IMG/VR virus record: IMGVR_UViG_3300027901_000002
Coordinates: 1 to 64,000 of that record
Origin: a virus
Reading direction: 5' to 3' (one strand)
Length of the DNA: 64,000 bases
In this document: positions 1 through 64,000 of the stretch, one piece after another
Layout of the letters: the number at the start of each line of letters is the position of its first letter
How positions within the stretch are numbered: the stretch's first letter is position 1
Notes under the pieces: model-generated
Seen by the model: only the letters and a program-made list of their open reading frames with translations
Told to the model about the DNA's origin: nothing
Database searches by the model: none
Translations under genes and position numbers: made by a program

Positions 1-732
1 TGGGATTCCACAAAGCATTGCTTCAGTTGTTGGAGCACCCCACCCTTCACCACAATCAGTTGCTATGTAAGCGTTAACTGCTCTATAAACCATTGAAGTG
101 TCTGGAACGAAATCTCTCATCCACAAAATATTTTTAGGTAAATCTAAATCGTAGAACATTTTTGGAATACAATATCTATCGCTCCCCATTTTCATAATTA
201 GACAAACGTCTTTATCGTTGCCAAACTCCTCTTTAAACGCTTTCATCATCGTAACAAGATTTTTTCTTATGTCAACTCTTGCTACTGTAAAAAATTTAAA
301 CTTGAAATCTGTTTTAAGAACTAAATCGTGAGTTGGCCCGACTGGCGAAAACAATCCTCTTATGAATGGAAAGTTTACGACGTGAATTTTATCACTTTGC
401 GTTATTCTACTGAAAGATTCTTTACAGAAGGTAGATTGCGTCATAATAAAATGTGCTTGATGTAAAGCGTAAGACATATAATCAGGCGGTTTTTTTACTT
501 CTGTAACTGTGTAAAAACAATCTTGTGGCATAGTTGGTATTGCGTGCATAACTTTAAGAGGATTTTCTACTTTTGTTTTAGTCATAAAATATATTGGGTC
601 TTTTTTGTCCATAAAAGGATAAGGCGTTATTTTTACTTTATATCCCATATTGTGTAATATTTCAACGTACATTCTACCACAAATTCCATAACCGTTGCTT
701 CCAAAATTGTTAAGCCAATTTATGTCGATCAT
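1..732 (-). CDS. Glycosyltransferase family 4 (GT-B), truncated by window start
   Basis: Own translation: ATG at 732 overlaps the upstream stop (ATGA). Frame is open to position 1 with KFFTVARVDIRKNL and GEGWGAPTTEAMLCGIP (GT4 E-x7-E motif). Confidence 0.85.
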   Translation of the reverse strand, partial: MIDINWLNNFGSNGYGICGRMYVEILHNMGYKVKITPYPFMDKKDPIYFMTKTKVENPLKVMHAIPTMPQDCFYTVTEVKKPPDYMSYALHQAHFIMTQSTFCKESFSRITQSDKIHVVNFPFIRGLFSPVGPTHDLVLKTDFKFKFFTVARVDIRKNLVTMMKAFKEEFGNDKDVCLIMKMGSDRYCIPKMFYDLDLPKNILWMRDFVPDTSMVYRAVNAYIATDCGEGWGAPTTEAMLCGIP

Positions 733-1979
733 TCTTTAACCTCTGGAGTTATGTATCTATCGCTCCATTCTATTTTTATTGCGTCGCTGTCTATGAAACA
801 CGTTGGAACGTCTAATTTATCAAATATTTTCTTCCATCTCGGAACTATTACTTTCTTAGAACAATTCTTTTTAACCCAAAACATACCTCTCCTTCCCATT
901 TTCTTTCTTTCTTTTTCGTTTTCCAACATCCACAAAATTTTATCAACGAAATCTTTCATATCAACCCACGGTCTATAAATTCCTCTCTCCATTTTAGATT
1001 CTTTAATTTTTGCTATTAATCCTCTTTCTTCGTCTCCAGCAAACTCTGGCATAGTTGTACAATCACTAGCAACAAATGGTGTACCTGTTGCCATTGCTTC
1101 GCAAAAAGGTAGTCCGAATCCTTCACCACCGTGAGGAGAAATGTATAAATCTGCAATATTATAAAGTCTGTTTAAGAACATTGTTCCTACGCCAGTAGTC
1201 CATTGATTTTCTTCTGTGTAAATAATATTATCACTAATGTTTAAGCCGTGTATCAATTTTCTAACGTTTGGCTTTTCTAATACGCCATAGTCGTCAAAAT
1301 CAACGTGAAGATATAGCATAACATCGTCTCTAACATTACAAACTTCTTTAAAAGCAGAAAGTAGAAATTCTAAATTTTTCCTCCAAGAAGGTCTTCCAAC
1401 AAAAAGGAGTATTTTCTTACCTTTTATTTTTGGATTAAATCTATCTAACGCTTTTCTACTATATTCTTTTACGCTTAAAGGTCTAAAAACATCAGTATCA
1501 ACTATGTTATAAATCCAATCGTCTATTTCTATGTTGTATTTTTTTATAAAATCGTAGGCAAATTGACACATAGTAATTTTAACGTCTGGCGTTTGAATAG
1601 TACCAGCTGCTCTTAATAAAGCAGGTGCGTCGTGATTATCCCATGGAAACCAAGAAACCCAAGGAACCTGAATTGGTTTTCCTATTGGTATTCCAGAGTG
1701 GTGATGTATATCACCCATAGAAAAAACGCACATTGGATTTGTGTAATTTATAACCTTTTTTAATGTATGCGTAGTTCTAAGTTCTTCTCCTTCGTGAGCC
1801 CAAGTGACATAACCATCGTGTTCAAAAGGTCTACCGTATAAATATTGTTGACTTATAATGTGAAATTGGTAATAAGGCATTCCCGTTATCAATTCTTTTA
1901 CTTGTAAACCGTAAGAAAAAATAGTTTTTGGATCTTGACTTAAGACAACAATTCGCTGTCTGTCTGGATCTATTGACAT
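729..1979 (-). CDS. Glycosyltransferase family 4 (GT-B)
   Basis: LFVGRPSWRKN and GEGFGLPFCEAMATGTP motifs. Confidence 0.9.
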   Translation of the reverse strand: MSIDPDRQRIVVLSQDPKTIFSYGLQVKELITGMPYYQFHIISQQYLYGRPFEHDGYVTWAHEGEELRTTHTLKKVINYTNPMCVFSMGDIHHHSGIPIGKPIQVPWVSWFPWDNHDAPALLRAAGTIQTPDVKITMCQFAYDFIKKYNIEIDDWIYNIVDTDVFRPLSVKEYSRKALDRFNPKIKGKKILLFVGRPSWRKNLEFLLSAFKEVCNVRDDVMLYLHVDFDDYGVLEKPNVRKLIHGLNISDNIIYTEENQWTTGVGTMFLNRLYNIADLYISPHGGEGFGLPFCEAMATGTPFVASDCTTMPEFAGDEERGLIAKIKESKMERGIYRPWVDMKDFVDKILWMLENEKERKKMGRRGMFWVKKNCSKKVIVPRWKKIFDKLDVPTCFIDSDAIKIEWSDRYITPEVKE

Positions 1980-2000
1980 TTTTATTTCCTCATTTATTAT

Positions 2001-2023
2001 AATATTTTAAAAGTTTTTAAATA
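2001..2023 (-). promoter_or_regulatory. Putative archaeal TATA-type promoter motif (copy 1)
   Basis: Plus-strand AATATTTTAAAAGTTTTTAAATA in a short intergenic gap, near-identical to 47241-47264 and similar to 38402-38423. Confidence 0.55.
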
Positions 2024-2026
2024 ATC

Positions 2027-2374
2027 TTAAAAAAGTTTTTCTACCTCAAAATAACCACGTACGTGGTTTACTCTTATTTTCCATCCATATCTTTTAAGAT
2101 ACGTTCTAAATTGTGTTGTAAGGTTTATTTTTTTACTCTTCTTAGTTAGTACTTTTGACGGTAAGTATTCAAAGACTCTCTTCAACCTATCAAGTACAAA
2201 AACCTCTGGTCTACCTCTTCGTTCGTGTTCTCTATTAAGAACGTTAGCGAAAATACTTGCGTATCCTCTAATACTGTTTATTTCTTCCCTCCATCTTCGA
2301 AGTCTTCCAACGCCTTTCTTTAGATTCTCCTCTATTTCAAGTTTTCTAATTGCGTCTTTTCTTTTTAAGTCCAT
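2027..2374 (-). CDS. Hypothetical basic protein, possibly DNA-binding
   Basis: 115-aa K/R-rich ORF in operon orientation. Confidence 0.6.
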   Translation of the reverse strand: MDLKRKDAIRKLEIEENLKKGVGRLRRWREEINSIRGYASIFANVLNREHERRGRPEVFVLDRLKRVFEYLPSKVLTKKSKKINLTTQFRTYLKRYGWKIRVNHVRGYFEVEKLF

Positions 2375-2679
2375 ATACTCGTACCATTCTTCTTCTGTAA
2401 TTTCTGGAATACAACATCACTCTCCGAAACGTAATAATATCCTATTTTGTAATCTGCATATTTAACGGTATTTTTTTGATGATATATTTTTACTTTATCT
2501 ATTATAACTCTATATTCGTTGTAATAAACTTCATCGCTTTTTAATTTCCATTCTTTGTCATAAGGAACGTAAATATTAGCTTTTATAATTTGGTCTTGAG
2601 ATATTTCTACATAACCGTTTACTATTCTTTCGTAATCATCAGCAATAGGAATTTTATTGTTTTTAGTTAAGACTAATAT
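2365..2679 (-). CDS. Hypothetical protein (104 aa) with probable ATA start, absent from the ORF track
   Basis: Open frame filling the gap between two genes (IADDYERIVNGYVEI...VKYADYKIGYYY). AGGAGGGG lies just upstream and a TAATA stop/start overlap joins it to the helicase gene. Confidence 0.65.
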   Translation of the reverse strand: MLVLTKNNKIPIADDYERIVNGYVEISQDQIIKANIYVPYDKEWKLKSDEVYYNEYRVIIDKVKIYHQKNTVKYADYKIGYYYVSESDVVFQKLQKKNGTSIWT

Positions 2680-4484
2680 TAAAATCCCCTCCTTCCAACT
2701 CTTATTAAAAATTCTTCTTCGTTGTTTATTTCGTCAACTACTTTTATTTTTCCCCAACTAACTTCTATTACTCCTTCTTCTTCTAAAACGCTAATTATGT
2801 GATTTGTTTTGCTCCTAGTTAAACCTAACGCTTCCCCTAAAGTTGTTTTATTTAATGAAGTTTGTTTTAGAACTTGTTTTAAAGTGTCGAAAAACAACCT
2901 CTTTTTACCTCCTTTTACATAAGAGAGCATGTCGTCGTACATCATATATTTTGCTTCTGGAACTAATCTTTTATAACCAGTAGAAGAGAATATAAATATT
3001 TCTCTTTTATTTTCTCTCTTTCTACCTCTTGGAGTTTTTTGGAAGCTTTGTCTCAACCTTCCAAACCCTTGTTTAATTTCGTCTTCTCTGTGAACTTTAA
3101 TAATAATATCTTCGTCCCACCCTAAAACGTTTCTTATTATTTCTACTTGAAAAGGTGGTATGTTAGGCTCGTGAAACACCACACAAGTATCACAATCTTC
3201 GTAGTAAGAATTACGAGACCTTAAATTGAAGAACGTAGCAAACACGTAATTGCTTATTTCGTCTTCTTTTAATTTTTTTCTTAAAACGCTTTGCACCCTT
3301 TTTGTTGCGCAAATTAAAACTTTTCCTTTTTTATACTCACAAATAGTTTTTAGTAATTCGTATAATCTTAAACCAGAAGAAGTAAAATCGTTTTTTCTTA
3401 TTATTGTGCTAGTAGGATACCTAGCTCCTATTAATTGATAAGTGTTTTTATATTCTATATCGAAACTTATTGATTTACAATCTTCTCCTAAAACGCTTTG
3501 CCAAGTTGGCAAATCAGCAGTTCCGTCTAAAGCAATAACTTTATTTGGCAAGGTTCTAAAAGAAGGTATGTTAGAAATAGTAAGGTGAATCATCCCTTTG
3601 TGCCACTGGTCGCTTTCGCTTTTATAAATCAACCACCTTAATTCTTGAACGTCTGGTCTTTTTTTATATATTTCAATTAAGAAGTGAATTATGTCCTTAG
3701 GTGGAGTTTTTATTCTTTCTTTTGTTATTAATTCTAATAATTTTCCATCGTACTCTTCTTTAAAATCATCAAAATCTAATCTTCTAATCGTAGAAATCAT
3801 TGAATATATCTTAGCGTAGTTTATTGCAATACTATTTGTTGCTAAAGATAATTCGTCTAACATTAATCTTAAAACGTAGCTTTCGTTTCTTTCTATTTCT
3901 GTTAATTGTAAAACGTCTCTAGTATAATCAAGATCTTTTTTTGTAATAGAAATTTGGTTGTAAATCGTGTTAGAAGGAAACTCGTCTATAATAATAACGT
4001 CGTAATAATTAAACAAGCATTTATTTTGCCACTTTTCGTATAAAAGCGTCTGTAACAAAGTTGGGATGTGAGAATGAACGCCAGCAAAACAAGTCGGCAT
4101 TTCTCTTATTATTCTTAAATTTTCGTAGTAAGGACATTTACTATCTTTGTACGAACAAAAATTTTCGCAAAACGGGGTTATGTTTATTCCTTGTTCAGCT
4201 ATTGCTCTATATTCTCTTGACAAACAAAGGTTTTTCCTAGACTGTAAATGTACAAGATTGTGAAAATCTATAACTTTTGATAGTTCTATGTTTTCTTCTA
4301 TAACTTTGTGATATGGAGCAAAGTACATCCAAGTAAATCCATCCTCGCATTCGTAAAGAGTTTTAAGAACTGTCGTTGTTTTTCCAGATCCCGTAAAAGT
4401 ATTAAAAATAATATTGCCAGTACCGTACCGAACGTGGTTTAAAGATTCTTGTTGAATATAGCTTCTTATTTTTCGTTTGTTCAT
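2679..4484 (-). CDS. SF2 helicase with XPD/DinG-like Cys cluster and C-terminal wHTH
   Basis: Walker A TGSGKTT, Walker B IIIDEF, SRKNLC...CENFC...CPYY cysteines, motif VI QGFGRLR, C-terminal HTH-like segment. Confidence 0.8.
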   Translation of the reverse strand: MNKRKIRSYIQQESLNHVRYGTGNIIFNTFTGSGKTTTVLKTLYECEDGFTWMYFAPYHKVIEENIELSKVIDFHNLVHLQSRKNLCLSREYRAIAEQGINITPFCENFCSYKDSKCPYYENLRIIREMPTCFAGVHSHIPTLLQTLLYEKWQNKCLFNYYDVIIIDEFPSNTIYNQISITKKDLDYTRDVLQLTEIERNESYVLRLMLDELSLATNSIAINYAKIYSMISTIRRLDFDDFKEEYDGKLLELITKERIKTPPKDIIHFLIEIYKKRPDVQELRWLIYKSESDQWHKGMIHLTISNIPSFRTLPNKVIALDGTADLPTWQSVLGEDCKSISFDIEYKNTYQLIGARYPTSTIIRKNDFTSSGLRLYELLKTICEYKKGKVLICATKRVQSVLRKKLKEDEISNYVFATFFNLRSRNSYYEDCDTCVVFHEPNIPPFQVEIIRNVLGWDEDIIIKVHREDEIKQGFGRLRQSFQKTPRGRKRENKREIFIFSSTGYKRLVPEAKYMMYDDMLSYVKGGKKRLFFDTLKQVLKQTSLNKTTLGEALGLTRSKTNHIISVLEEEGVIEVSWGKIKVVDEINNEEEFLIRVGRRGF

Positions 4485-4791
4485 TCATTTCCTTCCTCTT
4501 CTGGATATGGATTAAAAAACCACAATCCAGACAAACACCACGCTAAAGCTTGGCTTAAACTATGTGGTTTTGATTCTTTAGTTTCTGGAACTTGACCTAC
4601 CCAATCAATCAGACACATTTTCAACAACTTCTAAGATTATAGTTCCTATATATTTATTTCTTTCTCCTTTATAGGTTATGTAGGTCGGTCTAACTGTAAA
4701 AGTTAAATTGAGAAACGATACGTCAAATTCTTTTTCTTCCAACATTTTTTTTAATATTTCTAAGAGGTTTGTCTCTTCGTAATCAACCCCT

Positions 4792-5568
4792 TCAAACGTG
4801 ATTTTCATTTAACAACATCTCTTTATTTTTTTGTATAAATTTTGGCCCGAATCCTTTTACGTTTTCGAAAGCTCCAATAACGCCTTTCAAGTTTCCAGTC
4901 CTAGTATATAAAACACCTGATTCGATTATTGCCTTAAATATTTCCCAAGGACTGTTAAATATTTCTAACAAAGTATCTGCTTTTTTGTTAGAAACGTCTA
5001 ATAATTTGCAAATTATTTTCTTTTGGTCGCTCCAACCAGTGTATTTGTCGTCCAAAGTTTCGTGTATTTGAGGAGCTTCTCCACATTTCTTGTCCAATCT
5101 TTCTAATTCTCTTACTACCTCGTATATATCGTCAATTTGCCACATACAAATATCGTATTGACGAAGCGTTACTCTCATCGATTTGATCCATCCTCTCAAG
5201 TTTTTGTTGTGAGGATCGTCTGCCATCACAGATATAAACCCTTCTAAGAAGAGAAACTTCCATCCTTCGAAATACCTAGCCATCTTAGCAGCTTGATCGT
5301 GTAAAGATTTATCGAGCATAGAAGCTACAAAGTCTTGAGGTTTTTTCTTTTCAACTAAGAAAGTTCTATTCGTGTTTGTGTAATCACCAGCTCTTTCTGA
5401 AATTATTTGTCTGCCTCCACAATTAGGACATTCCTCGAAAGGTTTGAAATCAACTTTTTTACACGCTTTACAATGGTAAAATTTTATTTCCGCTTTAATG
5501 TAAGGAACTCCTAATTCTTCAAACGCGTCGAAAACGTATTGTTTTTCTCCGCTATCTATCACTATCAA
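4792..5568 (-). CDS. ERCC4/XPF-family nuclease with Zn ribbon insertion and HhH
   Basis: IDSGE...GDY...VEKK...DF..S...L.DQ ERCC4 signature, CxxC..CxxC insertion, VKGFGPK HhH. Confidence 0.85.
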   Translation of the reverse strand: MIVIDSGEKQYVFDAFEELGVPYIKAEIKFYHCKACKKVDFKPFEECPNCGGRQIISERAGDYTNTNRTFLVEKKKPQDFVASMLDKSLHDQAAKMARYFEGWKFLFLEGFISVMADDPHNKNLRGWIKSMRVTLRQYDICMWQIDDIYEVVRELERLDKKCGEAPQIHETLDDKYTGWSDQKKIICKLLDVSNKKADTLLEIFNSPWEIFKAIIESGVLYTRTGNLKGVIGAFENVKGFGPKFIQKNKEMLLNENHV

Positions 5569-5962
5569 GTTTCATCCTTTTTCTTATTTCGTCTATTAAT
5601 CTCTTAAAAAACGCGTGGCTAACTGCTTTAAAAAAGGGTTCGTCTTCTCTATCAATCAAGTCTATTATACAAATCTCCAAACCTTTAATCAATTGTCAGT
5701 CGTCCATCATTTTAAATTGACCAGAATCAAAATCCCTATTTAAAATCTTTTCGTCCTCTATCATTTACAAAACTCTTTTTCTATTAAACCTAATAACGAT
5801 ATACTTCTACTTTCTACGTGGTAGAATTGTTGTTTATCCGTAGTTTCAGTAGGCTTCATAAATCCAACTGTAATTGTTGTATTTTTAGCTTCTTCTTCAG
5901 TAAAACACATGTGAAAAATCAAAAAATGTTTGTTGTTGTTTATTTTTAACGTAAATTCTTTT

Positions 5963-6499
5963 TTATCCATCCTTCATGCCGAACTCTTCTAATAATTCTT
6001 CGTAACTTTCGTGTGGGTATTTTCCTTCTGTTGTTATAACGTGATCCAATCCGTGTGGATTCGGTTCGTATACTTGAGTTATACCAGTAAAGTTTTTTAT
6101 TTCTCCATTTAAAGCTTTTTTGTATAATCCTTTTGGATCTCTACCAACACAGGTTTCTAATCTACATCGTAGATTAATTAAAACTAACCTCTTCCCAAGA
6201 AATTCTCTAAGAAATAATCTCATTGATTCTAGTGGCGTAATAAACGAACAAACAACGTAAATTCCAAATTCAGACACAATTTTTGCTACCCACGCTACTC
6301 TTCTTATATTTTCAAATCTATCGTCTAAAGAATAACCAAGATCTTTAGTTAAAAATTTTCTTGTTATATCTCCATCTAATCTTAATACTTGGTGTTCGTC
6401 TTTTTGTAATTTTTTAGCAAAGGCATCTGCTAAAGTGGTTTTCCCACTAGCAGACAAACCGTAAAACCAAAAAACTCTTCCTTTACCCAAAATATTCAC
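5963..6499 (-). CDS. cysC: Adenylylsulfate (APS) kinase
   Basis: WFYGLSASGKTT, LDGD, RDPKGLYKKA..GEIKNFTGI..YE.P. Confidence 0.95.
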   Translation of the reverse strand: MNILGKGRVFWFYGLSASGKTTLADAFAKKLQKDEHQVLRLDGDITRKFLTKDLGYSLDDRFENIRRVAWVAKIVSEFGIYVVCSFITPLESMRLFLREFLGKRLVLINLRCRLETCVGRDPKGLYKKALNGEIKNFTGITQVYEPNPHGLDHVITTEGKYPHESYEELLEEFGMKDG

Positions 6500-6628
6500 T
6501 CTTTTTTAGTTTGTCTCTTTCTATTATTATTGTATATCTTTCAAAAATCTCATCGTCTGATCGAGCCACCTCAACATAGTAGCCCATCCCTCTTAACTTT
6601 CTTGCTAGTTCCATTATTTTTTCCCATA

Positions 6629-7669
6629 TCATAACAAATTTGCAATCCTTTGGCATTTAAAACAAAACGGAGGACACACCCCTTGAGCCTTTAACTTTTT
6701 AGGATTAAAAACTCTGTTTTTAATGTAGGCGTATTGCGCTTGTCCTTCGCATATAGAATGTATTCCTTCCTCTTTTAGTAAAGCGACTAAGAGATTTACG
6801 CAATCGTCAAATTCTAATCTAACGACACTTTTGAAGTACTTTATTAGTTCCCACCTCAAATAATGTCCTACATAATCCATACTTAAAATGTGTTTTATAG
6901 GGTCGCAAAATTCTTCAACTTTCCAACCGTATTTATCAAGTATTTTACAAGCGTCTGGATTATCCTTCAATTGTATAAACAATTGTTTCTTCTTTATTTT
7001 ATCTTCGTCTATTTCAAAATTGTTAAGACTGAAAATTTCCTCCCCGTAAATAAACCTTTCTCTAAATCTAGGGGTTTCCGCTAAAGAATGAATTTTATTA
7101 TAAGAAAAACTTAATTCTTCTTCTTTTAATGGAATACAATAACATTTTCTATGCTCTCCAAAATTATAAGAATTTAGAACTCTCATCATTCTACTAGTGT
7201 CTCCAACAGTAGCTGGGTCTATATCAAGACCTACTTCTTTTCCTAAAGTAAGCATTCCATCCCTTAATTTTAAAGGGTGTCCTTGTGCTTTGACGATTCC
7301 GTAGAATCCTCCTCCACTGAAGACGTACTCTCGCATGTAATTTTTACTTTCACACCATTCAGCAAATCTTCTAATAGATTCGATACCTGCGTCCGTATAC
7401 GATTCAATTGTTTCTCCGTTAAGCTTGATTGTTTTGTAAGAATCCAAGTCAAGACTAATTCTGGTAATAATTGCGGTAGTGTAGTCAGGGCCCCATCTTG
7501 TATAGTTACCAAAACGGTCAAATTTTTCTTCTTGGTCTGTAAACCAATAGATAGAATGGTAGACGTTTGTAAACGACTTGAATCTATTGAAATCCTGTAT
7601 GGCGTCTCCTTTGGTAGCAAACATTCTTCTAAATGGTTTACGACCGCTAGCACCAGTTTCGATATACAC
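6629..7669 (-). CDS. Archaeo-eukaryotic primase (PriS-like) fused to PriL-like C-terminal region
   Basis: LDLD, FSGGGFY, D..RMMRV.NSYN AEP motifs. C-terminal GHYLRWELIKYF and CPPFCFKC. Confidence 0.8.
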   Translation of the reverse strand: MYIETGASGRKPFRRMFATKGDAIQDFNRFKSFTNVYHSIYWFTDQEEKFDRFGNYTRWGPDYTTAIITRISLDLDSYKTIKLNGETIESYTDAGIESIRRFAEWCESKNYMREYVFSGGGFYGIVKAQGHPLKLRDGMLTLGKEVGLDIDPATVGDTSRMMRVLNSYNFGEHRKCYCIPLKEEELSFSYNKIHSLAETPRFRERFIYGEEIFSLNNFEIDEDKIKKKQLFIQLKDNPDACKILDKYGWKVEEFCDPIKHILSMDYVGHYLRWELIKYFKSVVRLEFDDCVNLLVALLKEEGIHSICEGQAQYAYIKNRVFNPKKLKAQGVCPPFCFKCQRIANLL

Positions 7670-7848
7670 ACTTTATTCTTCCTCCCAAATGTGAAAATCT
7701 ATAACTTTTTCTGGCCACTTTTCTAATGCGTTTATAATCCATTTTTTAAATTCTTCAGCCAGTTTCTTTTTACAATCTTCTTCGTTTTCAAACGCATCAA
7801 CTCTTGTACCTATTTTCATTACTCTTAAAGTAGCAGACATTAATTTCA

Positions 7849-9003
7849 TTATATTCCCCTAAATTCGTTTTCTATTTCTTTTAAACAATCCTCGTTTCTA
7901 CTACAATTTACGCATCTATATTTGTTGTACTCTGGTCTCGTTTTCATTCGCCTAATCGGATAATACTTGTCTTCGTTTCTATAAAACCACGATTGTCTTA
8001 TTTCGTTTATTCTAAACAAAACCGTTTTTAAAGAAGTGTAATTAAATTTCTTTTTTACAACAACAGGGTTTTGTATGTCTGGATCTCCAGTAAGAAAAAT
8101 TATACCAAGTATTATATCTCCGTGTTCGAAAGATTGAAACTTTTGTGTTTTTTGGTTAAATCTATAAAGTTTATGGTCTATATTTCCTATATATTTTCTT
8201 TTCTCGTCGTCTATTTCTTTTTGTTCTTCTTTTGTTGTTCCTAAACCAAATTTTTTCCAATTTCCATCTTCGTCTAAGTACAAATTTTCGATAATAAACT
8301 TTCTAACTCTTTCGTCTTTAAAGTTCCATCCTCGTTTTAAGAGATACAGTAAAGCGTAGAAGTGTACTTCAAACATAAACTTAGGTGGAACTTCTACTGA
8401 AGTTTCGTCTGCAATATGTTTTCTTCCTTTTAAAACTTTGTTTGGAATTTTTCCAGTTTTGTAATCAGCGACGTATATACCTTCGTCTAAACTCTCGTCT
8501 ATTTCTAAAAACACTGTGTCAATAGTGCCGTATATCTCAAACTCTTCGCTATAATAAAATTCTTCTACTTCAACTGGCTTAAAATATTTCCAAACCTTAA
8601 ATTTGTTTCCATTGAACAATTGATATAGATATAAAAATCTATCTGCGTGTATACATGCAAACTTCCAAAATATTCTTTGTAACACTGCAACCTCCCTGTC
8701 ATATTCTGGAGTTATAGACATACAAATACCATAGAAGTAATACGTAACTGGGTTGTTTTCAGTTCCAATTGTTGGATTAATTTCTAAAGTATAAAGATAA
8801 TCAAAGTCTAAATTATCCCAAAAACTAGAAAATATAAGGTGCGTATCTGTTCCAACATCACATCTTTTTGTGAAGTCCTCTGGTTTCTCTCCTAATACGT
8901 ATTTAGTATAAAATAGATAAGGACAAAAGTAAGAATGAGTTTTTATCTTACTTTTTGCTACATGCGGCATTTTTTTGTAATGATAATATCCTCTAGGTTC
9001 CAC
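7849..9003 (-). CDS. Cas4/AddB-like PD-(D/E)XK exonuclease with Fe-S cysteines
   Basis: N-terminal CP and GT..H, GTID...DYKTG, C-terminal CxxCx5C. No CRISPR locus nearby. Confidence 0.85.
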   Translation of the reverse strand: MEPRGYYHYKKMPHVAKSKIKTHSYFCPYLFYTKYVLGEKPEDFTKRCDVGTDTHLIFSSFWDNLDFDYLYTLEINPTIGTENNPVTYYFYGICMSITPEYDREVAVLQRIFWKFACIHADRFLYLYQLFNGNKFKVWKYFKPVEVEEFYYSEEFEIYGTIDTVFLEIDESLDEGIYVADYKTGKIPNKVLKGRKHIADETSVEVPPKFMFEVHFYALLYLLKRGWNFKDERVRKFIIENLYLDEDGNWKKFGLGTTKEEQKEIDDEKRKYIGNIDHKLYRFNQKTQKFQSFEHGDIILGIIFLTGDPDIQNPVVVKKKFNYTSLKTVLFRINEIRQSWFYRNEDKYYPIRRMKTRPEYNKYRCVNCSRNEDCLKEIENEFRGI

Positions 9004-9754
9004 TTTTCTCCTCTTCTTTTATAATTTTCCAGTATCTATTACTAATATCTTCGGTTTTTTCTATCATATATTCGTCTAACCAATTTTTCCAGTCGTTTTC
9101 TATTCCTTTTCTTCTCCACTCGTCTCTTCTTATTTCCTTTCCTGGTTCTCTTCCGCTTTTATTTTTGAAAGAATGTTTTATACATAACCTCCTTATACTA
9201 GTATCTGGAACTTTTGAATCCAAAAACTTGCAAATTGTTTTGACTTCTTTGTAAGTATCATTCACTAACCAATGATAACAAGTCCAAACATAAGTTTGTT
9301 TCACGCTAGGATCGTATTTTTTAGTACTCATCCCCCTCACCATAAGCGGAAATTGTCTTTCGTTGTGGCGCCACGGTAATTCCAAATTAAAGACTGCCTT
9401 AACTGCTTCTAAATCAGAAGGAGCGTCTTTAATAATTTTCAACCCTCGACCTGGTGGTTTGTATCGTTGATGAAATGTCCAAGACACCATTCTATCTCTT
9501 GGATTCCTAACTATTCCAATAACTTTGTAATCCACTGGTTTTATGTTTTCGTACAATTCCTCTCTAATAACGTGGTGAAATTTCACTATCCTCCGCTCAG
9601 CAAACCTTTCTCTCACTGTAGTAGCACAAGTAGGCAAGTCCTTAAAGTCAAGTTCTGCGCTAACTTTCATCCCAAACAATTCAGACAAGAGATAATGAAG
9701 CCATCGAGAACCAACTCTCATTTCACTAATTATTATTATTTTCATTTTTATCAC
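8993..9754 (-). CDS. PAPS-dependent sulfotransferase
   Basis: 5'-PSB-like MRVGSRWL, 3'-PB VRNPRDRMVS, C-terminal RKG..NDWKN. Confidence 0.88.
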   Translation of the reverse strand: MIKMKIIIISEMRVGSRWLHYLLSELFGMKVSAELDFKDLPTCATTVRERFAERRIVKFHHVIREELYENIKPVDYKVIGIVRNPRDRMVSWTFHQRYKPPGRGLKIIKDAPSDLEAVKAVFNLELPWRHNERQFPLMVRGMSTKKYDPSVKQTYVWTCYHWLVNDTYKEVKTICKFLDSKVPDTSIRRLCIKHSFKNKSGREPGKEIRRDEWRRKGIENDWKNWLDEYMIEKTEDISNRYWKIIKEEEKSGT

Positions 9755-10452
9755 ATTTTTTTTATGTAAATACTTCCCCCTGTGCTTTTACAAACCAAGG
9801 GAAAATCTTCTTCTAATAGAATTTTTAATTTGTGTTGTATATAATGGTTAAAAAACATTATCTTAAAATTTGTATTACTTTCTAAAAAATATCTTAATTC
9901 AAATAATTCTGTATATCCCCTCCCCTCTTCTATATATTGTGGTATGTATATCCAGGGATAGAAAATGTCGTGTATGTGAATATAAACGCCTTCGTTTAAT
10001 ATAGGTAATATTTTATGTAAATAAAATCCAACGTCTTCCTCCTTATGCGAAGTATCAATAAATAACAAATCGTTTCTTTTAAGAGAATCAAAAATTCTCA
10101 AATTAACGTTTTCTAATTTATTATTAATTTTACCTTGATTGTTTGGTATATATCTTTTCATTTTGGTGTCGTTTTTGTCTATAAAAAGACAATCTATGTT
10201 GTTGTTAAAATACTTTTTATTAACAAACATTAATATCTTAGACGAATTACCAACACCTACTTCTATAACTCTTTTTGGTTTTATTAAACGCAAAAAACAA
10301 TAATAAAAAATCCCATCACAATAAGAAAAATCACTGTGAGGAAAAAAAGTTAAGAAATGTTGTGGCATTTCGTCATAATATCTTTTAAATTGTGCCAATA
10401 AATGTACTTGCGTTTGTACGTTTAAATCTATATTTTCTCTATAAGACACCAC
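9751..10452 (-). CDS. Class I SAM-dependent methyltransferase (Methyltransf_24-like)
   Basis: KPKRVIEVGVGNS, LFIDTSH, GVYIHIHDIF.P. Confidence 0.85.
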   Translation of the reverse strand: MVSYRENIDLNVQTQVHLLAQFKRYYDEMPQHFLTFFPHSDFSYCDGIFYYCFLRLIKPKRVIEVGVGNSSKILMFVNKKYFNNNIDCLFIDKNDTKMKRYIPNNQGKINNKLENVNLRIFDSLKRNDLLFIDTSHKEEDVGFYLHKILPILNEGVYIHIHDIFYPWIYIPQYIEEGRGYTELFELRYFLESNTNFKIMFFNHYIQHKLKILLEEDFPLVCKSTGGSIYIKKM

Positions 10453-11111
10453 AATTCAGCCGCTATTTTTGGGTGAAATTTAGTTCCTAAAAAAACAAAT
10501 AGTTCGATATCGTCTCTAAAATAATATTGCATTTCTTTAAGTGGAAGAGGTTTAAATAAAAAACCACCGTTATCAATAACTTCGTATTTTCCTCCAGTTT
10601 TCCACTCTAATTCTTCTATAAATTGATAATCGTACATGTGCCTATGTCCACTCTTAATGTCACTTTCAGAAAGGTCGTAAGGAGTTTTTATTAATCCAAG
10701 TTCAGCTCCTAATATTCTATTAAGAGACCTAGCGTTTGGATACAAAATAAATATTTTTCCTTTTGGATTTAAGAGTTTATATAAATTATTAAGAACGGCA
10801 TAAGGAGAATGTAAATGCTCTATTGTTCTAACCATTAACACAAAATCGTATTTATGGCTTGTGTGTTTTACAAATCCTTCTATATCACACGTTACATACA
10901 TAGTGCCAGGTATTTCTTCTTGGCTAAGAAAATTTGTGTCAACTAACACCATAGTTTTGAAATTTAATTTTTTTGCCATGTCTCCGCTCATTGCACCTAA
11001 ATCCAACGCGTCCATATCTGGAGTTATAAATTCGTTTATTTTATCAATTGTCATTTCCCAAAGTTTTTTTTCGTAAATTGTAGTGTTGTATTCTGAAAAA
11101 TCCCCTTCCAT
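10428..11111 (-). CDS. Class I SAM-dependent methyltransferase
   Basis: ALDLGA..G, YDFV....IEHL..P, LNPKG.I...PNA.SL.R. Confidence 0.85.
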   Translation of the reverse strand: MEGDFSEYNTTIYEKKLWEMTIDKINEFITPDMDALDLGAMSGDMAKKLNFKTMVLVDTNFLSQEEIPGTMYVTCDIEGFVKHTSHKYDFVLMVRTIEHLHSPYAVLNNLYKLLNPKGKIFILYPNARSLNRILGAELGLIKTPYDLSESDIKSGHRHMYDYQFIEELEWKTGGKYEVIDNGGFLFKPLPLKEMQYYFRDDIELFVFLGTKFHPKIAAELWCLIEKI

Positions 11112-11115
11112 ATAA

Positions 11116-11814
11116 TCACCAATAACTGTTTACAACTTCTTTAACTGTTTCGTCGAAATTGTTTTGTAAATTTTTTATTAATCTATCGTTTGATGTATGA
11201 TTCAAAATCTTCTTCTCTTGCTTCTCTTTTATTGAATGTCTTCCTCCATGATGTTTATGGTCTAACTTTTTAGGATGAAGAACTACTTTTTGTTTAAATA
11301 CTCTTGCAGCTAACATTAAATAATAAGAATGTTCTCCTAAATAATAAGACATTCTTTCGTCTATACCTCTTCCTTTTATTAAGAAAGGTCTGTAACAAAC
11401 TTCTATTGTTCCATTTCTACCAGTGTGTCTACCGTTTTTATCTAATATTTTAACTAAAAATCTAAGAGTAATTTTTTTAGGATCGTGATCTTTATAATAA
11501 TCGAGTATTAATTGAGCAAAATTAAGAGGATAAATAACGTCCATAGGAATCCTCACAAATAAGTCGTTCTTTGCTTCAAATATTGATTTGTTAGTCATTT
11601 TAGACATGTGGAAATAAACGTTTGGTGTTTTTTCTATTCTAAAAAATCTAAAACCGTAACTTTTTACTACTTGTTCTATATTATCTGTACTACTGTAGTC
11701 TACAACTATAATATCGTCGCTTTGTCCTTTTATACTATCGAAGACCTGTTTAACCCATTTAATTCCTCGTTGTTTTATTATATCAAAAGTGTAAAACGAA
11801 AAAGTAATTTTCAT
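11116..11814 (-). CDS. Glycosyltransferase family 2 (GT-A)
   Basis: SIKGQ..DIIVVDYSSTD, GIDERM. Confidence 0.75.
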   Translation of the reverse strand: MKITFSFYTFDIIKQRGIKWVKQVFDSIKGQSDDIIVVDYSSTDNIEQVVKSYGFRFFRIEKTPNVYFHMSKMTNKSIFEAKNDLFVRIPMDVIYPLNFAQLILDYYKDHDPKKITLRFLVKILDKNGRHTGRNGTIEVCYRPFLIKGRGIDERMSYYLGEHSYYLMLAARVFKQKVVLHPKKLDHKHHGGRHSIKEKQEKKILNHTSNDRLIKNLQNNFDETVKEVVNSYW

Positions 11815-12278
11815 AATATCATATCACTAGAAAATGTTTGCTTTTTAAATATATCGTTCCAATTATACAACAAATGGTACTTTTCTAATATTTGTTTTGG
11901 CGCTTCTAAAGAGGCCAAAAGAAAACCGTAATCGTTATTGATTTGAAAAAATAACCAATAACTATCATATACGTCGTAGACTTTTGCAGAAACTGTATTT
12001 GTTTCTAAAAAGTTTAGTATCTCTACGATTTTATTTAAATCGAAATATCCATCTCCAAACTTCAACATTTGCTGTCTATCGTCGCGTTTTGGTATTTCGT
12101 TAATTAAATATTCTTCTATGTCTTCGTTTCCGTATTCCTTAAAGAATTTCTTCAAATCGAGTAATCCTACAACTGTTCCAGCGCTTGCCGTTATTACGGC
12201 TTCGTTCGTGATTGGTTCTAAAGTTTCTCCGAAATGTACATTAAACCGCTTTCTTGTAGATTCCTTCTTCTTTATCAA
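11811..12278 (-). CDS. Hypothetical protein ending in DMIL
   Basis: Coupled ORF. Its C-terminal half loosely resembles a single clamp-like domain. Confidence 0.6.
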   Translation of the reverse strand: MIKKKESTRKRFNVHFGETLEPITNEAVITASAGTVVGLLDLKKFFKEYGNEDIEEYLINEIPKRDDRQQMLKFGDGYFDLNKIVEILNFLETNTVSAKVYDVYDSYWLFFQINNDYGFLLASLEAPKQILEKYHLLYNWNDIFKKQTFSSDMIL

Positions 12279-12624
12279 AAACTATATTACCTTTATTGAA
12301 TTCGTTTAAAGCTAATTCCAATCCCATTTTAAACAAAGAAGACTGCGCTAATTGATGAGTAGAATGATTACAAATGAATAAATTATCTAATCTATTGTCG
12401 TGTTTATCGAAGTTTATGTGGTGTATTTCTTCACCTTTTTTAAGATATCGTCCTAAATGTTTCTCCATAACTAAAACTTGTTCTTTCACATATCCTTTAT
12501 GATTTTTTGGGTGATCTACGCATCTTATCCATCTATATCCATTTTTTACGTTCCAGACTCCACCTTTCCATTGTGGGTGTTTTTCTCCAATGTTTAATTT
12601 ATGTCCTTTTACAAATTTAGTCAT
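12241..12624 (-). CDS. HNH homing-endonuclease-like protein
   Basis: Likely start MTKFVKG at 12624 (ATGA overlap). GEKHPQWKGG, VMEKHLGRYL..GEEIHHINFDKHDNRLDNL. Confidence 0.85.
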   Translation of the reverse strand: MTKFVKGHKLNIGEKHPQWKGGVWNVKNGYRWIRCVDHPKNHKGYVKEQVLVMEKHLGRYLKKGEEIHHINFDKHDNRLDNLFICNHSTHQLAQSSLFKMGLELALNEFNKGNIVFDKEEGIYKKAV

Positions 12625-13166
12625 TTCGCTTTCTTCCAAAAAGGTTCGTCTTTCACAAAAGCGTCGTAATCTATATAAAACACGTCCGCAAGTATCCAGA
12701 GAAAAGGTTGTGGTTTGTAACACAAAACTGTTATTTTCTTGTGCATGTTGTAAGCCCACACTAGTTCTATTGGAGTGCCAATCATTGTAATGTCTTTTGG
12801 AAACCATCCAAAATATTCGTGGCAATGTTTAACCATGTCGTAGTCTTTATCAACAATGTCTTTAGCGAAATCATAAGTAGGGTTTTCGTAATAATGGTTT
12901 ACACCATATTTTTCGTTTAGTCTATCCTCTTCTTTAAAAGGATTAATTACTTTATAATTTCTTCCTTCTAAGATTCTTTCGATCATTTCTTCTCTTTTGG
13001 AGTGCCATTTGTCGAAAGGGTGGGCAAAATATATAGTTCTTTTTTCTTTAAACCTCGCTGGATGGTCGACAGTCTTTGCGTATATATCTTCGTTTGCTTG
13101 TTTGTAAGACAATTTCTCACCTTTTTCTAAAATTCCTTTAGGGTTTATTTGTTTTGTGAAGTTCAT
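12621..13166 (-). CDS. Nucleoside 2-deoxyribosyltransferase-like protein
   Basis: IYFAHP, VINPF, IVDKD..MV, GTPIELVWAY. Confidence 0.7.
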   Translation of the reverse strand: MNFTKQINPKGILEKGEKLSYKQANEDIYAKTVDHPARFKEKRTIYFAHPFDKWHSKREEMIERILEGRNYKVINPFKEEDRLNEKYGVNHYYENPTYDFAKDIVDKDYDMVKHCHEYFGWFPKDITMIGTPIELVWAYNMHKKITVLCYKPQPFLWILADVFYIDYDAFVKDEPFWKKAK

Positions 13167-13410
13167 AAATTATCCTCGTTGTATAGTTTTCCTACCATTA
13201 TTCCTTTTACGTCTTTTGCTACTATCAAATCCATACCCATTACTTTTGTTCCAACCGTTTTAGCTGTCGTGTCTTTTATTAAAACTAAACTATCTAAAAT
13301 TTCCAATTCTACTTGTTCGTACTCGTCGTCGTTTATTATTAAGTGGGTAGGTTCAAAACCAAATCTATGTTTAAATTTCTCCTTTAAGAAGAAAATTTTT
13401 TTTAAATAAC

Positions 13411-14280
13411 TCATAATATCATATCGTCTCCTATTTTATCTTTTTTATCGTAATAATCCATCGTTGGAGTTTTCTTAGGATCGAAATTCCTAATCACGTA
13501 TTCGATATCTCTCGACTTTTCTCCTCCAACACAATAAGAAGAAGCGTTTACTCTCTCCACTTCTTGATAATACCAGTCTTCGTGGTGAAAATATTCTTTA
13601 CTATCAACTGTGAGAACGAAAAGAGCGCGTTTTAAATCGTAAAGTATTTCTCTTAAATCCTCAAAGTCTTGCGCGCCCCAAGCGTTTTCGTCTGTATCCA
13701 TTCCAGACATCTCTTCGTAAAGCTTTCCTCCTTTGAAATAAGGAGGGTCTAAGAAAAAAAGAACGCCTTCTTTATCTGCTCTCTTCATTAGATCTCTGAA
13801 GTCTTGACACTCAAATTGTACGAACTTTATTCGCTCGTAATACTCGTTGATGTTTTTTAATTTGTTAAGATAAGGGTGATGCCAGTGTTCTTTTCCAGTA
13901 AACGACATTCCGTGGTAGCAATTGTTCATTTGAGAGAACGAGTGATGATTCACGTAATAAAATCTCATAGCGTCTTCTATTGGATTTTCCGCTATGTTGT
14001 CTTTAAACTCGTCGAATAATTGTCGACTATCTATTCCACCCTCGTTTCTACAATAATCAACGAACTCTCTTCTTGCACTCTTAATTACTTTCCACATGTT
14101 CACGAGTCGAGAGTTTATATCGTTGAACACTTCTATTTCAGAAGGAACTTTGTTAAACAAAACCACACCAGACCCTCCAAACACTTCTATGAAAGTTGTG
14201 TGGACAGGGAAAGGCAAAAAATGTTTAAGGAGATTGTATTTTCCTCCGTACCAACCAATAATGGATTGACCTTTTCTCAT
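13411..14280 (-). CDS. dam: D12-class DNA adenine methyltransferase
   Basis: WYGGK, FIEVFGGSG, NDIN, DPPY. Confidence 0.9.
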   Translation of the reverse strand: MRKGQSIIGWYGGKYNLLKHFLPFPVHTTFIEVFGGSGVVLFNKVPSEIEVFNDINSRLVNMWKVIKSARREFVDYCRNEGGIDSRQLFDEFKDNIAENPIEDAMRFYYVNHHSFSQMNNCYHGMSFTGKEHWHHPYLNKLKNINEYYERIKFVQFECQDFRDLMKRADKEGVLFFLDPPYFKGGKLYEEMSGMDTDENAWGAQDFEDLREILYDLKRALFVLTVDSKEYFHHEDWYYQEVERVNASSYCVGGEKSRDIEYVIRNFDPKKTPTMDYYDKKDKIGDDMIL

Positions 14281-14419
14281 TTTATAAAATCTTCTACTAT
14301 TGATCTAATAATAAAACCACACATACAACTTCTACAACCAAATACCTGGCGTCCTTCTTTTGTTCTTCCAACTTTTATTACTTTTTCGCTTCCACACACT
14401 GGACAATATTCAACTTCTT

Positions 14420-14812
14420 TCATAACAATATCAACTTCTTTTCCCAATCTTCGTGGTATTTCTTAAAATGTTTTATTGTATTTTCAGTGCCTCCTGTTCT
14501 ATCTGGAGATATAATAGCAATTAAATAGTCTAAAGGTTCCTTTGCTATTTTCTCGTTTCTTTTGTAACATTCTTGTACAAATTCGTGATAAGGTAACCAA
14601 CCTCTTGGTATATTTTTTGATTTTACTTCTAATTCTATGTTGTGTTCTTTAGCTATTTTTCTTGCAAAATAGTCTCCGCCTCGTGTACAATCACCAGTAA
14701 CTATTTTTGTTACTTTTCCAAAATTATGTGTTAACCAGCCTAATTTTGCCATAAGACTGTAATAAGCTTGTTCGTCGTGTCTTCTTCTGCTACCAACTAT
14801 TCCAATTATCAT
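14420..14812 (-). CDS. SLOG/DprA-like (YspA/DUF2493-like) nucleotide-binding protein
   Basis: IGIVGSR, IVTGDCTRGGD, RNEKI, GGTENTI. Confidence 0.75.
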   Translation of the reverse strand: MIIGIVGSRRRHDEQAYYSLMAKLGWLTHNFGKVTKIVTGDCTRGGDYFARKIAKEHNIELEVKSKNIPRGWLPYHEFVQECYKRNEKIAKEPLDYLIAIISPDRTGGTENTIKHFKKYHEDWEKKLILL

Positions 14813-15122
14813 TCTTCAAAATCTCCTATACTTATTTTAAATCCACAGCCGTGCACGTTTATGCCGAAGTAATGTCCTTGACAAACGTATTCCATATCTA
14901 TCGCGTCGTAAATTAATGGCAGTCCGCATTTCGGACAATAATAAAATCCAAACCTTCTATCTTTTTCTAACTTCATTTTTAAAATCAATCCAAATTCTTT
15001 CTTTATAACACACTTCGTCTTTAAAAATCATACCACAATAATCACATACATACAAATTAAAACAATGATCTGTTATTTGATCGTCGTCCCAACACCACAT
15101 AAATTTCATTTCTTCTCCGCAT

Positions 15123-15623
15123 TTACACTTTGTCATAACTTTCACAAATCGTTTTTCCTTTTTTACAATTGTATTTATTGTTAAAAATTACGATAGCAGA
15201 AGGGAAAGGAGCGCTTGATGGTTCTCCTCCGTTTCCATAAGAAGGAAGAGTTCTATTCCAAAATTTTAACCTTCCTTTTATGAACCTTATGGTTCCTTTC
15301 ATACAATAATCGTGCCACCATCGAGTGTCTGTTCTCGCTGGTACTAAACAAACAACAATAGCTCCTTTTTGATATTCTTCGTACGCTTTTTTTATCCACT
15401 TACCAATGCTTCTTCCGTAAGGGGGGTTCATAAACACTATTTCAAAGTGCCAACTCCTAGACAGTCCATCTTCTTCTTTAGTGAAGTATCTATTACATTT
15501 GTGGTTTTCGTGAGTTGCGCAAGGGTCTAACGTGAAACCGAATTCTTCGTTTAATTCGTCGAAAAGCCATTGAGGAGTTTCCCACTCGTCTGATTTAGAG
15601 CTAAACAAGGATTTATTTATCAA
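15123..15623 (-). CDS. Phage-type DNA N6-adenine methyltransferase
   Basis: DEWETPQ, FTLDPCA, NPPYG, VPARTDTRWWH, GRLKF, APFPS. Confidence 0.92.
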   Translation of the reverse strand: MINKSLFSSKSDEWETPQWLFDELNEEFGFTLDPCATHENHKCNRYFTKEEDGLSRSWHFEIVFMNPPYGRSIGKWIKKAYEEYQKGAIVVCLVPARTDTRWWHDYCMKGTIRFIKGRLKFWNRTLPSYGNGGEPSSAPFPSAIVIFNNKYNCKKGKTICESYDKV

Positions 15624-15827
15624 TTTCGTTCATTCTTCTATTTAAATCAGAAATCCAAAACTGGATTAGTTTTATTTCTGCTCTTAGACTAGGTTTTGGT
15701 TCGTCTACAAACCCTTTCATGGAGCAACCCATTATACAATCTACGGGTTTTTCTCCAAACACTTCTTCTTCTAATTTTTTTACTCTTTCTTCTAAATCAC
15801 TCATTTCTTTTCCACAACATTTATCGT

Positions 15828-17492
15828 TCATAATATCATATCATTGCTTATTTCTGATTCTGCTTTTAATTTATAAAAGTCTGTATCTATTAAACTAAGA
15901 AAAGGCTCGGCCTTGAGATAAACTTGACTTCTTTTTAAGTCTTTGTAATTTGGTACGAATCCTTCTTCTTTAATTTTTTCTATATCTTCTTCGTCAAACG
16001 ACAAAACTAATTCGTTTCCTTTGTAGGGAGAAACAAACTTACCGTTTAACTTTTTTGGAAATTTCTCAAAAGGTATAATGTAAGGGTTATCGCCAGGATT
16101 AAATATTTTGTTAAAATAATCTCTTGCGTTTCTTGCTCCCCTAGAATTATAGTGACCAACTACATATTCGTCCATGTCGTTGTTCAAAGCTCCTTTCGGG
16201 GCTATGTAATCCCAAGGAAATTTCTCAAAATTGTCGTCTATAACTTTCATTAACAACTTAAAATCACTAGGAATATCTTCTGAATCTAATAAGATATTCA
16301 CTAACACTTCTTGCATGTCTGCCGAAAACCTAGAAGTGTTTCTTTTCTTCATGGATATACCTTTAATCTCTAATTGAGGTGTGTCTAATCTAGTTCCATC
16401 CATCCACACGTTTCTCTTCACGTAATTTTTTGCCGCTTTAACTAAGAATTTATCCGAGATAGATTCTAAACCAACCTTCATAGTGTGGTCTTGTATGTTG
16501 TAGACTTCTCTTAAATAGTCGTCTATTGCGGTGTTAATATGTTTTACTAACATTGCTGCTTCCCATTCTGCACTTAATAAATTATCAGATTTTAGGATAG
16601 GAAAACAGGAATCTGTGTCTCCTCCCACTATCTCGTAGCCAAAATTCCTAACAACGTTCATCATTTTCTTAGTTAAATCTTGACACATAACAGTACAAGA
16701 GTTAAAAACGAATTGAGAATAATTTCGATCCGCTCTTAGACCCATTATTCCGAACCCACCATTCGTGAAAGTTTTTATTCTAAATTGTTTACCATCTAAC
16801 AATTTATAAAACGGATCTTCTGAATTTTTCACTTTCTTAAGGTATTCTTTCGCTCTTTGTTGAGCGCGAATTCTATAACTTAACCATTTAGAGAATTTCT
16901 TTTTGTTTACGGATTCTATATCTTTTCTAAAGAAACCAATTGGAGTTTCTATAAGGAATTTTCTATTCCATTTTTCGCCGTTTTCATCCCAAACCCATTC
17001 GTCGTCGTATTTTTTTATTTTAATAGCAGTCCTTATTCCAGCGTTTGAACTCATAATAGCGTTTGGATATTGCTTATTAAAATCTATCGTTGCCACCCAT
17101 ACAAACATTCCTTTTCTTAAAGGAGGCGGAACATATCCTCCTACCTTTTTACCAACATCGTGTAGTGAATTATATTCTACAATTTCTCCTCTTCTTTTAG
17201 CAACTTCTTCTAAGTCTTTAAGAGTTATCGTAAATTTATCTCCTATCTGTTCTTTTGGTTTTAACGGTAATCTCTCCCATTGTTGGTATTTCGTGTCAAA
17301 AACCATTTTATCTCTAAAATCTCTTATTGTGTCGTGGTCGTGCATTTTAGAGGAATAAATACCGTCTTCTGGAGGAGCTACGACTAACTCAGCTTGTTCG
17401 AATTGATCTTGAACTAAATTAAACTTCTCATTAAGAAGAACTAAACCTTCAACATCAACAAGATTATAATCAAGAAGTTTTTTGCAATTCAT
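15828..17492 (-). CDS. polB: Family B DNA polymerase, C-terminal subunit (ExoIII + polymerase domain)
   Basis: YNLVDV (ExoIII), DFNKQYPN (motif A), KTFTNGGFG (motif B), GGDTDS (motif C), KNY, KG. Confidence 0.92.
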   Translation of the reverse strand: MNCKKLLDYNLVDVEGLVLLNEKFNLVQDQFEQAELVVAPPEDGIYSSKMHDHDTIRDFRDKMVFDTKYQQWERLPLKPKEQIGDKFTITLKDLEEVAKRRGEIVEYNSLHDVGKKVGGYVPPPLRKGMFVWVATIDFNKQYPNAIMSSNAGIRTAIKIKKYDDEWVWDENGEKWNRKFLIETPIGFFRKDIESVNKKKFSKWLSYRIRAQQRAKEYLKKVKNSEDPFYKLLDGKQFRIKTFTNGGFGIMGLRADRNYSQFVFNSCTVMCQDLTKKMMNVVRNFGYEIVGGDTDSCFPILKSDNLLSAEWEAAMLVKHINTAIDDYLREVYNIQDHTMKVGLESISDKFLVKAAKNYVKRNVWMDGTRLDTPQLEIKGISMKKRNTSRFSADMQEVLVNILLDSEDIPSDFKLLMKVIDDNFEKFPWDYIAPKGALNNDMDEYVVGHYNSRGARNARDYFNKIFNPGDNPYIIPFEKFPKKLNGKFVSPYKGNELVLSFDEEDIEKIKEEGFVPNYKDLKRSQVYLKAEPFLSLIDTDFYKLKAESEISNDMIL

Positions 17493-17679
17493 TTCTCTTT
17501 GTCTTTACGTATTTCCAAATATTTTCAAATACAAAATAATTTATTGTTTTAAAAACTTCAAGTATAATAGTTATTGTAGTCGTTATTTGAGGATTTCCAG
17601 TTACTAAAAAAACTATTGTACTAGTTAATAAAACACTCCAAATTCTATACAGTATCGACTTTAAGATCGTTTTTTTCAT
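17470..17679 (-). CDS. DUF2061-like small membrane protein
   Basis: KSILYRI...T..IV...TG...E...YF.FE.IW pattern. Confidence 0.7.
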   Translation of the reverse strand: MKKTILKSILYRIWSVLLTSTIVFLVTGNPQITTTITIILEVFKTINYFVFENIWKYVKTKRNELQKTS

Positions 17680-17774
17680 TTGTTATACCTTTAAATTCAT
17701 AACCACATGCTGGACATCTTAGAACGTAATATTCTTCAGTCCACTCCACTATCGCTAAAACGTCTTTTCCACAC

Positions 17775-18455
17775 TTACAACGGATAATACTTATCTTCAA
17801 CACCTAATATAAATTTATCGTAATAACACTTACTACAAAAATACACGTTTCTTGGATCGTGCATGTTTAACTTGAAAAATTTAAAACACCTAATACAGAG
17901 GTGTTCTTGTTGTTTCCACTTTTCTCTTTTTTCCCACTTGTCGCAAGTATCAGTATCGTAAGTCCAAGTTAAACATATTTCTGCTCCTTTGGAACAAAAC
18001 CCTTCTATTCTTTCGTACTGGTGCCAAAATTGACACGTTTTACACTGATTCTGCATATCTAAGATCTAAATCACTTCCACAATGTTCGCATATAAAATCT
18101 CTACCACCTAACGAAACGACGTGTTTACCATGAATACTTTTTACGATCATTAATTCAGTAGCACTCGTCATAAAATAAGTGTATTTTTTACAATACTGAC
18201 ATTCAAATCTCGCTATGTTCAAGGTAAATTGCCTTTTTTTCTTCTCTCCATTTCTTTTTCTATGATTTTAATTCCTTTACTAATAAGAGAATTTTCTTTT
18301 TTCAATTTAAAAATTTTTTCTCTGTTCCCTTTTCTTTTGTTTAACTCTTGTTTGTACATTTTTTCGAGTTCTTTGTCTGTTGCGTTGTAAGCTTTATTCC
18401 AAAATTGACCAAGAGCAATTTCCCTAGCCAATCCTTCTAAGCCTAACTTTTTCAT
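17775..18455 (-). other. Three small ORFs (two Cys-rich) inserted between the two PolB halves
   Basis: 17775-18056, 18040-18222 and 18219-18455, all overlapping their neighbours. Confidence 0.6.
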
Positions 18456-19698
18456 ATAATTTTTTCACCAAATTTTCTTTCTTTTTAGTGCCAACTAATT
18501 CTGGATTCGTAGGATCGTAATTAGAAGATAGATTATTCTTCCACATCTCCCATATTTGTTCTTTGTGAGGAACCTTACCAAATCCTAAGAAATAACTCAT
18601 GTATCCTTGTAGGTTTCCTTCTCTAAAATCGTTAAACTTCTTATGATACATAAAAATTTCGTTCGTATAAATCCAATCTATTTGACAAACGCCGTCTATT
18701 ACGACGCTTTGTTGATTGCCGTGAGACCTAAACCTCACACCTTTTAAATGGTTAGGTATAGGACTTAATTTCTGAATCTCGTCGAGCAAATCTAATTGTT
18801 TCGCTCTGTGATAAAGGTAAAGCATGTCAAAGCCGTTAAACCAATACTTACGAGAATATCCTTTCTTAGTAGAAATTTTATATCCTCCTTCTGTATTAAA
18901 ACCGTATTGAGCGTCTGGTCTAATAAGAGAATACCAATTAAAATAACTCTTCAACGTGTCTATTTCGTTGTCGTGAGAATGATTTATTACCGTGTTTATT
19001 TTATCGTATTCTTTATATCCTTTCAACGCTGGCACGTAATATTCTCCTCTTCTATTCCACTCGTTAGAGTTTATAATATTTACGCCATAAGGATGCCAGA
19101 AAAACCTATTGTAGGTTTCTGTGTAAGAATCGTACGCAGTTATGCTTATTATTTCACACTTTTCTGCGTCTTTGTAACCGTTAAAATTAGGGAAGACTGG
19201 TTCCGCGTTTGTTTCTATATCCCACGCTACAAATCTCACTGGAACGTAGAAGTGTTCGTCTTCTGAAAGTTCTGATATGTCGTCAACTTCCAACCATCTT
19301 TCTGTGTAATCGTCTGGAACGTTTATATAAGGAGTTCTTATTCCCATTTTTTCGATACACATTTTTTCCCATTTAACGTCTGATAAATAACTATGAGTAA
19401 ACAACTTTCTCAATTTTTTAACTTGCCAAGGGAAAGTCGTGTAACAAACTATTGTCTCTTCTCCATAATTAGAATTAGGAGCTTTATCAATTTTTATTAT
19501 TTCTTCTTGCTCTTCTGCTATCATTCTTTCTGCCGCTGGTACGTACATTTCTGGAGCAAGATTTTTTTTATCACACATAAAAACAGTGTGAAATTTCCAC
19601 TCCTTATCTCTACAAAAAAATAAGAGAATTGGAGCGTTGTACTTCTCTATATCACTATTGTTATTGTAGTACGAATAATTAACGATTTTTAGGTGCAT
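18424..19698 (-). CDS. polB: Family B DNA polymerase, N-terminal/3'-5' exonuclease subunit
   Basis: YLSDV.W, WDIET (ExoI), GFN...FD.LYL (ExoII), DG...ID, LG.GK. ExoIII is missing. Confidence 0.88.
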   Translation of the reverse strand: MHLKIVNYSYYNNNSDIEKYNAPILLFFCRDKEWKFHTVFMCDKKNLAPEMYVPAAERMIAEEQEEIIKIDKAPNSNYGEETIVCYTTFPWQVKKLRKLFTHSYLSDVKWEKMCIEKMGIRTPYINVPDDYTERWLEVDDISELSEDEHFYVPVRFVAWDIETNAEPVFPNFNGYKDAEKCEIISITAYDSYTETYNRFFWHPYGVNIINSNEWNRRGEYYVPALKGYKEYDKINTVINHSHDNEIDTLKSYFNWYSLIRPDAQYGFNTEGGYKISTKKGYSRKYWFNGFDMLYLYHRAKQLDLLDEIQKLSPIPNHLKGVRFRSHGNQQSVVIDGVCQIDWIYTNEIFMYHKKFNDFREGNLQGYMSYFLGFGKVPHKEQIWEMWKNNLSSNYDPTNPELVGTKKKENLVKKLYEKVRLRRIG

Positions 19699-20011
19699 AA
19701 TTTCTACAACTACCAGATTTGTTTTTCTCTTCTTTAAAAAGATCTACGCAACTTTTGCTATACATACAAGTTTCGCATATTTCGAAACAAGGATCACCGT
19801 ACTTATCCATTCCTCCTATAATTCCGTCGTATTTACCCATCCTTATCAATCCTATAAGTCATATAAGATACGCTTATTAACATTGCTAATCCAAAAAATA
19901 ACCACATCCATATATTAGAATCTTCTAGGTACATCAAGGAGTTAAGAATAATAACCATTGGAATCAACGCAATTACGATTAATAAGTTTGTCAAAAAACT
20001 TCTAAGAAAAC

Positions 20012-20239
20012 TTATCCCCATAATACGCCCCTTCCATAACAAGTTCTGCATGGTACTTCTCCTGCTTCAGCACTTGTTCCTCTCAAATCAGCGTAAAAAC
20101 TTGCTTGTACTGTTCCACATCCATTACAAACTGGACAAAGGTAAGGCTTAACAGGTGGTGTTGGATACCAAAACCCACCGTTGAAACTGTATTGTGACTT
20201 TTCCTCTCCATATTGCGTGTTTTCCTGTTTCTTGCTCAT
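20012..20239 (-). CDS. Small protein with DnaJ-type CxxCxGxG zinc finger pair
   Basis: CPVCNGCG and CRTCYGRG. Confidence 0.65.
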   Translation of the reverse strand: MSKKQENTQYGEEKSQYSFNGGFWYPTPPVKPYLCPVCNGCGTVQASFYADLRGTSAEAGEVPCRTCYGRGVLWG

Positions 20240-20334
20240 ATTTTTCCACGTCTTTTTGACAAAATTTAAAATCTTTTGTAGAAAGAGGATGGTATTTTTT
20301 CCTCTTCTTTTTGTTCCAAGCTTCTAAAATTAAT

Positions 20335-21234
20335 TTATCGCTCGGGAATTTCTTCTTCTTCTTCATACAATACACCGTCCTTGTCCTGCGAACCAATTGA
20401 AAGTATCTGATAAAAATTTGCGTCCATAGTTTCTATTCTTAAAACAACTGTATCTTCACTAGTCTTCCTAAAATTAAGAATAATTTCGTCTTGTAAGTTA
20501 GGAACAATTCCTTGTAAAGCAGAAAATTTAACTGAAAAATCAATAATTTCTTTTCCTATGTTTTCAAATGGAACTCTGTGTTTTGATTGATTTGTTGAGT
20601 TAGGAGTTCCGCTCCATATTTCTATGTTTTCTCCCTCAGAAATTATAATTGTGTTGTTGTCTTTTGTTAAAGTTACAGCGTCTGCTACGAACTTTTTGAG
20701 ATCGTCTTTTTTAACTTTTATTCTCATTGGATAAATTGCGCTAGCGGTTCCTAGCGTAATCCTCCAAACACCAATTCCTTCTTGAGAAACTAAATCGTGA
20801 CTATCTTTCCAAGCATTAAGTTCTTTTTCTTTGTTAGTTATTTCGTCTAACGCTTTATCTCCAACAATTCTTCGTTTATACCAATCCCCTTCTTGACTTT
20901 CTATGTAAATAGCGTCTCCATCACAACTAACAATAATTGGTTTAGCTCCATCTAAATTTTTGAAAATAGTATCGAATACTGATTTGTCAGTTATTTCTAT
21001 AATACCTCCTTCTTCTACTTTCGCTCCTATTGAAGCAAGTTGTTTTATTTTGTTAAAATAAGTGTCGAGACTTAACACTCTTAACTTGTTTTCTTTGTCG
21101 TCGACTTCAATAAAAAAAGCAGAAAAAAGAGGAGCGTCTACTTTACCCTTCGATTTAAACTGCAAAGTACCTTTACAAGAAACTGCGTCCAAAAATTTTT
21201 TGAAATCCTTCGTTTTTATAGTAAATTTTACCAT
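20335..21234 (-). CDS. Putative sliding clamp (divergent PCNA-like)
   Basis: About 300 aa with two-fold internal similarity (FTIKTKDFKKFLDAV / IKVKKDDLKKFVADA). Lies near PolB, and RFC subunits are present. Confidence 0.6.
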   Translation of the reverse strand: MVKFTIKTKDFKKFLDAVSCKGTLQFKSKGKVDAPLFSAFFIEVDDKENKLRVLSLDTYFNKIKQLASIGAKVEEGGIIEITDKSVFDTIFKNLDGAKPIIVSCDGDAIYIESQEGDWYKRRIVGDKALDEITNKEKELNAWKDSHDLVSQEGIGVWRITLGTASAIYPMRIKVKKDDLKKFVADAVTLTKDNNTIIISEGENIEIWSGTPNSTNQSKHRVPFENIGKEIIDFSVKFSALQGIVPNLQDEIILNFRKTSEDTVVLRIETMDANFYQILSIGSQDKDGVLYEEEEEIPER

Positions 21235-21420
21235 ATTATTCCGCTTCTTCTAATAATTTTTTTATTTTTTCTATTGTTGATTCAAATCTTGCTTCATTTG
21301 TTATAGTTATTGTGATATCTTCGTTTTGATTGTGAAGTGGCTTACGTATTCTATACTTATCTGTGTAGTCGTAAGTTGGTTCGTCATGCCAATTATAAAT
21401 CAACAAATTAAACGTTTTTC

Positions 21421-22434
21421 TTACCATAGATCTTCCTCCTCCACATCTCCTCCCATAAGATAGGGCGCCATGTGTTCTATAAACTTGAATATTGCTGTTC
21501 TTTTCTTTAATGGATAGTAAATTCCAGAATTTTCTGCGGCTAAGAGACTTTTGTATCTACCATTAACTAAGTCAAAATAAGCAAGGCCATCTGCGTCTCT
21601 TTTAATCCACCACAATTGATCTAAGTTAAAGGCGTTGTCTCCAGAACCCTCGGCCCATTTAAAACTATACGGACTTGCTTTTGGATTTTTCTTTAGAGCC
21701 GCATTATACCAATGTTCTGGTTTTTCTATGACTTTTACTGTATCTATCTGCCACCCTGGATAATTCCTCTTCTTCTTCATAGTTTCGCTCCACCAAGCGT
21801 TTCTTATTTGCCACTGATTTTGATTCTCTACTTTAGAGAACATATCAGCTTCAAAAGTCGCTTCGTAAACAACAGAAAACATGTCGTTCAATACTTCGTA
21901 ATAAGAGCTTATAGAGTCTATAATAAAAAGAGTTTCTTCGTTAAAATCTTCTATTGCTAATTGTATAGCGTCTTCAACTTCTCTTTTTGCTTTAAAGAGT
22001 TCTTCGCTTCTAGCGTTAACTATGCTACCGTTTTTCATTTTTGTTTGTCTTTTTGGAATAGAAATTGTGTGGTATTCTATAATAGGTTTTAGAGGTTTTA
22101 ACAAATCAGAAAAAGTACCTTTTTGAGACAACTTATGAAAAGAGTTATCTAAATCAAGTATTCTTATAGCTGAAACTTCTGGCATGTATCCTCCTTTCAA
22201 TAATTTTATTGAGTTTGGATACAATTCTGGATCTAATTTGTCGACATATTTACTATTAAACATTCCAAACAAAGCCGCCATTAAAGATTTACCTAAATGT
22301 TCTTCTCCTAAGATAGCAAGATTAAGACCATATCTTGTGTCCTCTGTTATTTTCTTATATACTATTTTTTCTCTTATTGTATCGTCTTGTTTAGCTTCTG
22401 TTTGCTTTGCTTGGGTATATTTAGCAAATCCCAT
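21421..22434 (-). CDS. P-loop ATPase, AAA_24/Sak4/RecA-like
   Basis: GEEHLGKS Walker A, LDLD, IIDSIS Walker B. Adjacent to an SSB-like gene. Confidence 0.65.
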   Translation of the reverse strand: MGFAKYTQAKQTEAKQDDTIREKIVYKKITEDTRYGLNLAILGEEHLGKSLMAALFGMFNSKYVDKLDPELYPNSIKLLKGGYMPEVSAIRILDLDNSFHKLSQKGTFSDLLKPLKPIIEYHTISIPKRQTKMKNGSIVNARSEELFKAKREVEDAIQLAIEDFNEETLFIIDSISSYYEVLNDMFSVVYEATFEADMFSKVENQNQWQIRNAWWSETMKKKRNYPGWQIDTVKVIEKPEHWYNAALKKNPKASPYSFKWAEGSGDNAFNLDQLWWIKRDADGLAYFDLVNGRYKSLLAAENSGIYYPLKKRTAIFKFIEHMAPYLMGGDVEEEDLW

Positions 22435-23759
22435 TATAAATCACCAGTTAATTCTTTCGGAAAAACTATCTTTTCGTAGTTAATCAAAGTTTTATATCCA
22501 CAAATATTTATTCTTAAATCTGGATCGTCTGCGTCTTGAATAGTTTCTCTACTTTCTCTATCGTATTTAGTATTACCTCTTCCAGTTTTAACGCAAATTA
22601 ATATGTCTGCTGGTGTTGGAATATCCATAGGTAAATGTTCGTCGTAATTAACGTAATGAGATTCCTCTCCAGTCGAATCGTGTTGAATTACTGCTGGATT
22701 ATAGGTTTCCTTAAATTCTCTTTTACCTAAGTAAGTAACTTGGTCTATGACACAATATTCGTCCCAGTGCGTAACGTCCCATCCACTGTCTCTTTTAAGA
22801 ACTTTTTCCTTACCAGTTTTTTTATCTATTACTTTAACTACCCTCCTATCTAAGTGCCATTGTTTTATATCTGCTAATTCGATTATTGGAACTAAATCCT
22901 TTTGTTCTTTTCCTTTTGCTTCTTGTTGAAGCATAAACGAACCATTAACAGATTCTATTAATTGAACAACGTCAATTTCTTCACCTGGCTCTTCAAATAA
23001 GATAGGTTTGCTTCTTGCGTTTACAACGTAACATTCGTCGTTGCTTAAAGTTTCGTTTAATTGAACTTTCATTTTGTAAATCCTAAAAAAGTCTAAGTGT
23101 TTACACACAAATTGACCACTACCAGGATTACCTGCGTCTCCAAAAAATCTAACTTGGACTTTCTTTGTTAAGTCTGGAGTATCTTCAAAAAATCCAAGAC
23201 CAAACATTGTAGTCTTCCAATTGGGATACAATGGTCTCGACCATTGCCAATTTTCTGTTCCTCCTCCTTCTGCGTTTTCGTCGTCTTCTTTTCCTAAATG
23301 TGTTCTAAAGTCTCTACAAATAGGATTAATGTTCGTTGCTGCGTCCCATAATTCTCCTTTAGTTGGTATAAATTCACCATCTACTTCTACGTATTCTTCT
23401 ATCGAAATGAGCGGCTTCTTTTTGATACAATGAATTTTTCCTTCATCTATTACCTTCTTTCTACTTTCTGGATTGTTCCAGAACTCCTCAAGAATCTTTT
23501 CTCTTGTGGAGGCGTTCGTGTCTCTACTAGGATCTTTGCCAAAGAATATAACATTAATTTCTTTACCAATTTCAGATTGAGCTTGAGTTAATTTTGCTCT
23601 AACTGCGTGAAGAGCCGCTACGCTTAAAGAAGGTTCCTTTTTTCCAGTTTCTGCCGCTAGTTTATTTTTCGCCCATTCAAATAGTTCTACTATCTTTTCA
23701 AAGTCCTTGTTAAAAGACTTTGCTAAATTTTCTAATAGTTTTTTCATTTGTGCTTCCAT
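22434..23759 (-). CDS. Putative single-stranded DNA-binding (RPA-like) replication protein
   Basis: Inferred from position between RFC and ATPase/clamp, a helical N-terminus and a beta-rich body. No diagnostic motif. Confidence 0.4.
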   Translation of the reverse strand: MEAQMKKLLENLAKSFNKDFEKIVELFEWAKNKLAAETGKKEPSLSVAALHAVRAKLTQAQSEIGKEINVIFFGKDPSRDTNASTREKILEEFWNNPESRKKVIDEGKIHCIKKKPLISIEEYVEVDGEFIPTKGELWDAATNINPICRDFRTHLGKEDDENAEGGGTENWQWSRPLYPNWKTTMFGLGFFEDTPDLTKKVQVRFFGDAGNPGSGQFVCKHLDFFRIYKMKVQLNETLSNDECYVVNARSKPILFEEPGEEIDVVQLIESVNGSFMLQQEAKGKEQKDLVPIIELADIKQWHLDRRVVKVIDKKTGKEKVLKRDSGWDVTHWDEYCVIDQVTYLGKREFKETYNPAVIQHDSTGEESHYVNYDEHLPMDIPTPADILICVKTGRGNTKYDRESRETIQDADDPDLRINICGYKTLINYEKIVFPKELTGDL

Positions 23760-23765
23760 AATTCA

Positions 23766-24581
23766 TCAATAATATTTTTTAATTCCTTTTCTAATTTTTG
23801 TTAGCATAATATCTGGTTTTTTCCAGATTTTGTTGTCTATTTCCTGACAACTATTTGATTTTACCAAAATATTTTTTATTTTGGTTTTATATTCGTTTGG
23901 ATAATCTAACAAAATAATATACCCACCGTGTATAAGATTGTTTTTTACAACACTGTCTAATCTCACATTCCAACTTTTTAAGGTTTCTTTTTTACCAGTA
24001 AATAAACTAACAAAACCTAAATATTGTGGAGTGTACAATCTTTCTTTTCTATATATCGAGTCAACAATCGTTGAAAACTTTTGGTTCCTCAATTCTTCTC
24101 TTATAAATTTTACTTCCATCGTTTTTAAATTTAATTTCTTTATGTAATCACGCAAATTATCAAAAATATAATTTAGTCTCTCTAAATTTAAATTAACCTT
24201 CTTAAATTTCATTTGGTCGTCAATGTTTTTTTCTATTTCACTACTTAACAAGAAAGCTATTATTTTTTTGTGATTATCGTCAAATTCTATTTGATACAAT
24301 TTATCTATCAATTCAGCAGTTTCTTTGTTAAACAAATGAGAAAACAACGAATAATACTTACTTGTTTTAACTATTCCAGTTATGTCGTCGTCTATTTTAT
24401 TCTTAATGTAATTAAGAGTATATTCGCTAGGTAAGTCACGTATAATAAATTCGCTAAAAATTCCCCAGCAATGGTACATTGGAGCAATATAAACTTCTTT
24501 GTCTAACTCACAAAGGAATTCTATTACGCCTATATCGTGTCCAAAAGGTACTAAGACTGGGGAACTAATCCTCACAGTCAT
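23766..24581 (-). CDS. Hypothetical protein
   Basis: 271-aa ORF in operon. Confidence 0.6.
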   Translation of the reverse strand: MTVRISSPVLVPFGHDIGVIEFLCELDKEVYIAPMYHCWGIFSEFIIRDLPSEYTLNYIKNKIDDDITGIVKTSKYYSLFSHLFNKETAELIDKLYQIEFDDNHKKIIAFLLSSEIEKNIDDQMKFKKVNLNLERLNYIFDNLRDYIKKLNLKTMEVKFIREELRNQKFSTIVDSIYRKERLYTPQYLGFVSLFTGKKETLKSWNVRLDSVVKNNLIHGGYIILLDYPNEYKTKIKNILVKSNSCQEIDNKIWKKPDIMLTKIRKGIKKYY

Positions 24582-24582
24582 C

Positions 24583-24882
24583 TTAAAAACTAAAGTGTGG
24601 TCTTCCTTCTTTTACTATCCAATATAAATGAATCCATTTTGGAGGAATATAGTGACAAATTTCTTCGTTGTCGAAAATACGATGTCCTCCAGACTCACTA
24701 ACGTGTAACTTCAAAGGATTATAAATATAAACTGTACAACCTCCAGGAAAAATATATGCTCTGAATTCTTCAGTGCTTATATCCTTCCAGTCGTAATCAG
24801 TCGTGTGTCTAAATTTATTGTTCTCTAGTATTGTTTCGTTTATAGGTATTCCACTATTAAACATATCGTCTTCTTCTGGCAT
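24583..24882 (-). CDS. Hypothetical phage-type protein
   Basis: DISTEEFRAY.F...P..L.VS.SGGHRI.D....HYIP..W pattern. Confidence 0.6.
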   Translation of the reverse strand: MPEEDDMFNSGIPINETILENNKFRHTTDYDWKDISTEEFRAYIFPGGCTVYIYNPLKLHVSESGGHRIFDNEEICHYIPPKWIHLYWIVKEGRPHFSF

Positions 24883-25185
24883 TTATTTCAACTTAATTAT
24901 TATTTTGGTAATTTTAAGTTTTGGTATTTTTTGCATTTTACCTCTCATTCCTTCGATGATTAAATCTTCTACCAAGCCGCTATTTCTTATCCAAGACATG
25001 TGGTTAGTTATCGAAGTAGGACTCCTACTAATAGCTTTTGCTATCGCTCCGTAATTTAATTTTTCGTCGTCGTCGTCGGCAATTAATTTAAGAATTTCCA
25101 ACCTCTTTAAGTCCGCTAAGGCTTTTGCAATTTTTTTCAACTTAACGTTGTCTGCTTTATTACCAATTTCAATTTCTAATTCCAT
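24883..25185 (-). CDS. ArsR-family winged HTH regulator
   Basis: AKALAD.KRLEILKLI...IAKAI..SPTSITNH...R.SGLV. Confidence 0.85.
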   Translation of the reverse strand: MELEIEIGNKADNVKLKKIAKALADLKRLEILKLIADDDDEKLNYGAIAKAISRSPTSITNHMSWIRNSGLVEDLIIEGMRGKMQKIPKLKITKIIIKLK

Positions 25186-25186
25186 T

Positions 25187-26122
25187 TTAATCCTCTTCTA
25201 ATAATGAAAACAAGTAATTTATTTGAATAATTTCGCTACTATACATCCTTAATCTAGCGTCTACTTTTGCAAACGCTTTAGAATACTTAAGAGAATTATC
25301 ACCTAATAAATCGTAATATTCCTCTAAAAAATCTCTTACGTCAAACGCTTCTTGTCTATATATCTCAAAAAAAGTTGCTCTTGGATTTTCTGATTCGTAA
25401 ACTCTTTGAGCTACGCTCCTACCAGTTTGTTCGTAAATCTTATACAAGTGATCCGTTGTTATAGGGTTTTCGTATCCACGAAGAGCTTCTAAACAATCGT
25501 TTAGCATGTGTCTTAAATCCCCTTTATAATATTCTGCTATATTTTTAGACATTACTTCTGGGAAGTCGAATTCTACTCCTTCCTTATTAGCTATATCCAA
25601 AAATAACTTAGCTGATTGTTCAGTCGTAGGTCTTTTAAAAAAGAACGTAGCGCAACGAGAAATTAAAGCTGGTTCTTTTATACCAGATATGTTGTTTAAA
25701 CATAAAATAAACTTACACCTATCTTCGTTCTTTTCTATAACTGGTCTAAGAGCGTGTTGAAATTCTCGAGTAGAAGAATCAACCTCGTCTAATAAGATAA
25801 ATCTACAAGGGCTACCGCTTTCTGGTTTTGTTCTCGCAAATTCTTCTATTCTATCTCTTACTGTATCTATTCCTCTTTCGCTTGAAGCGTTTAGTTCTCT
25901 AAAGTCCTTATCTCCTTCGTTTGTATTAATATGAATCGGTCTTCCAAGAACTGTTCTTGCTACTAATAACGCCATAGTTGTTTTGCCACACCCTGGAGGC
26001 CCAACAAACATAAGATGAGGAATATCGCCAACTTCTAAAAGAGCTTTTATATCTTTTACTATTTGTTCGTTTCCTATAAACTCGTCGAAAGTTCGAGGAC
26101 GATACTTTCTATCAAGATTCAT
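25187..26122 (-). CDS. rfcS: Replication factor C small subunit
   Basis: KYRP.TFDE.IG, GPPGCGKTT, ELNAS.ERGID, LDEVD, SRC, GDLR. Confidence 0.95.
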   Translation of the reverse strand: MNLDRKYRPRTFDEFIGNEQIVKDIKALLEVGDIPHLMFVGPPGCGKTTMALLVARTVLGRPIHINTNEGDKDFRELNASSERGIDTVRDRIEEFARTKPESGSPCRFILLDEVDSSTREFQHALRPVIEKNEDRCKFILCLNNISGIKEPALISRCATFFFKRPTTEQSAKLFLDIANKEGVEFDFPEVMSKNIAEYYKGDLRHMLNDCLEALRGYENPITTDHLYKIYEQTGRSVAQRVYESENPRATFFEIYRQEAFDVRDFLEEYYDLLGDNSLKYSKAFAKVDARLRMYSSEIIQINYLFSLLEED

Positions 26123-26266
26123 GGTTCGCTCAAACCTTTAATGTAATTTCTACATCTTTCTAATTCATTTGTTAATCTTTGTATTTGAGCTTCTAATGTT
26201 TTTATAGCGTCTTTTAAAATAGCGTTTTCTTTTTTATATTTTTTAACCAATTTAGATGAAAATTTG

Positions 26267-27055
26267 TTACTCATCTTTTTCTTCCGTTTTTTCTTTAAGC
26301 CACTGTTGATATTGAGAAGTTTCTTTCTCGTTTTTCAAGGCTAGTTCACCAGTTTCCTCTTCGTATTCTTTGTAAAAAGGATCGAATTTTGCTCTTTCTA
26401 CATCCAACCAATTTTTGAAGGCTTTTGTTTCTTTACCGTGGTAGACAGCTTTCTTATTTTTGTTAGATTTCTCAAATTGTTGATATAACTGATGTCTAAC
26501 TTCTTTTGTCGATTCGTCTTTTTTTGGTATAAGACTAAGCTCTTCGCTTCTTTCTAATTCGTCTAAAACGTCGCTTGTTCTATCTGGATCTTCGTCTTTA
26601 ATAACTTTTTGCTGTCTAAACAAAATTTCGTTTGCGACATGAGAAGGTGCCTCTAATAAATCCTCACTAGGTTCGTTAGTTAAATCGTAAATTTCGTCGT
26701 CTCTAAATTCTTCTTGTTCTGGTTCCTCAAATCCTTGCTCGTCTAAAGGAATTTCGTCAATTGTTTCTGCTTTTCTTATTGTAAATTTTTTCTTTTTCGG
26801 CTCTCCTTTTCCTTTTCTAAAGACGTAACATCCACCATAAGGTAAATCTGGATGTTCTGCAGTTCCACAATAAATCCATCCGACTGCTCCTAACCTATCA
26901 AAATAATCTAAAAACGCTTTTATCGTATCTCTTGTATCTAGTTGTATAGCACCTATTGGGCCTCTATACCCCTGCGCTCTCCTTTCTTGAATTGTTTGTT
27001 CTCTTGCTTCTCTTAATATCGCTTGTGGCGTTACAAATCTGTACAAATATGCCAT
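26267..27055 (-). CDS. Hypothetical protein with two C-terminal E-T-G-K-type repeats
   Basis: FEKSNKNKKAVYHGKETKAFKNW and YEEETGELALKNEKETSQYQQW. Confidence 0.65.
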   Translation of the reverse strand: MAYLYRFVTPQAILREAREQTIQERRAQGYRGPIGAIQLDTRDTIKAFLDYFDRLGAVGWIYCGTAEHPDLPYGGCYVFRKGKGEPKKKKFTIRKAETIDEIPLDEQGFEEPEQEEFRDDEIYDLTNEPSEDLLEAPSHVANEILFRQQKVIKDEDPDRTSDVLDELERSEELSLIPKKDESTKEVRHQLYQQFEKSNKNKKAVYHGKETKAFKNWLDVERAKFDPFYKEYEEETGELALKNEKETSQYQQWLKEKTEEKDE

Positions 27056-27645
27056 AATGTTTCTTCACCCATTATTTCGTCTATTTTTTTATATAAATCT
27101 TTTATTGTTCCAAAATTATAAATTTCTTTGTCTACTTCTATGTCGTCCATTTCGGTTTCGCTTGCGTGTAACTCATGCGAATCTCCGAGATTTCTATGTA
27201 TTCTTATTAATTTTCCTCCAAGTTTTTTGATTTCTTCGGCTTCGTGTTTAAACCTCACATCAGAAATTACGACGTTAAATTTAAGGTATTTAATGTCGTC
27301 TATCTCGTCTGGAATAGGTTCTGTATACCATTGTATAAATCTATATATCCACAATTTTCTTGGAGGGATCGTTTTCACAAGTTCTGGTATGTGGTTGTAA
27401 ATATCGTACTGAAAAAGTTCTGTACCAAAAACTTGTAATAATTTTCTTGGAGTTATTCCGTACCTGTCGTCTATCTCGTCTTTCTCTTTTCCCCACAATT
27501 GTTTGTTGGAAAGTAAGAAAATATCTTTACATGCTCTCTTCATTGGATCTGCAAGAGAGTATTTAATAAAGTCGTAATTTTTTACTAAATAATCGGCAAC
27601 AGTGTCTTTACCACTCCGTTTTTTTCCGATTAAACCAATTAACAT
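27031..27645 (-). CDS. Deoxynucleoside monophosphate kinase
   Basis: GLIGKKRSGKDTVA, SLADPMK, TPRKLLQ.FGTE, ISDVRF.HE, HASE. Confidence 0.93.
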   Translation of the reverse strand: MLIGLIGKKRSGKDTVADYLVKNYDFIKYSLADPMKRACKDIFLLSNKQLWGKEKDEIDDRYGITPRKLLQVFGTELFQYDIYNHIPELVKTIPPRKLWIYRFIQWYTEPIPDEIDDIKYLKFNVVISDVRFKHEAEEIKKLGGKLIRIHRNLGDSHELHASETEMDDIEVDKEIYNFGTIKDLYKKIDEIMGEETLWHICTDL

Positions 27646-27685
27646 AGTAATTAACTCGTTAAAAAATGAAAATAAAAAATGAAAT

Positions 27686-28057
27686 TTATCTCGTTACGTC
27701 TGATTTTAAGATAAATTCTCCTTTAAGAATAGTGTAAACTTTGTTGTTGCTGAGAGTAACTTGAAAATCGAACCAATATTTGCTTGGTCTCATCTCGTTT
27801 GTGTTTGTTGGAATTAAAAACATCTTAAATTTGCCGTCCGTTCCGTCTGTTGAATAGGTTATTTGTGTACTATCACCAGACGCTTTTTCGTTTTTTCTTT
27901 CGATTTCTATATTACTATTCTCTTTTAAATTTGCTCTTACTGTAAAAACTATTTCAGAATCGCTAATATCCACAGCAGTACCGTTTTCGTCGACAACGGT
28001 GATTTCTGCCGAATAATTGTCTCCTCTAAACATTTCAATTGTTGTTGTACTACTCAT
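27686..28057 (-). CDS. BppU-like Ig-fold virion protein
   Basis: RGD....ITV.D..G..VDIS...I.FTV, Y.FD.QV......VYT...G.F....DVT. Confidence 0.65.
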   Translation of the reverse strand: MSSTTTIEMFRGDNYSAEITVVDENGTAVDISDSEIVFTVRANLKENSNIEIERKNEKASGDSTQITYSTDGTDGKFKMFLIPTNTNEMRPSKYWFDFQVTLSNNKVYTILKGEFILKSDVTR

Positions 28058-28245
28058 CTATCTCAGCCTCTAACCCTTCTATTTCCACTAAAATACCAAT
28101 ATATTGTTCTTCTTGAACTAATAATCCTTGTAGAGATTCTATTTCTACCAATAATCCTTCTAAATCTTTCACAATTTGTAAACCTCCAACCCCTCCTCCA
28201 CCCCTAAATCCTCTTGATGCGTGTCTAAGTGTTATAAAACTCATT

Positions 28246-30540
28246 TTAATCACTGTCTTTTACTGCGATTGGTTCTGTATCTCCTAATTCACCATACCAA
28301 AGATAGACTGTTTTTGTTGATATAGGACTACTCCAATCTGGATCTGAATCGTTTTTTACTTTAATAATTATTCTATCTAAAACTCCAACTGCAACTTTTC
28401 TCGTGTCGTTTTGAACGGTAGCTTCGTAATATTCGTACGAAGTATTTCCATCTAAAGCATAACTTTTTACTAGCGTTATGTCTGAATCTATTGAATCTAT
28501 TTTTGATTCAATAGAAATGGTGTTTGCAAGAACTGTATCTACATTTCCATCAACAGTATCGACTTTTGATTCTATTGAAGTGGTATTAGATAATATTGTA
28601 TCGACATTTCCATCGACAACGTCGACTTTTGATTCAATAGATTCAGTGTTTGAAAGTATATCAGTAACATCTATTCCAATTTGATTTAGTTTACCTAACG
28701 CTTCACCTGTTGAGCCAGATATTACATGATCGACGAGTAGTTGATCCCATACTCTCTCCCAAATAATATCACTATTAACTGTACAAGTAACACCTTCGTC
28801 GTGCCAAGTTGTATAACCACCAAATCTTATAGTTCCAGCCGTACAACTAGAATGTCCATAAATTTCACATCCTTTTTCCGCTCCAAAAAGAGCTATTCCA
28901 CTCGTCATATTTTTTATTCTATAAACGCCAGTACTGTCTCCAGCAAACCCAACCATTCCACTACCGTTAGCGTCTATGTTAACTATAAACGGTGTAAGAG
29001 TTTGAGTGTCTCTAAAAAGGAGAATACCTAAGATACTGGTTTTGAGATTTGTTGTTATCCAACACCTTTTAAAGATTCCTTGCATACCCGTTATAGCGCC
29101 AAAGGCTAAATCGTTTCCGTAAATAAAACCACTTTGACTCCCAGTAATTTTAACTGCGTTAAATACGGAATTTCCTATCGGTTGACCATTCATGTTAATA
29201 GTACAACGGTTATAATTATCAGAAGTAAATATATATCCTTGATAAGCTTGGTCAAGCGTAATACTACCTACGCAATGAAACTCTCTAAATCCTAAATTGT
29301 CGGCTATAGTTCTCGCATCTGTTATGTTGTTTACTGGATGATAATGAGTTCCAACTGGAAATTCTGTACCTGCGTAGCCGTTGTCAACATCTATCCAAAC
29401 TTTACCTAGATAAGCAGTAATTTCCATAGTATGTCCAGCTGTTTCTGCTGTCGTGTGATCGGCAATCTTTTCTTCCCAGACCATCCATCTTGTAGTATCG
29501 TCAATAACTGTACAAGTTCCAGTTCCTTCTCCAAAATGACTTGCTTCTCCTCCAATTCTCACTTCTCCAGCAGAACACGTATCATCAACTGTGACTAAAC
29601 CTTGTCCATGTTTAAAAAATTTAGAACCAGAGTCTGTCATGTTTTTTACTGTACATTCGAGAATAGATTCAGTAATTCCAATAGAACCAGTTTCGTTCAT
29701 ATTTATATCGTACGAATTAACTCCAATAGAGTGGACGCCCCAAAGATAAGCCCACTCTCCAGATTTTACTGTAAGATTACTGGCTATAATTGCTTCAGTA
29801 TATTCTCCATATAAATCTGTAATACCATTTAATTCGCAAAAATGAGATCTAACACGACCATTTTGTTGACCAGTTAATTTTACATTTATAAAATTTGATT
29901 CTTCTACGTTTTGATTATTAAGAGTGATTGTACAAACTGACGGAGAATGTGCTTCAAAAGTATAACCACTAAAATCGCCAGATAGCGTTATATTTCCAGT
30001 AACGTGAAAATGCTCAAATCTTAAATTGTCGGCTATTGTTTTTGCGTCGGCTAAATTATTAACTGGATGAGCTTGCGTTCCTATAGGAAATTCTGTACCT
30101 GCTTCTCCTCCGTCAACGTCTATAACGACCATTCCATCGTAATACAATTCTTGAAGTTCTAACATTGAAATTGTAGCTGAAGACGAACTAGTAAGAGTTA
30201 CAGTAACATAAGCAGTTGGATTGACTGGATTACCATATTGTTCTGTTCCTGTATCGTATCGCACGAGATTACCTCCTCTTATGTTACAGAGTTCCCAATC
30301 AGGCCCTCCACGAGGCTCGAATTGAACTTTCCAATCGTAAAGTACCATTGTAATACCAACTAACACTCCTCCACCTAAATCCTGTTTACCATAAGCATCC
30401 GCTATCTTATTAACTTCGATGTTAGGAAAATCATCTTCGTAATCTCTAACAGCGTTAAATAATTCTTGAATAGTAAACTCTGCGTCTGGAGATTCACATT
30501 GTATTATCTGATTTGTCTTATCGAATGTAAACTCTACCAT
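28246..30540 (-). CDS. Large virion/fibre-like protein with internal repeats
   Basis: Two copies of IDVD.G.AGTEFP.GT..HPVNN..DA.TIADNL.F..FH and a 21-aa coiled-coil repeat. Confidence 0.65.
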   Translation of the reverse strand: MVEFTFDKTNQIIQCESPDAEFTIQELFNAVRDYEDDFPNIEVNKIADAYGKQDLGGGVLVGITMVLYDWKVQFEPRGGPDWELCNIRGGNLVRYDTGTEQYGNPVNPTAYVTVTLTSSSSATISMLELQELYYDGMVVIDVDGGEAGTEFPIGTQAHPVNNLADAKTIADNLRFEHFHVTGNITLSGDFSGYTFEAHSPSVCTITLNNQNVEESNFINVKLTGQQNGRVRSHFCELNGITDLYGEYTEAIIASNLTVKSGEWAYLWGVHSIGVNSYDINMNETGSIGITESILECTVKNMTDSGSKFFKHGQGLVTVDDTCSAGEVRIGGEASHFGEGTGTCTVIDDTTRWMVWEEKIADHTTAETAGHTMEITAYLGKVWIDVDNGYAGTEFPVGTHYHPVNNITDARTIADNLGFREFHCVGSITLDQAYQGYIFTSDNYNRCTINMNGQPIGNSVFNAVKITGSQSGFIYGNDLAFGAITGMQGIFKRCWITTNLKTSILGILLFRDTQTLTPFIVNIDANGSGMVGFAGDSTGVYRIKNMTSGIALFGAEKGCEIYGHSSCTAGTIRFGGYTTWHDEGVTCTVNSDIIWERVWDQLLVDHVISGSTGEALGKLNQIGIDVTDILSNTESIESKVDVVDGNVDTILSNTTSIESKVDTVDGNVDTVLANTISIESKIDSIDSDITLVKSYALDGNTSYEYYEATVQNDTRKVAVGVLDRIIIKVKNDSDPDWSSPISTKTVYLWYGELGDTEPIAVKDSD
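28480..28680 (-). repeat. About three tandem 63-bp (21-aa) repeats
   Basis: TTTGATTC(A/T)AT(A/T)GA recurs near 28502, 28565 and 28628, encoding SIESK(V/I)D.VDGNVDT.L.NT. Confidence 0.85.
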
Positions 30541-30576
30541 CAGTATCCACTGTAATAAATAAAAAAATATGTTTGT

Positions 30577-33228
30577 TTATTGATATACTGTATCTTCCGT
30601 TCTAATTACCGCTACTGACATTCCTCCAGAAGTAATACTAGAAGTTGTCTCAAACGGTAGTATAGGCGTTCCTGCTTCCACGTTTCTTGCTCTTACTATA
30701 ACATCTCGATTTGTGTTGTAGAGAATAGTCTTTTCGATACTAGTTGTTGCCGCTTTTTTAAGAATAAACGGACAATAAACAGTGTCAGAACCGTCGTAGG
30801 TCTGAACTAAACTCCCAATTTCGTAGGCATCGCCAGTTGACCAAGCCAAAGTATTTGAACCAAATCCAGTTACTGTAACTAAAGTATCTTCGTCTGTAAC
30901 GCTTACAACATATCCCCAGGTTCCATCTGTCGTATTTCTAATAATATCGCCATATTGAATACCCCAAGTTACGAAAGTTGCAGCATCGTCTTCTAAAGTG
31001 TTTCCACTTGAATCTGCGTCTGCTGTTCCAGTTCTTTCAGTCATCAAAGTAAATATTTTGCCAGTCCAAGAAGTGTAACGATAAATATGTTCTTCTTCTT
31101 CGTCGACCGCAACAACCACAACATGCCCTGTTGCTGGAGTATCTATTGGAATGTCTTCTTGAATTTCTAATGTTGAATCGCTTTGTGAATTGTTTGTTGC
31201 GTGACTAGTGTAAGTATCTTTGTCTATTTCACCAGATCCATCATCTAAGAAAACCCCAACTCTATCGCCAGAAACTGTGTTTGAAACTTTAACGACTACT
31301 GAAGTGTAAGGGGTTCTCACGTTTCCGTTTTCGTCTGTCAACTGAATATTATTAGCGTCTGCTGCTGCCATTCCTTGTAACCATATTCCTTGAGCTCCGA
31401 AAAATACGCCTCCAGCAAATGTTCCGTAAGGTGCGGCTTTAACTAATGGATGTGTTGATTTCGCTCTTTCGTATTCTTGACCATCAACAATTGTTATACT
31501 AGAACCATTACTTGTAAATATTTGATATTCAGAACCGTCTTGACAAACGTGTTTTATAAATTCGTATATTTCAGCAAGAGATCTACCAGTATTGTAAATA
31601 CTACCACCTTCTATAAAGACGTTGTAAGAATACGCTGTCTGTTGTGTGAAGGCAAAATCTTCGTTGTTATCGTCTGTTAAACCACTATCACAATCACAAG
31701 TTGCTCCAGAAATATCTCCAGTAAAACTATCTGCTGAATCTGGTTCGTCTGTTGGATCAACATTCCCAAGAGTCATAGTTGAAGAACCATTAGTATAAAT
31801 CATTATAGCTTCGCTTGAACCTGCATTCCAAGTAATTCTTTCTCCTGGAATAAAATCTCCAGCAAAGTTACTTACTGTTACAGTTCCATTAACATGAGCT
31901 ATAGTAACGTCGCTAAATCCACAAACCCCTCTATTGTAATTGTCAGGAACAGCAGAACCAGTTGTTGCTCCAGTTACTAAGTTTGTCGTGTTCATATCAA
32001 TGTAATACGCATCTCTATTTGTTCCAGTTTGCGTAAGATCTACTTCACAAACTACAGTATCTCCAGCAGTACTATATCCTCTTTGTAAAGCTTTTGCTCC
32101 ACTTGTTGCTTGTGTTAATAATTGACCGTTTGTCGTAAAGTCTGTGCCAGGGGTATAATCAAAGTATGAATCTCCTTCGGTTCCGTTTGTGTTAGCTGTC
32201 CACGTTCCATCTCCACAACCATCGTTGTCAAGAATATCAGCACCATTTACCTTCCTTAAACCTTTAAGACCTAAGAGGTATTCTGCTCCAGTTATATTAG
32301 AAGAAGTTCTAATTTCTGCATACCATTCAATTGCTCCAGAAGTTGGATGATAAATAATATCTCCCACGCTTGGTGTGCCACCAGAAACTCCATCTATTAA
32401 TAGATAACAATCCATGTCGTCGTCGTTAAGATCGTCTGCAGTAGATAATGGTACGGCATTTCTGCCTCCACTCGTGAGATCTATTTCAAAATGATCATAT
32501 AAATCTCCAGATTGTCGAGCAAAAACTGTTATAACTCCACTAGCTATTTCTACACCCATTTCTTTTACTTGAATAAGAACGTCGATATGTCCTCTATCCC
32601 AATTGTCTTTATCAGACCATTCGTCAATCCTCTCAGAGGCTTGAAACACGTAAACTTGAGCATAAGGACTTGACTCAATAGTACCTAAAGTATAGATGTT
32701 TGCGTAAAGTTCTTCTCCAGTTAGAGAGCCTCCACTATCAATTAAATCGTCTAATACTTGAGTGTCGTCCATATCTAAATTTGTTGTTGTGTTCGAAAAA
32801 CTATCACTTGTTCTAACCCATATATAATCAAGAGTGTTGTCGTATCCAAGCAAGATTCCAGTATCAGTCGGAGTTCCTCCAGAATATCCAATTTCTTTTC
32901 CTATATCACTAGTTGTGAATGTATAAGCGCAAGATTCCATTTTAAGCAATCGAATAGCGGTATTATAACCAACAGTTTCGATAGCGCCTTCTTTTAGATA
33001 TTTGTGAGCTTCTGAATCTTCACCTATATCTAAGAACCATCCGTTTATCATTTGGAATTCGTTAGGCGTTAAAGCTTTCATAGGAACGTCGTCGTCCATT
33101 GCCGCTTGTTCGTCAAAAGTGTCCATAAGCCACGAATAAAACGCTCGTACAGTATATGTATTATTGTTTGCAGTATGATATACTCTTTGATTAGTGTAAT
33201 CAACCGCAAAATCGTCGCCAATTGCCAT
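30577..33228 (-). CDS. Large acidic G/T/D-rich virion protein
   Basis: 883 aa, beta-rich composition, in a cluster with other structural-type genes. Confidence 0.6.
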   Translation of the reverse strand: MAIGDDFAVDYTNQRVYHTANNNTYTVRAFYSWLMDTFDEQAAMDDDVPMKALTPNEFQMINGWFLDIGEDSEAHKYLKEGAIETVGYNTAIRLLKMESCAYTFTTSDIGKEIGYSGGTPTDTGILLGYDNTLDYIWVRTSDSFSNTTTNLDMDDTQVLDDLIDSGGSLTGEELYANIYTLGTIESSPYAQVYVFQASERIDEWSDKDNWDRGHIDVLIQVKEMGVEIASGVITVFARQSGDLYDHFEIDLTSGGRNAVPLSTADDLNDDDMDCYLLIDGVSGGTPSVGDIIYHPTSGAIEWYAEIRTSSNITGAEYLLGLKGLRKVNGADILDNDGCGDGTWTANTNGTEGDSYFDYTPGTDFTTNGQLLTQATSGAKALQRGYSTAGDTVVCEVDLTQTGTNRDAYYIDMNTTNLVTGATTGSAVPDNYNRGVCGFSDVTIAHVNGTVTVSNFAGDFIPGERITWNAGSSEAIMIYTNGSSTMTLGNVDPTDEPDSADSFTGDISGATCDCDSGLTDDNNEDFAFTQQTAYSYNVFIEGGSIYNTGRSLAEIYEFIKHVCQDGSEYQIFTSNGSSITIVDGQEYERAKSTHPLVKAAPYGTFAGGVFFGAQGIWLQGMAAADANNIQLTDENGNVRTPYTSVVVKVSNTVSGDRVGVFLDDGSGEIDKDTYTSHATNNSQSDSTLEIQEDIPIDTPATGHVVVVAVDEEEEHIYRYTSWTGKIFTLMTERTGTADADSSGNTLEDDAATFVTWGIQYGDIIRNTTDGTWGYVVSVTDEDTLVTVTGFGSNTLAWSTGDAYEIGSLVQTYDGSDTVYCPFILKKAATTSIEKTILYNTNRDVIVRARNVEAGTPILPFETTSSITSGGMSVAVIRTEDTVYQ

Positions 33229-33259
33229 TTTTCTTCCTTTTCTTTTTTTATTTTTATAA

Positions 33260-35788
33260 TTATTCTACATTAGTGTCTTCGTATAAAATTACAGTCGTTG
33301 AAAATCCATCACTTGTAATTGTCCCAATTCCCTCAAAAGGAATATAACGCGTAGAACCAGTCGAAGATTTCCTCACCCTATAATAGATAGATGTGTCTGC
33401 TGTATGAAGGAAAGACTCAGAAGCATCTCCATTAACATCTGTGTCTTCATTCATTAATTGAGAATCGTCACTTACTTTATAAACTGCAGTTTGAGCGTTT
33501 TCAATATCGTTTCCGTCGGAGTCTTCGACGTGTATTTTTATTAAAACTTGAGTTCCATCTACATCAGTTAATTTTTTAAGAGATTGAGAACCCCCACTTA
33601 CTGTCGTAAAATCTTTTGTTGACATAAGTAGGATTAACGTAGAACCAGTTAATTCAACTGTATCTACTTGAAAATCGTAATCGTAAATGTAAAACGTCAC
33701 ACCATCAACAGATTCTATTGGATCTATTAAATCCATATTAGCTACAAGAGCTGTATAATACCGCATGTATTCAAAAACTTCTTTTAAACTGTGATTCGTA
33801 GTACTTAATTCTATTCTATCTGGTGTTGGCGTTTCGTTAATTGTAATATCACTACTCCAACCAGAAACCGTCCCTACTGCAGTTGTAGCAACATCGTCGT
33901 CTAATAAAACAAAAGCATCTGAAATTGCTGTTTCTCCAAAAGTTTTACCTTCTATTTGCTGAGGAATATAATCGTATTTTCTAACTCTTAATTGAAATGG
34001 ATTGTGAACCGTTGTTGATAAACTACCAGTATACGTTCTAGTCCTTCTTACAACTTGCTGTTCTGCTATATCTCCTCCAGAATCTGTTTGAACGCAAAAT
34101 TCTTGAGAACCACCATCGTTTTCTAATCTAACAGTTGCTTGGTTAATGTTAGAACCTAATTCGTCTTTTACGTTTAAATTATAAGTCGTTTTTTCGTATA
34201 TATTCCAAGTTGCGGTGAAAAGTTGAGACGCTGTTACGTTGTCTGTTGAATCTATTAAATTAATAGTAGCAGTGCCAGAACTATGTGTGAAATAAATATC
34301 GTAACTAGTATTACCAGTAAATAAAAATTCTTTTAAAGAAACAGTTATGCCTTCATTAAGGTTAATTCCAAAAGTATTATTGTAAATTTTACAATCAGTA
34401 AAAGTATTAGACGGCGCAACATAAAACCGCATTCCATAAGAACCAGAAGAGTCGTGTATTTTTGATTTATCTATTGCAAGAGAAGAGGAACGACATTCAA
34501 CTTGATTACAATCGCTAATTTCAACCTCTAACAATTCAACGTCTCCAGCTTGGTTTCCAGATAATCCTAATTCTATGTTATACCAATTTTTAAAGACACT
34601 GCCATAACAATAAAATTTAGAACCACTCCCTCTTACTGTGAAGTCTGGATTTTTACCAGAGGTAACAATAAGAGGTACTGAATTAGCAGCAAAATTTTCG
34701 CCACCTGCTGTGACTTTTTGTCCTAGAGTAACTTGAGCGTTTCCTTTGACTATCCAATCGTATTTCACGTCGTCTGAATATTGACTTATGTAAAACACTT
34801 TTCCAGTTTCTGTGAAGTAGGTTGACGTGCTGTCGTCTCCAAAATTAACTCCACACGTAAATTTTACCAAAGCTTCGTTAAGAATATCTTGGTCGTCGAA
34901 ATACACAATTCCATGTTGAGTGTTGTAACCAACAGCGTCCTCTATGTCTGTAATATCTAATGGACTTCCAACAGTTCCACCAGTAACTGTAATTGATTTA
35001 CCGTATCGCAAATAATCCATTCCAAATGGATAACTTGAAGTATTTGCAGCAAGAAAATCAAATCTAATAACTATGTATTTAATGTCTGTATAATCAACAG
35101 TTGCAGTTTCGTCTACAATTCTCCAATATATAGCTGTTGCTCCAGTAAAATTTGCTCCACTACAAGTTACTTGTGTGTTAGAATCTACGCTAGTTATTGT
35201 GTAATGTCCTTCGTCTACTGATGGTCTATCAAGAATTAATGTATCTCCAACAGAAACCGTTGTAAGAAAATTTTGTCCAGCTTCTGTAAAAATTCCACTT
35301 GACGCAGTTGTTACACCAGCGATTCCAGCGTCAACAGTTTCTCCTTGCATAAAAACGTCATCTTCGTCACCTGAACACAAAAGAACTTCCCAATTACCCA
35401 TTCTCTCTTGATCTCCGCCAAAACTCCATTCCCCCCATCTACCGCTTGCGGATGTTGGTAAGGCAGTACTATCGTACAATCTAATTCTTGTAGCTTCTCC
35501 ATTAGCAAGATATTGATTTCCGCCTTTTCCTTTGACTATATAAATCCATATTAAAAAGTCGTTTTGCGTAATATCTATTGTTGAAGGTAAAGTAAAATAC
35601 ATTGAATTCCATAACGGTTGTCCGCTAGTAGCGTAGAAATTATAACAATCAGTCCCTTGTTTAGGTTCGTAAGAACCGTTTGTTGCCATAGCATAAGTAT
35701 ACGGATCGCCGTAGCAAGGACTCAAAGTCCAGGGGTTTGGCGTCCCTTCACAATCGTCTATCATAGTGTAGTTGGCTGTAACAGTCAC
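33260..35788 (-). CDS. Large virion protein with beta-helix and prealbumin/Ig-like domains
   Basis: Parallel beta-helix-like segment (IHDSSG..G...DCKIYNN..GI), two V.D..G..I..A.V...TD..G domains. Confidence 0.6.
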   Translation of the reverse strand: MTVTANYTMIDDCEGTPNPWTLSPCYGDPYTYAMATNGSYEPKQGTDCYNFYATSGQPLWNSMYFTLPSTIDITQNDFLIWIYIVKGKGGNQYLANGEATRIRLYDSTALPTSASGRWGEWSFGGDQERMGNWEVLLCSGDEDDVFMQGETVDAGIAGVTTASSGIFTEAGQNFLTTVSVGDTLILDRPSVDEGHYTITSVDSNTQVTCSGANFTGATAIYWRIVDETATVDYTDIKYIVIRFDFLAANTSSYPFGMDYLRYGKSITVTGGTVGSPLDITDIEDAVGYNTQHGIVYFDDQDILNEALVKFTCGVNFGDDSTSTYFTETGKVFYISQYSDDVKYDWIVKGNAQVTLGQKVTAGGENFAANSVPLIVTSGKNPDFTVRGSGSKFYCYGSVFKNWYNIELGLSGNQAGDVELLEVEISDCNQVECRSSSLAIDKSKIHDSSGSYGMRFYVAPSNTFTDCKIYNNTFGINLNEGITVSLKEFLFTGNTSYDIYFTHSSGTATINLIDSTDNVTASQLFTATWNIYEKTTYNLNVKDELGSNINQATVRLENDGGSQEFCVQTDSGGDIAEQQVVRRTRTYTGSLSTTVHNPFQLRVRKYDYIPQQIEGKTFGETAISDAFVLLDDDVATTAVGTVSGWSSDITINETPTPDRIELSTTNHSLKEVFEYMRYYTALVANMDLIDPIESVDGVTFYIYDYDFQVDTVELTGSTLILLMSTKDFTTVSGGSQSLKKLTDVDGTQVLIKIHVEDSDGNDIENAQTAVYKVSDDSQLMNEDTDVNGDASESFLHTADTSIYYRVRKSSTGSTRYIPFEGIGTITSDGFSTTVILYEDTNVE

Positions 35789-36645
35789 GTTCCTAACATC
35801 ATTTGTATTATTTCAGCAATTGTTGGTCTTAATAAAGTTTTTTTACAATTTTCACATAATCTGTCTGGATCAATGGGTCTCATTTTTCCTTCTCCAAATA
35901 ATGAAGGAGGAGGTGCTAAACAAGAATATTTCTTTTCTAATTTAATAGCTTCTTCTCTCGTAACTCGTGGAATTTGTTCTCTAAATCTCTTTTTGTTTTC
36001 GTACAAAATTTCGTTGCTTCCCAAACAAGCTTTTGCCATATTTAATAAAGAACACGCAGAATCCATCCAACCCATTATATCGTTGCATAAATTTAAGAGA
36101 CTTTCGTCTGTTTGATTTTCAAATCTTAATCTTTGTATTTCTGTAATATAATACATTAATCTTCCGTTCCACAAACAAGTTTCTTCAACGAATAAACTTT
36201 GCGTCGGAAATATCATATCTTTAATTTCTGACGTAACTTGAACTGCTTGTTCAGTAGAGGCTAATTCGTCTAGTTGTTCTTCTTGTCTACATTGAGCGCA
36301 AAATTTTTTCGTGTCGTAAATATACCATTCCCCGTATAAAGGCGGATGCTCTACAATATTAATAGTTAAACCTAAATCGTAGCGATCGTTTATTTCTTTC
36401 GCTTGTTTCGTAGATTCTGTGCAAAAATTAGTCAATTGACCTAGAAAAGTTGCGTGTGGCCTTATTTCGTGAATTTTATCTCTTACTTGTGGAGTTTGCT
36501 TTCTAAAATTTTTTTCTGTATCTATAAAAGAAGGATAAATAGTCTCCCTCCACAAACTTTTTCTTCCCATAGAAACTTTTCCTATTAAAAATATGTTGTA
36601 AGCACATTTTCTAAATATTTCTTTTATATCTTGAAGCGCTCCCAT
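35785..36645 (-). CDS. Hypothetical protein
   Basis: 286-aa ORF with dispersed CxxC motifs. Confidence 0.6.
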   Translation of the reverse strand: MGALQDIKEIFRKCAYNIFLIGKVSMGRKSLWRETIYPSFIDTEKNFRKQTPQVRDKIHEIRPHATFLGQLTNFCTESTKQAKEINDRYDLGLTINIVEHPPLYGEWYIYDTKKFCAQCRQEEQLDELASTEQAVQVTSEIKDMIFPTQSLFVEETCLWNGRLMYYITEIQRLRFENQTDESLLNLCNDIMGWMDSACSLLNMAKACLGSNEILYENKKRFREQIPRVTREEAIKLEKKYSCLAPPPSLFGEGKMRPIDPDRLCENCKKTLLRPTIAEIIQMMLGT

Positions 36646-37157
36646 AATTACACCTTTTCAAATAAATTTGCGTCTACCCAAGTTATTCTATTTGAACCTT
36701 TTCTCCTTACTAATATTTTATCAGTTGCGGTTGGTTTTGTATCTTGTTCGTCTCCTAAAACAATGTAAATTTTTCCCTTAAAATGAGAATAAACTTCTTC
36801 GTATTTTTGTTTTAATTTTATTTCGTCGAATAAATTAAACTTCATATCTCAACATCTGGATTGTTTTTAATAAATTCTTTTAATGATACCCAATTTTTCC
36901 AAGTTCTATTATGACCAATAACGGTCATTTGTACATAAATTTTACCAGAATAATTAACTTTTTGTAGGTGTGTAACTTCCATTTCAATTCCAGAGGAATC
37001 TTTAATTTTTATGGTTTCAACCAGTTTTTAAAACCCCTTGTTTTCTACCCTGTTTTTATTAGGTACAAAAGTTACCTACACTACAAAAACATTTAACTGG
37101 GAAAATTTACTTCCTTTGTTCCTTACTATTTTTATAAATTATTCTAATTTAAAGGTG

Positions 37158-38228
37158 TTATAAAACCATATCACCAGTAAATCTTAATAAGGTCGCTTGT
37201 TTTTTTTCTTTCTGTTTCTTTTGCTCTTTTGTTTCCTTTGGTTTTGTTTTCTTTTTCTTCCCATGTAACCAATCCTCTTTCTCCTCTTTTGGTTTAAACT
37301 TAATAGGAGGAAAATTCATTTTCGCCCTCTTATCGTGTTTTCCAAAATTAAGAAGAATCCCGTTAAGATATTTTTGTTTGTAGTCGTATTTGTATGTGTC
37401 TACAAAAGACAAATTTTCGCTTGGTGAGACACTTGAATAAAATTTATGAAGGTTGTTTCCCAACCAATTTAAAATAAAGATGAAAGGATGTTCGCAATTC
37501 TCGAAATCTTTTTTCTCACATTTTCCAGTCAATATTTTGTAAGCAACTTGCTGAGAACTAAGCTTTTCTTCTTCTATTGGTTTAAAGGATTTAATCCCAC
37601 TCAATATGTTTCTCAAAGTCACTCGCATGTCGGAGTCGTAAATATCCTCAATGTCTCCCTGCCAATCTGGATATTTTTTCTTAACGAATTGCTCTACGTC
37701 CTTTCGAGTAGGAGCTTGAAGTTTTAGCGGAGTCATTTGTTTTGCGACTGTTGCGTGAACCGTATCTTTTTTATTGACAATTACAATAAAAGGATTTTTG
37801 GATTCTTTTACGTAAAAATTAATGAGAGCATAAGCTCTCCAGTAAAAGGAGTCTCCCTCTACTACGAAGATAGTGTTCCTCGTTTGTAGAGGGAGTTGTG
37901 CAAAATCCTTCAGTAAATCCTCGGTGTTTCTAGGATAAGAGTATTTTATCTGCCACCCAATTTCGCTGGCAATAAGTCTTGGGAGTGAGGATTTTCCAAC
38001 GCCATGTTCGCCAAACAAAAGGATTTTTTCGTTATTAAGGATAAGCTTTCGCAATTGATTTCTTTGTTTTTCGTTTCCCGCGATTAAAAAACTCGCCAAA
38101 ATTTTTTTGCCTGTGTAATTTTCGTAAGCTGTTGTGCATTCTTCAACAGTTGAATTACACAGGCAAGCGATTTCAGGTAATGTAAACCTATTCTGATATA
38201 CTAATTTTTTTACGCGTTTTCCTAACAT
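37158..38228 (-). CDS. rfcL: Replication factor C large subunit-like AAA+ protein
   Basis: GEHGVGKS, degenerate Walker B, D.R..L sensor, basic tail with PIP-like QATLLRF. ATG 38228 is preferred over the track's 38258 start, which lies inside the ncRNA. Confidence 0.75.
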   Translation of the reverse strand: MLGKRVKKLVYQNRFTLPEIACLCNSTVEECTTAYENYTGKKILASFLIAGNEKQRNQLRKLILNNEKILLFGEHGVGKSSLPRLIASEIGWQIKYSYPRNTEDLLKDFAQLPLQTRNTIFVVEGDSFYWRAYALINFYVKESKNPFIVIVNKKDTVHATVAKQMTPLKLQAPTRKDVEQFVKKKYPDWQGDIEDIYDSDMRVTLRNILSGIKSFKPIEEEKLSSQQVAYKILTGKCEKKDFENCEHPFIFILNWLGNNLHKFYSSVSPSENLSFVDTYKYDYKQKYLNGILLNFGKHDKRAKMNFPPIKFKPKEEKEDWLHGKKKKTKPKETKEQKKQKEKKQATLLRFTGDMVL

Positions 38229-38237
38229 AAATTTAAG

Positions 38238-38366
38238 TAAGGAAGGTCGGATTTGCACCGACGCTTTCTTAGGTGATGGTCTCAGTAAAGAAAGTCTAAA
38301 ATAGATAAGCGGACGTCCTTACCATCATTACCGTCAGTAGGCTTTACGCTATCTATTTTCTTCCTT
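38238..38366 (-). ncRNA. tRNA-like structured RNA (acceptor stem + T-arm, two extended kissing arms)
   Basis: AAGGAAG/CUUCCUU 7-bp terminal stem, GUCGG-UGCAAAU-CCGAC T-arm, 13-bp and 7-bp arms, complementary loops UGAUGGU/ACCAUCA. Confidence 0.75.
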
Positions 38367-38401
38367 TATTTTATTTTATTTTTAAATTTTCTTAACATAA
38401 A

Positions 38402-38423
38402 AATATTTTAAACATTTATAAAT
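38402..38423 (-). promoter_or_regulatory. Putative TATA-type promoter motif (copy 2), upstream of the tRNA-like RNA
   Basis: Plus-strand AATATTTTAAACATTTATAAAT. Confidence 0.5.
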
Positions 38424-38984
38424 GTGTATTCCCAGACGAAGCATTTTTATTATTTTCAGATTTTTAAAAATAATAAAATAATCAAAATTGAAGTCGCTAC
38501 GACGTTTCCAATCGAGGTATATAAAATAAACCTAAGAGTAGAGTTAATTTTTTGCGTTACGTTTAGTGTGTCTTGTAAAGTATCTAAAAGTTCGAGTATA
38601 TCTTCTTCCATACTTAAGAAGAGTCCTAGCTCGTACAAATCTTTTTTCGTGTAAGACGAATTACATTCTTTACAATAAAATCTTTCGTAAACCCAATTCA
38701 TTTCAATGTTTTTATGTATCGGACAATTCATTAGTTGTTCGCCATTATTAAGCAAAGCGTTATAATTACGATAGATACGCCTAAAAACAAGGAAATAACA
38801 AAAAGGGCGTATTTTTTAAGTTGGTTCAATTTTTTCGACCTTAAAAGTAGTTTCGTTATCGATTCTTTCTGGATCTTGATTCCAAATCCTTTTAGTTGCT
38901 TTTCTAATCGCTTCGCACTCGTCTTCCGCTTCTACTTCTACTCTGTAAATATCTATCAAAAATTCTTTTACTTCTACTTTATAT

Positions 38985-39428
38985 TTAACCACTCATATCC
39001 ACTCTTATTTCCATTATTATACCATCTTCGATTTTTGCGTAAACTGGATACAATCCATCTCCAAATCCAGAATCAAAAGATACAGCTAAACCATCGTGTC
39101 CAAGGTGGAAAGGTATTTGTTTGTAACTTTTTCCTTTTTTGTGAGAGACGTAATTGTAAGAAAATTCAAATTCTGGTTCGTAATGTATTCGAATCCATTG
39201 TTTAAGATCGTGTATTAAGTTATTAGGTGTTAATCCTAGTTCTTTTATTTCTTGTTCGTAGCTATCAAAATCTTTACCATATTTGTATATTTTACCGCTT
39301 TCTTTGTCTCGATATTCTCTTATATCTTCGTATTCGCCTTTTTTCCACCATTTAAGATAAGAAGGATCGCATATTATTAACTGTCCAGAATCTACTCCAA
39401 CTACGCCAATTTTTTTCCATTCTGTCAT
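38985..39428 (-). CDS. DUF4241-like protein
   Basis: GVDSGQL.ICDP and SGFGDGLYPVY. Confidence 0.75.
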   Translation of the reverse strand: MTEWKKIGVVGVDSGQLIICDPSYLKWWKKGEYEDIREYRDKESGKIYKYGKDFDSYEQEIKELGLTPNNLIHDLKQWIRIHYEPEFEFSYNYVSHKKGKSYKQIPFHLGHDGLAVSFDSGFGDGLYPVYAKIEDGIIMEIRVDMSG

Positions 39429-39566
39429 TTCGAGTCGGTAGAGTTCGTCAACTCAGTGTTTCACATGCATGTTACGCACACCCCTGATAGCTCCTTGCTG
39501 TTGATTGAGGTAAGTGCAATGAGCACGTCTCTCGCTCCTTAGGAGTCCGTCTTAGGAGGCACCGAT
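39429..39566 (-). ncRNA. BHB-flanked element C (138 nt): predicted intron/circular RNA
   Basis: CGAG-AAA-UCGGU ... ACCGA-CUCG-AAA; GC-rich and structured. Confidence 0.75.
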
Positions 39567-39979
39567 TTCTCGTCTAACTCTTTTAACCATCTATTTATAA
39601 AACCATTTATTTCGTGAGTTGGAACGTTATATCCGCTTGGACTACCTTCAGACCATTTGTTTAAAATTCTTTGCGTTTCTAACAAAACTAGTTCTGCCAT
39701 AGTTTTTCTTTCTTTCAGAAGGTGTTGTTTTCTACTTAATTCCGCTTTTTCGTACATTCCATCTCTATAAAGCATTCTTGCAAACTTCATTTTTTGACGC
39801 AATTCAAAAATACCTAAATAATGACGATTAAACATTTCCACCAAAAACCTAGAATTTCGTCCTCTTTTTTCGAGCATTTTAATTGCTTTGTAAGTTCGCA
39901 AAAAATTACCAATACTTAGTTTAATTGGATTAGTACTTATATTACTACAAATTGATTCTATTTTTTCTCTTTTTGACAT
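39539..39979 (-). CDS. Hypothetical protein; 3' end interrupted by BHB element C
   Basis: 146-aa ORF. The predicted spliced form ends ELDEK-stop. Confidence 0.6.
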   Translation of the reverse strand: MSKREKIESICSNISTNPIKLSIGNFLRTYKAIKMLEKRGRNSRFLVEMFNRHYLGIFELRQKMKFARMLYRDGMYEKAELSRKQHLLKERKTMAELVLLETQRILNKWSEGSPSGYNVPTHEINGFINRWLKELDEKSVPPKTDS

Positions 39980-40194
39980 TATTTTTCGTCTAATTTAGAT
40001 ATTGGACAATTTTCCCAATCTTGTGAATTGTAACAACCGCTAGTACATCCTCCTCCTTTGCCACATATTTCTCCACCACCTCTTAAATCTACAAGATATG
40101 GACATGTTGTTTTACAAATCCACGTAACATGGTTCCAAGGGCAGTTGTTTATGTATTCACAACCTATACAATAATCTACGCTATAACTTGGCAT
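39979..40194 (-). CDS. Small Cys-rich protein
   Basis: Likely ATG at 40194 (MPSYSVDYC...), 10 cysteines. Confidence 0.6.
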   Translation of the reverse strand: MPSYSVDYCIGCEYINNCPWNHVTWICKTTCPYLVDLRGGGEICGKGGGCTSGCYNSQDWENCPISKLDEK

Positions 40195-40196
40195 AT

Positions 40197-40341
40197 ATCG
40201 AGTCGGCCTCAATTGAGATTTTTGCTCTGGCTTGGGAAATTTGCATGCTTTCCAAAATAGTTAAAAGCTATAAAGTTTATAATCCAATGGGATCTCTAGT
40301 CCCTGTCTACCCCCCAAGAGGCCGTCGCAGAGCTTACCGAT
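40197..40341 (-). ncRNA. BHB-flanked element B (145 nt)
   Basis: CGAG-AAA-UCGGU ... GCCGA-CUCG-AUA; inner stems GCUCUG/CAGAGC and CUUGGG/CCCAAG. Confidence 0.7.
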
Positions 40342-40427
40342 TTCTCGTTCGGCGGGATGTAGTGACAATACGCACCGTCCCTATGTGACCTTCCTTATTA
40401 CTCTTACGAGCTATGCCCTATACCGAT

Positions 40428-40559
40428 TTCGAGTCAGCTGGAGCTCCCAAAGAACTTTCGGTTAGAGACGATATACGCTTCAACCTCCCCTGCATCCACT
40501 CGTGTAGAGTCTTTCTCTCTACTCAGGATCTACGGCTGTCCCGCTTCGTTCACGCTGAT
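40428..40559 (-). ncRNA. BHB-flanked element A (132 nt)
   Basis: CGAG-AAA-UCAGC ... GCUGA-CUCG-AAA; inner GUAGAG/CUCUAC hairpin. Confidence 0.75.
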
Positions 40560-40877
40560 TTCTCGTATTCTTTCTTGTCTTCTTTTCTTAATTTCTTCTA
40601 ACTCACTTTTCGGAACTGGTTTTAACTTTACGCCTTCCGCAAAAACCAATTTTAATTCTTTTACCAATTCTTGCTTTACGCCGCTAATTTTAGGAGCAAA
40701 TTTTGGAGGTTTCGGAGGAGGGTTCCAAGTAGGACGAGAAATAAATCTTTTCGTCCCAACGAACCTAAGAAAACTACTTCTATTTCTCCCTTCCAATTCT
40801 GCGTTTTCGTCTATTTTCTTTAGCTCCTCTTCATTAACCCAAAAACTAATTTTTATTGCTCTTTTTCGATGCGACAT
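40530..40877 (-). CDS. Ribbon-helix-helix (CopG-like) protein; 3' end interrupted by BHB element A
   Basis: ISFWVNEEELKKIDENA..EGRNRSSFLR. Confidence 0.75.
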   Translation of the reverse strand: MSHRKRAIKISFWVNEEELKKIDENAELEGRNRSSFLRFVGTKRFISRPTWNPPPKPPKFAPKISGVKQELVKELKLVFAEGVKLKPVPKSELEEIKKRRQERIREISVNEAGQP

Positions 40878-41205
40878 AAGAAACCGATGTGTTAACCTTT
40901 AAGAATTGGTAAATAAATTGCTGTTAATAATATAAACGCAAGTAAATGTACGACAACCCAAAATATAGCAATTACGATTGCTATTTTTTCGTCTTTATCC
41001 ATTTTAACCCAAATTTTTCAAAAAAATTACCAAACAATCTATCGAACAAAAATCAAGCCTACATTCGTAGTAGGTTCCTGTTGTTTTATTGTTTTCGTCT
41101 GAAATATTAATATCAAACGTGCAGTTATCCTTACTAGAAATAGTAATCCAACCAACACATTTTCTAACTTCGTCTAACGTTCCTTCTCTTCCACAACTAT
41201 CGCAT

Positions 41206-41589
41206 TTATATTTTGTTATTTTCAAACTTTTCGAACTTCTCAATTATTTTTTTTACTTCTGGATGAACTTCCATCGAAGCTCCAGCTCTAATTTTAGTTC
41301 CAGAAATAACTTTCACATCTTCTGGAACTTCTACTAAAGAGTATCCAACTCCTCTTCCAATAGCAACCATTTCTATGTCTGGAATCGTAATAATTTTTAC
41401 CATTCCAGTTAAAATTTCGTCTTGATACACAACAGAAATCATTCTGTATCTAAGCCAAAGAGGATATTTTTCTTCGCTATCTCTTATTGCGATACAAACT
41501 GGCTTTCCGTTAAGTAAGAAAGAGTCTATAATTGTTTTATGTCCTAAATGGAAAGGAGACCACCGACCAATAAACAAATTATATTTCAT
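41206..41589 (-). CDS. Cytidylyltransferase-like (HIGH) nucleotidyltransferase
   Basis: IGRWSPFHLGH, GRGVGY, ISGTKIR. Confidence 0.85.
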   Translation of the reverse strand: MKYNLFIGRWSPFHLGHKTIIDSFLLNGKPVCIAIRDSEEKYPLWLRYRMISVVYQDEILTGMVKIITIPDIEMVAIGRGVGYSLVEVPEDVKVISGTKIRAGASMEVHPEVKKIIEKFEKFENNKI

Positions 41590-42664
41590 TTTGTAAAATC
41601 TCTTGTAAATACGTGTTCGCCGTGAAGTGTTCTTTCTATTGCGTTAAGATAAGTTGTTTCAAAAATAATCCATTTATCACAGTCCACACATTTATCGTTT
41701 TCTACTTTTCCTCCACAAAAACAACAAACAGCGTCGTGGAAGTCGGCAATAATAATTCTTACATTAACAAGCATTTTTATTAATTCTTGTTTATCCATGT
41801 TGAAATATTCAACAATTGGTAGATATTTTTCCATTTTAATCCTTGTCTCTATATATTTCAGCATAAGCTCGCATTGGCTTTATAACGTAAAAATAAAACG
41901 ACAACTTGTTAAACTTTGGATGTTTAACGTTTATTAAACATTCAGTAAGAACGTCGGCAAAAGTATCTAAATATATCGCGAGTTCTCCGCGAGACATGTC
42001 TTTAAAATTCTCGTGTCTGCTACCAACGCAAAAATTGTTACTAATTATTTTCATACCCTCCTCCTCAATTTTTATTTTATTTTTCGATTTTGTAAGCTAA
42101 CTTCGCTTCTCTTATTATTTCTTCGAATTTGTCCTTGTCTTCGTACCACCACAATATTGGCTCTGCACCAAAATCAGCAACTATTTGGTAGCCGCATACT
42201 GGACACTCCCATAAATCAGCGTGAAAAATATAATCGTTTTCTTTGTAAACTATAACTCCGTTTCTTTTACAATCTAAATATACGCCACAATCTACGCAAA
42301 TTTTTCTCCATTCGTTCATTTTATTTCCTCTTGTAATTTTTACACGTTCCTAAGTAAAAAGTTATAGGAATAAGGTGCTTTTTGCACCAATGATCTTTAC
42401 AATGTTTGCAACTAAGACAAACTTTCTTCATATTTCGCTTTCCCACCGTTCTATAATTGGCGTAAGGTCTGCAAACCTTGCAATTAAGAAAGTAATTCCC
42501 ACGACTGCATTTAATATTGCAAGAAACAAGAAAATACTAAAAAAACTTTTTTCGTCGTTTTTTAATGTTTCCATAGCAAACCAAACACACACGCCACTCA
42601 TTCCAAACATAAAGCAAATAGAAACAATTGCTATTATATTTACTATAAGTTCTCCAACTAACAT

Positions 42665-43204
42665 TTATAACACCATATCGCTCGTTATGTTAATTTTTAT
42701 GAATACTTCGTCGAAACTCAAATTTTTAGGCTCGTTTATTTCGGCACCTAAAATTTTTTTCGCGTCTTCCTTTTCCTCTTCGTCTAACTCGTAAAGTTGT
42801 TGATACACGTAAGAATAAGTATCGTCTAATTTGAATTCCAAATAACATTGACCACTTGGTATAGCAATCGCCCTTACTTCAAAAGGTTGATTGCCGTAAT
42901 AAGCTTCGATAAATTTTTTTGTTTCGTAATAAAAAAATCTTATTCCTTTCTCTAAGAATATCACTACGTCGTCTTTTTGTTTATAATCAAAGTTAAAATT
43001 AACGAGTTTAAAATTTCTTTTAATTATTATACCGTCTGGCGTTTTTGTTCTATCAACAATGTGATCTATTCCACAAAACCAAACTATGTAGTGATTTTTT
43101 TCCAGTAAATCTTCTTTTAAATCTTCTTCTTTGTATCCCCAATAATTCACGAGGACTTTCTTTACGCTTTCAGGGATCATCGTCTTCAGTTTTAACCAAA
43201 CCAA
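42665..43204 (-). CDS. Hypothetical protein ending in DMVL
   Basis: About 170-179 aa ORF in operon. Confidence 0.6.
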   Translation of the reverse strand: MVWLKLKTMIPESVKKVLVNYWGYKEEDLKEDLLEKNHYIVWFCGIDHIVDRTKTPDGIIIKRNFKLVNFNFDYKQKDDVVIFLEKGIRFFYYETKKFIEAYYGNQPFEVRAIAIPSGQCYLEFKLDDTYSYVYQQLYELDEEEKEDAKKILGAEINEPKNLSFDEVFIKINITSDMVL

Positions 43205-43323
43205 ATATATCGTATATCAATTCGTCTTCAGAATAGTAAGCGTCGCAAGAAGGACACCAAAAATCCATGTCGTCAGTTAAAAGTAATTCACTACCACATG
43301 CTAAATGAATAACATTGAACAAT

Positions 43324-44394
43324 TTAGGTTTCATAAAATTCTGCCTTTAAGTTATTTTTTGTTTTTTTTAATTTCATTTCGTATTTTGGATTTATTAACC
43401 CTTTTAACAACAAGCCATCAATATCGTAAATTTTACACGCGTTTTCTATTATTGACGAATATTCGCATTCTTTTAAAGCTTCTTCGAAGATATTGTCTTT
43501 AAAACCAAAATAAGAAAAAATTGTTTTTAAAATTTCTTTTGTTTCGTATATCCTTTTTCTAAGAGTTCGAACGTCGCAACCAACAATTTCACATAAATCC
43601 TTTTGCGTTACGCCGAAATTTTCGCTAGTTAAAATATAAATACAAGCGGCGGCTTTAACAATTGGATTTCTAAATAAAGTAGAGGAACCTATTGCTTCCT
43701 CTATTTTTAAAATATTTTTTATGAAATTTTTGCTTGCACAACAGACTAAAAACTCTTCTCTTGGAGATAAGCATATTCCGCTCACTATTTTAGTGACAAA
43801 AGTTTCTGGTTGTTGTTGTTCTACTTTTAAGTTTAAAATCGTAATTAATCTCGAATAAAATTGTTTTATTTTCTTTACATCGCATTCTATTTTCTCAAAA
43901 TCGAATAAAGTGTAAGGAAGTTTTTGTTTTTTTATTTCTAAATACGCTATTCCTTGCGCTACAATTTCAAGTGAAACCTTACCTCCACCTCTAAAAATGT
44001 TGGTTGAGGAAATTTCATTTAATTTACATATTTTAATGAAGTTATAAAACGCCGAAGCGTAAAAATCTTTACTTAAACCAAGAAGTTCAATTATCCTCTT
44101 AAGTTCTTTTTTGATTACAGATTCCCTTTTATCCTTCCAATCGTAATAGTATTTTTTTAAAGCTCTTTTTAAATTAGGATTTTTGCATTGTTTAATGTTT
44201 ATTTTCGTTCTCTTGTTTATACCTTTTAAAAATGTAGACCTATTTCTTTCTTTTTCTATTGCCGAGTTGTCTTCTAATTGTTGAGGAGGAGTGTAATCAA
44301 TCGGTTTATCTTCAAAAACCAAGCCACAGTTAGTACAAACATCTATTCTGTAAGATTTTTCTCCACATTCTGGACACCACGTCATAATCCACAC
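43324..44394 (-). CDS. tfb: Transcription factor IIB (TFB) homolog
   Basis: Zn ribbon CPECG...VCTNCGLV, two cyclin folds, RNP...AAACIY, VTQKDLCEIVGCDVRTLRKR. Confidence 0.88.
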   Translation of the reverse strand: MWIMTWCPECGEKSYRIDVCTNCGLVFEDKPIDYTPPQQLEDNSAIEKERNRSTFLKGINKRTKINIKQCKNPNLKRALKKYYYDWKDKRESVIKKELKRIIELLGLSKDFYASAFYNFIKICKLNEISSTNIFRGGGKVSLEIVAQGIAYLEIKKQKLPYTLFDFEKIECDVKKIKQFYSRLITILNLKVEQQQPETFVTKIVSGICLSPREEFLVCCASKNFIKNILKIEEAIGSSTLFRNPIVKAAACIYILTSENFGVTQKDLCEIVGCDVRTLRKRIYETKEILKTIFSYFGFKDNIFEEALKECEYSSIIENACKIYDIDGLLLKGLINPKYEMKLKKTKNNLKAEFYET

Positions 44395-44476
44395 AATTTA
44401 CCATAAATTATTGCACAAATAGAAGTCACAATTAAAAAAAGGACGAAGACGTAAAGAGCCTCTTTCTGGTCTTCGT

Positions 44477-44920
44477 TCATTCCCCTAATTGCGTAATTTT
44501 TGTTCGCTTAGTTTCCATTGCCCTTTTACTAAGGGCGTCTGCAAACCCGTTTTCTTTTCTTGGTATTTTTTCGATCTTTACGTCTTCGAAAAACTCTACT
44601 ACATCCAAAAGGACTTTATAGTAGGGTTTTAAATTGCTACTTCTTATGGTTTTATGTTTTGGATTAGTAACGGGAAGTAAACTCCCATACACTAATTCGC
44701 TGTCTACATATACGTTTACTTCTTTCGGTTTAAAATATTGCTTTGTATAGCAAAGTGCATTGATAAGTGCAGCAAATTCGGCTTCGTTGTTAGTTATATT
44801 GTCGCCAAGGTATTGACTACCTTCCATTAATACTTTATTTTCTCTAAAAACAACAAAGCCTATACCTCCGTGTCCAGGGTTAGTTGGACTTGCACCACCA
44901 TCACAGAATATTTTTATCAA
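44477..44920 (-). CDS. rnhA: Ribonuclease HI
   Basis: DGGA...NPG.GGIG, TNNEAEF.ALI.AL, DSELV, IPRKEN..AD.LS. Confidence 0.93.
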   Translation of the reverse strand: MIKIFCDGGASPTNPGHGGIGFVVFRENKVLMEGSQYLGDNITNNEAEFAALINALCYTKQYFKPKEVNVYVDSELVYGSLLPVTNPKHKTIRSSNLKPYYKVLLDVVEFFEDVKIEKIPRKENGFADALSKRAMETKRTKITQLGE

Positions 44921-44924
44921 TAAA

Positions 44925-45935
44925 TCACGTCACTTGTGCTAACATTATTTGTCCTGCTATTTCTTCCAATCTTAACCTGTCTTCTAACAATAAATCTCTT
45001 GCGACTTCAGCTATGCTCTGTCCTACCCAAAACGCGTTGTCTCCGTAATCGTTTGTTTTCATTATTTTTATAGCTTCTCTAGCCTCTGCAATTTTTATAT
45101 CAAAATTGTCTGGAAGCCAATTTACTAAACTGGTTTTTTCGTCGATGTAGGATTCAGCAACCTCCACAGCTTCTCTTAATAGTTTTGCGTATTTATCGTA
45201 ACCGCTAAAGGATTCTGCCATGCTTCCCACTAACATTCCAAGCATTTTTTTGTCGTTTGCTCCTTTGTGAACTTGTCTAAACGATATATGATCGTCCCAA
45301 ATTATTACGCCGTTAGTACACGCAAATCTAAGAAAGCCAGCGTCGTATCCTAGAGATCTATGTCCACAGAAACTGTTAATAACTATTATTCTATAAGAGA
45401 GGTTGTCGTTTCTTCCTATTTCAATTCCTAATTCTGGAAAGTTAATGTCAATTCTCATTTTGTAAATGTTGTGGTCGAAATTCATCGTATACTTTTCTCC
45501 TAACATGTCCACGAATTTTGTTACAGTGTCGTAAACAACTTTATCTGGAATGAAAGTGTGTTGGTCGCTAACTACGCCGTAAAGAGAATTATTCGTCGAA
45601 TCTACGTATCCAAAAAGCGTTCCGTCTCTTCTTAACAATTCCCCTACTCTTATTAAATCGTCTGAAATCTGTGCAGGATAAATTGTTGTTCCGTAATAAT
45701 CTTCGTCTTGAATAGGATCTAAGTTTTCTAATTTTTGAATTATTCGTCCCAAACCTATTTTCAAAGGCTGGTTTATACGTCCAATGTACTGACTTCTAAC
45801 TTCTTGTCCCCAAAATTTATAGCCGTTCGATAAAGAATTTTCGTTTTCCCAATGAACTGCTTTAGAAATTGGAACCTTTTTTACGTTGTCGTTTAAATCG
45901 TTGATTAATTTCTCAAATTGATTTTGATTCATCAT
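44925..45935 (-). CDS. DUF932/DUF945-like phage protein
   Basis: GVVSDQH, NSF.G..SL...AG.LRFACTNG, FRQVHKG. Confidence 0.75.
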   Translation of the reverse strand: MMNQNQFEKLINDLNDNVKKVPISKAVHWENENSLSNGYKFWGQEVRSQYIGRINQPLKIGLGRIIQKLENLDPIQDEDYYGTTIYPAQISDDLIRVGELLRRDGTLFGYVDSTNNSLYGVVSDQHTFIPDKVVYDTVTKFVDMLGEKYTMNFDHNIYKMRIDINFPELGIEIGRNDNLSYRIIVINSFCGHRSLGYDAGFLRFACTNGVIIWDDHISFRQVHKGANDKKMLGMLVGSMAESFSGYDKYAKLLREAVEVAESYIDEKTSLVNWLPDNFDIKIAEAREAIKIMKTNDYGDNAFWVGQSIAEVARDLLLEDRLRLEEIAGQIMLAQVT

Positions 45936-46722
45936 AATTTTTTATATTATTTTGTTTTCTTAAACATAAATCTAATTTACCATATTGATGGACGTGATAT
46001 TTACACTTATCACAACAAAAATGTTCGTGAACTATATATCCTCTTATAGAACACTTATCCATGTTATCGCAAACGCATTCATTGCACAATTATATTCTAC
46101 TCTCATCGTAATCTGGTTCGTAGTTTTCAATTGCTGAGTTTGCGCAATTATCGAAATTTGGACAATCATCAAAATCCCACAAGTCAAAAACCATACTTAA
46201 GATTTCTGCGAAAAAATCAGTATCGTCTCTCATTCGAACGTATATGTCGTCCAAATATTTTCTATCTTCTAAACTAAAAGACATCCTCTAATACTACCCC
46301 TTCGTAAATAAGAAGTTTGTTTATTTCGTGTCGATACACAGACGCTTTTTTTGGATTTAAATCCATTCTTTTAAGCAGACTCTCTATTTGTTTTTTAGCC
46401 ATCTCCCTTAACAAACTAAAATCTGCTTTTAAAATTCTATTGGAAGGAATTAAATCCTCTTTTTTACCATAGTGTTTTGAGTGCTTAAAATAAACTTCGC
46501 CTCCACTATGATTTCGCTTGCATTTCTTACAAAAATAAGGTCTCAATCGAATTTTGTCGTCAAAATCTTCTAAATTGTCGATTGAAAATTTAAATAAAAC
46601 TACGCTCTTATACCTACCTCGTGGTTTAAAGTTACCTACTATCTCAATAGTTCCGTTGCCATTATCTACAACGAATTTTACAATATGAAAATTGTATTCT
46701 TCACCGCACTTTAAACGAACTT

Positions 46723-47130
46723 TCATTTCAAAGTTTTTCTCTTAAAAATAAAGTGTAAACCGTAAAGAAGTGAAACTAGGATTGTATTGATAGTCAACAA
46801 AACAAAAAAAGGAAACAAAAAAATAATGCTTTCTGAAATCCCACCAATTCCAACCAAAATTATGTCGCTAAGCGAATTTTCTACTGAATCTTTTCGTTTT
46901 TCAAATTTTATTTGTTTAAAAAGAGTGTTTTCAAACATTTCAAATATAATTCCAGTAAATAAACAACACACAACTCCATAAGAGAGGGCGTATTCTATTT
47001 GAAACCCACACATCATAATAACGACGTAAGATATAAAAAACGCAAGCATCCCCATAATTAAATGGTCAAAACTATAAAAATCAAGCCATGCTCTTCCCAC
47101 TTGCGTTCTATTTCTTGCTATTAGTTTCAT
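46723..47130 (-). CDS. Small membrane protein (DUF2585-like)
   Basis: DFYSFDH...G, FEMFEN, DSVENSLSDI, hydrophobic helices. Confidence 0.6.
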   Translation of the reverse strand: MKLIARNRTQVGRAWLDFYSFDHLIMGMLAFFISYVVIMMCGFQIEYALSYGVVCCLFTGIIFEMFENTLFKQIKFEKRKDSVENSLSDIILVGIGGISESIIFLFPFFVLLTINTILVSLLYGLHFIFKRKTLK

Positions 47131-47240
47131 TATTGATCGAAAAGTATTGCTCGGTATCCTCTTGCGGACAGTAATACCAACCTTCTTTGTCGCCTTGTAT
47201 TGCGCAACCGCAAGATTGACATATTATTTCCATTCTAACC

Positions 47241-47264
47241 AATATTTTAAAACTTTTTAAAATA
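47241..47264 (-). promoter_or_regulatory. Putative TATA-type promoter motif (copy 3)
   Basis: Plus-strand AATATTTTAAAACTTTTTAAAATA, just upstream of ATG 47233. Confidence 0.55.
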
Positions 47265-47299
47265 TCTTTTATGATTTTTAAAAATATAAAATACATTTC

Positions 47300-47495
47300 A
47301 AATTTGTCAAACCCCTGTAGTACTAGGGTACTTTGACAAATTTAAAACTTTATTATTTCGATTATATTGATTCTGTTTTGACTTCAATCGTTTTAAATCT
47401 GATGTAACGATTTTAAAATTATTTCACTTTTTTAACAAAAATGTCAAAATCTGATTAGTCAGATTTATTCGTCAAAAAATAAGAAATTCAGATTT
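47300..47495. repeat. Non-coding region with inverted repeats and short iterated motifs (origin/regulatory candidate)
   Basis: 12-bp IR AAATTTGTCAAA (47300-47311/47332-47343), AAATCTGA-TTAG-TCAGATTT (47447-47466), repeated TTTGAC/GTCAAA and AAATCTGA. Confidence 0.7.
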
Positions 47496-47876
47496 TCGAT
47501 GCGATTTTCGATTGAATTAATTCGTTGTTTTTTTCCAAAGCCTTTTCTAACCCCCTCTTCAAAACTTTTGAAATTTTTCGAGGAGAAAGAATCCTAGAAA
47601 GTCGTAGAATAATAGTACGATAATCCAGAAACGCCTCCATGTTTGTTTCACGACTCAACAACCTAGAAAAAGTCAGATTTTCAACAAATTTTGCGTCGCA
47701 ATTGTTAATCCATTTTCTTAACTGCTTCATTCTAAATTGAGCCCAAGCAATTGGGTTTTCTGGATATTCAAAATTTTCTGCAATATATGGGTTTATGTCA
47801 TCTTCTAAGACTCCTTTAACAAACGAAGTAATAGTGTTGAAAATCGCAGTTATCGAAGTACTCGGATTTTCGAGAA

Positions 47877-48194
47877 CTAACAACACTTCCCTTTGTATAT
47901 CTTTTTCAAAGTCCTCCATTTTATTTTCCTCGTTGCGTTTTTAAATCTCCAATACCTATCGCTACTTTCAAATTCGTCTATAATTGGATGATGGTGTATT
48001 GGTTTTAATCCCATTTCGTGTAACACTTTATGGTGTAATTCGTGAATAAGTATTTTTAGCCAAATTGAAGGGTCTGCGTTTTTACCACACAAAAATATTT
48101 CTTTTGGCTCTGCACAATAACCAAGCGCCCATTTATCGCCTAATTTATTCCAATCCACAAACATATCATCGGGCACTTTAGGTAAAATTTTCAT
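47877..48194 (-). CDS. Small zincin-like metallopeptidase-domain protein
   Basis: LGYC...I.L...LIHELHH (HExxH). Confidence 0.55.
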   Translation of the reverse strand: MKILPKVPDDMFVDWNKLGDKWALGYCAEPKEIFLCGKNADPSIWLKILIHELHHKVLHEMGLKPIHHHPIIDEFESSDRYWRFKNATRKIKWRTLKKIYKGKCC

Positions 48195-48853
48195 CTTTTA
48201 ACATCCATTTTAAATATTGTTTAGTTACCTTTACTTGTTGATTACAATGAGGACATATCGTTTCTATTTTCCTCACGTTATAAACGTAAGAATAAGGAGG
48301 TTCAAATTCCTTTTTACAAGCTGGACACTTAAATTTCATTTGTATCGCTTGTCGTCTTTTCTTACAATAAACGGAAAATAAGGTATTTCCTTAAAAAGGT
48401 TTGGAAACTGTAGTTTCCACTTCGAAGCTCTATACTTTCTCGTTCTTACTCGTTTTCGTCTGAGGGCCTTTTCGCTCCGTAGTCTGGAATATTTGTGTTT
48501 TTTCTTTCGTCCCATTTTATAACTACCTCTTTTTTTCTACCGCTACAACAACAAATTAGAATCATTATTATTATAATTCCAATAAATGTTGCGTTGGTTC
48601 CGAATTCTATTTCTGTAAATATTAAAAACCAAACTAACGCTTCTATTAGAACAAATACTAAGAAAAATATTCCGACCAAAATTGCGATAACAATTACAAA
48701 TGCAATAAAATCGTGTTTGTTCATATTAGTCAATATATCCGCTAATAAATTTTGCCATAGCTATTCGGTGTTCTTCTTCTTCTTTTTCCTTTTTTAGTTT
48801 TGCTATTAATAAATCAAGCATTTCGTCCAATTTATCTAAACTATCTTTCAAAC

Positions 48854-49129
48854 TCATACATTAAACACGTCTCCGTTTTCTTCTTTCTTTTTGTCTTCGT
48901 AATGGGAAATTAGTCTGCGGTATATTTCTTGTTTTGCCGATTCTAAAATTCCCATAATAGTGTTGTAATCGTTATATCGTGTTGGATCTATTACTTCTGT
49001 TAACAACTTACATATACAGTAGTTTAGTGCTCCAGTAATTTCTTCCTGTGGAAGTTTACACAAATCAAATATTAAATAATCTAAACAATAAGCCAATATT
49101 TTTCTATTTTCTTTTTTTATGTACGGCAA
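48854..49129 (-). CDS. Conserved phage hypothetical protein
   Basis: MPYIK...GALNY...YN..MG.LE.AK.E.YRR....YED.K..ENGDV. Confidence 0.7.
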   Translation of the reverse strand: MPYIKKENRKILAYCLDYLIFDLCKLPQEEITGALNYCICKLLTEVIDPTRYNDYNTIMGILESAKQEIYRRLISHYEDKKKEENGDVFNV

Positions 49130-49290
49130 TTATTTTTTCAACTCTTTTCCAGTTTGTGAATCAAATTTTATAGCGTTTTTATGACATTCTGCGTGGCAGG
49201 CGTACCATCTATCCATCAACCCTACCAGAAGTCTAGCCAACGAACCGTATCCAGTATTCCCTCCAAAAAACGATGTCCATTTAATTTTTT

Positions 49291-52200
49291 TCATTGTTCA
49301 AATAAACCATCCAATACTATTTTTGTAGAATAAGAAACACATCCATGTTCGTATGTTTCTTCTAATATTTTCATAGCTAAACCATACCACAACCAAAATT
49401 CTCGTTCGTTTCTTTCTGCTACGCATTTTTTAATCTCTTTTACGAGATAATTATCTCTTCTCTTGTCACAAAATCTTGGTTCTAAGAGACAAAACTCACA
49501 TTCGTCATTAGAACCAGGTCTTTTAAGAACTAAATGAGATATTGCTTCTTCACAAAAAGGACAACCTCCAGCTATTATATCGTTGTAATCTTCGAATTTT
49601 TCTAATTTTCCCCATCTTTCTGATATTGATTGTATAGCTAATTCTGAAGCTTTTTCTATTACATCACTCATTTTCTATTTTTCCTCCAAATATTTAGTAC
49701 CAACAACCCCAAACATATTTTTCGAAAGGATAGCGTTTTAAGTGCCAATAATATCGAATAAGAGCCATTATTACTGTGTATTTATTGACTTCCCAACCCC
49801 TAGATGGTTGACCGTGATGGTGTTCTGGTCTTGTCTTCATTTTCCTACTCCAATACTCGTGATTGTATATGTTACCTTTACAATAATACCGTAAAGCGTT
49901 TCTCACCGTCTTTAAAAGGAATTTATGTTCTTCTATTGGAACGAACGGTTTTCTTTTATCCCAATCGTAACAATCCTCTATATGATTGTGGAGCATCCAA
50001 AAAGGAAACATTTTGTTGTAATTACGAGTAATATAGAAGCCATCCCCTTGTGTTGTCCTACAATACCTACATCTTATCGAATAATCGGCACCCATTATTT
50101 TTCCTCCTTTCTATGTCTTTGACACTCCCAATATTCCGCCTCGATTCCTTTTTTAATGTCGGGAAGGCTTATCTTTCCGAAATACCACCATCGGGACAGT
50201 ATTCTCCCAAATAATATTAAGATTATTCCTCTTCTCCCACAACAAGAACATCGTCTCGACAATATACCCGTGTTTTTTATTATCATTTTCTATTTTTCAC
50301 CCACATTATTTTTCCTTCTTTTTTAAGTTTTATACACGTTTCGAAAACTTGTCTCGCGTCCAAATTGTGTTCGAACGCTATATCGCTTGGATAAATAGTT
50401 TCGTTTTGATGTTCGTCTAAATACATTAAAATAAATTTTTCCAAATCTTCCTGATACCATTCTTCTTTTCTTACGTCGTGCCAAATCCAAGCGTGAAAAT
50501 GAGGTCTCCAAATTACGTGAACCTCCCATCTTAAAAATTTAAACCAGAATCCTATTTTTTGGAAATATCCGTTGTACATTTTTCCAAATTCTATAAACTC
50601 TTTAATTCTACACATTTTTATCCTTTACTTTTTTTATAATAAGTACAATTTTTAGGTTTAAATCCTATTATTATTAAATATTTAAACTGACATTTTTTGT
50701 AATGTTCGCAAGTTTTACAAAACTCGTCGCTCATTTGTTACCACTCGTACTTACAATCAGTACAAAGGTGCTTCTTTTTGTACATTGGTTTTTGACCATA
50801 ACCAAAATGATATAACGGTTTATCTAAATCGTCCCATTCTTGGATGTGCTTTGGATTGTTGTTTCCACACATCGGACAAGTAGTTTTATTTACCATTCTT
50901 CACCACACTCGTCACAAACATATCCTTTGTTTGCTAATAAATTACTTTCAAACTCTACAAATTTTCCATTTTTATCGTAATAAGCTACTCCGCCTTCCCA
51001 CCAAAGAATTTTATCACTACCACAAACGTAGCAATATTCTCCGCGCTCTCTTAAAACAATTCTTAAATTCTCGATAAAATTGAGAAAATTACAAAACGGA
51101 TTTAAGTATTTTGTCGAGTATTTTTTTATGTTCACGATCTTCCCACTTGTTGTAATTTTTATTTATACAGGCAATTTTAACAATAGATTCGCACGGATTA
51201 TATGCACAAGTTTGACAAGGATCGTGCGTACAATCTATATATCCAGTAGCCTCGTATTCTCCTTTAAAATGTTCACACTCTGTTAGTACACAAATGTTTG
51301 GAGATACATAACACCAATATTTACTACAATAAATTTCTTCTCTTATTATAATTTTTTTCTTCAATTTAACCACTAATTGAAACTATCCCTTTTTTGCGTT
51401 TTCTATCTTTCACAACCTTTAAAAATTTTCTAATTGTAGCTTCGTTCACGTTTCTAAAAATCGTGTGTTCGAAATCGTACCTAAATTCTTTAATTCCAGT
51501 TTGTAAGAAATTTTCAAGTATATTTACCAATCTACTTTCTTTTTTTATCCCACAATATCTCGTATCTGTTGTTACCCCTATCCACCATTTCATTTCGTGG
51601 ATTCTTTTCCAAATCAAATCGAGAGTTTTTCTTACGTCCCGTTCGTTGTCGTTAATTTCCCAAAACTCTTCTGGAAATATTTGAGTAAAAATTCTTTTTT
51701 CTTCTTCGTTAGTATAAAACGGATTGTAAGGAATGTTTATCAAATCTCTATCGTATCCTTTCGGATGTAGTATTACTTTATACGAATCTTTTGTTTTTAT
51801 TATAAACTTTAGAGAGTTTTCTAGGAATTCTGCTATTTTAAAGTATCTAAACAAAACAACTTCTAACTTTCTATACATTTCAAATTCTTTTGAAACTTCC
51901 ATTTTTTACATCAACCAAATTTTATACAAAAAAAATTAGGTAAAATAAGTTTTACCGTTTGCTCCAAACTTCTTCATTAGATCGTCGTAGTTTTCTTTTA
52001 CGTGTTCTAGCGCTTCGTGTGCTTCCTTTTTTACGATTTTTGGAGTAACTTCTTTAATTTTTTCGGTTAAATACTCGAGTGATTTAACCATATATTCTTT
52101 TAAGTGTTTGAAATTTGTTTTATGGTCGTAGAAATTAGCAAGAGTAGCTTTATGCGCTTTATAAATTTCCACATAAAAATCTGCAAAACAAAAAGTACTT

Positions 52201-55200
52201 TTTTCTATAAAATCGTCCATAATATGTCCAAAATGAATATATCGACCAACTATTTTTTCAGAGTTAAACTTTTTCGAGTATTTTTCGAACTCTTCGTTGC
52301 TCATTTAATATCTATATCCCATTTCTCTTATTGTTTTAAGAACAGGACAATCCAGACACCAATCGTCCTCGTATAATCCCTCCACTCTTGTTAAGGCACA
52401 TATAAATTCGTTAAGAAAAACTCCATTTAAAACTTTAGCAACTGTTAAATAATTACAGTTTTTATAAAAACCTAAATTGCTTAGAAATAGTTTTATTAAG
52501 TATTTGTTTTTCCGTAGCTTCCGATAGTAAGCGCCCGTGTCTGCGCCACTGCACTCATTCTTTATTGGAGTCAATCTAATAACGTGTTTTATTACAACTG
52601 AATCCATTTACATCGCCACAGTAATAAGAAGAATAACAAGGAATATTAAACCACACAACATAGACGATGCGTAGAAAAATATTCCGAGTGCTCCGAGAAA
52701 TTTTGATAGTTTTGGTCTTTTATCTTTGTAAAACGAAGAAAATCCTTCGAGTAAAAATATTAAACAAAGAAAAATCCAAACTAACAAAATAAAAAAAGTC
52801 AGCATTATACAATATCCTTTGGATCTATTTTTTTACCAATCGGGACGGAGTAGCCTTTTTTATTCTTACCAGTTTTGCGAATCTCTTGTCCTCCGCATTC
52901 GTCGGAGTCTTTCCATTGACAAGTTTCGCATTTTTCTAAACCCCAGAATTGAACATCCCAACATTCGGCTGTTAATTTTGATTGGTCAGCTTGCCTTGCT
53001 TCCGTTATTTTTTCAAATTCTCTTTTCGTTAAATAAAAATTTGTCTTTCCAAAATGAGGCATTTTATTCAACTTCCTTTTCTTTCCATTTTTCTAAAATA
53101 GGTTTTACTTTTTCTTCCAATAATAATTCTAAGTTTCTATCTTTATCTGTAAAATACACTCTTGCGATAATATTACATTCTTTAAAATGATTTTCGTCTA
53201 TTTCTGTCCCTTCTTTTATTAAAAGGATTAATTCTTTTCCAATTTTTTTTGCGTGTATTAATTCTTCTACACAAAGAGGGTCTAAAAAATATTCGTCTGA
53301 AATTACTAAAATAACGCCCTTACATTCTTCCATTTTTTCCTTCCAAGGCCCTCTTCCTACCGTTATATTACTTTCTTTTTTTTCTTTCAAAATTCCTTAC
53401 CACAACCACAACAATAAATATAGACTGTTTCGCATTCCATTCCTATGTTAGTTTTGTCTATTTTTCGACAGGGTAACGTGAATTCTGCGTATTCGTGTTG
53501 AGTCCTTTCCCATTCGAAATTCTTAGAGCCGCATTTTGGACAACATTCTATATCCGTTAATCTATCAATAATATATTTTACAAATTCTTCTTCTTCGCAT
53601 TTATCCATTTAAATCAACAATTGTAAGTGTCTTGAAAAATTATTTTGTTACAATTTTTACATTTAATAACAATATAATCGTGATATTCTGGAAAAAAATT
53701 GGAGTCCAATTTTTTAATGTAATCTTCTTCTACTCCAAAACTAAACACGCCTAAATCCATTTCTATGGAACCGTAAAATTCTGTACAACCACATTCACAC
53801 GATATTCCTTCTTCGTCTAAAATTTGGAGTAGGTATTCTTTTAATCCTTTCTCAAAATCTGACATCTAAATCAACTTGTCTATTATTTCTTCATTCATCG
53901 TACAATACCTTCCCACAACAATTACAGTTTATTTTGTGATGTCCATGTGGATAAATTTCGTAAGGATGGTCGCTTATAACTTTACCTTTTTTATCGATAT
54001 TTATAAAAGTACTAATTGTTACGCAGAATTCGTCGTTTCCACAATCTGGACACTCTGGTTCGTCCAATTCTTCAATTAGCCACTCAAATTCACTCATTTT
54101 TTTCACTTTTTAAGTATGATTCTATACTGTTATAAGAGGAAGTGCGTTCTGTGTTACAGCTCGTGCACTTCCACGTGATTTTGACGAGGTTACCTTCTCG
54201 TTGTATTTTTATTCTTTTCCAATTATGATGACAAATTCGATAAGACACCTATCATCACAACAATTATGGCAATTAAGATAAATATTATGCAGACGATACA
54301 ACCACAATACCAAGCTTTTTCGTGTGGTTGTTCGCGACTCATTGTTTAATGCCTAAAATTTTATAACTTCCGTCTTCATTTACTTCTATTTCAATTCCAA
54401 TCTCACATAAACAATAAGCGAAATTGCAGCTTATTGCGTCTTCGCTAAGTCCAATTTGTAATCCTTTTTCCCACATACTGTCTTTGTTTGAATGGAGATA
54501 TATAACAGTTTTGTAAGGAAAAATTGGCTTTTCTTTCAAATATAATTTTATTCCACAACGAGGACAATATTCGTCCCCATATTTATGTTCGCAATTCATT
54601 TTAATCCTTCCTATTATAAACAGAAACTTCGTTCCCTTTTATTATAACTCTAAATTTTGAGCCGCAATTTTTGCATTCACAATCACATCCTTTGTAAAGG
54701 GGCATTAATTTTAACTCAATTTTCGTTTTACAGTCTGGACAATTAAATTCAATCATTTTTTTCCAACTAATCCTTTTAAAATTTCTTCTGTTGTGTGGTC
54801 TTCTTGATGCCACATCATCCTATCAGAGATAGGAGGCACGTTAAAAACGTAATTAATAAGAAATTGTCCGAGTCTCATGTCTGGACAACGCTCCCACGCT
54901 TCTTTCAACAGAGAAGTTATTACTTCTATTCTTTTTTGGTCTCGCATTTTAATTCGTTTATCGCGTCTTCTATATGTTGTTTAAACAATTCTTTTTTAAA
55001 CCCAAAATTAGTATTATCGAGTTTGTCTTTAAAAGGAATGTAAAGCATACTATCTAATTTGGCACACAGCCAACAAATCATTCGTTCGTGTTCATCCTTT
55101 CCTCTATAATAAGATTTTGAGTAGTGATATCTTTTTATTTTTTTTATGTAAAAATACCAGAGTAATTCTGTAAAATAGGTTGTTTGTTTTGTGTGTTTAG

Positions 55201-56852
55201 TAGATTTATCTCTTACATCTTTTCCAAAAACTTTCATAGTTTTATCGTATATAAAATCCAATTCTCTATGCGTAATATGTAGATCGAGTCTTCTATCTCT
55301 TTTGTTTATTTATATCACCTTTTAAATCATTTTGTATAGATTGTACTACATCAAACATGTGAGGATTAAACTCTCCAAAATCTTTTACAAATTCTACTAT
55401 TTTATTGTGGTGCCTACGAGCTTTAATTTTGGAATGATATCTTTTCATATATATTTCTTTGCCGTTTTTAAAGATCATTGTTTCATATTTTCCTCCAATG
55501 TGTTTAAAAGATTTTTCCATTATTTTGTACATAGTTGGTGTTACAATATGAAAAGGATCGAAAAAATGTAAACAAACGGTCGAAATGTAATAATCACCAA
55601 ATTTTCTCCTCAATTGCCATTTAATTTTTGGTCTATACATTAGAAACACATTAAGAAAATAAGTCTCATTGGCATCGTAATTAAACAATAACCAATCCAA
55701 CATAACCCTACAAAACCACAAAAATCGTTGTCTTTTTGTACGCCTATTATTATCAAAATAAATCCAGCAAAACCAATTAAACTAGGAACTAATAAAAACC
55801 ACGCTAATATTTCGAATGTAATTTCGATCATCTTAATAAATGTAATTTCATTTGTCTTTCGAGACACAACCCTACAAAATATTCTGGAACGATATATAAA
55901 CCCCAAACGACGAGCATTAAATTATGTCTTGTGTTTTGATTTAAACTAATCATTTTCGATGTCCTCTTCGTATAAAACATTCAGAATGATTAAATCTACC
56001 GAGATATTCTACGATGTTGTCTTTTTCTTGGAATCTTTCTCTACATATGTAGCAAAAATTCCAAATCATAAATGTTGTTACCATATCCCACAAACCTTTA
56101 AGAAACATTTTTATCCTTTTTTATAATCCATTTGTAAATTCCTTGAACATCGATACAAATTCCAGGCGCGTAAATAATAAATACCAACGACCAGACTTGT
56201 AGTGTGATAAAAAATATTAAGAAAAAAGTGTCTGTACAAAGCCAAATAATCCAACACCATTTAATCTTTCTTGAGGCTAAAAAAAAGCCAAATTGAGACC
56301 AAATAGCAAAAATCCAATCAATCATCTTCTTCCCATTTTTTAGCGCATTCGTCGCATCCAACGCCCCACACTCGTTCTTCTCCGTCTAACTCGTAAAAGA
56401 GCAGATTTATTTCTTCTGTAAGAATTAGAGCGTTGCAAGCGTCGCAAACGATTTGATCGTCTGGAACATTACTTATATTTTCCGAGACAACGAATCCTTT
56501 TTCGTTTAAATGAGTAAAAGTAATTTTTCTATTTTTAAACATGGGATGGTGTCTCGATACTTTCTTGGTCGGCATCTTCAATCGCGTCCAATATTTCAAA
56601 TTTTTCTAAATCTTTAAATACAGCGTCAATAACAACTTTTCTTATGTATTGACTTTTAGAGCTATACAATTCTGTAAAATATGTATTTATAATATCTACT
56701 ATTCGTGGAGGCAAAAACAACGAACAATTTATCATTTTTTTACACTTTGGACAAGTCCATTTCTTTTTATAGGGAATCCAACCGTTTATTTTTGCTTCCA
56801 CTTTTGAAAAGTATTTTTCTTCGACGCCGCATCTTTTACATTTTATTATCAT
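49291..56852 (-). other. Array of about 25 small coupled ORFs, many CxxC zinc-binding or single-TM
   Basis: Tightly overlapping 60-180 aa ORFs typical of viral accessory/early regions. Confidence 0.7.
54753..54947 (-). CDS. Small phage protein (RD..RI...PD.RLGQ family), paralog 1
   Basis: MRDQKRI...W...PDMRLGQFLIN...MWHQEDH.TE. Confidence 0.7.
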   Translation of the reverse strand: MRDQKRIEVITSLLKEAWERCPDMRLGQFLINYVFNVPPISDRMMWHQEDHTTEEILKGLVGKK

Positions 56853-56954
56853 TTTTGTTCTTCTTTTTAAATACTTTTAAACAATTTTCACAAATGTAAG
56901 CTTTATGATGTGATATTTTTGTGATATTTTTTGACCCACAATAAGGACATTTTT

Positions 56955-58658
56955 TTAAACCAAACAATTTATTAACAACCTTCCAAATTTTAAAAGTGTT
57001 CCTATTAACTCTCGCGGACGATAAGTATATACCGTCGTAAAATTTCCTCGTCCATACATCTCTAATAAATGACGACCGTGTGCATCAATACTAAAAGCAT
57101 ATATTCCTTTAACCATTTTTTTTGCTTTGTATATTTCAAAAACCGCCTCTTCCATTCCGTATCCGTTGTGACCAGCAGGTTGTCCATCTGAAAAAACTAT
57201 TATATAACCGCCTTTATTTTTGTTTGCCTCGTATAAAACAGAAGTACCGTCTAGGTTTTCATAAATGTTTTTTCTACTACCAAATTTATCAAACAATTCT
57301 GGTTTAGTATCTTCGTCAAAATCTTTCACTACAACATTATTAGCACGAGAGTTTCCACTAAAAAGTACAACTCTTATATTAGCAATGTCTTGAAGAGCTT
57401 CATTAAAAACAACCACTGCTTTTTTAGCAGTATGTGCTTTTTCATCTGGTTTAGTATGACTTCCAAACATACTTCCAGAAATATCTACTAAGAGAGTTAT
57501 TTTTCGTTGTATTAATTTATCTTTTTTAGAAAAGACTTTTTTGTAATCAGAAATAATTGCTCTTACAAACATGTTGTTTAGTCGCCCCCTTTTTCTAAAC
57601 TTTTGCGGGTCAGCTAATTTTTGTTTAAAATAGTGTCGCAAATTGTTTATTACACTAAAAAATTCATTAACTATTTCTTTATATGTTGGATAACTTTCAT
57701 AATTCTCCATTGGCGCAAATTTTATTTGTTCTTCTGTACATCTTCTAGTTTTTAAAAAAGAACCAGGATTATAAACCAATTTATTAAAATGATTTTTCAA
57801 TTTATCGTGGATATCTTGAACATCGCCGTTTTTAAATTGTGGGTAATACATACATAATTTTTTAATGATTTTTTGTTTTTCTTCTTCGTCTAATTCTGAT
57901 AATAATTTTATCAATTTTTGTATTAAATCGTCTATATCATCTTTAGTATAAAAATTTGGGTTGTGTTTTCTATCAAAATTAAATTGGGGAAATGTTCCTA
58001 GCGAGCCAGGTTTAGAACGATCACCATCACATGATTGTTGTGATGGAGGTGGAGACTCTTTTTTTGGCAAATCTTCTTTTTCTTTTTGTATTAATTTACC
58101 AATCATATCAGCAGCAAAAACAGTTGCCATCGTAGTTCTATTTTGCTGTATTATTTCTTTTGCTTTATCTATTACTTCGAGTGCGTTTTCGCTAATTTTA
58201 CCTTGAAAATTTTCTACCAAATCTTCGTAATACGCAGCTAAATCCATAAAAAATCCGTCTTTTCCTGGTCGATATAATTCCAAAGTTTCTAACAATTTTT
58301 TTCTAAAAGGTCTATAAAATCCAGGAAACATATACTTGTTTATTGTATTTATCCGCAAATCTTCGATAATATTTACTAAACTTCTTGCGTCTTGATGCGA
58401 AAGATTGTATTTGGCTTCTAAAAATTGCGGTAAATAATAATTTATTTGCTCAGTGAAGCTTCCATGTCCAATATGACCACCCTCGTGAATTACATACCCT
58501 TCAGACAAAGGTAAATCTTCATTTGGGAGGAAAAGGGAGTGGTTGTCGCAACACGGACTTGTGACGTCTCCTATTACTATTTTAATTTTACGTAAGCCGC
58601 TTACCCGTATTGCTAATCGCTTTAAAGTTTCGAGTTCTACTTCTGTAAATCTTGTCAT
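56955..58658 (-). CDS. vWA-domain protein with N-terminal HExxH (CobT/NorD-like)
   Basis: HEGGH, NIIEDLRI, GRL, LLVDISGSM (MIDAS), FSDGQP. Confidence 0.88.
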   Translation of the reverse strand: MTRFTEVELETLKRLAIRVSGLRKIKIVIGDVTSPCCDNHSLFLPNEDLPLSEGYVIHEGGHIGHGSFTEQINYYLPQFLEAKYNLSHQDARSLVNIIEDLRINTINKYMFPGFYRPFRKKLLETLELYRPGKDGFFMDLAAYYEDLVENFQGKISENALEVIDKAKEIIQQNRTTMATVFAADMIGKLIQKEKEDLPKKESPPPSQQSCDGDRSKPGSLGTFPQFNFDRKHNPNFYTKDDIDDLIQKLIKLLSELDEEEKQKIIKKLCMYYPQFKNGDVQDIHDKLKNHFNKLVYNPGSFLKTRRCTEEQIKFAPMENYESYPTYKEIVNEFFSVINNLRHYFKQKLADPQKFRKRGRLNNMFVRAIISDYKKVFSKKDKLIQRKITLLVDISGSMFGSHTKPDEKAHTAKKAVVVFNEALQDIANIRVVLFSGNSRANNVVVKDFDEDTKPELFDKFGSRKNIYENLDGTSVLYEANKNKGGYIIVFSDGQPAGHNGYGMEEAVFEIYKAKKMVKGIYAFSIDAHGRHLLEMYGRGNFTTVYTYRPRELIGTLLKFGRLLINCLV

Positions 58659-58660
58659 CT

Positions 58661-59743
58661 TTATAATTGTTCTATAAGACGAGGTTTAAAATCAATACCT
58701 TTTAAAAATTCTTCGACAAATTTTTGTTCTTTTTCGTCTTCAGACAATTTATTAACAATAATCGCTTGTACGCTTTGCTTCAAAAATCTTTTTCCCATTC
58801 TGGCTACAATTGAAGCAAAATTGACACACATTCTCGTTGAAAACAATCTGTTCAACGATTTATCTATTAAGGCGGCTTTTCTTAAATGGTCAGCCGCTTC
58901 TACGACGACTGAGGCAAATCCTTCAGAACAAGGAACATTTCTCGTAATAATTTCTATTTCTTTTCTTTTTTCTGGATAGTCAAATTTCCAACCTATTGGA
59001 AACCTATCGTTAAAAGCTTCTTGTAATTCGTTAATTCCAAGTACATTAAAATTAACTGTCGCGATTACAATTAATTTTGCGTCTGAATTTAAACCGTGTC
59101 GTTCGCTAGATTTTGATATTAAGTTTAAATGTCCCTCGGATAAAATTCCATTAAGAGAAATCTGTTCTGGCGTTTGAATTGTATTTGCTTCGTTTATAAT
59201 TAAAAAACAAATTCCGTTTTTGTTTGCTTCTTTAACGGCTAAAACTAAAGGGCCGTAACTAAATCGAGTTTGTCCATTAATTATTTCCCAACAACCCTCT
59301 AAATCTCTTCTGTCTAATTGAGGACTTCCATCTATTATGAAGTATCTTGAATTAAAGTGTTTCGCTAACGAAATTGCGAGTAGAGTTTTACCAGTACCTG
59401 GAGGGCCGCTGAGTAATATACCAAGACTTTTTCCTTGTTCAGCAATTTTTATACATTCCATTAGATAGTCGAGTTCTCTCCCTTGTTGAACATATCGTTG
59501 TTCTTCACAATACCTTCTTCTATTTTGTTTTTTTGCAAAATGTGCTTGTTTTGCAAATTCTATGGCTTTGTCTCTCCTTAAAATAGTTTTTGTATGTTTT
59601 TTAGTCCAAAAGAAAGTTTCGCCACATTCTAAACATTCTATAACATAATCTCCGTCGTCTCTGTTTCTTATTTTAAGACAATTAGTGTGACAATCTTGAC
59701 ATTTCATGTTACGAAGCGATTGTCCTAATCTTTTATCTACCAT
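58661..59743 (-). CDS. MoxR/CbbQ/NirQ-like AAA+ ATPase with N-terminal Zn ribbon
   Basis: GPPGTGKT, GPL..A, INEAN, AT.N, AF.DRF, STR. Confidence 0.9.
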   Translation of the reverse strand: MVDKRLGQSLRNMKCQDCHTNCLKIRNRDDGDYVIECLECGETFFWTKKHTKTILRRDKAIEFAKQAHFAKKQNRRRYCEEQRYVQQGRELDYLMECIKIAEQGKSLGILLSGPPGTGKTLLAISLAKHFNSRYFIIDGSPQLDRRDLEGCWEIINGQTRFSYGPLVLAVKEANKNGICFLIINEANTIQTPEQISLNGILSEGHLNLISKSSERHGLNSDAKLIVIATVNFNVLGINELQEAFNDRFPIGWKFDYPEKRKEIEIITRNVPCSEGFASVVVEAADHLRKAALIDKSLNRLFSTRMCVNFASIVARMGKRFLKQSVQAIIVNKLSEDEKEQKFVEEFLKGIDFKPRLIEQL

Positions 59744-60484
59744 TTACATCAATTCTAATTGTAGTTTCGTTGCTATTATTTTAATTTCTTGTAAGTGTTT
59801 AACGAACAATTTTTTAAATCGTTCTTCGTGAATACCATTAATAATTGATTTTAACCATTCCATTGTGCCTAATAATCCTTTCCAATATTCTTGTATAATC
59901 AAGGCAGTTTTTTCTACTTTTTGAACAAAATAATTACATAAATGTTCTTCTTCGCTTTTTGACATTTTAAACATCTATTATTGCTATTATTGCTATAAGT
60001 GCTAAAATTACCAAAAATATACCTAATTCTATTAGTGCGGCATAAATTCCAAACATTACGAATTCTCCAAACAATATGTCGCCGTATGGAGTCGTCCAAA
60101 AATTTATAGACAATAAAATTAAATAAATAATCCACCAAATCAAAACTACTAAACTTCCCACGTAATTTTTTTCAGTCATATTTTTTTCGCACTTCTTCTA
60201 TATCTACTTCTGTAATTACAAAACCTTCTTTAATAAACTGTTCGATGTCTTTTTTAACAATACTTTCTTTATCCCACCAGCATTCACAACCCCAAACGAT
60301 CTTGCCGTTGTCAAGAAGAATTTTTGGATTTAATTGCCCTAACGCTCTCACAATTGGCGCTACACCTCTTGCGTTTTCGTCTGGGGTTTCGTATCCAATT
60401 AACTCTCCATACCCTAAAAATTCTACTTGTTTATTGTCGTCGTCTATTGATAAAAAAGCACCAACTCTTATATTTTCCGACATT

Positions 60485-61396
60485 TTAAATCTTATTTAAC
60501 AATAAATTGTTGTCTTCTAATAACTTTAAAAATTCTTTTGGACGCGTTCTATTTAAATGTTCTTTTCCATTTCCAAAATTTCGCGCCAAAAATCTTAAAT
60601 AATCCATTATAGTTCCTCGAGTAAGATAACGCCACTGTTCTTCGTCTCCAGAAAAATCCTTTATGTAAAGTTCGTGGTTAAATTTAACAGCAACAATATG
60701 ATAGTCTCTATACCAACTTCTTTGTTTAAAGAAGTAAATTGTTCCTCTGATTCTAAGCCACATTGTAAATGATGTATACCACGTATCGGCTATCTGGCGA
60801 AATCCCTCGTCGATTCGAGTGTGTATTTCTAACGCTTTTCTTCTTCTTTCCATTTCTTTATCGTACGCTTCTAATTGAGACATTTTATCTCTTAAGTAAG
60901 GGGAAGCAGATATTTCTTCTGGAGTAAAACCAAATTTTTTGTAAAATCTCCAACCGTCGTAAGTCGACGGGCTCGGAATGAAATAATCTATTAATTTTTT
61001 GTTTGCAATATATTTTTCGTCTATTTGTTTTATCAAAAATTCTTTGTATTTTGGATTTGCCAACGACAATTCTTTTAACAAAGGCCACGACAAACTACTA
61101 TGCAGCAAACGACAATCGCAATCGTGCTCTATCCACGCTTGTAAATTAGAACAATGTCCCCAAAATTCGTCTTCTGGAGGAATTTTAAATTGTGTGGCTT
61201 GATATTCTGTTTGATATGTACTCAAATCGTCTATCGACTCTATTTTATTTATTTTGTCGAAATTGCTTGGAGTGAGAACTACCAATAAATATTTACACAT
61301 GCTTATGTACTTATCGTTTATGTAAATATTTGTTTTTTTGCCTTCTAATTTAACTTCCATTTCTTCAGTAATTTTATAACATAATGATTCTGTCAT
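60485..61396 (-). CDS. Protein with the Lokiarchaeia-type CKYLL / EFWGHCSNLQAW domain
   Basis: LEGKKTNIYIND....CKYLL...IESID...I.PEDEFWGHCSNLQAW.E.....RLLHS.L..PLLKEL. Confidence 0.75.
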   Translation of the reverse strand: MTESLCYKITEEMEVKLEGKKTNIYINDKYISMCKYLLVVLTPSNFDKINKIESIDDLSTYQTEYQATQFKIPPEDEFWGHCSNLQAWIEHDCDCRLLHSSLSWPLLKELSLANPKYKEFLIKQIDEKYIANKKLIDYFIPSPSTYDGWRFYKKFGFTPEEISASPYLRDKMSQLEAYDKEMERRRKALEIHTRIDEGFRQIADTWYTSFTMWLRIRGTIYFFKQRSWYRDYHIVAVKFNHELYIKDFSGDEEQWRYLTRGTIMDYLRFLARNFGNGKEHLNRTRPKEFLKLLEDNNLLLNKI

Positions 61397-61400
61397 AATC

Positions 61401-61649
61401 TTAAGTTTTTGCGTCTTTTTTGGATTGATTCGACAACATTTTTTTTAATAAGCGTTCCGTTTCGTGGTCTTCTTGATGCCACATGTTAGAGCTTTGTGGA
61501 GGCGGAACAAAAAAAGTAAAATTAATAAGCAATTGACCTAATCTCATGTCTGGAAAATATTTCCACAATTTTCCAAGAGATTCTAAGATTCTGTCGATCC
61601 TCGCTGGATCTCTCGTAATTTCTTTTTCTTTTTTGTAAATTCTAAACAT
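61401..61649 (-). CDS. Small phage protein, paralog 2 of 54753-54947
   Basis: RDPARI...W...PDMRLGQLLIN...MWHQEDHETE. Confidence 0.7.
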   Translation of the reverse strand: MFRIYKKEKEITRDPARIDRILESLGKLWKYFPDMRLGQLLINFTFFVPPPQSSNMWHQEDHETERLLKKMLSNQSKKDAKT

Positions 61650-61662
61650 AATCGTGAAAGGT

Positions 61663-61746
61663 GAAACTTGGAAGTGGTACAAGGAGGAGGGGTTGATTAT
61701 CCAAAATAGTGATACGAACTAAAATTAAAACCACTTCCTAAGTTTC
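61663..61746 (-). other. Long intergenic stem-loop (16 bp, one bulge)
   Basis: GAAACTT-GGAAGTGGT (61663-61678) pairs with ACCACTTCC-T-AAGTTTC (61730-61746). Confidence 0.6.
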
Positions 61747-62359
61747 TTGTTTTATAAATTCTCGTAAGTGCCACAACTCGTGTTTTTCTAACCAATTAAT
61801 GTCCGTTCTACTCGAACTTAACATTGTTTGTAATATTTGAACCCTATTTCTACGATCGGTGTTGTAAGAAGAACATGTATTTTTAATACACTTGTTTGGC
61901 TTGCATTTATAAAGGATACAATGTTTAACGCATCCCATACAAATAGGCGAGGACTTGTTGGTTTTTACGCTTTTCATTTTAATCGTTTTATTGAATGTAT
62001 TTTAATTCCCGCGCGCATTTTTCGCACAAAAATCGAGTAGAGCCTGGAATTGGTTCGGAGTCTTTTATCTCCTCAAAATCTCCGCGTTCGTCCATTTTCC
62101 AAACTTTTTCTACATCTTCGACGCAATAACGAGCGATAGCTGGACAATGATCGCAGTATTGTTTGTCTCTAATTGTTTCGAGAATGTCGAGTTGAGTTTC
62201 CAGCATAAGAAGAGTTGCTTGTTTTTCGTGAGCGTACGCTTCTTCCATACGCAAATTTAAAACCATATTTTTTAATACTTTGTTGCTCTTTAACAATTCT
62301 TCTAATTCGCTTTCCTTTATAACTTTCATAATTTTAAGTAATGATGTTTTGTAATCGTA

Positions 62360-62390
62360 AAAATAAAGAAAAAAAAATCAAACAAAAAAA
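62360..62390 (-). terminator. Oligo-T tracts, candidate archaeal terminator
   Basis: Several 5-9 nt T runs on the minus strand just after the stop of 62414-62854. Confidence 0.45.
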
Positions 62391-62413
62391 ATGTTAGTTT
62401 GATGTTAATTGTT

Positions 62414-62854
62414 TTACTTCGAATTGGATAAATCTAAATCTTGTAGAAATTCGTCTAGGACGCTCCACAAGCCAGAAGGACTGAAATCTCCAGGAGTCGA
62501 TACTTCTTTGTCTAATTGAGACCTTTGCCAAAAGTTGTTTTCTACTAAAAAGGTTTTGTAGTCTTCGTGATCCTTAGCCCAATCTTGTATAATTTTCCAT
62601 CTTTCTTTAAGAGGAATTTTTGAGATTGGTCGTTGATCGATCTTTTTGAGGTCTGGTACCTCAGTAAGGGCGTACGCCGTTTCAACTTTGTCGAGAGGTT
62701 TCATTGTTTTTTCTCCGCTAAAACATCTTTTCTGATGTTCTGGAGGAAGTTGGGAAACGATTTTGACGATTTGATTCTTCTTTAAAGTAATATACGAGGA
62801 ATCTTTAGTCCGTTCACTGATTTCAGTTTTAGACATTCCTTTTTTACCTGCCAT
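62414..62854 (-). CDS. Hypothetical protein, first gene of the minus-strand block
   Basis: Strong SD (AGGAGGT) upstream of ATG. Confidence 0.7.
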   Translation of the reverse strand: MAGKKGMSKTEISERTKDSSYITLKKNQIVKIVSQLPPEHQKRCFSGEKTMKPLDKVETAYALTEVPDLKKIDQRPISKIPLKERWKIIQDWAKDHEDYKTFLVENNFWQRSQLDKEVSTPGDFSPSGLWSVLDEFLQDLDLSNSK

Positions 62855-63152
62855 AGCTTTTACCTCCTAATTTTATATTTGGTTAATAATTTTGTTGGTA
62901 GATTTTACTGTGAAATAAATTCCACTCTATACTATGATATCTCGAATTTGAGATCTTAAAATCTGTGAGAGCTAGGATTATTTCGGTTAATCTAATTGAT
63001 TGAATAAAGAAAATATTCTCGGATATTCACGATGTAGGGAATACTGGATAAAGAAATTGATTGAAATGAGCCGCTGGTAAAGCGCAAAGTTTATAAATGA
63101 TGCTACATTGGGAATACTTGACAGTTTTGAACTAAAAAAGAGGAGTAAAAAA

Positions 63153-64000
63153 TTGGATTTAAACGCGCTAAAATTAAATACAATCTTCAAGTTGAGGCTT
63201 CTTAAATTGGACGAAAAAGAGTTAGACAAACTCTGCAACCAAGTAATGAGAGGCAACACGAAAACTGTCAAAAAGATTATCTACAAATACATTAGAACTA
63301 ACACAGAACGAAAGTCTCAAGACTACTTTTATCAATTTAGGCTCAAAAAAAACAGGCGTTTTCTCAACAAACTATCAATCGAAAACATTCAACGAATGAT
63401 TAGTATGGAGTTAGATCGTTCTCTCAAGCACGATTTTAGAAACAACAAATCTAATTTGAAGTTTCAGAAAGTCGTATCAAACGCTATTGAAACTATTAAC
63501 AATTGTCCAGACGATAGAGTTGTTAATTGCGTCGATTGGATTAAATCTCGTTATCAAATAGTACAAACAGACGAAATTGGTTTGACAAAAATCGAATATT
63601 CTTACTCGGATCACGCCGCATTGTTTAGAAAGAAGTTAATAAACAAAAAGTTGGAATTCTCTGAAGTAGCAAGAGATGTGTTTGAATTAGTCGATCATCT
63701 CGATTACATTCAAAATTTAAAGGCTATGATTAATGAGTCCGAATCTAGTACGCCTCCTATCCCTCCTAACGGCACGGTTGATATGTACGAATATACTGAC
63801 TATTTACAACAAACTCAAATTAAAGTAGAAGATTTAAAGCGACAATTAAATAAATACACAATTATTGTCGAACGATTCTTAAAGGAGAGTAGCGTACCAG
63901 AGCGTATCAAAGAAGAAGTTAAGAAAAATAAGTATCAAATTAAAAGTAAGAAAAGTAAATTGTTCGTTTTAGAATTACGCAAACAATTTGAACGATTTAT
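63153..64000 (+). CDS. Hypothetical protein, divergent, truncated by window end
   Basis: Own translation: frame open from 63081 to the window end. TTG at 63153 follows GAGGAG, with TTTATAAA at 63090-63097. Confidence 0.7.
   Translation, partial: MDLNALKLNTIFKLRLLKLDEKELDKLCNQVMRGNTKTVKKIIYKYIRTNTERKSQDYFYQFRLKKNRRFLNKLSIENIQRMISMELDRSLKHDFRNNKSNLKFQKVVSNAIETINNCPDDRVVNCVDWIKSRYQIVQTDEIGLTKIEYSYSDHAALFRKKLINKKLEFSEVARDVFELVDHLDYIQNLKAMINESESSTPPIPPNGTVDMYEYTDYLQQTQIKVEDLKRQLNKYTIIVERFLKESSVPERIKEEVKKNKYQIKSKKSKLFVLELRKQFERF

Follow-up and report, generated by a model that had tools for sequence, protein, structure and literature searches.

Five minus-strand genes in a stretch of viral DNA of 64,000 nucleotides, called the window below, specify proteins ending in D-M-[IV]-L, and the question arises what such a common ending could serve. 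The window belongs to a complete virus record of 99,014 bases with direct terminal repeats. When the C-termini were reread from the sequence, FSSDMIL was found on a 155-aa protein (11811-12278), IGDDMIL on a DNA methyltransferase (Dam, 13411-14280), ISNDMIL on the C-terminal part of a family B DNA polymerase (PolB, 15828-17492; tail residues 548-554), FTGDMVL on an RFC-like AAA+ protein (37158-38258), and ITSDMVL on the product of a 179-aa ORF (42665-43204), all as written in a first-pass annotation of the window. A scan of the whole 99-kb genome for ORFs of at least 50 aa yielded no DMxL C-terminus beyond these five. Counted over a crude list of 162 genes, the five C-termini compare with 0.019 expected by composition (binomial P ~2e-11), and only two internal DMxL occurrences are present in the genome's proteins. 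Position -7 is hydrophobic in every tail (F, I or V), and with this residue included the motif, [FIV]-x-x-D-M-x-L-COOH, extends further than annotated before. Each of three complete genomes contains five to six tail-sharing genes where 0.001-0.02 are expected: five in the genome under study (G000), six in its close relative G001, and five in the distant G004 (25-33% identity). Among the plus-strand genes of a putative structural block (~63-97 kb), none has a DMxL tail.

The annotated identities of PolB and Dam were confirmed. The gene at 15828-17492 matches DNA_pol_B (E 9e-20) and PHROG 262 and specifies the polymerase part, 554 aa, of a split polymerase. The exonuclease part of 424 aa (18424-19698, minus strand; PHROG 262 positions 34-308) has no tail, and in G004 both parts are fused in one protein. 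Close PolB homologues (62-73% identity) end in DM[IEVQDM]L. Dam, a D12-class N6-adenine methyltransferase of 289 aa, was detected with PF02086 (E 5e-24, 85.8 bits, cut-off 22) and PHROG 56 (E 1e-51), and its orthologues end in DMIL, DMEL or DPWYF. Searches with three Pfam families revealed no second DNA methyltransferase in the genome besides Dam.

For the product of 37158-38258 (366 aa), which has a Lys-rich linker and ends in QATLLRFTGDMVL, the PHROG 168 clamp loader was matched at E 6.5e-4. PDB profile matches over residues 59-191 were RFC4 (1sxj_B, E 1.9e-5) and the Pyrococcus RFC small subunit (1iqp_A, E 4.4e-5); generic AAA+ proteins (midasin) outscored these over a shorter stretch. The alignment shows an invariant G-x-G-K, as in the Walker A motif of an AAA+ module. 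Since the best long matches are RFC subunits, this protein is likely a clamp-loader subunit, and its orthologues end in AGDMEL (G001) and VDPFDF (G004). Of its earlier designation, RFC-L, the AAA+ assignment with RFC-subunit matches stood, while "large subunit" is a tentative label taken from a separate RFC-small-subunit-like AAA+ gene without tail (25187-26122, minus strand, 311 aa; Pfam AAA, DNA_pol3_delta2, Rad17) and from the C-terminal clamp tail.

The two remaining carriers are less well defined. Pfam, PHROG and Atlas gave no lead for the 155-aa protein, the tail of which is present on all its orthologues, found in four relatives. No function was found for the 179-aa ORF, which adjoins a TFB-like gene and probably starts at its ninth codon, with Met at 43180, giving 171 aa; its homologues end in DMLL, DMEL, DMAL and DMEL. 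Both proteins are distant paralogues (hhalign probability 94.8, E 5e-8, a score to which the shared tail adds). The description of the five proteins as unrelated does not hold for this pair.

A shared ending of this kind might reside in the DNA, GATATGRTNTTR plus stop acting in translational coupling, RNA processing or recombination with the peptide as a by-product. Within the window, GAT, ATG and TTA of the tails are invariant, and three of the five tails end in TTATGA, supplying the ATG for the next gene. Across close relatives, codon choice in the tails varies less than in the genome at large (GAT 21/22, TTA 21/22, TGA 17/22); shared ancestry, stop and start codons overlapping as ATGA, or the copying of short DNA segments therefore also contribute to this uniformity. 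The 12-mer GATATGRTNTTR is present in six copies on the minus strand, with 0.19 expected and none of 100 shuffles reaching six. An out-of-frame copy would speak for a DNA signal, and one was found, the sixth (22323-22334, minus strand), within the gene 21421-22434 for a P-loop ATPase; it is within chance, was judged a chance match, and is outweighed by the evidence at the protein level. No copies were detected on the plus strand or in intergenic DNA of the genome. In tails of close relatives the codons GAC, CTG and GAG and all three stop codons occur, and the hydrophobic residue at -7 is written with seven different codons. The DNA context 3' of the tails is not uniform across the five genes: ~175 bases without any ORF of at least 40 aa follow one tail, and a separate ATG follows another. 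Among orthologues, D, M and L are fixed, while position -2 can be I, V, E, Q, M, K, A, L or D, and in distant lineages the same protein families carry tails that differ in both peptide and DNA. A nucleic-acid signal is consequently very improbable. Judged from these sequence comparisons, the signal is a peptide, in agreement with the protein-level signal favored at first: the peptide is kept while codons, stops and position -2 change.

In relatives, orthologues of the tail carriers end in D-M-x-L with x being I, V, E, Q, M, K, A or L. All six tails of G001 read DMEL, and another relative, G003, combines DMQL, DMEL and DMIL with a single clamp; position -2 is therefore not strictly matched to the clamp. 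The G004 counterparts of PolB, Dam and RFC-L have DP[WF]xF as their last residues, and this ending is also found on an N6_N4 methylase and a 198-aa protein. At metagenome loci, the tails GDMM[QMI]P, GDMMQ[KI], GD[SGL]L[LA][IL], ..[FI][LM]DV and others were detected, each common to PolB and one to five of its neighbours. Shared tails such as DP[WF]xF, GDMMxP and GDxLLI thus occur in distant lineages on the same protein families. Identity over the last four residues amounts to 18% between orthologues across genomes, equal to unrelated pairs, and to 71% between different proteins of one genome, the latter value being inflated by protein selection. We propose that the tail and a clamp pocket evolve together, which would make the tail specific to each viral lineage. 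DNA methyltransferases (PF02086, PF01555, PF00145) accounted for 15 of 20 further tail carriers tested. As most carriers elsewhere are thus methyltransferases of three families, methylation coupled to replication is suggested for these other lineages.

The proposed receptor of the tail is the 299-aa product of 20335-21234 (minus strand). This protein had no match in Pfam or PHROG, Pfam PCNA_N and PCNA_C did not match anywhere in the genome at E values up to 10, and a PDB profile search returned only 3aix_B (E 0.55). Its AlphaFold2 (AF2) model (pLDDT 92.6, pTM 0.88) displays two similar beta-alpha-beta domains and a connector, as is typical of the PCNA family. Sliding clamps make up the PDB matches listed by Foldseek, most of them PCNA and a few of them bacterial beta clamps, and PCNA chains were matched at E ~1e-11, probability 1.00 and TM by target of 0.67-0.75. 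By its predicted fold, the protein is a PCNA-type sliding clamp which sequence models miss, and the divergent clamp suspected in the window is borne out despite the lack of a Pfam PCNA match. Homologues are rare, 28 in 1.8 billion representatives; the one in G004 was recovered at E 3e-27 with a profile built without the G004 sequence. The clamp gene adjoins the polymerase gene, an arrangement conserved in those relatives whose contigs cover the region.

A complex of the clamp with PolB residues 515-554, representing one of the five tails, was predicted together with three controls. The ipSAE score was 0.83, and the best control reached 0.00, the value also obtained when the clamp was replaced; among solved complexes 58 of 80 attain the ipSAE mark applied, among mismatched pairs 2 of 110. 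Contact agreement between the runs is at least 71%, with a partner pLDDT of at least 52, and the low-error contacts are made by the last eight PolB residues (547-554). Clamp residues predicted to contact the tail are 24-25, 59-64, 141-145, 159-166, 238-239, 258-266 and 279-283, which the model places in both domains, in the connector and in the C-terminal strand. Many PCNA-peptide complexes have been solved, and likeness to them may partly account for the passing model. In the model, PolB M552 touches clamp W142, which is identical in nine of ten clamps compared and invariant in a six-sequence alignment. Clamp residue 259, a predicted contact of tail position -2, is Lys in G001 only, where six out of six tails have Glu at -2; with I, V, Q, M or K at -2, the clamp residue is Ser or Gly. 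This pairing reads as one compensatory change, that is, a single evolutionary event. Most likely, the Asp-Met-x-Leu tail hooks its carriers onto the virus's own clamp at the replication fork, and the virus-specific clamp-binding tag suggested initially is supported by peptide conservation, the PCNA-fold product and the controlled complex prediction.

A tail that co-varies within a genome implies a common partner, but not which one. The peptide could dock on another hub, such as host PCNA, the 441-aa protein (22434-23759), the P-loop ATPase (21421-22434) or the RFC-like complex. Hosts also change between lineages and could give lineage-specific tails, and a PIP-like Q-x-x-h-x-x-F, with which RFC-L might engage a host clamp as well, precedes the RFC-L tail in G000 and G001, although not in G004. 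On the other hand, a clamp and a loader are both specified by the viral genome, the model places the tail on the viral clamp and fails with the clamp replaced, and a contact residue of the viral clamp changes with tail position -2. In addition, archaeal PIP motifs have a Gln and paired aromatics (PMC4929162), neither of which is found in the tail. Another hub is therefore unlikely. We consider it less likely still that the tail serves sorting or turnover, as a degron or a tag for a replication compartment or the virion, and is no clamp ligand. Degrons and PDZ-type recognition typically involve a free hydrophobic C-terminus, and two carriers are without known function. Such a signal, however, leaves unaccounted for why the carriers are polymerase, clamp-loader subunit and methyltransferases in lineage after lineage, and why the model predicts contact with the clamp; the plus-strand genes of the putative structural block also lack the tail. 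Docking of [FIV]-x-x-D-M-x-L-COOH on the virus's own PCNA-fold clamp, serving polymerase, loader, Dam and the two paralogues, is the reading which we regard as probable.

Under this docking reading, the tail would be presented at a free C-terminus, which a flexible linker precedes at least in the RFC-like protein. It would bind a clamp groove to which both domains, the interdomain connector and the C-terminal strand contribute. The viral RFC-like pair would load the clamp, a loader subunit holding it with the same peptide; the clamp would then carry the polymerase, conferring processivity, and recruit the Dam methylase and the two small paralogues to newly made DNA. In the wider clade, where DNA methyltransferases are the commonest clients after the polymerase, the purpose may be methylation of viral DNA while it is copied, as protection from restriction.

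The closest precedent is phage T4, in which gp43, gp33 and gp55 bind the gp45 clamp with highly similar short C-terminal peptides behind a variable linker, binding and interchangeability of the tails having been demonstrated by experiment (PMC2988020). Here, too, a short hydrophobic/acidic peptide is found at the extreme C-terminus of the polymerase, gp43-like by PHROG 262, and of unrelated proteins of the same virus, in the five or six copies per genome given above, and a virus-encoded clamp would be loaded by a virus-encoded loader, for which two RFC-like AAA+ genes are present. Unlike T4, this uncultured virus has archaeal-type features (a TFB-like gene, an RFC-like loader and a PCNA-fold clamp), its tail sequence differs, and the clients besides polymerase are a methylase, a clamp-loader subunit and two paralogues instead of transcription factors; tail binding was measured in T4, whereas here it is predicted from the complex for one tail.

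In archaea and eukaryotes the PIP motif is often C-terminal, as in PolB, the RFC large subunit, Fen1, NucS and NreA. Its consensus, QxxhxxAA, begins with Gln and has a hydrophobic residue at position 4 and two aromatics at 7-8 (PMC4929162). Common to both are the C-terminal position on polymerase and clamp-loader subunit, the PCNA-fold receptor, and the Q-x-x-L-x-x-F which RFC-L keeps just upstream of its tail. PIP ligands occupy a groove beneath the interdomain connector, at the front face of the clamp, and the site predicted here, on both domains, connector and C-terminal strand, may correspond to it. As ligands of the PIP type the tails were rejected: none of the five has an aromatic pair, Gln is missing in four of the five proteins, Asp, Met and a terminal Leu with free carboxylate are invariant instead, and the clamp has diverged too far to be matched by the Pfam PCNA models. 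The bacterial beta-clamp motif (QL[SD]LF type) is likewise short, linear, often terminal and shared by many clients, but has another consensus and a clamp that is a dimer of three-domain subunits.

In eukaryotes, a PCNA-binding peptide takes DNMT1 to the replication fork, where the enzyme methylates new DNA when it is made. DNMT1 performs maintenance methylation of the cell's own DNA and uses an N-terminal PIP box, whereas the viral enzymes would be orphan methylases of three families with a virus-specific C-terminal tail and a presumed anti-restriction role. If the tail docks on the clamp, viral orphan methyltransferases may work riding the replication clamp, mirroring DNMT1-PCNA, which would explain timely protection of new viral DNA. 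No paper on clamp-tethered viral methyltransferases was found in the literature searched, which covered the field partially. Docking would also provide a simple sequence rule for clamp clients among otherwise unrecognisable viral proteins, flag the 155-aa and 179-aa paralogues as replisome-associated, and offer a natural series of matched clamp-peptide pairs in which hub and ligands change specificity jointly. A broader version, for and against which we see the case as evenly poised, is a private, quickly evolving clamp-tail code throughout the clade: each lineage would have a divergent PCNA-like clamp recognising a C-terminal peptide of its own (DMxL, DP[WF]xF, GDMMxP, GDxLLI and others), all clients would switch tails together upon a change in the clamp pocket, the replisome would stay apart from host PCNA traffic, and the main cargo besides polymerase would be orphan methyltransferases of three unrelated families, methylating at the fork before host restriction.

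Two minor observations concern neighbouring proteins. For the AF2 model of the 179-aa ORF product (pLDDT 75), Foldseek found nothing below E 0.28, and VIA-align matched clamp-fold chains at Z 4-5.7, a tentative resemblance. The 441-aa protein specified by 22434-23759, for which the earlier SSB-like label gained no support, ends in LTGDL, as had been reported in the annotation.

On translation, the five window genes for which the first-pass annotation had reported D-M-[IV]-L directly before the stop codon were confirmed exactly. They specify proteins of 155 aa (11811-12278), 289 aa (13411-14280), 554 aa (15828-17492), 366 aa (37158-38258), and 179 aa (42665-43204), all on the minus strand, which holds every gene of the first 63 kb of the window. 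The parent record of 99,014 bases has direct terminal repeats and is rated complete; no further ORF of at least 50 aa with a D-M-[IV]-L end was detected in it. From amino-acid composition, 0.019 such termini are expected by chance among 162 genes, and the five observed correspond to a binomial P of about 2e-11, both values being based on a crude gene set. At internal sites, the tetrapeptide occurs only twice in the gene set of this genome. The motif extends beyond the four residues reported, as position -7, counted with the final residue as -1, is always F, I or V and is followed by two small or polar residues. At the DNA level, the word GATATGRTNTTR is present in six copies on the minus strand and in none on the plus strand, with 0.19 expected, and six copies were attained in none of 100 shuffles. 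An out-of-frame occurrence of the DNA motif had been named as an observation that would speak against a peptide; this applies only to the sixth copy (22323-22334), which lies within a coding region in another frame, a single instance that is within chance. The shared tail is real and lies far above chance level.

The carriers had been described as five unrelated proteins. Five carriers are indeed present, but the 155-aa and 179-aa proteins are distant paralogues (hhalign probability 94.8, E 5e-8), and the carriers therefore represent four unrelated families. The 13411-14280 gene encodes a Dam methylase of the D12 class (Pfam E 5e-24). A family B polymerase is encoded in two pieces, its polymerase part by 15828-17492 and its exonuclease part by a separate gene (18424-19698). 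The 37158-38258 gene specifies an AAA+ protein, for which the longest matches to PDB profiles are RFC subunits (residues 59-191, E 2e-5 to 4e-5) and which weakly matches a PHROG clamp loader. A second RFC-small-like gene (25187-26122) is clearer and lacks the tail. A terminator was searched 3' of the tail-bearing RFC-like gene and none was found. For the two small paralogues, no Pfam or PHROGs family was detected, the protein Atlas search gave no usable lead, and word-based homologue searches yielded three and zero additional relatives.

Relatives were taken from five related virus records (G001 to G005) and from metagenome loci. A single-sequence polymerase scan of viral contigs gave no match, and an alignment-based scan succeeded. 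Polymerase homologues with 62-73% identity end in DMIL, DMEL, DMVL, DMQL, DMDL or DMML, and homologues of the 171-aa family (the 179-aa ORF read from a later start) add DMLL and DMAL. In G001, a complete virus of 99.5 kb, DMEL is found on all five orthologues of the window carriers and on a C5-methylase fragment. DMEL is also present on five proteins of G002 and DMIL on three of G005, while DMQL, DMEL, and DMIL occur together in G003. Asp, Met, and the final Leu are invariant; the residue at -2 varies between genomes and is mostly uniform inside each genome. In the distant G004 (complete, 88.6 kb, 47% G+C, 25-33% protein identity), the tail is D-P-[WF]-x-F on the orthologues of Dam, of the RFC-like protein, and of the polymerase, which is unsplit there, and likewise on an N6_N4 methylase and a 198-aa protein, five termini versus 0.001 expected. 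Metagenome contigs with polymerases at 38-45% identity show other versions, GDMM[QMI]P, GDMMQ[KI], GD[SGL]L[LA][IL], ..[FI][LM]DV, and GDF[ML]D., each common to the polymerase and one to five neighbour genes. Over the last four residues, orthologues are 18% identical across genomes versus 16% for unrelated pairs. Different proteins inside one genome reach 71%, a figure inflated by picking proteins for likeness to the polymerase tail, a bias of which the 18% is free.

The shared signal could reside in the nucleic acid rather than in the peptide. In close relatives, GAT (21/22), TTA (21/22), and TGA (17/22) are used above the genome average, although the 22 rows are not independent, since orthologues have common ancestry; judged from the sequences, this bias is a caveat that would favour a DNA component. 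TTA-TGA also makes an ATGA overlap with the next start codon, which is used by three of the five window genes. Against a nucleic-acid signal, synonymous variants do occur: the codons GAC, CTG, and GAG were seen, as was each of the three stops, and the residue at -7 is encoded by seven codons. Moreover, the same families bear different peptides in distant lineages. Tails could possibly have spread via short DNA segments copied from gene to gene, but neither such copying nor the codon bias explains these differences, and a signal at the nucleic-acid level is regarded as very improbable. That the tail is mainly a by-product of ATGA stop/start overlaps was rejected, since the overlap is missing at two of the five tails in the window and at many in relatives.

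We consider it probable that the C-terminal tail serves as a docking peptide, specific to each lineage, by which proteins bind the PCNA-fold clamp that the virus itself encodes. The clamp gene (20335-21234, minus strand) is located between the gene of a P-loop protein and the polymerase genes. Pfam PCNA_N and PCNA_C gave no match anywhere in the genome, so that the 299-aa product is recognisable by fold alone. A PDB profile search with the clamp family retrieved Sulfolobus PCNA only, at E 0.55, and just 28 homologues were detectable among 1.8 billion representative proteins. An AlphaFold2 model from a 27-sequence alignment (mean pLDDT 92.6, pTM 0.88) matched sliding clamps of the PDB in Foldseek, predominantly eukaryotic and archaeal PCNA (E about 1e-11, probability 1.00, TM by target about 0.7); the earlier designation as a divergent clamp is thus borne out at the level of the fold. 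Clamp homologues are found upstream of the polymerase gene in those relatives whose contigs extend there, including G004, whose homologue was detected with E 3e-27 by a profile built without it. In the model, two helices (127-134 and 136-144) are predicted in place of the extended interdomain connecting loop of PCNA, and the C-terminus, YEEEEEIPER, would be a disordered acidic tail, which is longer in G001. Trp142 in the helical connector is identical in nine of ten clamps compared, its placement in G004 differing between two alignments. When the model of the 171-aa carrier was searched with VIA-align, clamp-fold chains were top-ranked (Z 4-5.7), below the level exceeding a common arrangement. 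Foldseek gave no match for this model below E 0.28, and the hhalign probability of the 171-aa family against the clamp family was 0.45%.

Complex prediction was performed with the clamp family and polymerase residues 515-554, that is with one tail, along with three controls. The ipSAE was 0.83 for the tail and 0.00 for the best control. Of 80 solved complexes, 58 attain the ipSAE mark, and of 110 mismatched pairs, 2 do so; these counts are only approximate here because our own alignments were used. Contact agreement among three runs was at least 71%, and partner pLDDT at least 52. The low-error contacts are predicted for polymerase residues 547-554, E-I-S-N-D-M-I-L, with clamp residues 24-25, 59-64, 141-145, 159-166, 238-239, 258-266, and 279-283. 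As read from topology without superposition, these clamp residues would belong to the two domains, the connector, and the C-terminal strand, which is roughly where PCNA has its PIP groove. Met at -3 is predicted to contact Trp142. The prediction supports binding of the tail to the clamp. It may partly reflect likeness to the many PCNA-peptide complexes that have already been solved, but the controls with unrelated partners and with the clamp swapped for an unrelated chain make a trivial result less likely.

In the complex prediction, tail positions -2 and -1 are contacted by clamp residues 258-260. In the four close relatives with I, V, Q, M or K as the tail residue at -2, residue 259 is Ser or Gly; in G001 it is Lys, and Glu occupies -2 in all six tails of that genome. 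In lineages of the GDMMxP type, many pocket positions differ (59-62, 159, 161, 238-239, 266). Such patterns would be expected if hub and ligand co-evolve. The Lys/Glu case is one event, and G003 tolerates three different residues at -2.

Among 20 further carriers tested from metagenome loci, 15 are DNA methyltransferases (D12 Dam, N6_N4 or C5). The N6_N4 methylase of G004, C5-methylase fragments in G001 and G002, and a G002 protein with a weak radical-SAM match are additional carriers. In the virus studied here, Dam is the sole DNA methyltransferase among the three Pfam families searched, and it bears the tail. The recurring clients, polymerase, clamp-loader subunit, and DNA-modifying enzymes, fit a clamp better than any other hub. 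Docking on another hub, host PCNA included, appears unlikely, and a sorting or turnover signal is judged quite improbable. With the clamp as the receptor, the methyltransferases suggest that viral DNA is methylated during synthesis, which would presumably be the purpose of their tails.

Clamp-interaction motifs common to several clients of one viral clamp are a known type of system, and phage T4 is the nearest precedent for shared tails. What stands out here is that the tail sequence is not of the PIP type, that tails switch in concert from one lineage to another, and that the cargo includes methyltransferases. For archaea and eukaryotes, the PIP motif is given as QxxhxxAA, frequently at the C-terminus in PolB and RFC (PMC4929162), and the tails do not match this definition. 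Q-x-x-h-x-x-F is located just before the tail in the RFC-like protein only. The PIP-like motif that this protein was said to have kept, and through which it might also engage a host clamp, is present in our virus and in G001 but absent in G004; it may be a remnant of an ancestral PIP of the clamp-loader subunit. Similar gene content is known from the 'Nidhogg' Asgard viruses described in a preprint, which have ATPases resembling RFC-small and RFC-large, methylases of the C5, N4, and D12 types, and a PolB related to that of haloarchaeal myoviruses (10.1101/2021.07.29.454249); content and not kinship was compared, and no shared tail is described there. A partial literature search yielded no paper on clamp-tethered viral methyltransferases.

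Archaea are indicated as hosts by gene content, namely by the RFC-like genes, an ERCC4 nuclease, and a TFB-like gene (43324-44394, minus strand; Pfam TFIIB zinc ribbon and cyclin repeat). The tail-bearing 42665-43204 gene lies directly downstream of the TFB-like gene; coupling of the clamp to transcription, of the kind seen with T4 late genes, would be purely speculative.

Several neighbouring genes deserve mention. Downstream of the replication genes, a block (729-1979, 8993-9754, and 9751-11814, minus strand) with glycosyltransferases GT1 and GT2, a sulfotransferase, and two SAM methyltransferases of non-DNA types contains no tails among its members. An HNH endonuclease ORF (12241-12825, minus strand; Pfam HNH_3 E 5e-10) shares sequence with the 3' part of a conserved gene, 12621-13166. 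None of the five relatives has a counterpart of this ORF, which is therefore probably a mobile element inserted recently between the 155-aa tail carrier and the neighbouring gene. The 441-aa product of 22434-23759 (minus strand) had been called SSB-like, a designation that searches of Pfam, PHROGs, and PDB profiles, all without a match, did not confirm. Its C-terminus, [LV]-[TG]-G-D-L, is conserved in close relatives and resembles the first half of the clamp tail; it is ..EGDM or ..QGD in distant lineages and different in G004. The P-loop protein (21421-22434, minus strand; 337 aa) has a Walker A-like G-E-E-H-L-G-K-S and matched no family in Pfam, PHROGs or PDB profiles. It ends in EEEDLW, an acidic run plus Leu-Trp that is kept in every relative (NDEELW, KEEELW, KEEDLW, and TDDDLW in the distant G004), and in lineages with 38-45% polymerase identity DDDIFG.SVIF[KR] takes its place. 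This end appears to be a second docking tail, more strongly conserved and with a different partner. The family B polymerase itself (15828-19698, minus strand), considered along with L021:1327-3954 and P0009, is encoded by two genes that are separated by about 0.9 kb of small ORFs. A single gene encodes it in G004 (1028 aa) and in most relatives with about 30-46% identity. An insert of intein size is present in its C-terminal part in G002 (875 aa) and P0009 (880 aa; Pfam intein and LAGLIDADG families).

Follow-up and report, generated by a model that had tools for sequence, protein, structure and literature searches.

A candidate t-element-like cassette: a tRNA-like four-way junction in the mRNA leader of a viral clamp-loader-like gene

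In a virus of archaeal type, a 129-nt RNA fold that retains the acceptor/T-arm half of a tRNA lies downstream of the promoter of a clamp-loader-like gene and upstream of its start codon. The reading that we favor, at a probability of roughly 0.4, is that this element is a t-element-like cassette, tRNA-derived or tRNA-mimicking, which was inserted into the leader of this gene in this lineage only and would be cut by RNase P and tRNase Z. It is favored because the acceptor/T-arm domain is intact, because t-elements provide precedents, because tRNA genes of a sister virus (G001) occupy a comparable slot, and because an ATG lacking a Shine-Dalgarno (SD) sequence stands 9 nt after a stable fold.

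The stretch of DNA that was analyzed, “the window,” comprises the first 64 kb of a virus record of 99,014 bp that has direct terminal repeats; its GC content is about 32%, and the minus strand carries nearly all of its genes. DNA of this virus has been found in marine sediment and seawater metagenomes. Genes for a family-B DNA polymerase, a TFIIB-like factor and an RFC small-subunit-like protein make the virus look archaeal-type. Features at the locus are given below in window coordinates; position i of the element corresponds to window position 38367 - i.

38406 to 38423, minus strand: promoter motif ATTTATAAATGTTTAAAA of the downstream gene, a TATA-like box plus a proximal A/T box, which recurs before other genes of this virus and G001 and aligns with the promoters of G001 and of another relative, L035.
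38387 to 38401, minus strand: upstream copy of a 14/15 direct repeat, TTTATGTTA[A/G]GAAAA, whose partner at 38217 to 38231 lies at the true gene start.
38367 to 38392, minus strand: predicted A-rich, unstructured 5' leader, placed by TATA-like spacing and by a AAAGAAAA box that is conserved in relatives; it stays unpaired when folded in context.
38366 to 38238, minus strand: the tRNA-like four-way junction, 129 nt.
38360 to 38366, minus strand: 5' strand of the 7-bp acceptor-like stem, AAGGAAG (element 1-7), pairing with CUUCCUU.
38298 to 38359, minus strand: 13-bp arm in the D-arm position (element 8-20 with 56-69, U59 bulged, 35-nt apical region), from the fold and pair probabilities.
38323 to 38337, minus strand: CUGA-N6-UGAUG, box D'/C'-like, at the apex of the long arm; a possible K-loop, as a lead only, with weak snoRNA C/D matches.
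38321 to 38327, minus strand: UGAUGGU (element 40-46), proposed loop-loop partner.
38264 to 38294, minus strand: 7-bp arm in the anticodon-arm position (element 73-79 with 97-103, 17-nt loop), from the fold and pair probabilities.
38274 to 38280, minus strand: ACCAUCA (element 87-93), the other proposed loop-loop partner.
38246 to 38262, minus strand: T-arm GUCGG-UGCAAAU-CCGAC (element 105-121), 5-bp stem and 7-nt loop, from the fold.
38238 to 38245, minus strand: 3' strand of the acceptor-like stem, CUUCCUU (element 122-128), and the discriminator-position A129 (38238), from the fold; CCA is not encoded.
38229 to 38237, minus strand: 9-nt spacer CUUAAAUUU between element and ATG, without an SD.
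37158 to 38228, minus strand: P0002, a 356-aa AAA+ P-loop protein, clamp-loader large-subunit-like by fold, identified from its translation, Foldseek and homologues.

The helices described in the earlier note, namely the acceptor-like stem, the T-arm, the 13-bp arm and the 7-bp arm with its 17-nt loop, were all recovered in place on the minus strand, the last two standing, as it had claimed, where a tRNA has its D and anticodon arms; the 9-nt gap to the ATG at 38228 was likewise confirmed. The element has a minimum free energy of -39.2 kcal/mol; 200 shuffles gave -25.1 +/- 3.2 (z = -4.48), and none of them folded as well; the plus strand folds worse (z -3.2). The four helices comprise 32 bp without a mismatch and have pair probabilities of about 0.9-1.0, both in isolation and in the predicted transcript, whose flanks are unpaired; in the acceptor and T-stem, all 12 pairs are Watson-Crick, each with a probability of at least 0.79. 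Linkers at the junction are short, with AGA between the 13-bp and 7-bp arms and a single C between the 7-bp arm and the T-arm. In the T-arm, the equivalents of G53-C61, U54, C56 and A58 are present, with G at position 55 where tRNAs have U55. By this folding analysis the predicted structure is a real one.

As the earlier note had proposed, the element is a tRNA-like fold; it is not a conventional tRNA, with or without introns. A 7-bp acceptor stem with discriminator and a 5-bp/7-nt T-arm are present as in a canonical tRNA; a D-arm and a 5-bp anticodon stem with a 7-nt loop are not. ARAGORN, in default, intron and relaxed settings, made no call at the locus, and with or without introns it made none elsewhere in the genome; a scan of the whole window at Rfam gathering thresholds was empty. 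The Rfam/Infernal comparison suggested in the earlier note does point to the element, at a sub-threshold score: the single match to RF00005 on the whole 99-kb virus lies at 38238-38320, with 17.2 bits (gathering cut-off 29) and an E-value of 0.04 per genome. This score comes from the acceptor, variable stub and T-arm, the other two arms being skipped as local ends; three other related records gave no RF00005 match at E <= 1. A covariance model built from the element alone (R1) was run against the window, the sister virus G001 in full (99.5 kb) and another five loci (190 kb in all); besides the element it matched only two sequences, both of them true tRNA genes that lie in tandem in G001 and reach 63.7 and 50.2 bits with RF00005.

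One possibility is that this is a chance fold in a locally GC-richer patch, with a coincidental resemblance to tRNA. Bare minihelix geometry (a 7-bp stem plus a 5-bp/7-nt hairpin) occurs about 10 times per genome, equal to the frequency in shuffles, and this, like the sub-threshold RF00005 score, speaks for such an explanation; with a T-loop-like loop, however, this geometry occurs once in the real genome, at the element, compared to 0.1 times per shuffle. The folding energy exceeding that of every shuffle, the coincidence of the genome's only RF00005 match with the fold, and the return of true tRNAs only by the reciprocal model search make chance quite improbable. We regard the tRNA resemblance as moderately supported: beyond chance, reciprocal and specific, and resting on the tRNA top half. 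The 17-mer T-arm of the element is, in addition, identical to the T-arm of many phage tRNAs. Counting against the cassette reading are the sub-threshold tRNA signal, carried by the minihelix alone, the shuffle-level frequency of the geometry when the T-loop-like loop is disregarded, and the G for U55.

Another possibility is that the element is a genuine decoding tRNA containing one or more introns, for example a tRNA-Leu(GAG) with the loop CUGAGAC and a UGAUG/CAUCA anticodon stem. CUGAGAC does fit the Y-U-NNN-R-N anticodon-loop pattern beside the 7-nt complementarity, and A73 suits Leu; but ARAGORN with introns allowed was negative, a D-arm cannot form, and the second arm and the T-arm are 1 nt apart. 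Deletion scans, in which every single stretch and 930,716 pairs of stretches were removed and ARAGORN was rerun, gave no better results than shuffled interiors: single deletions yielded heterogeneous anticodons, and 8/930,716 two-deletion variants were called as tRNAs with the native acceptor, with mixed anticodons, compared to 0 to 1,723 native-acceptor calls in eight runs with shuffled interiors. A scanner for 3-4-3 bulge-helix-bulge (BHB) geometry found no convincing BHB bracketing the element, only weak slipped-register A/U options, and none at any junction that a split tRNA would require. We find this explanation hardly credible, and the conventional intron-containing tRNA that the earlier note had named as its refutation did not emerge.

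The same scanner picked out three strict brackets elsewhere on the minus strand, at 40428-40559, 40197-40341 and 39429-39566, each with a CGAG/CUCG central helix and AAA or AUA bulges. The inserts that they enclose are 132, 145 and 138 nt long, with fold z-scores of 0.5, 0.0 and -0.85; an architecture common to the element and these inserts was considered and rejected, as the inserts do not fold significantly.

The promoter places the element within an mRNA leader. The motif ATTTAWAAANNTTTAAAA is found 7-25 nt before start codons, in the window at 38406-38423, 2005-2022, 47246-47263 and 56865-56882 (minus strand) and also in L035 and G001, and it is conserved before the homologous gene in those two relatives. 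At this locus it lies 40 nt upstream of the element. Because this family-conserved promoter drives the downstream gene, the element is part of the mRNA leader and not a separately promoted gene; the upstream TATA-like motif pointed out in the earlier note is thus present, but it belongs to the downstream gene and is not the element's own promoter. Judging by the spacing between TATA-like box and start codon of other genes, transcription probably starts near 38392, inside a conserved AAGAAAA box. The ATG at 38228 has no SD, though the virus uses GGAGG/GAGGT elsewhere.

This start codon is confirmed by the homologues of P0002 (11, at 48-68% identity), which start xxxLGxRVKK. Sequence matches for P0002 are to generic P-loop/AAA+ proteins only. 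Its AlphaFold model has a mean pLDDT of 68.6, with a core of 80-95, and the best Foldseek matches to the model are RFC large-subunit chains (RFC chain A), with other clamp-loader subunits, RuvB and Orc1/Cdc6 close behind. The earlier assignment of an RFC large subunit gene at this position agrees with these fold matches, and on the modeled structure it is reasonable to call P0002 RFC large subunit-like. The RFC small-subunit-like gene, at 25187-26122 of the window (minus strand), has GPPGCGKTT, DEVD and SRC motifs and is 71% identical to its G001 counterpart; together, this gene and P0002 may give the virus a clamp loader of its own. The G001 homologue of P0002 (L034:3932-4000) apparently starts 23 codons further upstream, at ATGATGA, after GGGAG; the ATGATGA...CTGA at this start resembles C/D boxes but is coding sequence.

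The element is absent, by eye, by BLAST and with R1, from all four accessible relatives of the downstream gene (L034-L037, L034 being in G001). In L035, which encodes a protein 100% identical to P0003, the same upstream zinc-finger gene is followed by the same promoter motif, ATTTAWAWAKGTTTAAAA, then AAAGAAAA, then the ATG. G001 has, after the same promoter, an AT-rich leader of about 85 nt that contains a GGGAG site, and in L036 and L037 another ORF abuts the homologous gene. Absence from four relatives, two of which share the promoter, marks the element as an insert in the mRNA leader that is specific to this lineage. The insert is about 155 nt long, between the promoter-proximal box and the ATG, and consists of 20 A-rich nt, the 129-nt fold and CTTAAA. 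The direct repeat copies bracket it 170 nt apart and can be extended to 35 nt at 71% identity, and an upstream copy of gene-start sequence like this was found at 1 of 367 gene starts in the two viruses. A target-site duplication is not proven, because the 3' half of the upstream copy is the promoter-proximal box conserved in relatives.

The repeats also allow a different construction, in which they bracket a 170-nt BHB intron (38392-38223) cut by tRNA-splicing endonuclease: the UUUAUGUUARGAAAA copies would pair as a 5-4-3-bp BHB, and excision would restore AUG UUA GGA right after the promoter. The scanner does report the geometry at 38398/38228, the direct repeat is there, and the genome has three strong BHB elements 1-2 kb upstream. 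We nevertheless consider it very unlikely: the pairs are all A-U or G-U, motifs of similar quality arise by chance about once per 100 nt in a control region, and the probable transcription start is downstream of the motif's 5' half, so that the candidate is probably outside the transcript. It is missing the CGAG/CUCG core of the real BHB elements, which, unlike the element, show no significant fold.

Searches for homologues were negative. No copy besides the element itself was found in its own genome, none was found with the covariance model in five related partial virus records, and an exact 21-mer had no match in IMG/VR; the homologue P0004 is likewise not in IMG/VR. GenBank phages gave only a 34-nt match in Vibrio phages (E 0.4). 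The exact 22-mer of T-arm plus acceptor had no match in 185,579 species genomes, and a degenerate pattern had 18, about the number estimated for chance; the few of these that are tRNAs are bacterial and so give no clue to the host. Copies of the element on contigs from DNA runs of four other metagenomes are letter-identical, with 0 differences, in alignments that stop at the masked low-complexity stretch 38354-38390. With a single instance, no homologue and identical copies, there is no covariation, and this too counts against the cassette reading. No RNA run is among the sequencing runs listed as containing the sequence.

Alternatively, the element could be a neutral relic, either a decayed viral tRNA gene or a foreign DNA scrap acquired by recombination or insertion, tolerated and functionless. 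In its favor, the element is lineage-specific, the sister virus has real tRNAs while the genome of the element has none, and a 14/15 direct repeat flanks the inserted block. However, four mismatch-free helices in a 32% GC genome argue for either recent arrival or selection; an unremoved 129-nt structure so close to an SD-less ATG would be expected to be costly to a gene that is kept in all relatives; and no source sequence was found in the searches. On balance we hold a functionless relic to be doubtful, though it deserves some weight.

A comparable weight may be given to the possibility that the fold stays in the mRNA as an uncut structured leader, with a cis effect on stability or translation or as a protein platform (for example for L7Ae, on the K-loop-like CUGA-N6-UGAUG apex), the fold being locked by loop-loop pairing. 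The very stable fold would suit such a role, as would the box D'/C'-like motif at the apex of the long arm, whose type occurs only 3 times in 198 kb (both strands of the genome), and the 7-nt complementarity between the two loops. However, all of these motifs were found post hoc, there is no full C/D or H/ACA architecture and no Rfam family match, the element is not conserved, and the T-loop-like hairpin stacked on a 7-bp stem with discriminator A is left unexplained. We therefore see an uncut leader as possible rather than probable.

The kissing loops proposed in the earlier note are weakly supported by this calculation: the heptamers UGAUGGU and ACCAUCA are present, with a predicted duplex energy of -8.1 kcal/mol, and 2.3% of loop shuffles give such a 7-nt match (p = 0.023). 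The anti-SD-like sequence that it pointed out, AUCACCU, is indeed found at element positions 90-96. An anti-SD role does not fit the SD type of the virus: the genome contains ATCACCT 5 times, and no ATG of this virus is preceded by AGGTGAT as an SD, the ribosome-binding sites being GGAGG/GAGGT, so this motif was given no weight.

Several other RNA classes were considered and rejected. A second CUGA lies 36 nt beyond CUGA-N6-UGAUG; a box C/D sRNA would have a full C, D', C', D set with two guides of about 12 nt, which is not present, and the Rfam C/D score is 16.7 bits against a threshold of 80. If the long arm is read as H/ACA, with a pocket, a K-loop and AGA, the pocket lies about 19 nt from the AGA instead of 14-15, and its strands are only 5 nt; Rfam gave no such match. 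Hammerhead and other ribozyme cores are absent, with no Rfam match. A tmRNA requires a tRNA-like domain, a tag frame and pseudoknots; the ARAGORN tmRNA search was negative, and there was no Rfam match.

If the element is a t-element-like cassette, its processing might run as follows. The family promoter at 38423-38406 would give a single transcript in which the AUG is preceded, in this order, by about 25 nt of leader, the 129-nt fold and 9 nt. RNase P, tRNase Z and the CCA-adding enzyme recognize a tRNA by its acceptor/T-arm half, and the coaxial minihelix of the element, with its discriminator A, would be recognized by the same three. Cleavage by RNase P before 38366 and by tRNase Z after 38238 would release a stable RNA of about 129 nt, probably CCA-tailed, and leave the mRNA with a 9-nt SD-less leader, close to the short-leader form of L035. 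The transcription start, both cleavages, CCA addition and the benefit to translation are all steps that we infer. Some archaeal tRNase Z enzymes may need more than the minihelix, and the element has neither a D-arm nor an elbow.

The closest parallels are the t-elements of plant mitochondria and of Haloferax volcanii, where they lie upstream of 5S rRNA. In Haloferax, t-elements beside another RNA are cut in vivo by RNase P and tRNase Z (PMC4326828). In plant mitochondria they set the 5' ends of mRNAs, including cox1, rps4 and ccmFN1, and the released t-elements carry non-templated C or CCA; the T-arm motif GGTTCRANYCC has been used to find them in Arabidopsis (PMC1920247). The T-arm of the element, GGTGCAAATCC, differs from this motif by one mismatch, T to G at position 55, and the same T-arm is found in real phage tRNAs. 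A t-element is a non-canonical tRNA-like fold that keeps the acceptor/T-arm domain, which is what was found here: as in these systems, that half is intact and lies inside a longer transcript beside another RNA's end. Unlike them, the element is viral and 129 nt long, has two greatly expanded arms in place of the D and anticodon arms, and is a single copy without relatives.

The true tRNAs of G001 (L042:16551-16622, a tRNA-Ala, and 16630-16700) come from the same virus group and follow the same strand logic; like the element they stand directly upstream of an ORF, have a discriminator A and encode no CCA. They lie within an operon, 16 nt before the next ATG. Unlike the element they are cloverleaves of 71-72 nt at a non-syntenic locus, and by BLAST the element has no similarity to them or to G001 as a whole. 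The second of them (L042:16630-16700, corresponding to G001:56630-56700, plus strand) has an anticodon loop of 6 nt (GUGAGA) or 8 nt (CGUGAGAG), depending on the stem register, and the T-loop CUCAAUU; it scores 50 bits on RF00005, ARAGORN calls a 2-nt anticodon, and it could be a frameshifting or otherwise unusual decoder.

More distant likenesses can also be drawn. In mascRNA/MALAT1-type 3' modules and in the tRNA-like units of gammaherpesviruses, RNase P and RNase Z act on a tRNA-like fold in a longer transcript to generate RNA ends, and a small, stable RNA results; unlike the element, these are eukaryotic nuclear systems that act on 3' ends or miRNA precursors. Archaeal BHB introns, including the three inserts at 39429-40559, are like the element GC-richer, 130-145 nt long and removable at the RNA level by host tRNA maturation; the element differs in having no CGAG/CUCG BHB at its borders and in being strongly folded, and would use end-processing enzymes instead of the splicing endonuclease. 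A C/D-containing tRNA-Trp intron is known in Euryarchaeota. The element resembles this intron and box C/D sRNAs in having CUGA and UGAUG boxes in a tRNA-related RNA, with a K-loop-like apex possible, and differs from box C/D sRNAs in its incomplete box set.

A bolder form of the cassette reading, which we consider speculative and improbable, is that the element is a mobile tRNA-shaped cassette whose insertion is made harmless by RNase P and tRNase Z excision from the mRNA leader, an “end-processing intron.” If so, and counting the three nearby BHB inserts, the virus would be relying on splicing as well as end trimming, the two branches of tRNA maturation in its host, to remove selfish inserts from its RNA. 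Once released and CCA-tailed, the RNA, with the kissing loops and the K-loop-like apex that it would carry, might itself be a decoy for a host factor of the tRNA-binding or L7Ae type.

To our knowledge, tRNA-like mRNA punctuation has so far been shown only for organelles and a few cellular RNAs. If the proposed cuts occur, it would extend to a marine-sediment virus with archaeal-type replication and transcription genes, and the locus would illustrate how an essential gene of replication copes with a structured insert of 129 nt that ends 9 nt short of a start codon lacking an SD. On present evidence the element is one unconserved instance, and its value is that of a testable lead: a four-way junction whose arms are expanded, found alongside BHB inserts in the same genome. 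This genome also has two related palindromic hairpins in intergenic regions, AAATTTGTCAAACCCCTGTAGTA...TTTGACAAATTTAAAAC, located 3' of promoter-like motifs at about 47290-47340 and 69275-69325 of G000 (plus strand; the second is beyond the window).

Follow-up and report, generated by a model that had tools for sequence, protein, structure and literature searches.

Two neighbouring genes on the minus strand of a viral genome are separated by a GC-rich segment, here called element C, and the question that this locus raises is whether the segment is cut out of the message as a tRNA-type (BHB) intron or is a piece of inserted DNA that stays in the RNA. The source record (IMGVR_UViG_3300027901_000002) is a single contig of 99,014 bp with 33.5% GC, which IMG/VR classes as a complete virus with direct terminal repeats; the window, which is the whole stretch of 64,000 nt that was analysed, forms part of this contig. 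All genes near element C lie on the minus strand and are closely packed, and C separates a 146-aa ORF (39979..39539) from a 147-aa ORF (39428..38985). Two further inserts, A and B, are found nearby, and the coordinates of all features are collected in Table 1. The viral genes include a family B DNA polymerase, a weak TFIIB-like protein, RFC-like ATPases, and glycosyltransferases, a predicted complement that is of the archaeal-virus type.

Table 1. Features of the element C locus, with the evidence on which each assignment is based.
Feature	Position	Strand	Evidence and remarks
Element C	39429..39566	-	138-nt GC-rich insert, 51% GC vs ~33% for the genome; predicted BHB intron and circular-RNA precursor
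Upstream ORF	39539..39979	-	146 aa when unspliced; last 8 codons (SVPPKTDS, 39565-39542) inside C
DUF4241-family gene	38985..39428	-	Pfam E 6.4e-8; start at 39428 backed by conserved N-terminus
TATA-like box TTTATAAA	39594..39601	-	Within the upstream ORF; 5' BHB site lies ~26 nt downstream of its centre
CGAG, central helix 5' strand (5' exon end)	39569..39572	-	MFE fold; alignment with A and B
AAA, 5' bulge	39566..39568	-	Fold; predicted cut 39567/39566, position per PMC2738675
UCGGU, inner helix 5' strand	39561..39565	-	Fold; compensatory changes in A and B
ACCGA, inner helix 3' strand	39435..39439	-	Fold; compensatory changes in A and B
CUCG, central helix 3' strand (intron end)	39431..39434	-	Fold; pair probabilities
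AAA, 3' bulge	39428..39430	-	Predicted cut 39429/39428; A39428 opens the start codon of the DUF4241-family gene
UGAC, weak outer helix 3' strand	39424..39427	-	Pairs with GUUA 39578-39575; GA 39574-39573 lies opposite the 3' bulge
Element A	40428..40559	-	132 nt; ends CGAG-AAA-UCAGC ... GCUGA-CUCG-AAA
Element B	40197..40341	-	145 nt; ends CGAG-AAA-UCGGU ... GCCGA-CUCG-AUA; 3' cut 2 nt before the ATG at 40194

Read on the minus strand, the borders of C are ...GAG UUA GAC GAG AA/A UCG GUG CCU on the 5' side and ACC GAC UCG AA/A UGA CAG on the 3' side, in which the slashes mark the predicted cuts. Excision of the 138 nt from 39566 to 39429 fuses GACGAGAA to AUGACAG and produces the joint GACGAGAAAUGACAGAA. 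This sequence read-out agrees with an earlier note on this DNA, according to which cutting after the second nucleotide of each bulge removes 39429-39566 and joins GAC GAG AA to A UGA. The further claim of that note, that the spliced upstream ORF ends ELDEK-stop on the start codon of the next gene, was confirmed on the minus-strand sequence: excision leaves the upstream frame with the ending E L D E K stop, and the UGA of this ending overlaps the AUG at 39428. ATGA coupling had also been described as a habit of this genome, and this holds because about 18 same-strand ATGA overlaps join open frames of 50 codons or more, in similarly A-rich contexts.

The gene that follows C had been called DUF4241-like, and its Pfam match indeed lies above the cut-off (Table 1). 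Ten homologs of this protein start at the same place (M-x-EWKKIGVVGVDSGQL / M-x-(E)WKKIGVVGVDSGQL), and this shared N-terminus indicates that the AUG at 39428 is the real start. The predicted 3' cut of C falls exactly at the A of this homolog-backed codon. On the other side of the insert, the 146-aa protein has no homologs among 5.8 billion proteins (word-indexed search) or 1.84 billion representatives (full HMMER scan); both searches retrieved only the query. When C is not removed, the upstream ORF is still viable; it gains 8 codons and stops 110 nt before the AUG at 39428. The composition of these 8 codons differs from that of the ORF body, with G or C at 6/8 third codon positions and 62% GC, vs 30/138 and 30% in the body (P = 0.002). 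The read-through tail of the upstream ORF is thus insert-like and foreign in composition. Excision of C gives a sensible product in which the ATGA overlap is restored, the downstream start is validated by homologs, and the foreign tail is lost.

The earlier note went further and took this restoration as independent confirmation of the EndA cut positions, a claim that the sequence does not bear out. The direct repeat that flanks C is GAAAU (5 nt), and both bulges are AAA with a G before and a U after, which creates six cut registers that yield an identical product. Junction restoration therefore places the boundaries of C only to within the GAAAU window, and the register of the predicted cuts is ambiguous. 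In addition, any clean insertion into an ATGA overlap would be restored in the same way and, because 138 is a multiple of 3, the UGA stays in frame for any 138-nt deletion that ends upstream of the AUG. Such a joint is rare among chance motifs, which is a point in favour of the intron reading. The generic 9-bp geometry occurs by chance 3,997 times in the genome, and only 7 of these 3,997 motifs (C included) would make an ATGA joint of two open frames with 50 or more codons each; the ATG was vetted as a gene start for C only. At the level of sequence, precise restoration is evidence of a discrete insertion with ends at predicted BHB cut sites, and not of RNA splicing.

A BHB motif consists of a 4-bp helix between two 3-nt bulges, in which the end of the 5' exon pairs with the end of the intron (PMC4090602), and it is cut between the second and third bases of each bulge (PMC2738675). 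In the MFE structure, the ends of C form a 4-bp CGAG/CUCG helix between two AAA bulges on opposite strands, followed by a 5-bp inner helix. C thus has the core of the motif, namely a helix of 4 bp with both opposite-strand 3-nt bulges. The probability of the nine pairs that make up the motif is 0.91-0.98 in contexts of 20, 60 and 150 nt. Of the two flanking helices, the inner one has 5 bp; the outer one (GUUA/UGAC) has 4 bp including a G-U pair and is set off by a 2x3 internal loop, so that the 3' site is not a clean bulge. Because this outer helix is weak, the predicted motif is classed as a relaxed BHB and fits the HBh'-like type, not the strict hBHBh' type. The bare geometry (4 bp, a 3-nt offset, and 5 bp) is found about 1,900-2,100 times per strand in this AT-rich genome, and shuffled sequences contain about as many.

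As judged from these comparisons, the weight of the evidence for the C motif is its recurrence in A, B, and C. The 9-mer CGAGAAATC is present in exactly three copies in the 99-kb genome, all of them on the minus (coding) strand and within 1.2 kb, and these three copies are carried by A, B, and C. Each copy is followed by GACTCGA(A/T)AT 121-134 nt further on. The GAAAU direct repeat flanks all three inserts (with GAUAU at the 3' end of B), and a 9-nt context, ACGAGAAAU, is identical at the three sites. When the inserts were aligned, 27/27 pair cells of the motif were paired, a figure that comes from three sequences and has low power but is consistent with the motif. Two inner-helix pairs differ on both sides and remain paired (G-C to A-U in one; C-G, U-A and U-G in the other), which is a compensatory change, and sliding the 3' partner by 1-3 columns lowers pairing to 11-33%.

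A, B, and C have 12-nt ends in common and interiors that cannot be aligned, a pattern that indicates selection on the ends as far as three sequences can tell. EndA reads shape and not sequence, so the identity of CGAG, AAA, UC-G, and GA-CUCG in all three inserts needs a further explanation. Possible causes are a common origin with turnover of the interior, a target-site preference, or a need for cross-pairing. The outer helix is reduced to one A-U pair in A and likewise in B, and the pairing probability of these two motifs drops in long contexts. We think that this predicted loss results from competition for pairing among the similar ends.

Some other features of this cluster were also observed. 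Near their 5' ends, about 15-25 nt in, B and C contain an internal block GACGG(C/A)CUC(U/C)U that is not present in A, and no other part of the interiors could be aligned. The spacer of 80 nt between A and B (40348-40427, minus strand) is itself GC-rich and apparently non-coding. Excision of A would recreate a CGAG-AAA-UCGGU 5' site able to pair with the 3' site of B, and nested or recursive excision of A and B is possible according to this pairing model.

The reading that we prefer, and to which we give an even chance of being correct, is that C is an intercistronic BHB (tRNA-type) intron that the host splices out, restoring ATGA coupling. C would be transcribed as part of a polycistronic mRNA. 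Neither a TATA-like box nor a T5 tract is present inside C, so read-through transcription is expected and the downstream gene has no promoter of its own in the insert. In the transcript, the last four exon bases (CGAG) would pair with the CUCG that precedes the 3' bulge and, together with the 5-bp intron helix and the AAA bulges, would form the relaxed BHB. Host EndA would then cleave after the second base of each bulge, and a host RtcB-type ligase would seal the exons together and close the 138-nt piece into a circle. The joint sequences predicted from these steps are GACGAGAAAUGACAG for the spliced mRNA and CGACUCGAA joined to AUCGGUGCC for the circle. The spliced message would regain GAG-AAA-UGA / AUG, with an upstream protein ending in ELDEK, and the DUF4241-family gene would be translated by termination-reinitiation coupling to the upstream ORF. 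The unspliced message would present a GC-rich spacer ahead of the AUG, in which no Shine-Dalgarno-like sequence is visible. Because of this spacer and the lack of a visible Shine-Dalgarno sequence, splicing could gate expression of the downstream gene. Both functions suggested in the earlier note, control of translational coupling by splicing and a leaderless mRNA from cleavage without ligation, would be logically compatible with the sequence.

No member of the EndA or RtcB families was found among the viral proteins of the complete record, which means that splicing, if any, relies on host enzymes. ARAGORN found no tRNA genes in the virus. Information about the host comes from the ORF at 60485-61396 (minus strand), whose N-terminal 140 residues form a domain with hundreds of homologs. 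Every named homolog belongs either to a Promethearchaeota, Lokiarchaeota or Thorarchaeota MAG or to an unassigned record from a marine-sediment metagenome. A pattern scan of GTDB genomes returned 543 relatives of this domain, with nearly all named records being Asgard MAGs, and its structural neighbours agree with an Asgard affiliation. Because the relatives of this host-like domain are almost all from Asgard archaea, the host of the virus is likely an Asgard archaeon. Asgard archaea are the closest prokaryotic relative of eukaryotes. The domain family is hugely expanded in this group, in which it is often fused to LRR, TPR or Ras/Roc domains.

For Asgard archaea, an (alpha-beta)2 EndA with an L1 loop has been reported, a type that accepts relaxed motifs such as HBh' (PMC5829648). 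Such broad specificity matters here because the outer helix is weak in C and a single A-U pair in A and B. Asgard tRNA genes are heavily interrupted by BHB introns that were gained repeatedly and whose arrival route is unexplained (bioRxiv 10.64898/2026.10.13.758758). Three identical-ended inserts in one viral genome provide a testable lead on this route.

Other explanations of C do not need the splicing of an mRNA. C could be inert DNA that was inserted into the ATGA junction, by recombination or as a small site-specific mobile element, and is never removed from RNA; its BHB-like ends would then be short staggered inverted repeats plus a 5-bp GAAAT duplication. The GAAAU repeat and the common 9-nt context ACGAGAAAU of A, B, and C look like a target site, the composition of C is foreign, the unspliced ORFs stay open and stop soon after entering the insert, and precise restoration would be the outcome of any clean insertion. 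However, a shift of exactly 3 nt between complementary blocks on opposite strands is the signature of a BHB and is unexpected for terminal inverted repeats, the repeats comprise 4+5 bp only, and interiors with no common sequence argue against recent copies of one element. Moreover, no further copies turned up in the rest of this genome, and none in the other collections searched (IMG/VR, JGI metagenomes, GTDB genomes, and 400 Asgard genomes). With these points on both sides, we regard an inert insertion as rather unlikely. A MITE or small transposon was rejected as a candidate given the 3-nt stagger of the 4+5 bp blocks, a direct repeat (GAAAU) that is the same at all three sites, the unalignable interiors, and the lack of other copies in these collections.

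The searches behind these statements covered both relatives of the virus and the end motif itself. IMG/VR contained no relatives detectable through the upstream ORF, the RFC-like gene, the DUF4241 gene or PolB. The end-motif pattern gave ten matches in IMG/VR, all attributable to chance; they lack both the GC contrast and the inner helix. Its 24-base version gave 0 matches in GTDB genomes, the end motif gave 0 in JGI metagenomes, and six matches, at chance level, were obtained in 400 Asgard genomes. When the 1.2-kb region was compared with five Asgard genomes by BLAST, chance matches were the only result. A look for RNA runs that cover the region returned none.

Alternative alleles were sought in DNA contigs of four metagenome runs (X3-X6). 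Contigs of X3 and X4 bridge C and are identical to it, with no joint of an insert-free allele, and X5 and X6 have coverage gaps there. A contig found in X3 and X4 matches the RHH gene up to 40567, 2 nt before the CGAG of A, and continues with 115 nt of AT-rich sequence that neither the viral genome nor IMG/VR contains; the contig may represent a strain variant without A or an unrelated match. A candidate allele lacking A and B, suggested by a loose end at 40572 in X5, was rejected when it was traced to an unrelated cellular contig, L102 (Ga0209635_10095148), which shares about 33 nt. This 2.4-kb contig encodes DUF134-like and Gly/Trp/Arg-rich repeat proteins, and the overlap of about 33 nt is a coiled-coil-like coding stretch that resembles the 3' end of the RHH gene, an example of how loose ends can mislead.

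Two more readings accept that the segment has a role in RNA and differ in what that role is. The products of EndA might be what matters, with exon ligation not needed: a stable RNA circle of 138 nt that has a function in itself, a leaderless mRNA starting at A39428, or both. The 3' cut would leave AUGACAG... as the 5' end and thus a leaderless message, the cut of B would leave a 2-nt leader before the ATG at 40194, the processing of rRNA and other RNAs into circles through BHB motifs is established in archaea, and the ends of the inserts are conserved while their interiors differ. We nevertheless consider this quite improbable. The interiors show no excess stability over shuffled sequence (z = -0.85, +0.5, and 0.0 for the three inserts), no Rfam match at gathering score (the two chance-level matches at E<=10 are both outside C), no open circular reading frame, and no conservation, and so no function is visible. 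In addition, no AUG is near the 3' product of A, and RtcB ligates both exons and intron in known cases.

The remaining reading, for which we see very little chance, is that the GC-rich segment is a structured 5' leader or a small RNA made from a promoter that lies inside the upstream ORF, in its final part, with the BHB likeness being secondary. The box TTTATAAA may indeed act as an internal archaeal promoter, with a predicted start at the edge of C. It is the sole TTTAWAWA on the minus strand of 38900-40900, a motif with a genome density of 0.79 per kb there, its centre (39601-39594) precedes the 5' edge of the motif at 39571 by about 26 nt, and it loosely resembles a repeated motif at 38402 that is also located ahead of a structured GC-richer stretch. 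Against this, the box was noticed post hoc in AT-rich coding sequence, A and B have no comparable box, and an internal promoter leaves the identical ends of the three inserts and the frame-exact junction unexplained. The stretch at 38238-38450 (minus strand) is an observation in its own right: an AT-rich promoter-like motif, repeated at ~2001, 38402, and 47241, is followed there by a GC-richer stretch before the RFC-like gene, which is possibly another structured leader.

Returning to splicing by the host as our preferred reading of C, a broader version of it can be formulated for the three inserts together. A, B, and C would be virus-borne mobile BHB introns that insert at the 9-nt site ACGAGAA/AU, typically at gene junctions, and whose excision by the tRNA-splicing system of the host switches viral translational coupling on. 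We hold this version to be improbable, well below the proposal for C itself. If true, mobile viral BHB introns would be a concrete vehicle for the repeated arrival of introns in Asgard archaea, and the A/B/C family would be the first intercistronic 'operon intron'.

BHB introns are known from tRNA, rRNA, one cellular family of coding genes (cbf5), and one 5' UTR, and our literature search found no description of them in viral messages. The cbf5 pre-mRNA of Crenarchaeota contains a BHB intron in a protein-coding transcript (Watanabe 2002; Yokobori 2009, PMC2738675). Like the intron proposed for C, it is short (tens of nt), is located in a coding transcript, has mostly relaxed BHB ends with the predicted cut between the second and third bulge bases, and depends on a hetero-oligomeric EndA of broad specificity. 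However, the cbf5 intron interrupts a codon in an essential gene of the cell, and cDNA has shown that it is spliced, whereas C lies between two viral cistrons, has an unspliced form that is not obviously lethal, and is predicted from its sequence. The second comparison is with HVO_1309 of Haloferax volcanii, which has a BHB intron in its 5' UTR (Schwarz 2020, PMC7714728). In both cases a non-coding segment with BHB borders precedes a start codon, and removal of the HVO_1309 intron, of which the excised piece is a circular RNA, is thought to affect downstream expression. The HVO_1309 intron is 46 nt, cellular, and conserved in haloarchaea, and both circRNA-seq and cleavage in vitro have confirmed it; C, in contrast, is a 138-nt viral and intercistronic segment that overlaps the end of the upstream ORF.

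Several inserts with related ends per genome, bounded by the same splicing motif, are also described for Asgard tRNA introns and for the intron families of Thermoproteales (bioRxiv 10.64898/2026.10.13.758758; Fujishima 2010 as cited there). These introns sit in tRNA genes, and the Thermoproteales families share internal sequence, whereas A, B, and C share only their ends. The BHB stems of archaeal pre-rRNA are alike in another respect, because there, as proposed for C, an RNA is freed from a longer transcript and closed into a circle by EndA and a ligase. What is cut out of pre-rRNA is the functional product and its flanks are lost, whereas the flanks of C are the coding parts. C differs from the closest known BHB introns in being viral, intercistronic, and located exactly in a stop/start overlap. 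If spliced, an intron in this position would tie the expression of the downstream viral gene to the tRNA-splicing enzymes of the host, and splicing-dependent coupling of this type, if true, would give archaeal operons a kind of post-transcriptional control that is new.

Follow-up and report, generated by a model that had tools for sequence, protein, structure and literature searches.

Predicted bulge-helix-bulge introns between the cistrons of an archaeal virus operon

The virus and its accessory island

The window analyzed here covers 64,000 nucleotides (positions 1 to 64,000) of IMG/VR virus record IMGVR_UViG_3300027901_000002. This record is the complete genome, 99 kb in length, of a virus from marine sediment, and its T4-type terminase, portal, and baseplate J proteins indicate that the virus is tailed. 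The genome encodes a TFB that matches NF001658 over nearly its full length (E 8.5e-12) and PF00382 above its cut-off, as well as an archaeal-type clamp loader, the RFC small subunit (E 5e-55). The presence of these two genes argues that the host is an archaeon. In a protein atlas, the nearest cellular TFB-like clusters were those of the Promethearchaeota (Asgard), which gives a lead only as to the identity of the host.

The subject of this analysis is an accessory island on the minus strand, which holds a series of GC-rich inserts, named A, M, B, and C, and the small genes that flank them (Table 1). The ribbon-helix-helix gene that lies upstream of A-M-B extends into element A by its final 12 codons. 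No homologs were found by a search with the 146-aa ORF upstream of C. The DUF4241-like protein encoded downstream of C has homologs, including two that are 52% and 41% identical to it, and because these start at the same residues, the ATG at 39428 is taken to be its true start. In the syntenic relative G001, the whole island is absent and about 280 nt of AT-rich intergenic DNA is found instead, between the nucleotidyltransferase and RFC-large genes.

Table 1 Features of the accessory island, in window coordinates, with predicted introns given from cut to cut
Feature	Position	Strand	Remarks
Accessory island	38259..41205	minus	~2.9 kb; all elements and small flanking genes
Ribbon-helix-helix (NikA-like/CopG) gene	40530..40877	minus	Upstream of A-M-B; PF21983, E 2e-7
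Element A, predicted intron	40428..40559	minus	132 nt; GC 0.52
Element A, 5' half	40565-40554	minus	CGAG-AAA-UCAGC
Element A, 3' half	40438-40427	minus	GCUGA-CUCG-AAA
Piece M	40342..40427	minus	86 nt, between A and B; 49% GC; BHB-like, one extra bulged A
Piece M, ends		minus	CUCG-AAA-UCGGU ... GCCGA-[A]-CGAG-AAA; 5-bp outer helix GCUGA/UCGGU
Element B, predicted intron	40197..40341	minus	145 nt; GC 0.44, AT-rich middle
Element B, 5' half	40347-40336	minus	CGAG-AAA-UCGGU
Element B, 3' half	40207-40196	minus	GCCGA-CUCG-AUA
Small Cys-rich protein gene	39979..40194	minus	Downstream of A-M-B; no family match
Gene upstream of C	39539..39979	minus	146 aa unspliced; final 9 codons encoded by the predicted intron
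Element C, predicted intron	39429..39566	minus	138 nt; BHB is the minimum-energy fold
Element C, 5' half	39572-39561	minus	CGAG-AAA-UCGGU
Element C, 3' half	39439-39428	minus	ACCGA-CUCG-AAA
DUF4241-like gene	38985..39428	minus	Downstream of C; PF14025, E 6e-8

Ends, folding, and interiors of the inserts

Elements A, B, and C have common ends on the minus strand, with the consensus A-CGAG-AAA-UCRGY at the 5' side and RCYGA-CUCG-AWA-U at the 3' side. Motif searches recovered exactly three 5' halves of the form CGAGAAATCRGY and three 3' halves of the form RCYGACTCGAWA, all on the minus strand at the positions listed in Table 1. Every 5' half is matched, in order, with one 3' half, and no further pair of this type was found elsewhere in the whole 99-kb genome. 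The initial annotation had described three GC-rich inserts of 132, 145, and 138 nt with the same minus-strand termini in an AT-rich genome, and both the sequence and the motif searches bear this out, as do the cut-to-cut lengths.

The ends of each of the three elements can pair into a 4-bp CGAG/CUCG helix, a 3-nt AAA bulge, a 5-bp inner helix, and a single A-U outer pair; all of these had been claimed at the outset, including the covariation of the inner helix, which shows compensatory changes (A-U vs G-C; C-G/U-G/U-A). The comparison can be extended to M and to two elements of the related virus G004 (D1 and D2), which were found by a scan requiring exactly this geometry: nine pairs, four in the central helix (H) and five in the inner helix (h'), are present in 6/6 elements, with at least two pair types at each position and a 5' bulge of 3 nt throughout. 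This bulge reads AAA or AAU in all six and lies between H and h'. The central helix is always exactly 4 bp (24/24 cells paired), with CGAG/CUCG in A, B, and C, CUCG/CGAG in M, and CUGA/UCAG and GUGG/CCAU in G004, and the inner helix ranges from 5 to 7 bp, with 30/30 cells paired at its first five positions.

The outer helix departs from this regularity. It consists of 1 bp (A-U) in A, B, and C and of 0 bp in D1, and reaches at least 2 bp only in M (5 bp) and D2 (3 bp). As it is shorter than 2 bp in most elements, we classified them as relaxed HBh' and not as canonical hBHBh' motifs. The bulge-helix-bulge (BHB) geometry originally proposed, whose outer helix had likewise been put at about 1 bp, holds in a relaxed form, in an archaeal virus and with a sensible junction at C (see below). 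The single outer pair in A, B, and C leaves the 3' cut site without a closing helix, and strict alpha4/alpha'2 EndAs would therefore not cut there.

In A, M, B, and C, the BHB lies within the minimum-energy fold or at most 2.3 kcal/mol above it. It belongs to the minimum-energy fold of A (folded as a 406-nt region) and of C, and the BHB-constrained folds of B and M are 1.4 and 2.3 kcal/mol above the minimum, respectively. In the minimum-energy fold of D1, H is lengthened to 6 bp and the 3' bulge is swallowed. Shuffles of matched composition gave P = 0.036, 0.046, and 0.014 for the bare geometry in the three islands tested, with a mean of 0.59 geometry hits per shuffle of the A-M-B island, which makes the bare geometry no more than modestly improbable. 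What gives the observation its weight is that the 12-nt ends are identical, that they bracket the GC islands from end to end, and that the cuts fall on gene boundaries. EndA does not need H to be identical in A, B, and C, and this identity suggests common descent or some other sequence-specific factor.

The interiors of A, B, and C are unrelated to each other and contain 44-52% GC, vs 33.5% for the genome; in 80-nt windows, the GC content within the inserts rises to 0.60, which is the genome maximum. They could not be aligned (pairwise local-score z of -1.3 to +1.0 vs shuffles), consistent with the earlier remark that no obvious internal sequence was shared, and their folds were no more stable than those of dinucleotide shuffles (z of +0.5, +0.3, 0.0, and -0.85). 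An Rfam search, which the initial annotation had put forward as a check, returned no family past the gathering threshold in the window and only noise at E up to 10 for this locus, and only noise at E up to 5 for the G004 locus. A tRNA/tmRNA search of the window found none. The analogy with permuted tRNAs that had been drawn was not borne out, as ARAGORN predicted 0 permuted or split tRNA genes on doubled (circular) versions of A, M, B, C, M+B, and A+M+B. C/D box sRNAs were also rejected: the C box RUGAUGA is absent from all elements and CUGA occurs only in A and C. No significant complementarity between the interiors and four viral genomes was detected, and no conservation of the interiors was found between elements or between viruses. 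As far as sequence can tell, the combination of distinct GC-rich interiors with identical ends suggests a reusable cassette with different RNA cargos.

Related viruses and sequence collections

The related virus G004, whose TFB is 53% identical, carries its two elements in tandem in the same gene neighborhood as A-C. These are D1 (CUGA-AAU-CGGUU...GACCG-UCAG-CAA) and D2 (GUGG-AAA-UUGGUGG...CCACCAA-CCAU-AAG), which have the same geometry as A-C and a different sequence. Both lie on the coding strand, where they fill a gap that opens 2 nt past a stop codon and closes 7 nt short of the following ATG, and their GC content is 51-55%, vs 31% for the genome; the G004 contig stops 1.65 kb into the neighborhood. 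Preservation of the geometry in a relative had been named as a check on the original proposal, and the 4-bp helix and 3-nt bulge are indeed retained here. Two other contigs, G005 and G006, represent one virus, whose sequence starts downstream of the neighborhood and yielded only two weak candidates. From these genome comparisons, the elements are accessory and differ from one related virus to the next.

No variant without the inserts was found: the contigs of four DNA runs were identical to the window, and none contained a joint across any element. A look-up of sequencing runs containing this sequence returned no RNA run. Scans with the exact-end pattern gave 0 matches in viral contigs, 9 in metagenome contigs, and 3 in genome contigs (Polyangium, Bacteriovorax, and Rhizomicrobium). 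All of these were judged to be chance matches, as they lie inside GC-rich bacterial DNA and show no GC contrast with their flanks. A blastn search of the locus against GenBank phages gave no match, and in single-protein searches neither the DUF4241-like protein nor RFC-L had relatives among the viral contigs.

Predicted splicing and competing explanations

It is well established that archaea cleave RNA at BHB motifs and ligate the products into circles (PMC12558985; PMC4090602), and Asgard and TACK archaea possess an (alpha-beta)2 EndA with an L1 loop and broad specificity (PMC5829648). No EndA or RtcB gene was found in the virus, so any processing would be carried out by the host. In a transcript of the locus, the 5-bp inner and 4-bp CGAG/CUCG helices are predicted by folding to join the insert ends. 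Going by the established biochemistry of these enzymes, host EndA would cleave each 3-nt bulge behind its second nucleotide, with RtcB then ligating the exons and closing circles of 132, 145, and 138 nt. The predicted exon junctions after splicing are GACGAGAA joined to AUGACAG and UACGAGAA joined to AUAUGCC.

Removal of C at the usual EndA positions joins GAC GAG AA to A TGA, giving GAG AAA TGA, and the ORF upstream, if spliced, is predicted to end in ELDEK with its TGA at 39427-39425. The 3' cut falls exactly on the ATG at 39428, where the 3' exon starts, and splicing of C would thereby restore an ATGA stop/start overlap. This arrangement is used widely in the genome (26/175 minus-strand ORFs in a crude gene call end in ATGA), and its restoration suggests that the downstream gene probably needs splicing for coupled translation. 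It should be noted that a 5-nt direct repeat, GAAAT, is present at both ends of C, so that several cut registers, or a deletion at the DNA level, give the same junction, and the restored ATGA is no proof of the canonical register. The Cys-rich ORF starts with an ATG at 40194, and the 3' cut of B lies 2 nt ahead of it. The A-to-B and G004 junctions fall in intergenic sequence and offer no reading-frame test.

We favor, with moderate confidence, the reading that A, B, and C, perhaps together with M or M+B, are relaxed HBh' BHB introns located between the cistrons of a polycistronic viral mRNA. According to this analysis, the tRNA-splicing enzymes of the host probably excise the inserts from the viral mRNA. 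A BHB intron is known from the cbf5 pre-mRNA of Crenarchaeota (Watanabe 2002; Yokobori 2009, PMC2738675). It is likewise a tRNA-type BHB insert in an mRNA, processed by host EndA and an RNA ligase and not self-splicing, but it interrupts the coding sequence of a cellular gene, whereas the viral inserts lie between the cistrons of an operon. The viral inserts also differ in that they are arranged in tandem, 72-145 nt long, and GC-rich, with identical ends within one genome, and in that their splicing is predicted. The HBh'/hBH tRNA introns of Crenarchaeota, Nanoarchaeota, and Asgard, which are cut by (alpha-beta)2/epsilon2 EndA (Marck and Grosjean 2003; PMC4090602; PMC5829648), share with the viral elements the central 4-bp helix, the 3-nt bulge, the strong inner helix, and the weak or absent outer helix, and several per transcript are known. 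These introns are mostly short and sit in tRNA bodies, which provide extra context, whereas the viral elements are in mRNA and lack a tRNA scaffold. Archaeal BHB circles include the C/D box sRNA of the tRNA-Trp intron, circular pre-rRNA intermediates, and the permuted SRP RNA of Thermoproteus (PMC12558985; PMC7758197). They too are released from a precursor at BHB motifs and circularized by RtcB, as predicted for the viral case, and the excised piece is sometimes the functional product. Their cargos (C/D box, rRNA, SRP) are recognizable, while those of the virus have no known family or conservation.

The intercistronic placement, the tandem arrangement, and the varied cargo are new here. The initial annotation knew of no described archaeal virus with such an array, which agrees with our literature search: within its incomplete coverage, no paper on BHB introns or BHB-derived circles in archaeal viruses was found. 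If the inserts are spliced, the expression of accessory genes of an archaeal virus depends on the tRNA-splicing enzymes of its host through introns between cistrons, and BHB splicing, known from tRNA, rRNA, and very few cellular mRNAs, extends to viral operons. The locus would also offer a natural case in which one transcript gives rise to several circular RNAs in tandem. In the event that the host is an Asgard archaeon, this bears on the use of protein-dependent RNA splicing in the lineage closest to eukaryotes.

A further possibility, to which we give a low probability, is that a portable BHB cassette expresses an array of different small circular RNAs within operons and that the circles are the selected product. 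The predicted circles may, for example, be stable regulators or decoys acting on the host, and if this were true, they would be the first circular RNAs that a virus encodes and the archaeal tRNA-splicing machinery produces. The initial annotation had likewise suggested that the circle may be the functional product; the different GC-rich cargos within identical ends speak for this indirectly, and the shuffle-like folding of the interiors, the absence of a matching RNA family, and the lack of conservation speak against it. Short and fully defined, the elements could also be used as natural cassettes to produce circular RNA.

Three other explanations compete with splicing. Of low probability, yet the strongest of them, is that EndA cuts the same motifs for processing and not for splicing, and that the GC-rich RNAs, linear or circular, are the functional products. 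The transcript would then be split, and the downstream mRNAs would start at the AUG or 2 nt before it, i.e., would be leaderless. The positions of the 3' cuts, 0 nt (C) and 2 nt (B) ahead of the start codons, agree with this, and the unrelated GC-rich interiors within identical ends look like a cassette that can take different cargos. In AT-rich genomes, GC-rich islands are reportedly a classic signature of structured-RNA genes, an observation credited to Klein, Misulovin and Eddy in 2002, and this favors processing as well. However, the interiors fold like dinucleotide shuffles, and they show no Rfam match, C/D box, permuted tRNA, significant complementarity to viral genomes, or conservation; moreover, translation of 5'-OH leaderless mRNA is not established in archaea.

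It is less probable still that EndA plays no part and the inserts are structured RNA or DNA elements (stabilizing or terminating structures, binding sites for viral proteins, or sRNA genes) whose terminal stems resemble a BHB by coincidence. In GC-rich sequence, geometry of this generic kind is not unusual, the conserved end sequence (ACGAGAAAUC / GACUCGAWAU) exceeds the needs of EndA, and the A/M/B repeats can also form local hairpins (GCYGA-loop-UCGGU). However, A at its 5' end, B at its 3' end, and C at both ends lack the partner half that such a hairpin needs, and the one pairing shared by all elements is the end-to-end BHB. In addition, the G004 elements keep the geometry of 4 bp, 3 nt, and at least 5 bp with a wholly different sequence, and coincidence leaves the location of the cuts on gene boundaries unexplained.

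MITE-like mobile elements that target GAAAT and duplicate it at the DNA level, with no event at the RNA level, are very improbable: A and C are flanked by direct repeats GAAAT(C) and the location is a variable accessory island absent from G001, but the B repeat is imperfect (GAAAT vs GATAT), the ends lack terminal inverted repeats (segments of 4 and 3 nt shift their 5-bp complementary blocks against each other, which fits a BHB and not inverted repeats), MITE copies share sequence but these interiors are unrelated, no transposase is found nearby, and no other copies were found in the 99 kb or in public collections.

If A, M, and B are spliced as intercistronic introns, M and B form, after the loss of A, a single 231-nt unit carrying the ends of B, and the removal of A regenerates a 5' site that pairs with the 3' half of B, so that the whole 363 nt could be removed stepwise.

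GC-rich elements between the cistrons of a viral operon

The complete viral genome is 99,014 bp long, with direct terminal repeats and a GC content of 33.5%; the window is its first 64 kb, in which the genes lie almost throughout on the minus strand. Three GC-rich inserts, A, B and C, are probably intervening sequences of the relaxed bulge-helix-bulge (BHB) type, placed between the cistrons of a viral operon. They follow a common plan, A-CGAG-AAA-UCRGY ... RCYGA-CUCG-AWA-U. Motif searches found each half exactly three times, every 5′ half being matched in order by a 3′ half, and no further copies of these ends elsewhere in the 99-kb genome. The piece between A and B, M, has an outer helix of 5 bp, made by the 3′ half of A and the 5′ half of B. 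GC content in the interiors of the elements is 44-52%, and no GC island in the genome is stronger than the A-M-B stretch. No common sequence was detected among the interiors by pairwise local alignment (z −1.3 to +1.0). The initial annotation had described inserts of these lengths with equal termini and unrelated interiors, and all of its factual statements hold in the sequence and in the motif searches. DNA sequencing runs at the locus contained only the same sequence as the genome.

In the proposed pathway, a transcript would run through the locus, the host splicing endonuclease EndA would cut the inserts out, and the RNA ligase RtcB would join the flanking exons and turn the inserts into circles. 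BHB-derived circular RNAs are well known (PMC12558985). BHB introns are found in tRNA and rRNA and otherwise in few cellular mRNAs, cbf5 being one of them (PMC2738675). The cbf5 intron lies in a cellular mRNA, whereas the present elements lie between cistrons of a viral operon, and a literature search found no report of elements of this kind in archaeal viruses. The intercistronic placing, the tandem array with its predicted stepwise splicing, and ends that are identical, as in a cassette, around differing cargos appear to be new.

The interior of B has an AT-rich middle with CTTTATAG, like the TATA-like boxes in AT-rich intergenic regions of the virus; it could serve the genes downstream as an internal promoter.

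Positions of the elements and of other features mentioned in the text
Feature	Position	Strand	Length	Ends
A	40559-40428	minus	132 nt	
M	between A and B		86 nt, GC-rich	CUCG-AAA-UCGGU ... GCCGA-A-CGAG-AAA
B	40341-40197	minus	145 nt	
AT-rich middle of B	40240-40290	minus		
C	39566-39429	minus	138 nt	
Accessory island	38259-41205			
Structured stretch	38238-38366	minus	~129 nt	
DNA polymerase ORFs	15828-17492 and 18424-19698	minus		
BHB-like candidate, outside the window	G000 66890-66998 (locus L041 2890-2998)	minus		GACU-AUG-UCUCGA ... UCGAGA-AGUC-GCU
D1, related virus G004	G004 tail	coding		CUGA-AAU-CGGUU ... GACCG-UCAG-CAA (85 nt)
D2, related virus G004	G004 tail	coding		GUGG-AAA-UUGGUGG ... 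CCACCAA-CCAU-AAG (72 nt)
Stretch with D2	G004 75052-75240 (locus L033 15052-15240)	plus		

Predicted excision and gene boundaries

In tRNA introns, the first two anticodon bases lie in the central helix and the splice site is 37/38 (PMC4090602), which places the EndA cut after the second bulge nucleotide. Cutting C out at this predicted position joins GAC GAG AA to A TGA, so that the upstream ORF would end in ELDEK-stop, with its TGA overlapping the ATG at 39428. Such an ATGA end is common here (26 of 175 minus-strand ORFs in a crude call). The DUF4241-like protein encoded downstream has homologues that start at the same residues; this ATG is therefore the true start, and the predicted 3′ cut of C falls exactly on it. 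The register of C is ambiguous because GAAAT is present at both of its ends, and several cut registers give one product. The predicted 3′ cut of B lies 2 nt upstream of the ATG of the next ORF. It is possible, if rather unlikely, that EndA processing at such sites proceeds without exon ligation, releasing the RNAs and leaving leaderless messages. For excision with ligation, removal of A would recreate CGAG-AAA-UCGGU beside M, which can pair with the 3′ half of B, so that all 363 nt would be removable in steps.

Chance, folding and cargos

A genome scan looked for the geometry alone, in which a helix of 4 bp is followed by 3 unpaired nucleotides and an inner helix of 5 bp or more, around a GC-rich interior. 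When only Watson-Crick pairs were allowed, the two strands together gave eight matches, three of which were A, B and C. Composition-matched shuffles of the A-M-B island contained a match in 41% of cases; in the three tested islands, the probability of reaching at least the observed number was 0.036, 0.046 and 0.014. Since shuffles give matches often, the bare geometry is modest evidence only. The case is carried instead by identical 12-nt ends around unrelated interiors, end-to-end bracketing of GC islands, predicted cuts at gene boundaries, and repetition of the pattern in a related genome.

For A and C, the BHB pairs lie within the minimum-energy structures predicted for stretches of 406 and 201 nt, and forcing the BHB of B or M costs 1.4 or 2.3 kcal/mol, respectively. 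The interiors were not unusually stable against dinucleotide shuffles (z +0.5, +0.3, 0.0 and −0.85). That these are structured elements bearing no relation to EndA seems improbable. MITE-like insertions at the DNA level are very improbable, as the inserts lack true terminal inverted repeats and their interiors share no sequence.

Identical ends enclose unrelated interiors that are uniformly GC-rich, and this speaks for a reusable cassette with varying cargos over decayed copies of a single element; under neutral decay the interiors would drift towards the low GC of the genome. The cargos matched no Rfam family, contained no permuted tRNA or C/D box, had no significant complementarity to targets in these viruses, and were not conserved.

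Another BHB-like candidate (52% GC) is situated within an ORF of 88 aa (66770-67036). It measures 102 nt from cut to cut, which preserves the reading frame, and it may be a chance occurrence.

Related viruses, the accessory island and the host

G001, found through the clamp loader, is a complete virus of 99.5 kb with proteins 30-71% identical and gene order kept. Between its nucleotidyltransferase and RFC-large genes, G001 has only ~280 nt of AT-rich DNA, against 2.9 kb with all four elements and small genes in the window virus; the locus is therefore an accessory island. Very small ORFs of Cys-rich or zinc-ribbon type crowd this island, which also encodes a ribbon-helix-helix protein. In the G004 neighbourhood, too, small Cys-rich ORFs follow one another; this points to a variable region encoding small accessory proteins that bind DNA or RNA. 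A GC-richer structured stretch in the same island, which G001 lacks, lies immediately upstream of the RFC-large gene and overlaps the GTG listed as the start of that gene. Within the stretch is a T-arm-like hairpin, GUCGG-UGCAAAU-CCGAC, with AAGGAAG/CUUCCUU as its closing stem; neither ARAGORN nor Rfam gave a match to the stretch.

TFB (53% identical) led to G004, a 75.9-kb fragment that extends 1.65 kb beyond its homologue of ORF 42077-42319 and then ends. A scan demanding the geometry itself located two elements in this tail, D1 and D2. In tandem they form a 190-nt GC island (51-55% GC versus 31% in the G004 genome) that begins 2 nt past a stop codon and ends 7 nt short of the next ATG. Both helices are present in predicted minimum-energy folds. 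In each of the six elements, 9 of 9 pairs are formed, with 2-3 pair types at every position. The comparison with related viral contigs proposed in the initial annotation thus found the geometry kept and the sequence altered, with the caveat that for D1 and D2 this geometry was itself required by the scan. G005/G006, a third related virus, does not span the region. D2 is 72 nt long, and the frame of an ATG overlapping its 5′ helix runs through it without a stop codon, so spliced and unspliced forms would both continue into the small Cys-rich ORF downstream.

The right arm of the genome encodes a T4-type large terminase, a Mu-like portal and baseplate J, and the virus is thus tailed. Its host is an archaeon, as indicated by TFB, an archaeal-type clamp loader (best model archaeal RFC small subunit, E 5e-55) and a family B polymerase. 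The TFB in the window scores above the cut-off for PF00382, which among 14 control genomes matched archaea only, and matches NF001658 over nearly its full length (E 8.5e-12). The nearest cellular TFB-like clusters in the protein atlas are mostly from Promethearchaeota (Asgard), and the viral DNA is present in marine sediment and seawater runs; these are leads on the host, not proof. The virus encodes neither EndA nor RtcB. Asgard and TACK archaea are reported to have an (alpha-beta)2 EndA with an L1 loop tied to broad specificity, and introns of the relaxed HBh′ class, with a weak outer helix, are processed by (alpha-beta)2 EndA (PMC5829648).

The family B DNA polymerase is split over two ORFs ~0.9 kb apart, one matching PF00136 and the other phrog_262 DNA polymerase, and this two-part layout is kept in G005/G006.

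What the first reader, a model, noticed from the sequence alone, without database searches (positions are those of the whole stretch)
40197..40565. Tandem, re-splicing arrangement: elements A and B with an 86-nt spacer that has its own BHB-like ends
The spacer 40342-40427 is bounded by CUCG-AAA-UCGGU...GCCGA-A-CGAG-AAA, a mirror BHB with one extra A. Excising A regenerates CGAG-AAA-UCGGU, which can pair with the end of B. Sequential splicing could therefore remove all 363 nt (40197-40559), leaving the RHH gene ending RIREICQVIA-stop and overlapping the next ATG (40194). Alternative pairings predict several circle isoforms and three different RHH C-termini.
Basis: inference. Interest (0 to 1): 0.7.

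Follow-up and report, generated by a model that had tools for sequence, protein, structure and literature searches.

The report
Tandem tRNA-intron-like inserts in archaeal virus

Summary
The sequence facts are correct. On the minus (coding) strand, four sites alternate CGAG / CUCG / CGAG / CUCG. Each is followed by a 3-nt A-rich stretch and a 5-nt arm. They bound three segments: A (132 nt), spacer (86 nt) and B (145 nt).

A and B form relaxed bulge-helix-bulge (BHB) motifs without an outer helix. The spacer forms a full three-helix motif with one extra unpaired A, and it is the most stable of the three in silico. Any excision regenerates a usable site. Removing all 363 nt gives an RHH gene ending ...ICQVIA*, overlapping the next ATG by 19 nt.

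CGAGAAATC occurs only three times in the 99-kb genome, always at the 5' end of such an element (A, B and C, which lies 630 nt downstream). The interiors are unrelated.

The virus looks archaeal (TFB-like and RFC-like genes) and encodes neither a splicing endonuclease nor RtcB. The whole 2.9-kb block holding these elements is absent from its nearest relative.

There are no RNA runs, no insert-free variant and no other family member, so splicing, its order and the circular RNAs remain inference.

This scan has noted BHB introns in archaeal virus genes on other DNA. This case differs in being tandem and at gene ends. Verdict: real and unusual anatomy, untested mechanism.

The parts
40530..40877 (-). 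RHH (NikA-like / CopG-type) gene. Its last 10 codons (nine residues plus the stop) run into element A.
   Evidence: ORF list. Pfam NikA-like E 2e-7 and RHH_1 E 5e-4. No homologue in 5.8 billion proteins.
40554..40566 (-). Site S1: A-CGAG-AAA-UCAGC, the 5' cut site of A (cut between 40560 and 40559), inside the RHH reading frame.
   Evidence: Sequence. One of only three CGAGAAATC in the genome.
40428..40559 (-). Element A, 132 nt, 52% GC. It is closed by UCAGC/GCUGA plus CGAG/CUCG (relaxed BHB of HBh' type).
   Evidence: Folds. GC content. Its arm differs from those of B and C by two compensated changes.
40422..40438 (-). Site S2: GCUGA-CUCGAAA-UCGGU. It is the 3' site of A and the 5' site of the spacer. 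As a local hairpin it has a 5-bp stem and a 7-nt loop, like a tRNA-Ser(CGA) anticodon arm.
   Evidence: Sequence. Pairing probability 0.59 at 37 C. The consensus form of this arm (CCGACTCGAAATCGG, as at the predicted circle junctions of B and C; S2 itself has U for the second C), followed by a T-loop, is found in more than 120 genomes.
40342..40427 (-). Spacer, 86 nt, 49% GC. Its ends UCGGU/GCCGA pair. With its flanks it forms a three-helix BHB-like motif with one extra unpaired A (40348).
40336..40353 (-). Site S3: GCCGA-A-CGAG-AAA-UCGGU. It is the 3' site of the spacer and the 5' site of B (cut between 40342 and 40341).
   Evidence: Sequence. The local hairpin has probability 0.79 at 37 C.
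40197..40341 (-). Element B, 145 nt, 44% GC. It is closed by UCGGU/GCCGA plus CGAG/CUCG and has an AT-rich core.
   Evidence: Folds. GC content.
40193..40207 (-). Site S4: GCCGA-CUCG-AUA-UAU, the 3' cut site of B (cut between 40197 and 40196). The UAU can pair with the AUA in front of S1.
   Evidence: Sequence. Mini-substrate fold.
39979..40194 (-). Downstream Cys-rich 71-aa gene. Its ATG (40194) would overlap the RHH gene by 19 nt after full removal of the inserts.
   Evidence: No family match.
39429..39566 (-). Element C, 138 nt, 51% GC, the fourth family member: CGAG-AAA-UCGGU ... ACCGA-CUCG-AAA. Its removal gives an ATGA stop/start overlap.
   Evidence: Sequence. Motif counts. Alignment.

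Best explanation
The 363-nt GC-rich island is a head-to-tail array of three members (A, spacer, B) of a small family of inserts. A fourth member, C, lies 630 nt downstream.

The ends of each insert, together with the flanking CGAG, build the bulge-helix-bulge motif that archaeal tRNA-splicing endonuclease cuts. The four sites alternate CGAG/CUCG/CGAG/CUCG, so each of the three segments has its own 4-bp central helix and 5-bp closing helix.

The viral polycistronic mRNA is most likely cut at these bulges by the host endonuclease. The released segments, whose ends are held together by the closing helices, would be circularised by the host RtcB ligase. At least part of the mRNA would be rejoined.

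Every segment starts AUC(G/A)G and every cut leaves ...GAA. Any excision therefore regenerates a usable site, and all processing routes converge on an mRNA in which the RHH gene ends ICQVIA* and overlaps the next start codon.

Shown: the sequence anatomy, the family, the predicted folds and the archaeal character of the virus.
Inferred: cleavage, ligation, processing order, circular RNAs, and any function of the RNA cargo.

The array probably grew by repeated insertion at the CGAGAA|A site, which every insertion re-creates at its own 5' junction.
For: - Geometry: CGAG pairs with CUCG. There are exactly 3 nt to the 5-bp arm at S1, S2, S3 and the 5' end of C, and 0 nt at the 3' sides of A, B and C.
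- Alternating polarity at four consecutive sites is what three adjacent BHB motifs require. A simple tandem of identical-ended DNA elements would not produce it.
- A's arm UCAGC/GCUGA differs from UCGGU/RCCGA of B and C by two compensated changes.
- CGAGAATC-type ends: CGAGAAATC occurs only 3 times in 99 kb, all in the sense orientation and all at element 5' ends.
- The interiors are unrelated but 44-52% GC in a 33.5% GC genome. This is the only GC-rich gap among the minus-strand gaps over 120 nt within the window.
- Removal gives gene overlaps of the kind common in this genome.
- The virus has TFIIB-like and RFC-large-subunit-like genes, so the host is archaeal.
- The virus has no endonuclease or RtcB of its own.
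- Asgard and TACK archaea have the (alpha-beta)2 endonuclease with the L1 loop, which the paper links to broad substrate specificity (non-canonical introns and relaxed BHB motifs such as HBh') (PMC5829648).
- Ordered and nested BHB processing is known in tRNAs (PMC3728597).
Against: - No RNA run holds the stretch.
- No relative shows the uninterrupted junction; the whole 2.9-kb block is missing from the nearest virus.
- No other family member was found in three large collections.
- The folds are no more stable than shuffled sequences, with z-scores from about -0.4 to +1.1.
- In long contexts the ensemble prefers the local S2 and S3 hairpins or the spacer motif over the A and B motifs.
- A, B and C have no outer helix beyond one A-U pair, so exon ligation may be inefficient.
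- The spacer motif has an extra unpaired A.
- The inserts do not break any conserved protein motif, so the virus does not need splicing.
- The host lineage is not established.
Confidence: 0.45

Rival explanations
1. The segments are small non-autonomous DNA insertion elements that target CGAGAA|A and are never removed from the RNA. On this view the BHB-like ends are recognition sites for a host DNA enzyme, or a relic of how the elements arose. The genes simply carry short altered tails and long structured spacers.
For: - The ends are conserved while the interiors are unrelated.
- Short direct repeats flank each segment: GAAAUC, GAWAU, and ACGAGAAAU around the spacer.
- The elements sit in a strain-specific accessory block.
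- Every unspliced form still gives intact ORFs.
- One unoccupied ACGAGAAAT site exists at 58937-58945.
Against: - The direct repeats have inconsistent lengths (5, 6 and 9 nt).
- There are no terminal inverted repeats beyond the 5-bp arms.
- The virus has no Y1 transposase or tyrosine integrase.
- The model does not explain the exact 4-bp/3-nt geometry, the alternating CGAG/CUCG polarity or the compensated arm of A.
- All copies lie in the sense orientation.
Confidence: 0.25
2. The motifs are cleavage and circularisation signals only. The host endonuclease cuts the polycistronic mRNA at the four bulges, releasing A, spacer and B as stable circular non-coding RNAs (decoys, sponges or other cargo) and separating the upstream and downstream cistrons. 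The exons are not rejoined, so no new RHH C-terminus is made.
For: - Strong closing helices hold each segment's own ends together. A, B and C have at most one A-U pair (three AU pairs for the post-A junction) to hold the exons.
- The GC-rich cargo looks like stable RNA in an AT-rich genome.
- The predicted circle junctions of B and C reproduce a genuine tRNA-Ser(CGA) anticodon-arm sequence found in more than 120 genomes; the S2 hairpin is the same arm with one U for C.
Against: - The cargo has no Rfam match, no fold z-score signal, no conservation and no complementarity to the viral genome beyond chance.
- Clean restoration of compact gene overlaps for both C and A-spacer-B argues that the exon junctions matter, or at least mark the original sequence.
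Confidence: 0.2
3. The repeated CCGA-N7-UCGG palindromes (11 bp centre to centre) are DNA operator or centromere-like sites bound by the adjacent RHH protein. The BHB likeness would then be coincidental.
For: - RHH proteins bind short repeated or palindromic sites near their own genes (established knowledge).
- S2 and S3 are local palindromes that lie right after the RHH gene.
Against: - The S2 arms match only through G-U pairs, which are mismatches in DNA.
- The compensated changes link S1 to the left arm of S2 across 132 nt, not the two arms of one palindrome.
- The half sites at S1, S4 and the ends of C, and the CGAG/CUCG complementarity, have no role in this model.
- The sites lie downstream of the gene, not at its promoter.
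Confidence: 0.05
4. The island is the decayed remnant of viral tRNA genes. Relatives of this virus carry real tRNAs, and the spacer with its flanks looks like an intron at position 37/38 of a tRNA-Ser(CGA) anticodon arm.
For: - The related contig L006 has tRNA-Ser(TGA) and tRNA-Thr(TGT) genes.
- The S2 hairpin closely resembles a true tRNA-Ser(CGA) anticodon arm: the consensus arm, which the B and C circle junctions would carry exactly, is widespread in tRNA-Ser genes, and S2 differs from it by one U for C.
Against: - ARAGORN finds no tRNA here at its default thresholds, even with introns allowed; only when the threshold is lowered to 85% does it report one low-confidence hit over B, on the non-coding plus strand.
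- Rfam finds no tRNA match even at E = 10.
- No T-arm, D-arm or acceptor stem can be recognised in A or B.
Confidence: 0.04

Closest known systems
BHB intron in the cbf5 pre-mRNA of Crenarchaeota (Watanabe 2002; Yokobori 2009, PMC2738675)
   Same: A tRNA-type bulge-helix-bulge motif sits in a protein-coding transcript and is removed by the cellular tRNA-splicing endonuclease and ligase. Relaxed motif forms are accepted.
   Different: cbf5 has one short intron (some as short as 33-39 nt) inside a conserved catalytic codon of a cellular gene, and its splicing has been shown experimentally. Here there are three adjacent 86-145 nt segments at a gene end in a virus. No conserved motif is interrupted and there is no RNA evidence.
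Multiple, nested or ordered BHB introns in tRNA genes (Thermoproteales; Cyanidioschyzon merolae, PMC3728597)
   Same: Several BHB motifs occur in one precursor. [quoted passage not shown]
   Different: Those introns are separated by tRNA exon sequence that holds the molecule together. Here the segments abut directly and share their cut sites, with alternating helix polarity, and every excision regenerates a site.
BHB processing of archaeal pre-rRNA and permuted tRNAs into circular intermediates (PMC3978253, PMC7714728)
   Same: BHB cleavage followed by ligation makes circular RNAs from segments whose ends are held by a helix.
   Different: In those cases the excised segment is a known functional RNA with long processing stems. 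Here the cargo is unrelated, unannotated GC-rich sequence with a 5-bp closing helix.
Transposed tRNA intron families of Thermoproteales (Fujishima 2010, cited in PMC4090602) and repeatedly gained Asgard tRNA introns (bioRxiv 10.64898/2026.10.13.758758)
   Same: BHB-bounded inserts appear at new sites within a genome by an unknown route, at places that can form the motif.
   Different: In Thermoproteales the whole intron sequence is similar between copies and the hosts are tRNA genes. Here only about 12 nt at each end are shared, and the hosts are viral mRNA gene junctions.

Membership tests
Archaeal BHB (tRNA-type) intron: elements A and B | Two 3-nt bulges on opposite strands, separated by a 4-bp helix, with flanking helices h and h'. 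| tested here: met
   The relaxed HBh' form is present: a 4-bp CGAG/CUCG helix, a 3-nt 5' bulge closed on both sides, and a 5-bp inner helix. The 3' bulge is followed by only one A-U pair. A strict hBHBh' motif is not formed by A or B as they stand.
Archaeal BHB (tRNA-type) intron: spacer | Two 3-nt bulges on opposite strands, separated by a 4-bp helix, with no other unpaired bases. | tested here: inconclusive
   All three helices and both 3-nt bulges form (-14.0 kcal/mol). This is the favoured motif in the ensemble. However, A40348 is unpaired opposite the 5' bulge.
Archaeal BHB (tRNA-type) intron | Cleavage by the splicing endonuclease and joining by RtcB, giving a spliced RNA and a circular intron. 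| not testable with these tools
   No RNA run is listed for this stretch. The DNA contigs show only the colinear form.
Archaeal BHB (tRNA-type) intron | A host that has a splicing endonuclease able to cut relaxed motifs. | tested here: inconclusive
   The virus has no endonuclease or RtcB. TFIIB-like and RFC-like genes point to an archaeal host. The host lineage was not determined. According to PMC5829648, Asgard and TACK archaea have the broad-specificity enzyme.
Archaeal BHB (tRNA-type) intron | Intron-less homologues with a continuous sequence at the same site. | tested here: inconclusive
   The RHH protein has no homologue. Relatives lack the whole 2.9-kb block. Removal gives plausible ORFs and a 19-nt overlap.
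Nested or recursive BHB splicing | A splice motif that exists only after an earlier excision. | tested here: inconclusive
   The post-A junction paired with S4 forms the only A/B-type motif with an outer helix. The same 14 nt already exist at S3, however, so B can be removed without prior excision of A.
Cut-and-paste MITE | Terminal inverted repeats and target-site duplications of fixed length. | tested here: not met
   The flanking direct repeats are 5, 6 and 9 nt long. The inverted arms are only 5 bp and are offset by the 3-nt bulge.
IS200/IS605-derived element | A Y1 (HUH) transposase, subterminal hairpins, and insertion 3' of a fixed short target without duplication. | tested here: inconclusive
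   The virus has no Y1_Tnp. Insertion 3' of CGAGAA and small hairpins next to the 3' arm are compatible with this family, but pairing between the two ends of an element is not a feature of it.
tRNA gene | A cloverleaf with acceptor, D, anticodon and T arms. | tested here: not met
   ARAGORN finds nothing at its default thresholds, even with introns allowed; with the threshold lowered to 85% it gives one low-confidence hit over B on the non-coding plus strand. Rfam finds nothing at gathering scores and no tRNA match at E = 10.

The most novel reading that the evidence does not exclude
An archaeal virus carries an array of three abutting BHB cassettes with alternating helix polarity. The host tRNA-splicing endonuclease and RtcB would process this array recursively into several circular RNAs (132, 86, 145 and 231 nt) and three mRNA isoforms. 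Every excision regenerates a splice site, and the array grows by re-insertion at the CGAGAA|A site that each copy re-creates. If so, this would be the first recursive BHB splicing in an mRNA and a viral way of making circular RNAs with arbitrary cargo.
Probability: 0.22. Interest if true: 0.8.

Novelty: new variant of a known kind. Interest (0 to 1): 0.55.

Why it matters
In the literature I could search, BHB splicing of protein-coding transcripts is documented for one archaeal gene family (cbf5) and for one 5' UTR, and not for viruses.

An array in which three segments share cut sites and any excision regenerates a site would show three things. First, the tRNA-splicing machinery can act combinatorially on mRNA. 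Second, it would give a natural example of virus-made circular RNAs. Third, it would offer a concrete, site-specific case (CGAGAA|A) for studying how BHB introns spread, which is still an open question for Thermoproteales and Asgard tRNA introns.

The anatomy also gives a compact in vitro substrate for testing how tolerant broad-specificity endonucleases are of a missing outer helix and of an extra unpaired base.

Tried and rejected
- Known RNA families: none. Rfam at gathering scores and at E up to 10, and ARAGORN at its default thresholds with and without introns, gave nothing; at an 85% threshold ARAGORN gave only low-confidence calls, one of them over B on the non-coding strand.
- Fold stability against shuffles: z-scores from about -0.4 to +1.1 for the whole island and for each segment, so this gives no support either way.
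- RNA evidence: no RNA holder is listed for this stretch. Four DNA runs held only identical low-depth fragments, with no joint across any element.
- Other family members: both-ends patterns with gaps of 45-165 nt gave 0 hits in viral contigs, and the 105-135 nt gap gave 0 hits in genome contigs and metagenome contigs. CGAGAAATC is absent from the related viruses G001 and G002.
- Nucleotide similarity to deposited phages and archaeal viruses: none.
- Homologues of the RHH protein, to judge the native C-terminus: none.
- Relatives found through the RFC-like gene lack the whole block, so no empty site could be compared.
- Similarity between the interiors of A, spacer, B and C: none.
- Complementarity of the interiors to the viral genome: nothing beyond chance.
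- Virus-encoded endonuclease, RtcB, Y1 transposase or integrase: none. TnpB-type zinc-ribbon hits are weak and generic.
- A generic BHB scan is uninformative, because thousands of chance hits occur.
- Shine-Dalgarno usage is too low in this genome to tell which isoform suits the downstream start.
- A look at upstream regions for archaeal promoters with my crude gene calls gave nothing usable.
- C/D-box or K-turn motifs: none convincing by eye.

Full report
**Setting.** The window belongs to a single 99,014-bp virus record with direct terminal repeats, rated complete, at 33.5% GC. Within the window nearly all genes lie on the minus strand and are tightly packed. Overlaps of 1 to 20 nt are common. 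Most minus-strand gaps over 120 nt within the window are AT-rich, and 40195-40529 is the one clearly GC-rich one (47%). The virus encodes a family B DNA polymerase, an RFC-large-subunit-like clamp loader whose structural neighbours are archaeal, and a protein with a TFIIB zinc ribbon and a TFIIB repeat. An archaeal host is therefore well supported. A specific (Asgard) host was suggested by earlier notes but not tested here.

**The observation.** I read the region on the coding strand. Four sites follow each other:
- S1: CGAG-AAA-UCAGC
- S2: GCUGA-CUCG-AAA-UCGGU
- S3: GCCGA-A-CGAG-AAA-UCGGU
- S4: GCCGA-CUCG-AUA-UAUG

The repeat finder recovers the repeats. A fourth element, C (39429-39566), has the same ends.

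The 9-mer CGAGAAATC is expected about 0.6 times on this strand. It occurs three times in the whole genome, on either strand, and each time at the 5' end of A, B or C. The four segments are 44-52% GC. Their interiors show no similarity to each other and no match to Rfam, and ARAGORN finds no tRNA there at its default thresholds.

The family is therefore real and is defined by its ends. The bare BHB geometry is not rare by itself: a relaxed search gives thousands of chance hits in this genome. The significance rests on the shared ends, the composition and the positions.

**Why the ends are best read as RNA bulge-helix-bulge motifs.**
- In a pre-tRNA the 5' exon supplies one strand of the 4-bp central helix and the 3' end of the intron supplies the other. 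The two 3-nt bulges lie on opposite strands, and cuts fall after the second bulge base (established knowledge; PMC4090602). A, B and C fit this exactly: exon CGAG pairs with intron CUCG, there are 3 nt to a 5-bp inner helix on the 5' side and none on the 3' side.
- A's inner helix is UCAGC/GCUGA, where B and C have UCGGU/RCCGA. That is two compensated changes across 132 nt.
- The polarity of the 4-mers alternates CGAG, CUCG, CGAG, CUCG. This is what is needed for each of three abutting segments to have its own central helix. A plain tandem of identical-ended DNA elements would end every unit in CUCG.
- The flanking direct repeats differ in length (5, 6 and 9 nt), and there are no true terminal inverted repeats. 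This fits a transposase poorly.
- The virus encodes no Y1 transposase or integrase.
- All copies are in the sense orientation.

**The spacer.** With its flanks the spacer forms an outer helix (GCUGA/UCGGU, two G-U pairs), the central helix CUCG/CGAG, both 3-nt bulges and the inner helix UCGGU/GCCGA. This has the orientation of an intron at position 37/38 of an anticodon arm. The one deviation is A40348, which is unpaired opposite the 5' bulge.

As a mini-substrate the spacer motif is the most stable:

| Pairing | Energy (kcal/mol) |
|---|---|
| Spacer (S2/S3) | -14.0 |
| A (S1/S2) | -11.0 |
| C | -10.5 |
| Post-A junction with S4 (231 nt) | -10.4 |
| B (S3/S4) | -10.2 |
| S1 with S4 directly (363 nt) | -6.5 |

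In three transcript contexts and at two temperatures, forcing the spacer motif costs 0.3-2.5 kcal/mol relative to the free ensemble. Forcing the A and B motifs together costs 2.7-13 kcal/mol. The local hairpins at S2 and S3 compete with these motifs. The A and spacer motifs exclude each other, as do the spacer and B motifs, because they share a 4-mer. None of the segments folds better than shuffled sequence.

**Re-splicing.** Excising A joins ...ACGAGAA to AUCGGUA..., the same 14 nt as at S3. The same holds if the spacer goes first, since the spacer and B both begin AUCGGUA. The system is therefore closed under excision, and all routes end at ...CGAGAA|AUAUGCC....

The post-A junction paired with S4 is the only A/B-type pairing that gains an outer helix, 3 bp of AUA/UAU made by the true exons. 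B can equally use its own identical site beforehand, so recursion is possible but not obligatory.

The recomputed products are as follows:

| Form | RHH C-terminus | Gap to ATG 40194 |
|---|---|---|
| Unspliced, spacer-only or B-only removal | ...EISVNEAGQP* | 335, 249 or 190 nt |
| A removed (with or without B) | ...EIGIGHSS* | 209 nt (64 nt if B also removed) |
| All 363 nt removed | ...EICQVIA* | 19-nt overlap |

**What could not be shown.**
- No RNA run is listed for this stretch. The four DNA runs that could be laid hold only identical fragments.
- The RHH protein has no homologue among 5.8 billion proteins.
- Relatives were reached through the RFC-like gene. In the nearest complete one, a 99.5-kb virus, the nucleotidyltransferase gene is followed after 281 nt by the RFC-like gene. 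The whole 2.9-kb block 38319-41208 of this window is absent there. That block holds the RHH gene, A, the spacer, B, the Cys-rich gene, C and a DUF4241 gene. Another relative has a different filling and two true tRNA genes. The elements therefore sit in a strain-specific accessory region, and no empty site is available for comparison.
- No other family member was found by end patterns in three large collections.

**Mechanism and rivals.** I consider processing of the viral mRNA by the host tRNA-splicing endonuclease the most likely reading (0.45).
- For: an archaeal host cell contains the enzyme. According to PMC5829648, the (alpha-beta)2 enzymes of Asgard and TACK archaea carry the L1 loop linked to broad specificity for non-canonical introns and relaxed BHB motifs such as HBh'. 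Ordered and nested BHB processing is known in tRNAs (PMC3728597).
- Weak point: exon ligation. A, B and C have no outer helix, so circularisation of the segments is better supported by the anatomy than rejoining of the mRNA. I list a cleavage-and-circle-only version as a rival (0.2).
- A purely DNA-level insertion element with no RNA removal remains possible (0.25). It shares with my reading the inference that the segments arrived by insertion at CGAGAA|A.
- RHH operator sites (0.05) and decayed tRNA genes (0.04) explain much less.

**The anticodon-arm likeness.** The predicted circle junctions of B and C read CCGA-CUCGAAA-UCGG, and the S2 hairpin is the same arm with one U for C. Followed by a T-loop, this sequence is found in more than 120 genomes as the anticodon arm of tRNA-Ser(CGA) genes. 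The likeness is real at the sequence level. It says nothing about the host, and any BHB product has a 7-nt loop anyway.

**Comparison and novelty.** The closest documented case is the cbf5 pre-mRNA intron (PMC2738675). The closest for ordered processing are multi-intron tRNAs (PMC3728597). That paper also recalls 12-bp putative introns in a rudivirus that were never shown to be spliced. I found no description of BHB-bounded inserts in viral mRNAs, nor of abutting BHB segments that share cut sites.

Earlier notes of this scan report BHB introns inside archaeal virus genes on other DNA. I did not test those. The present case differs in being tandem, at gene ends, and not required for any conserved protein motif.

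I rate it a new variant of a known kind, with interest 0.55. The anatomy is real and unusual, and it gives a clean experimental substrate. The mechanism rests on one genome and no RNA.

Noticed in passing
window 38319-41208: The whole 2.9-kb block between the nucleotidyltransferase gene and the RFC-like gene is absent from the closest complete relative. The block holds the RHH gene, A, the spacer, B, the Cys-rich gene, a 146-aa gene, C, a DUF4241 gene, two small genes and a tRNA-like leader. In the relative (99.5-kb virus, L003/G001) the two flanking genes are 281 nt apart. This is a strain-specific accessory island rich in RNA-processing-like signals.
   Followed up: partly
L006:23-187: A related metagenome contig carries two bona fide tRNA genes, Ser-TGA and Thr-TGT, upstream of the same nucleotidyltransferase/RFC gene pair. 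The window's own genome has none at ARAGORN's default thresholds.
   Followed up: partly
window 40261-40290 (minus strand), inside element B: B has an AT-rich core with a TATA-like TTTATA at 40274-40269, about 75 nt upstream of ATG 40194. There is also a GAGG 12 nt before that ATG. B might therefore carry an internal promoter or ribosome-binding site for the Cys-rich gene in the unspliced form.
   Followed up: no
window 58937-58945 (minus strand): This is the only other ACGAGAAAT on the coding strand, an unoccupied copy of the apparent insertion target. Seven further ACGAGAAA sites lack the following T.
   Followed up: no
window 43324-44394 (minus strand): A 356-aa protein has a TFIIB zinc ribbon (E 3e-6) and a TFIIB repeat (E 2e-4), both just under Pfam's cut-offs. 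It is a virus-encoded TFB-like factor and is conserved in the related virus at 38% identity.
   Followed up: partly
window 40422-40438 and L016-L095: The 15-nt hairpin sequence CCGACTCGAAATCGG, followed by a T-loop, occurs in more than 120 species genomes, mostly bacteria, as the anticodon arm of tRNA-Ser(CGA). The predicted circle junctions of B and C would carry it exactly; the S2 hairpin at 40422-40438 has T for the second C.
   Followed up: partly
window 38985-39428 (minus strand): The gene downstream of element C is a DUF4241-family protein (Pfam E 6e-8; PHROG 5209, E 1e-14). It is one of the few genes in the block with any family match.
   Followed up: no
3' ends of A, spacer, B and C (40439-40446, 40208-40217, 39440-39453): Each segment has a small hairpin or palindrome immediately 5' of the 3' strand of its closing helix: GGAGCUCC in A, CUCAAUUGAG in B, and GAGUU-GACG-AACUC in C. 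These could stack on the closing helix.
   Followed up: no
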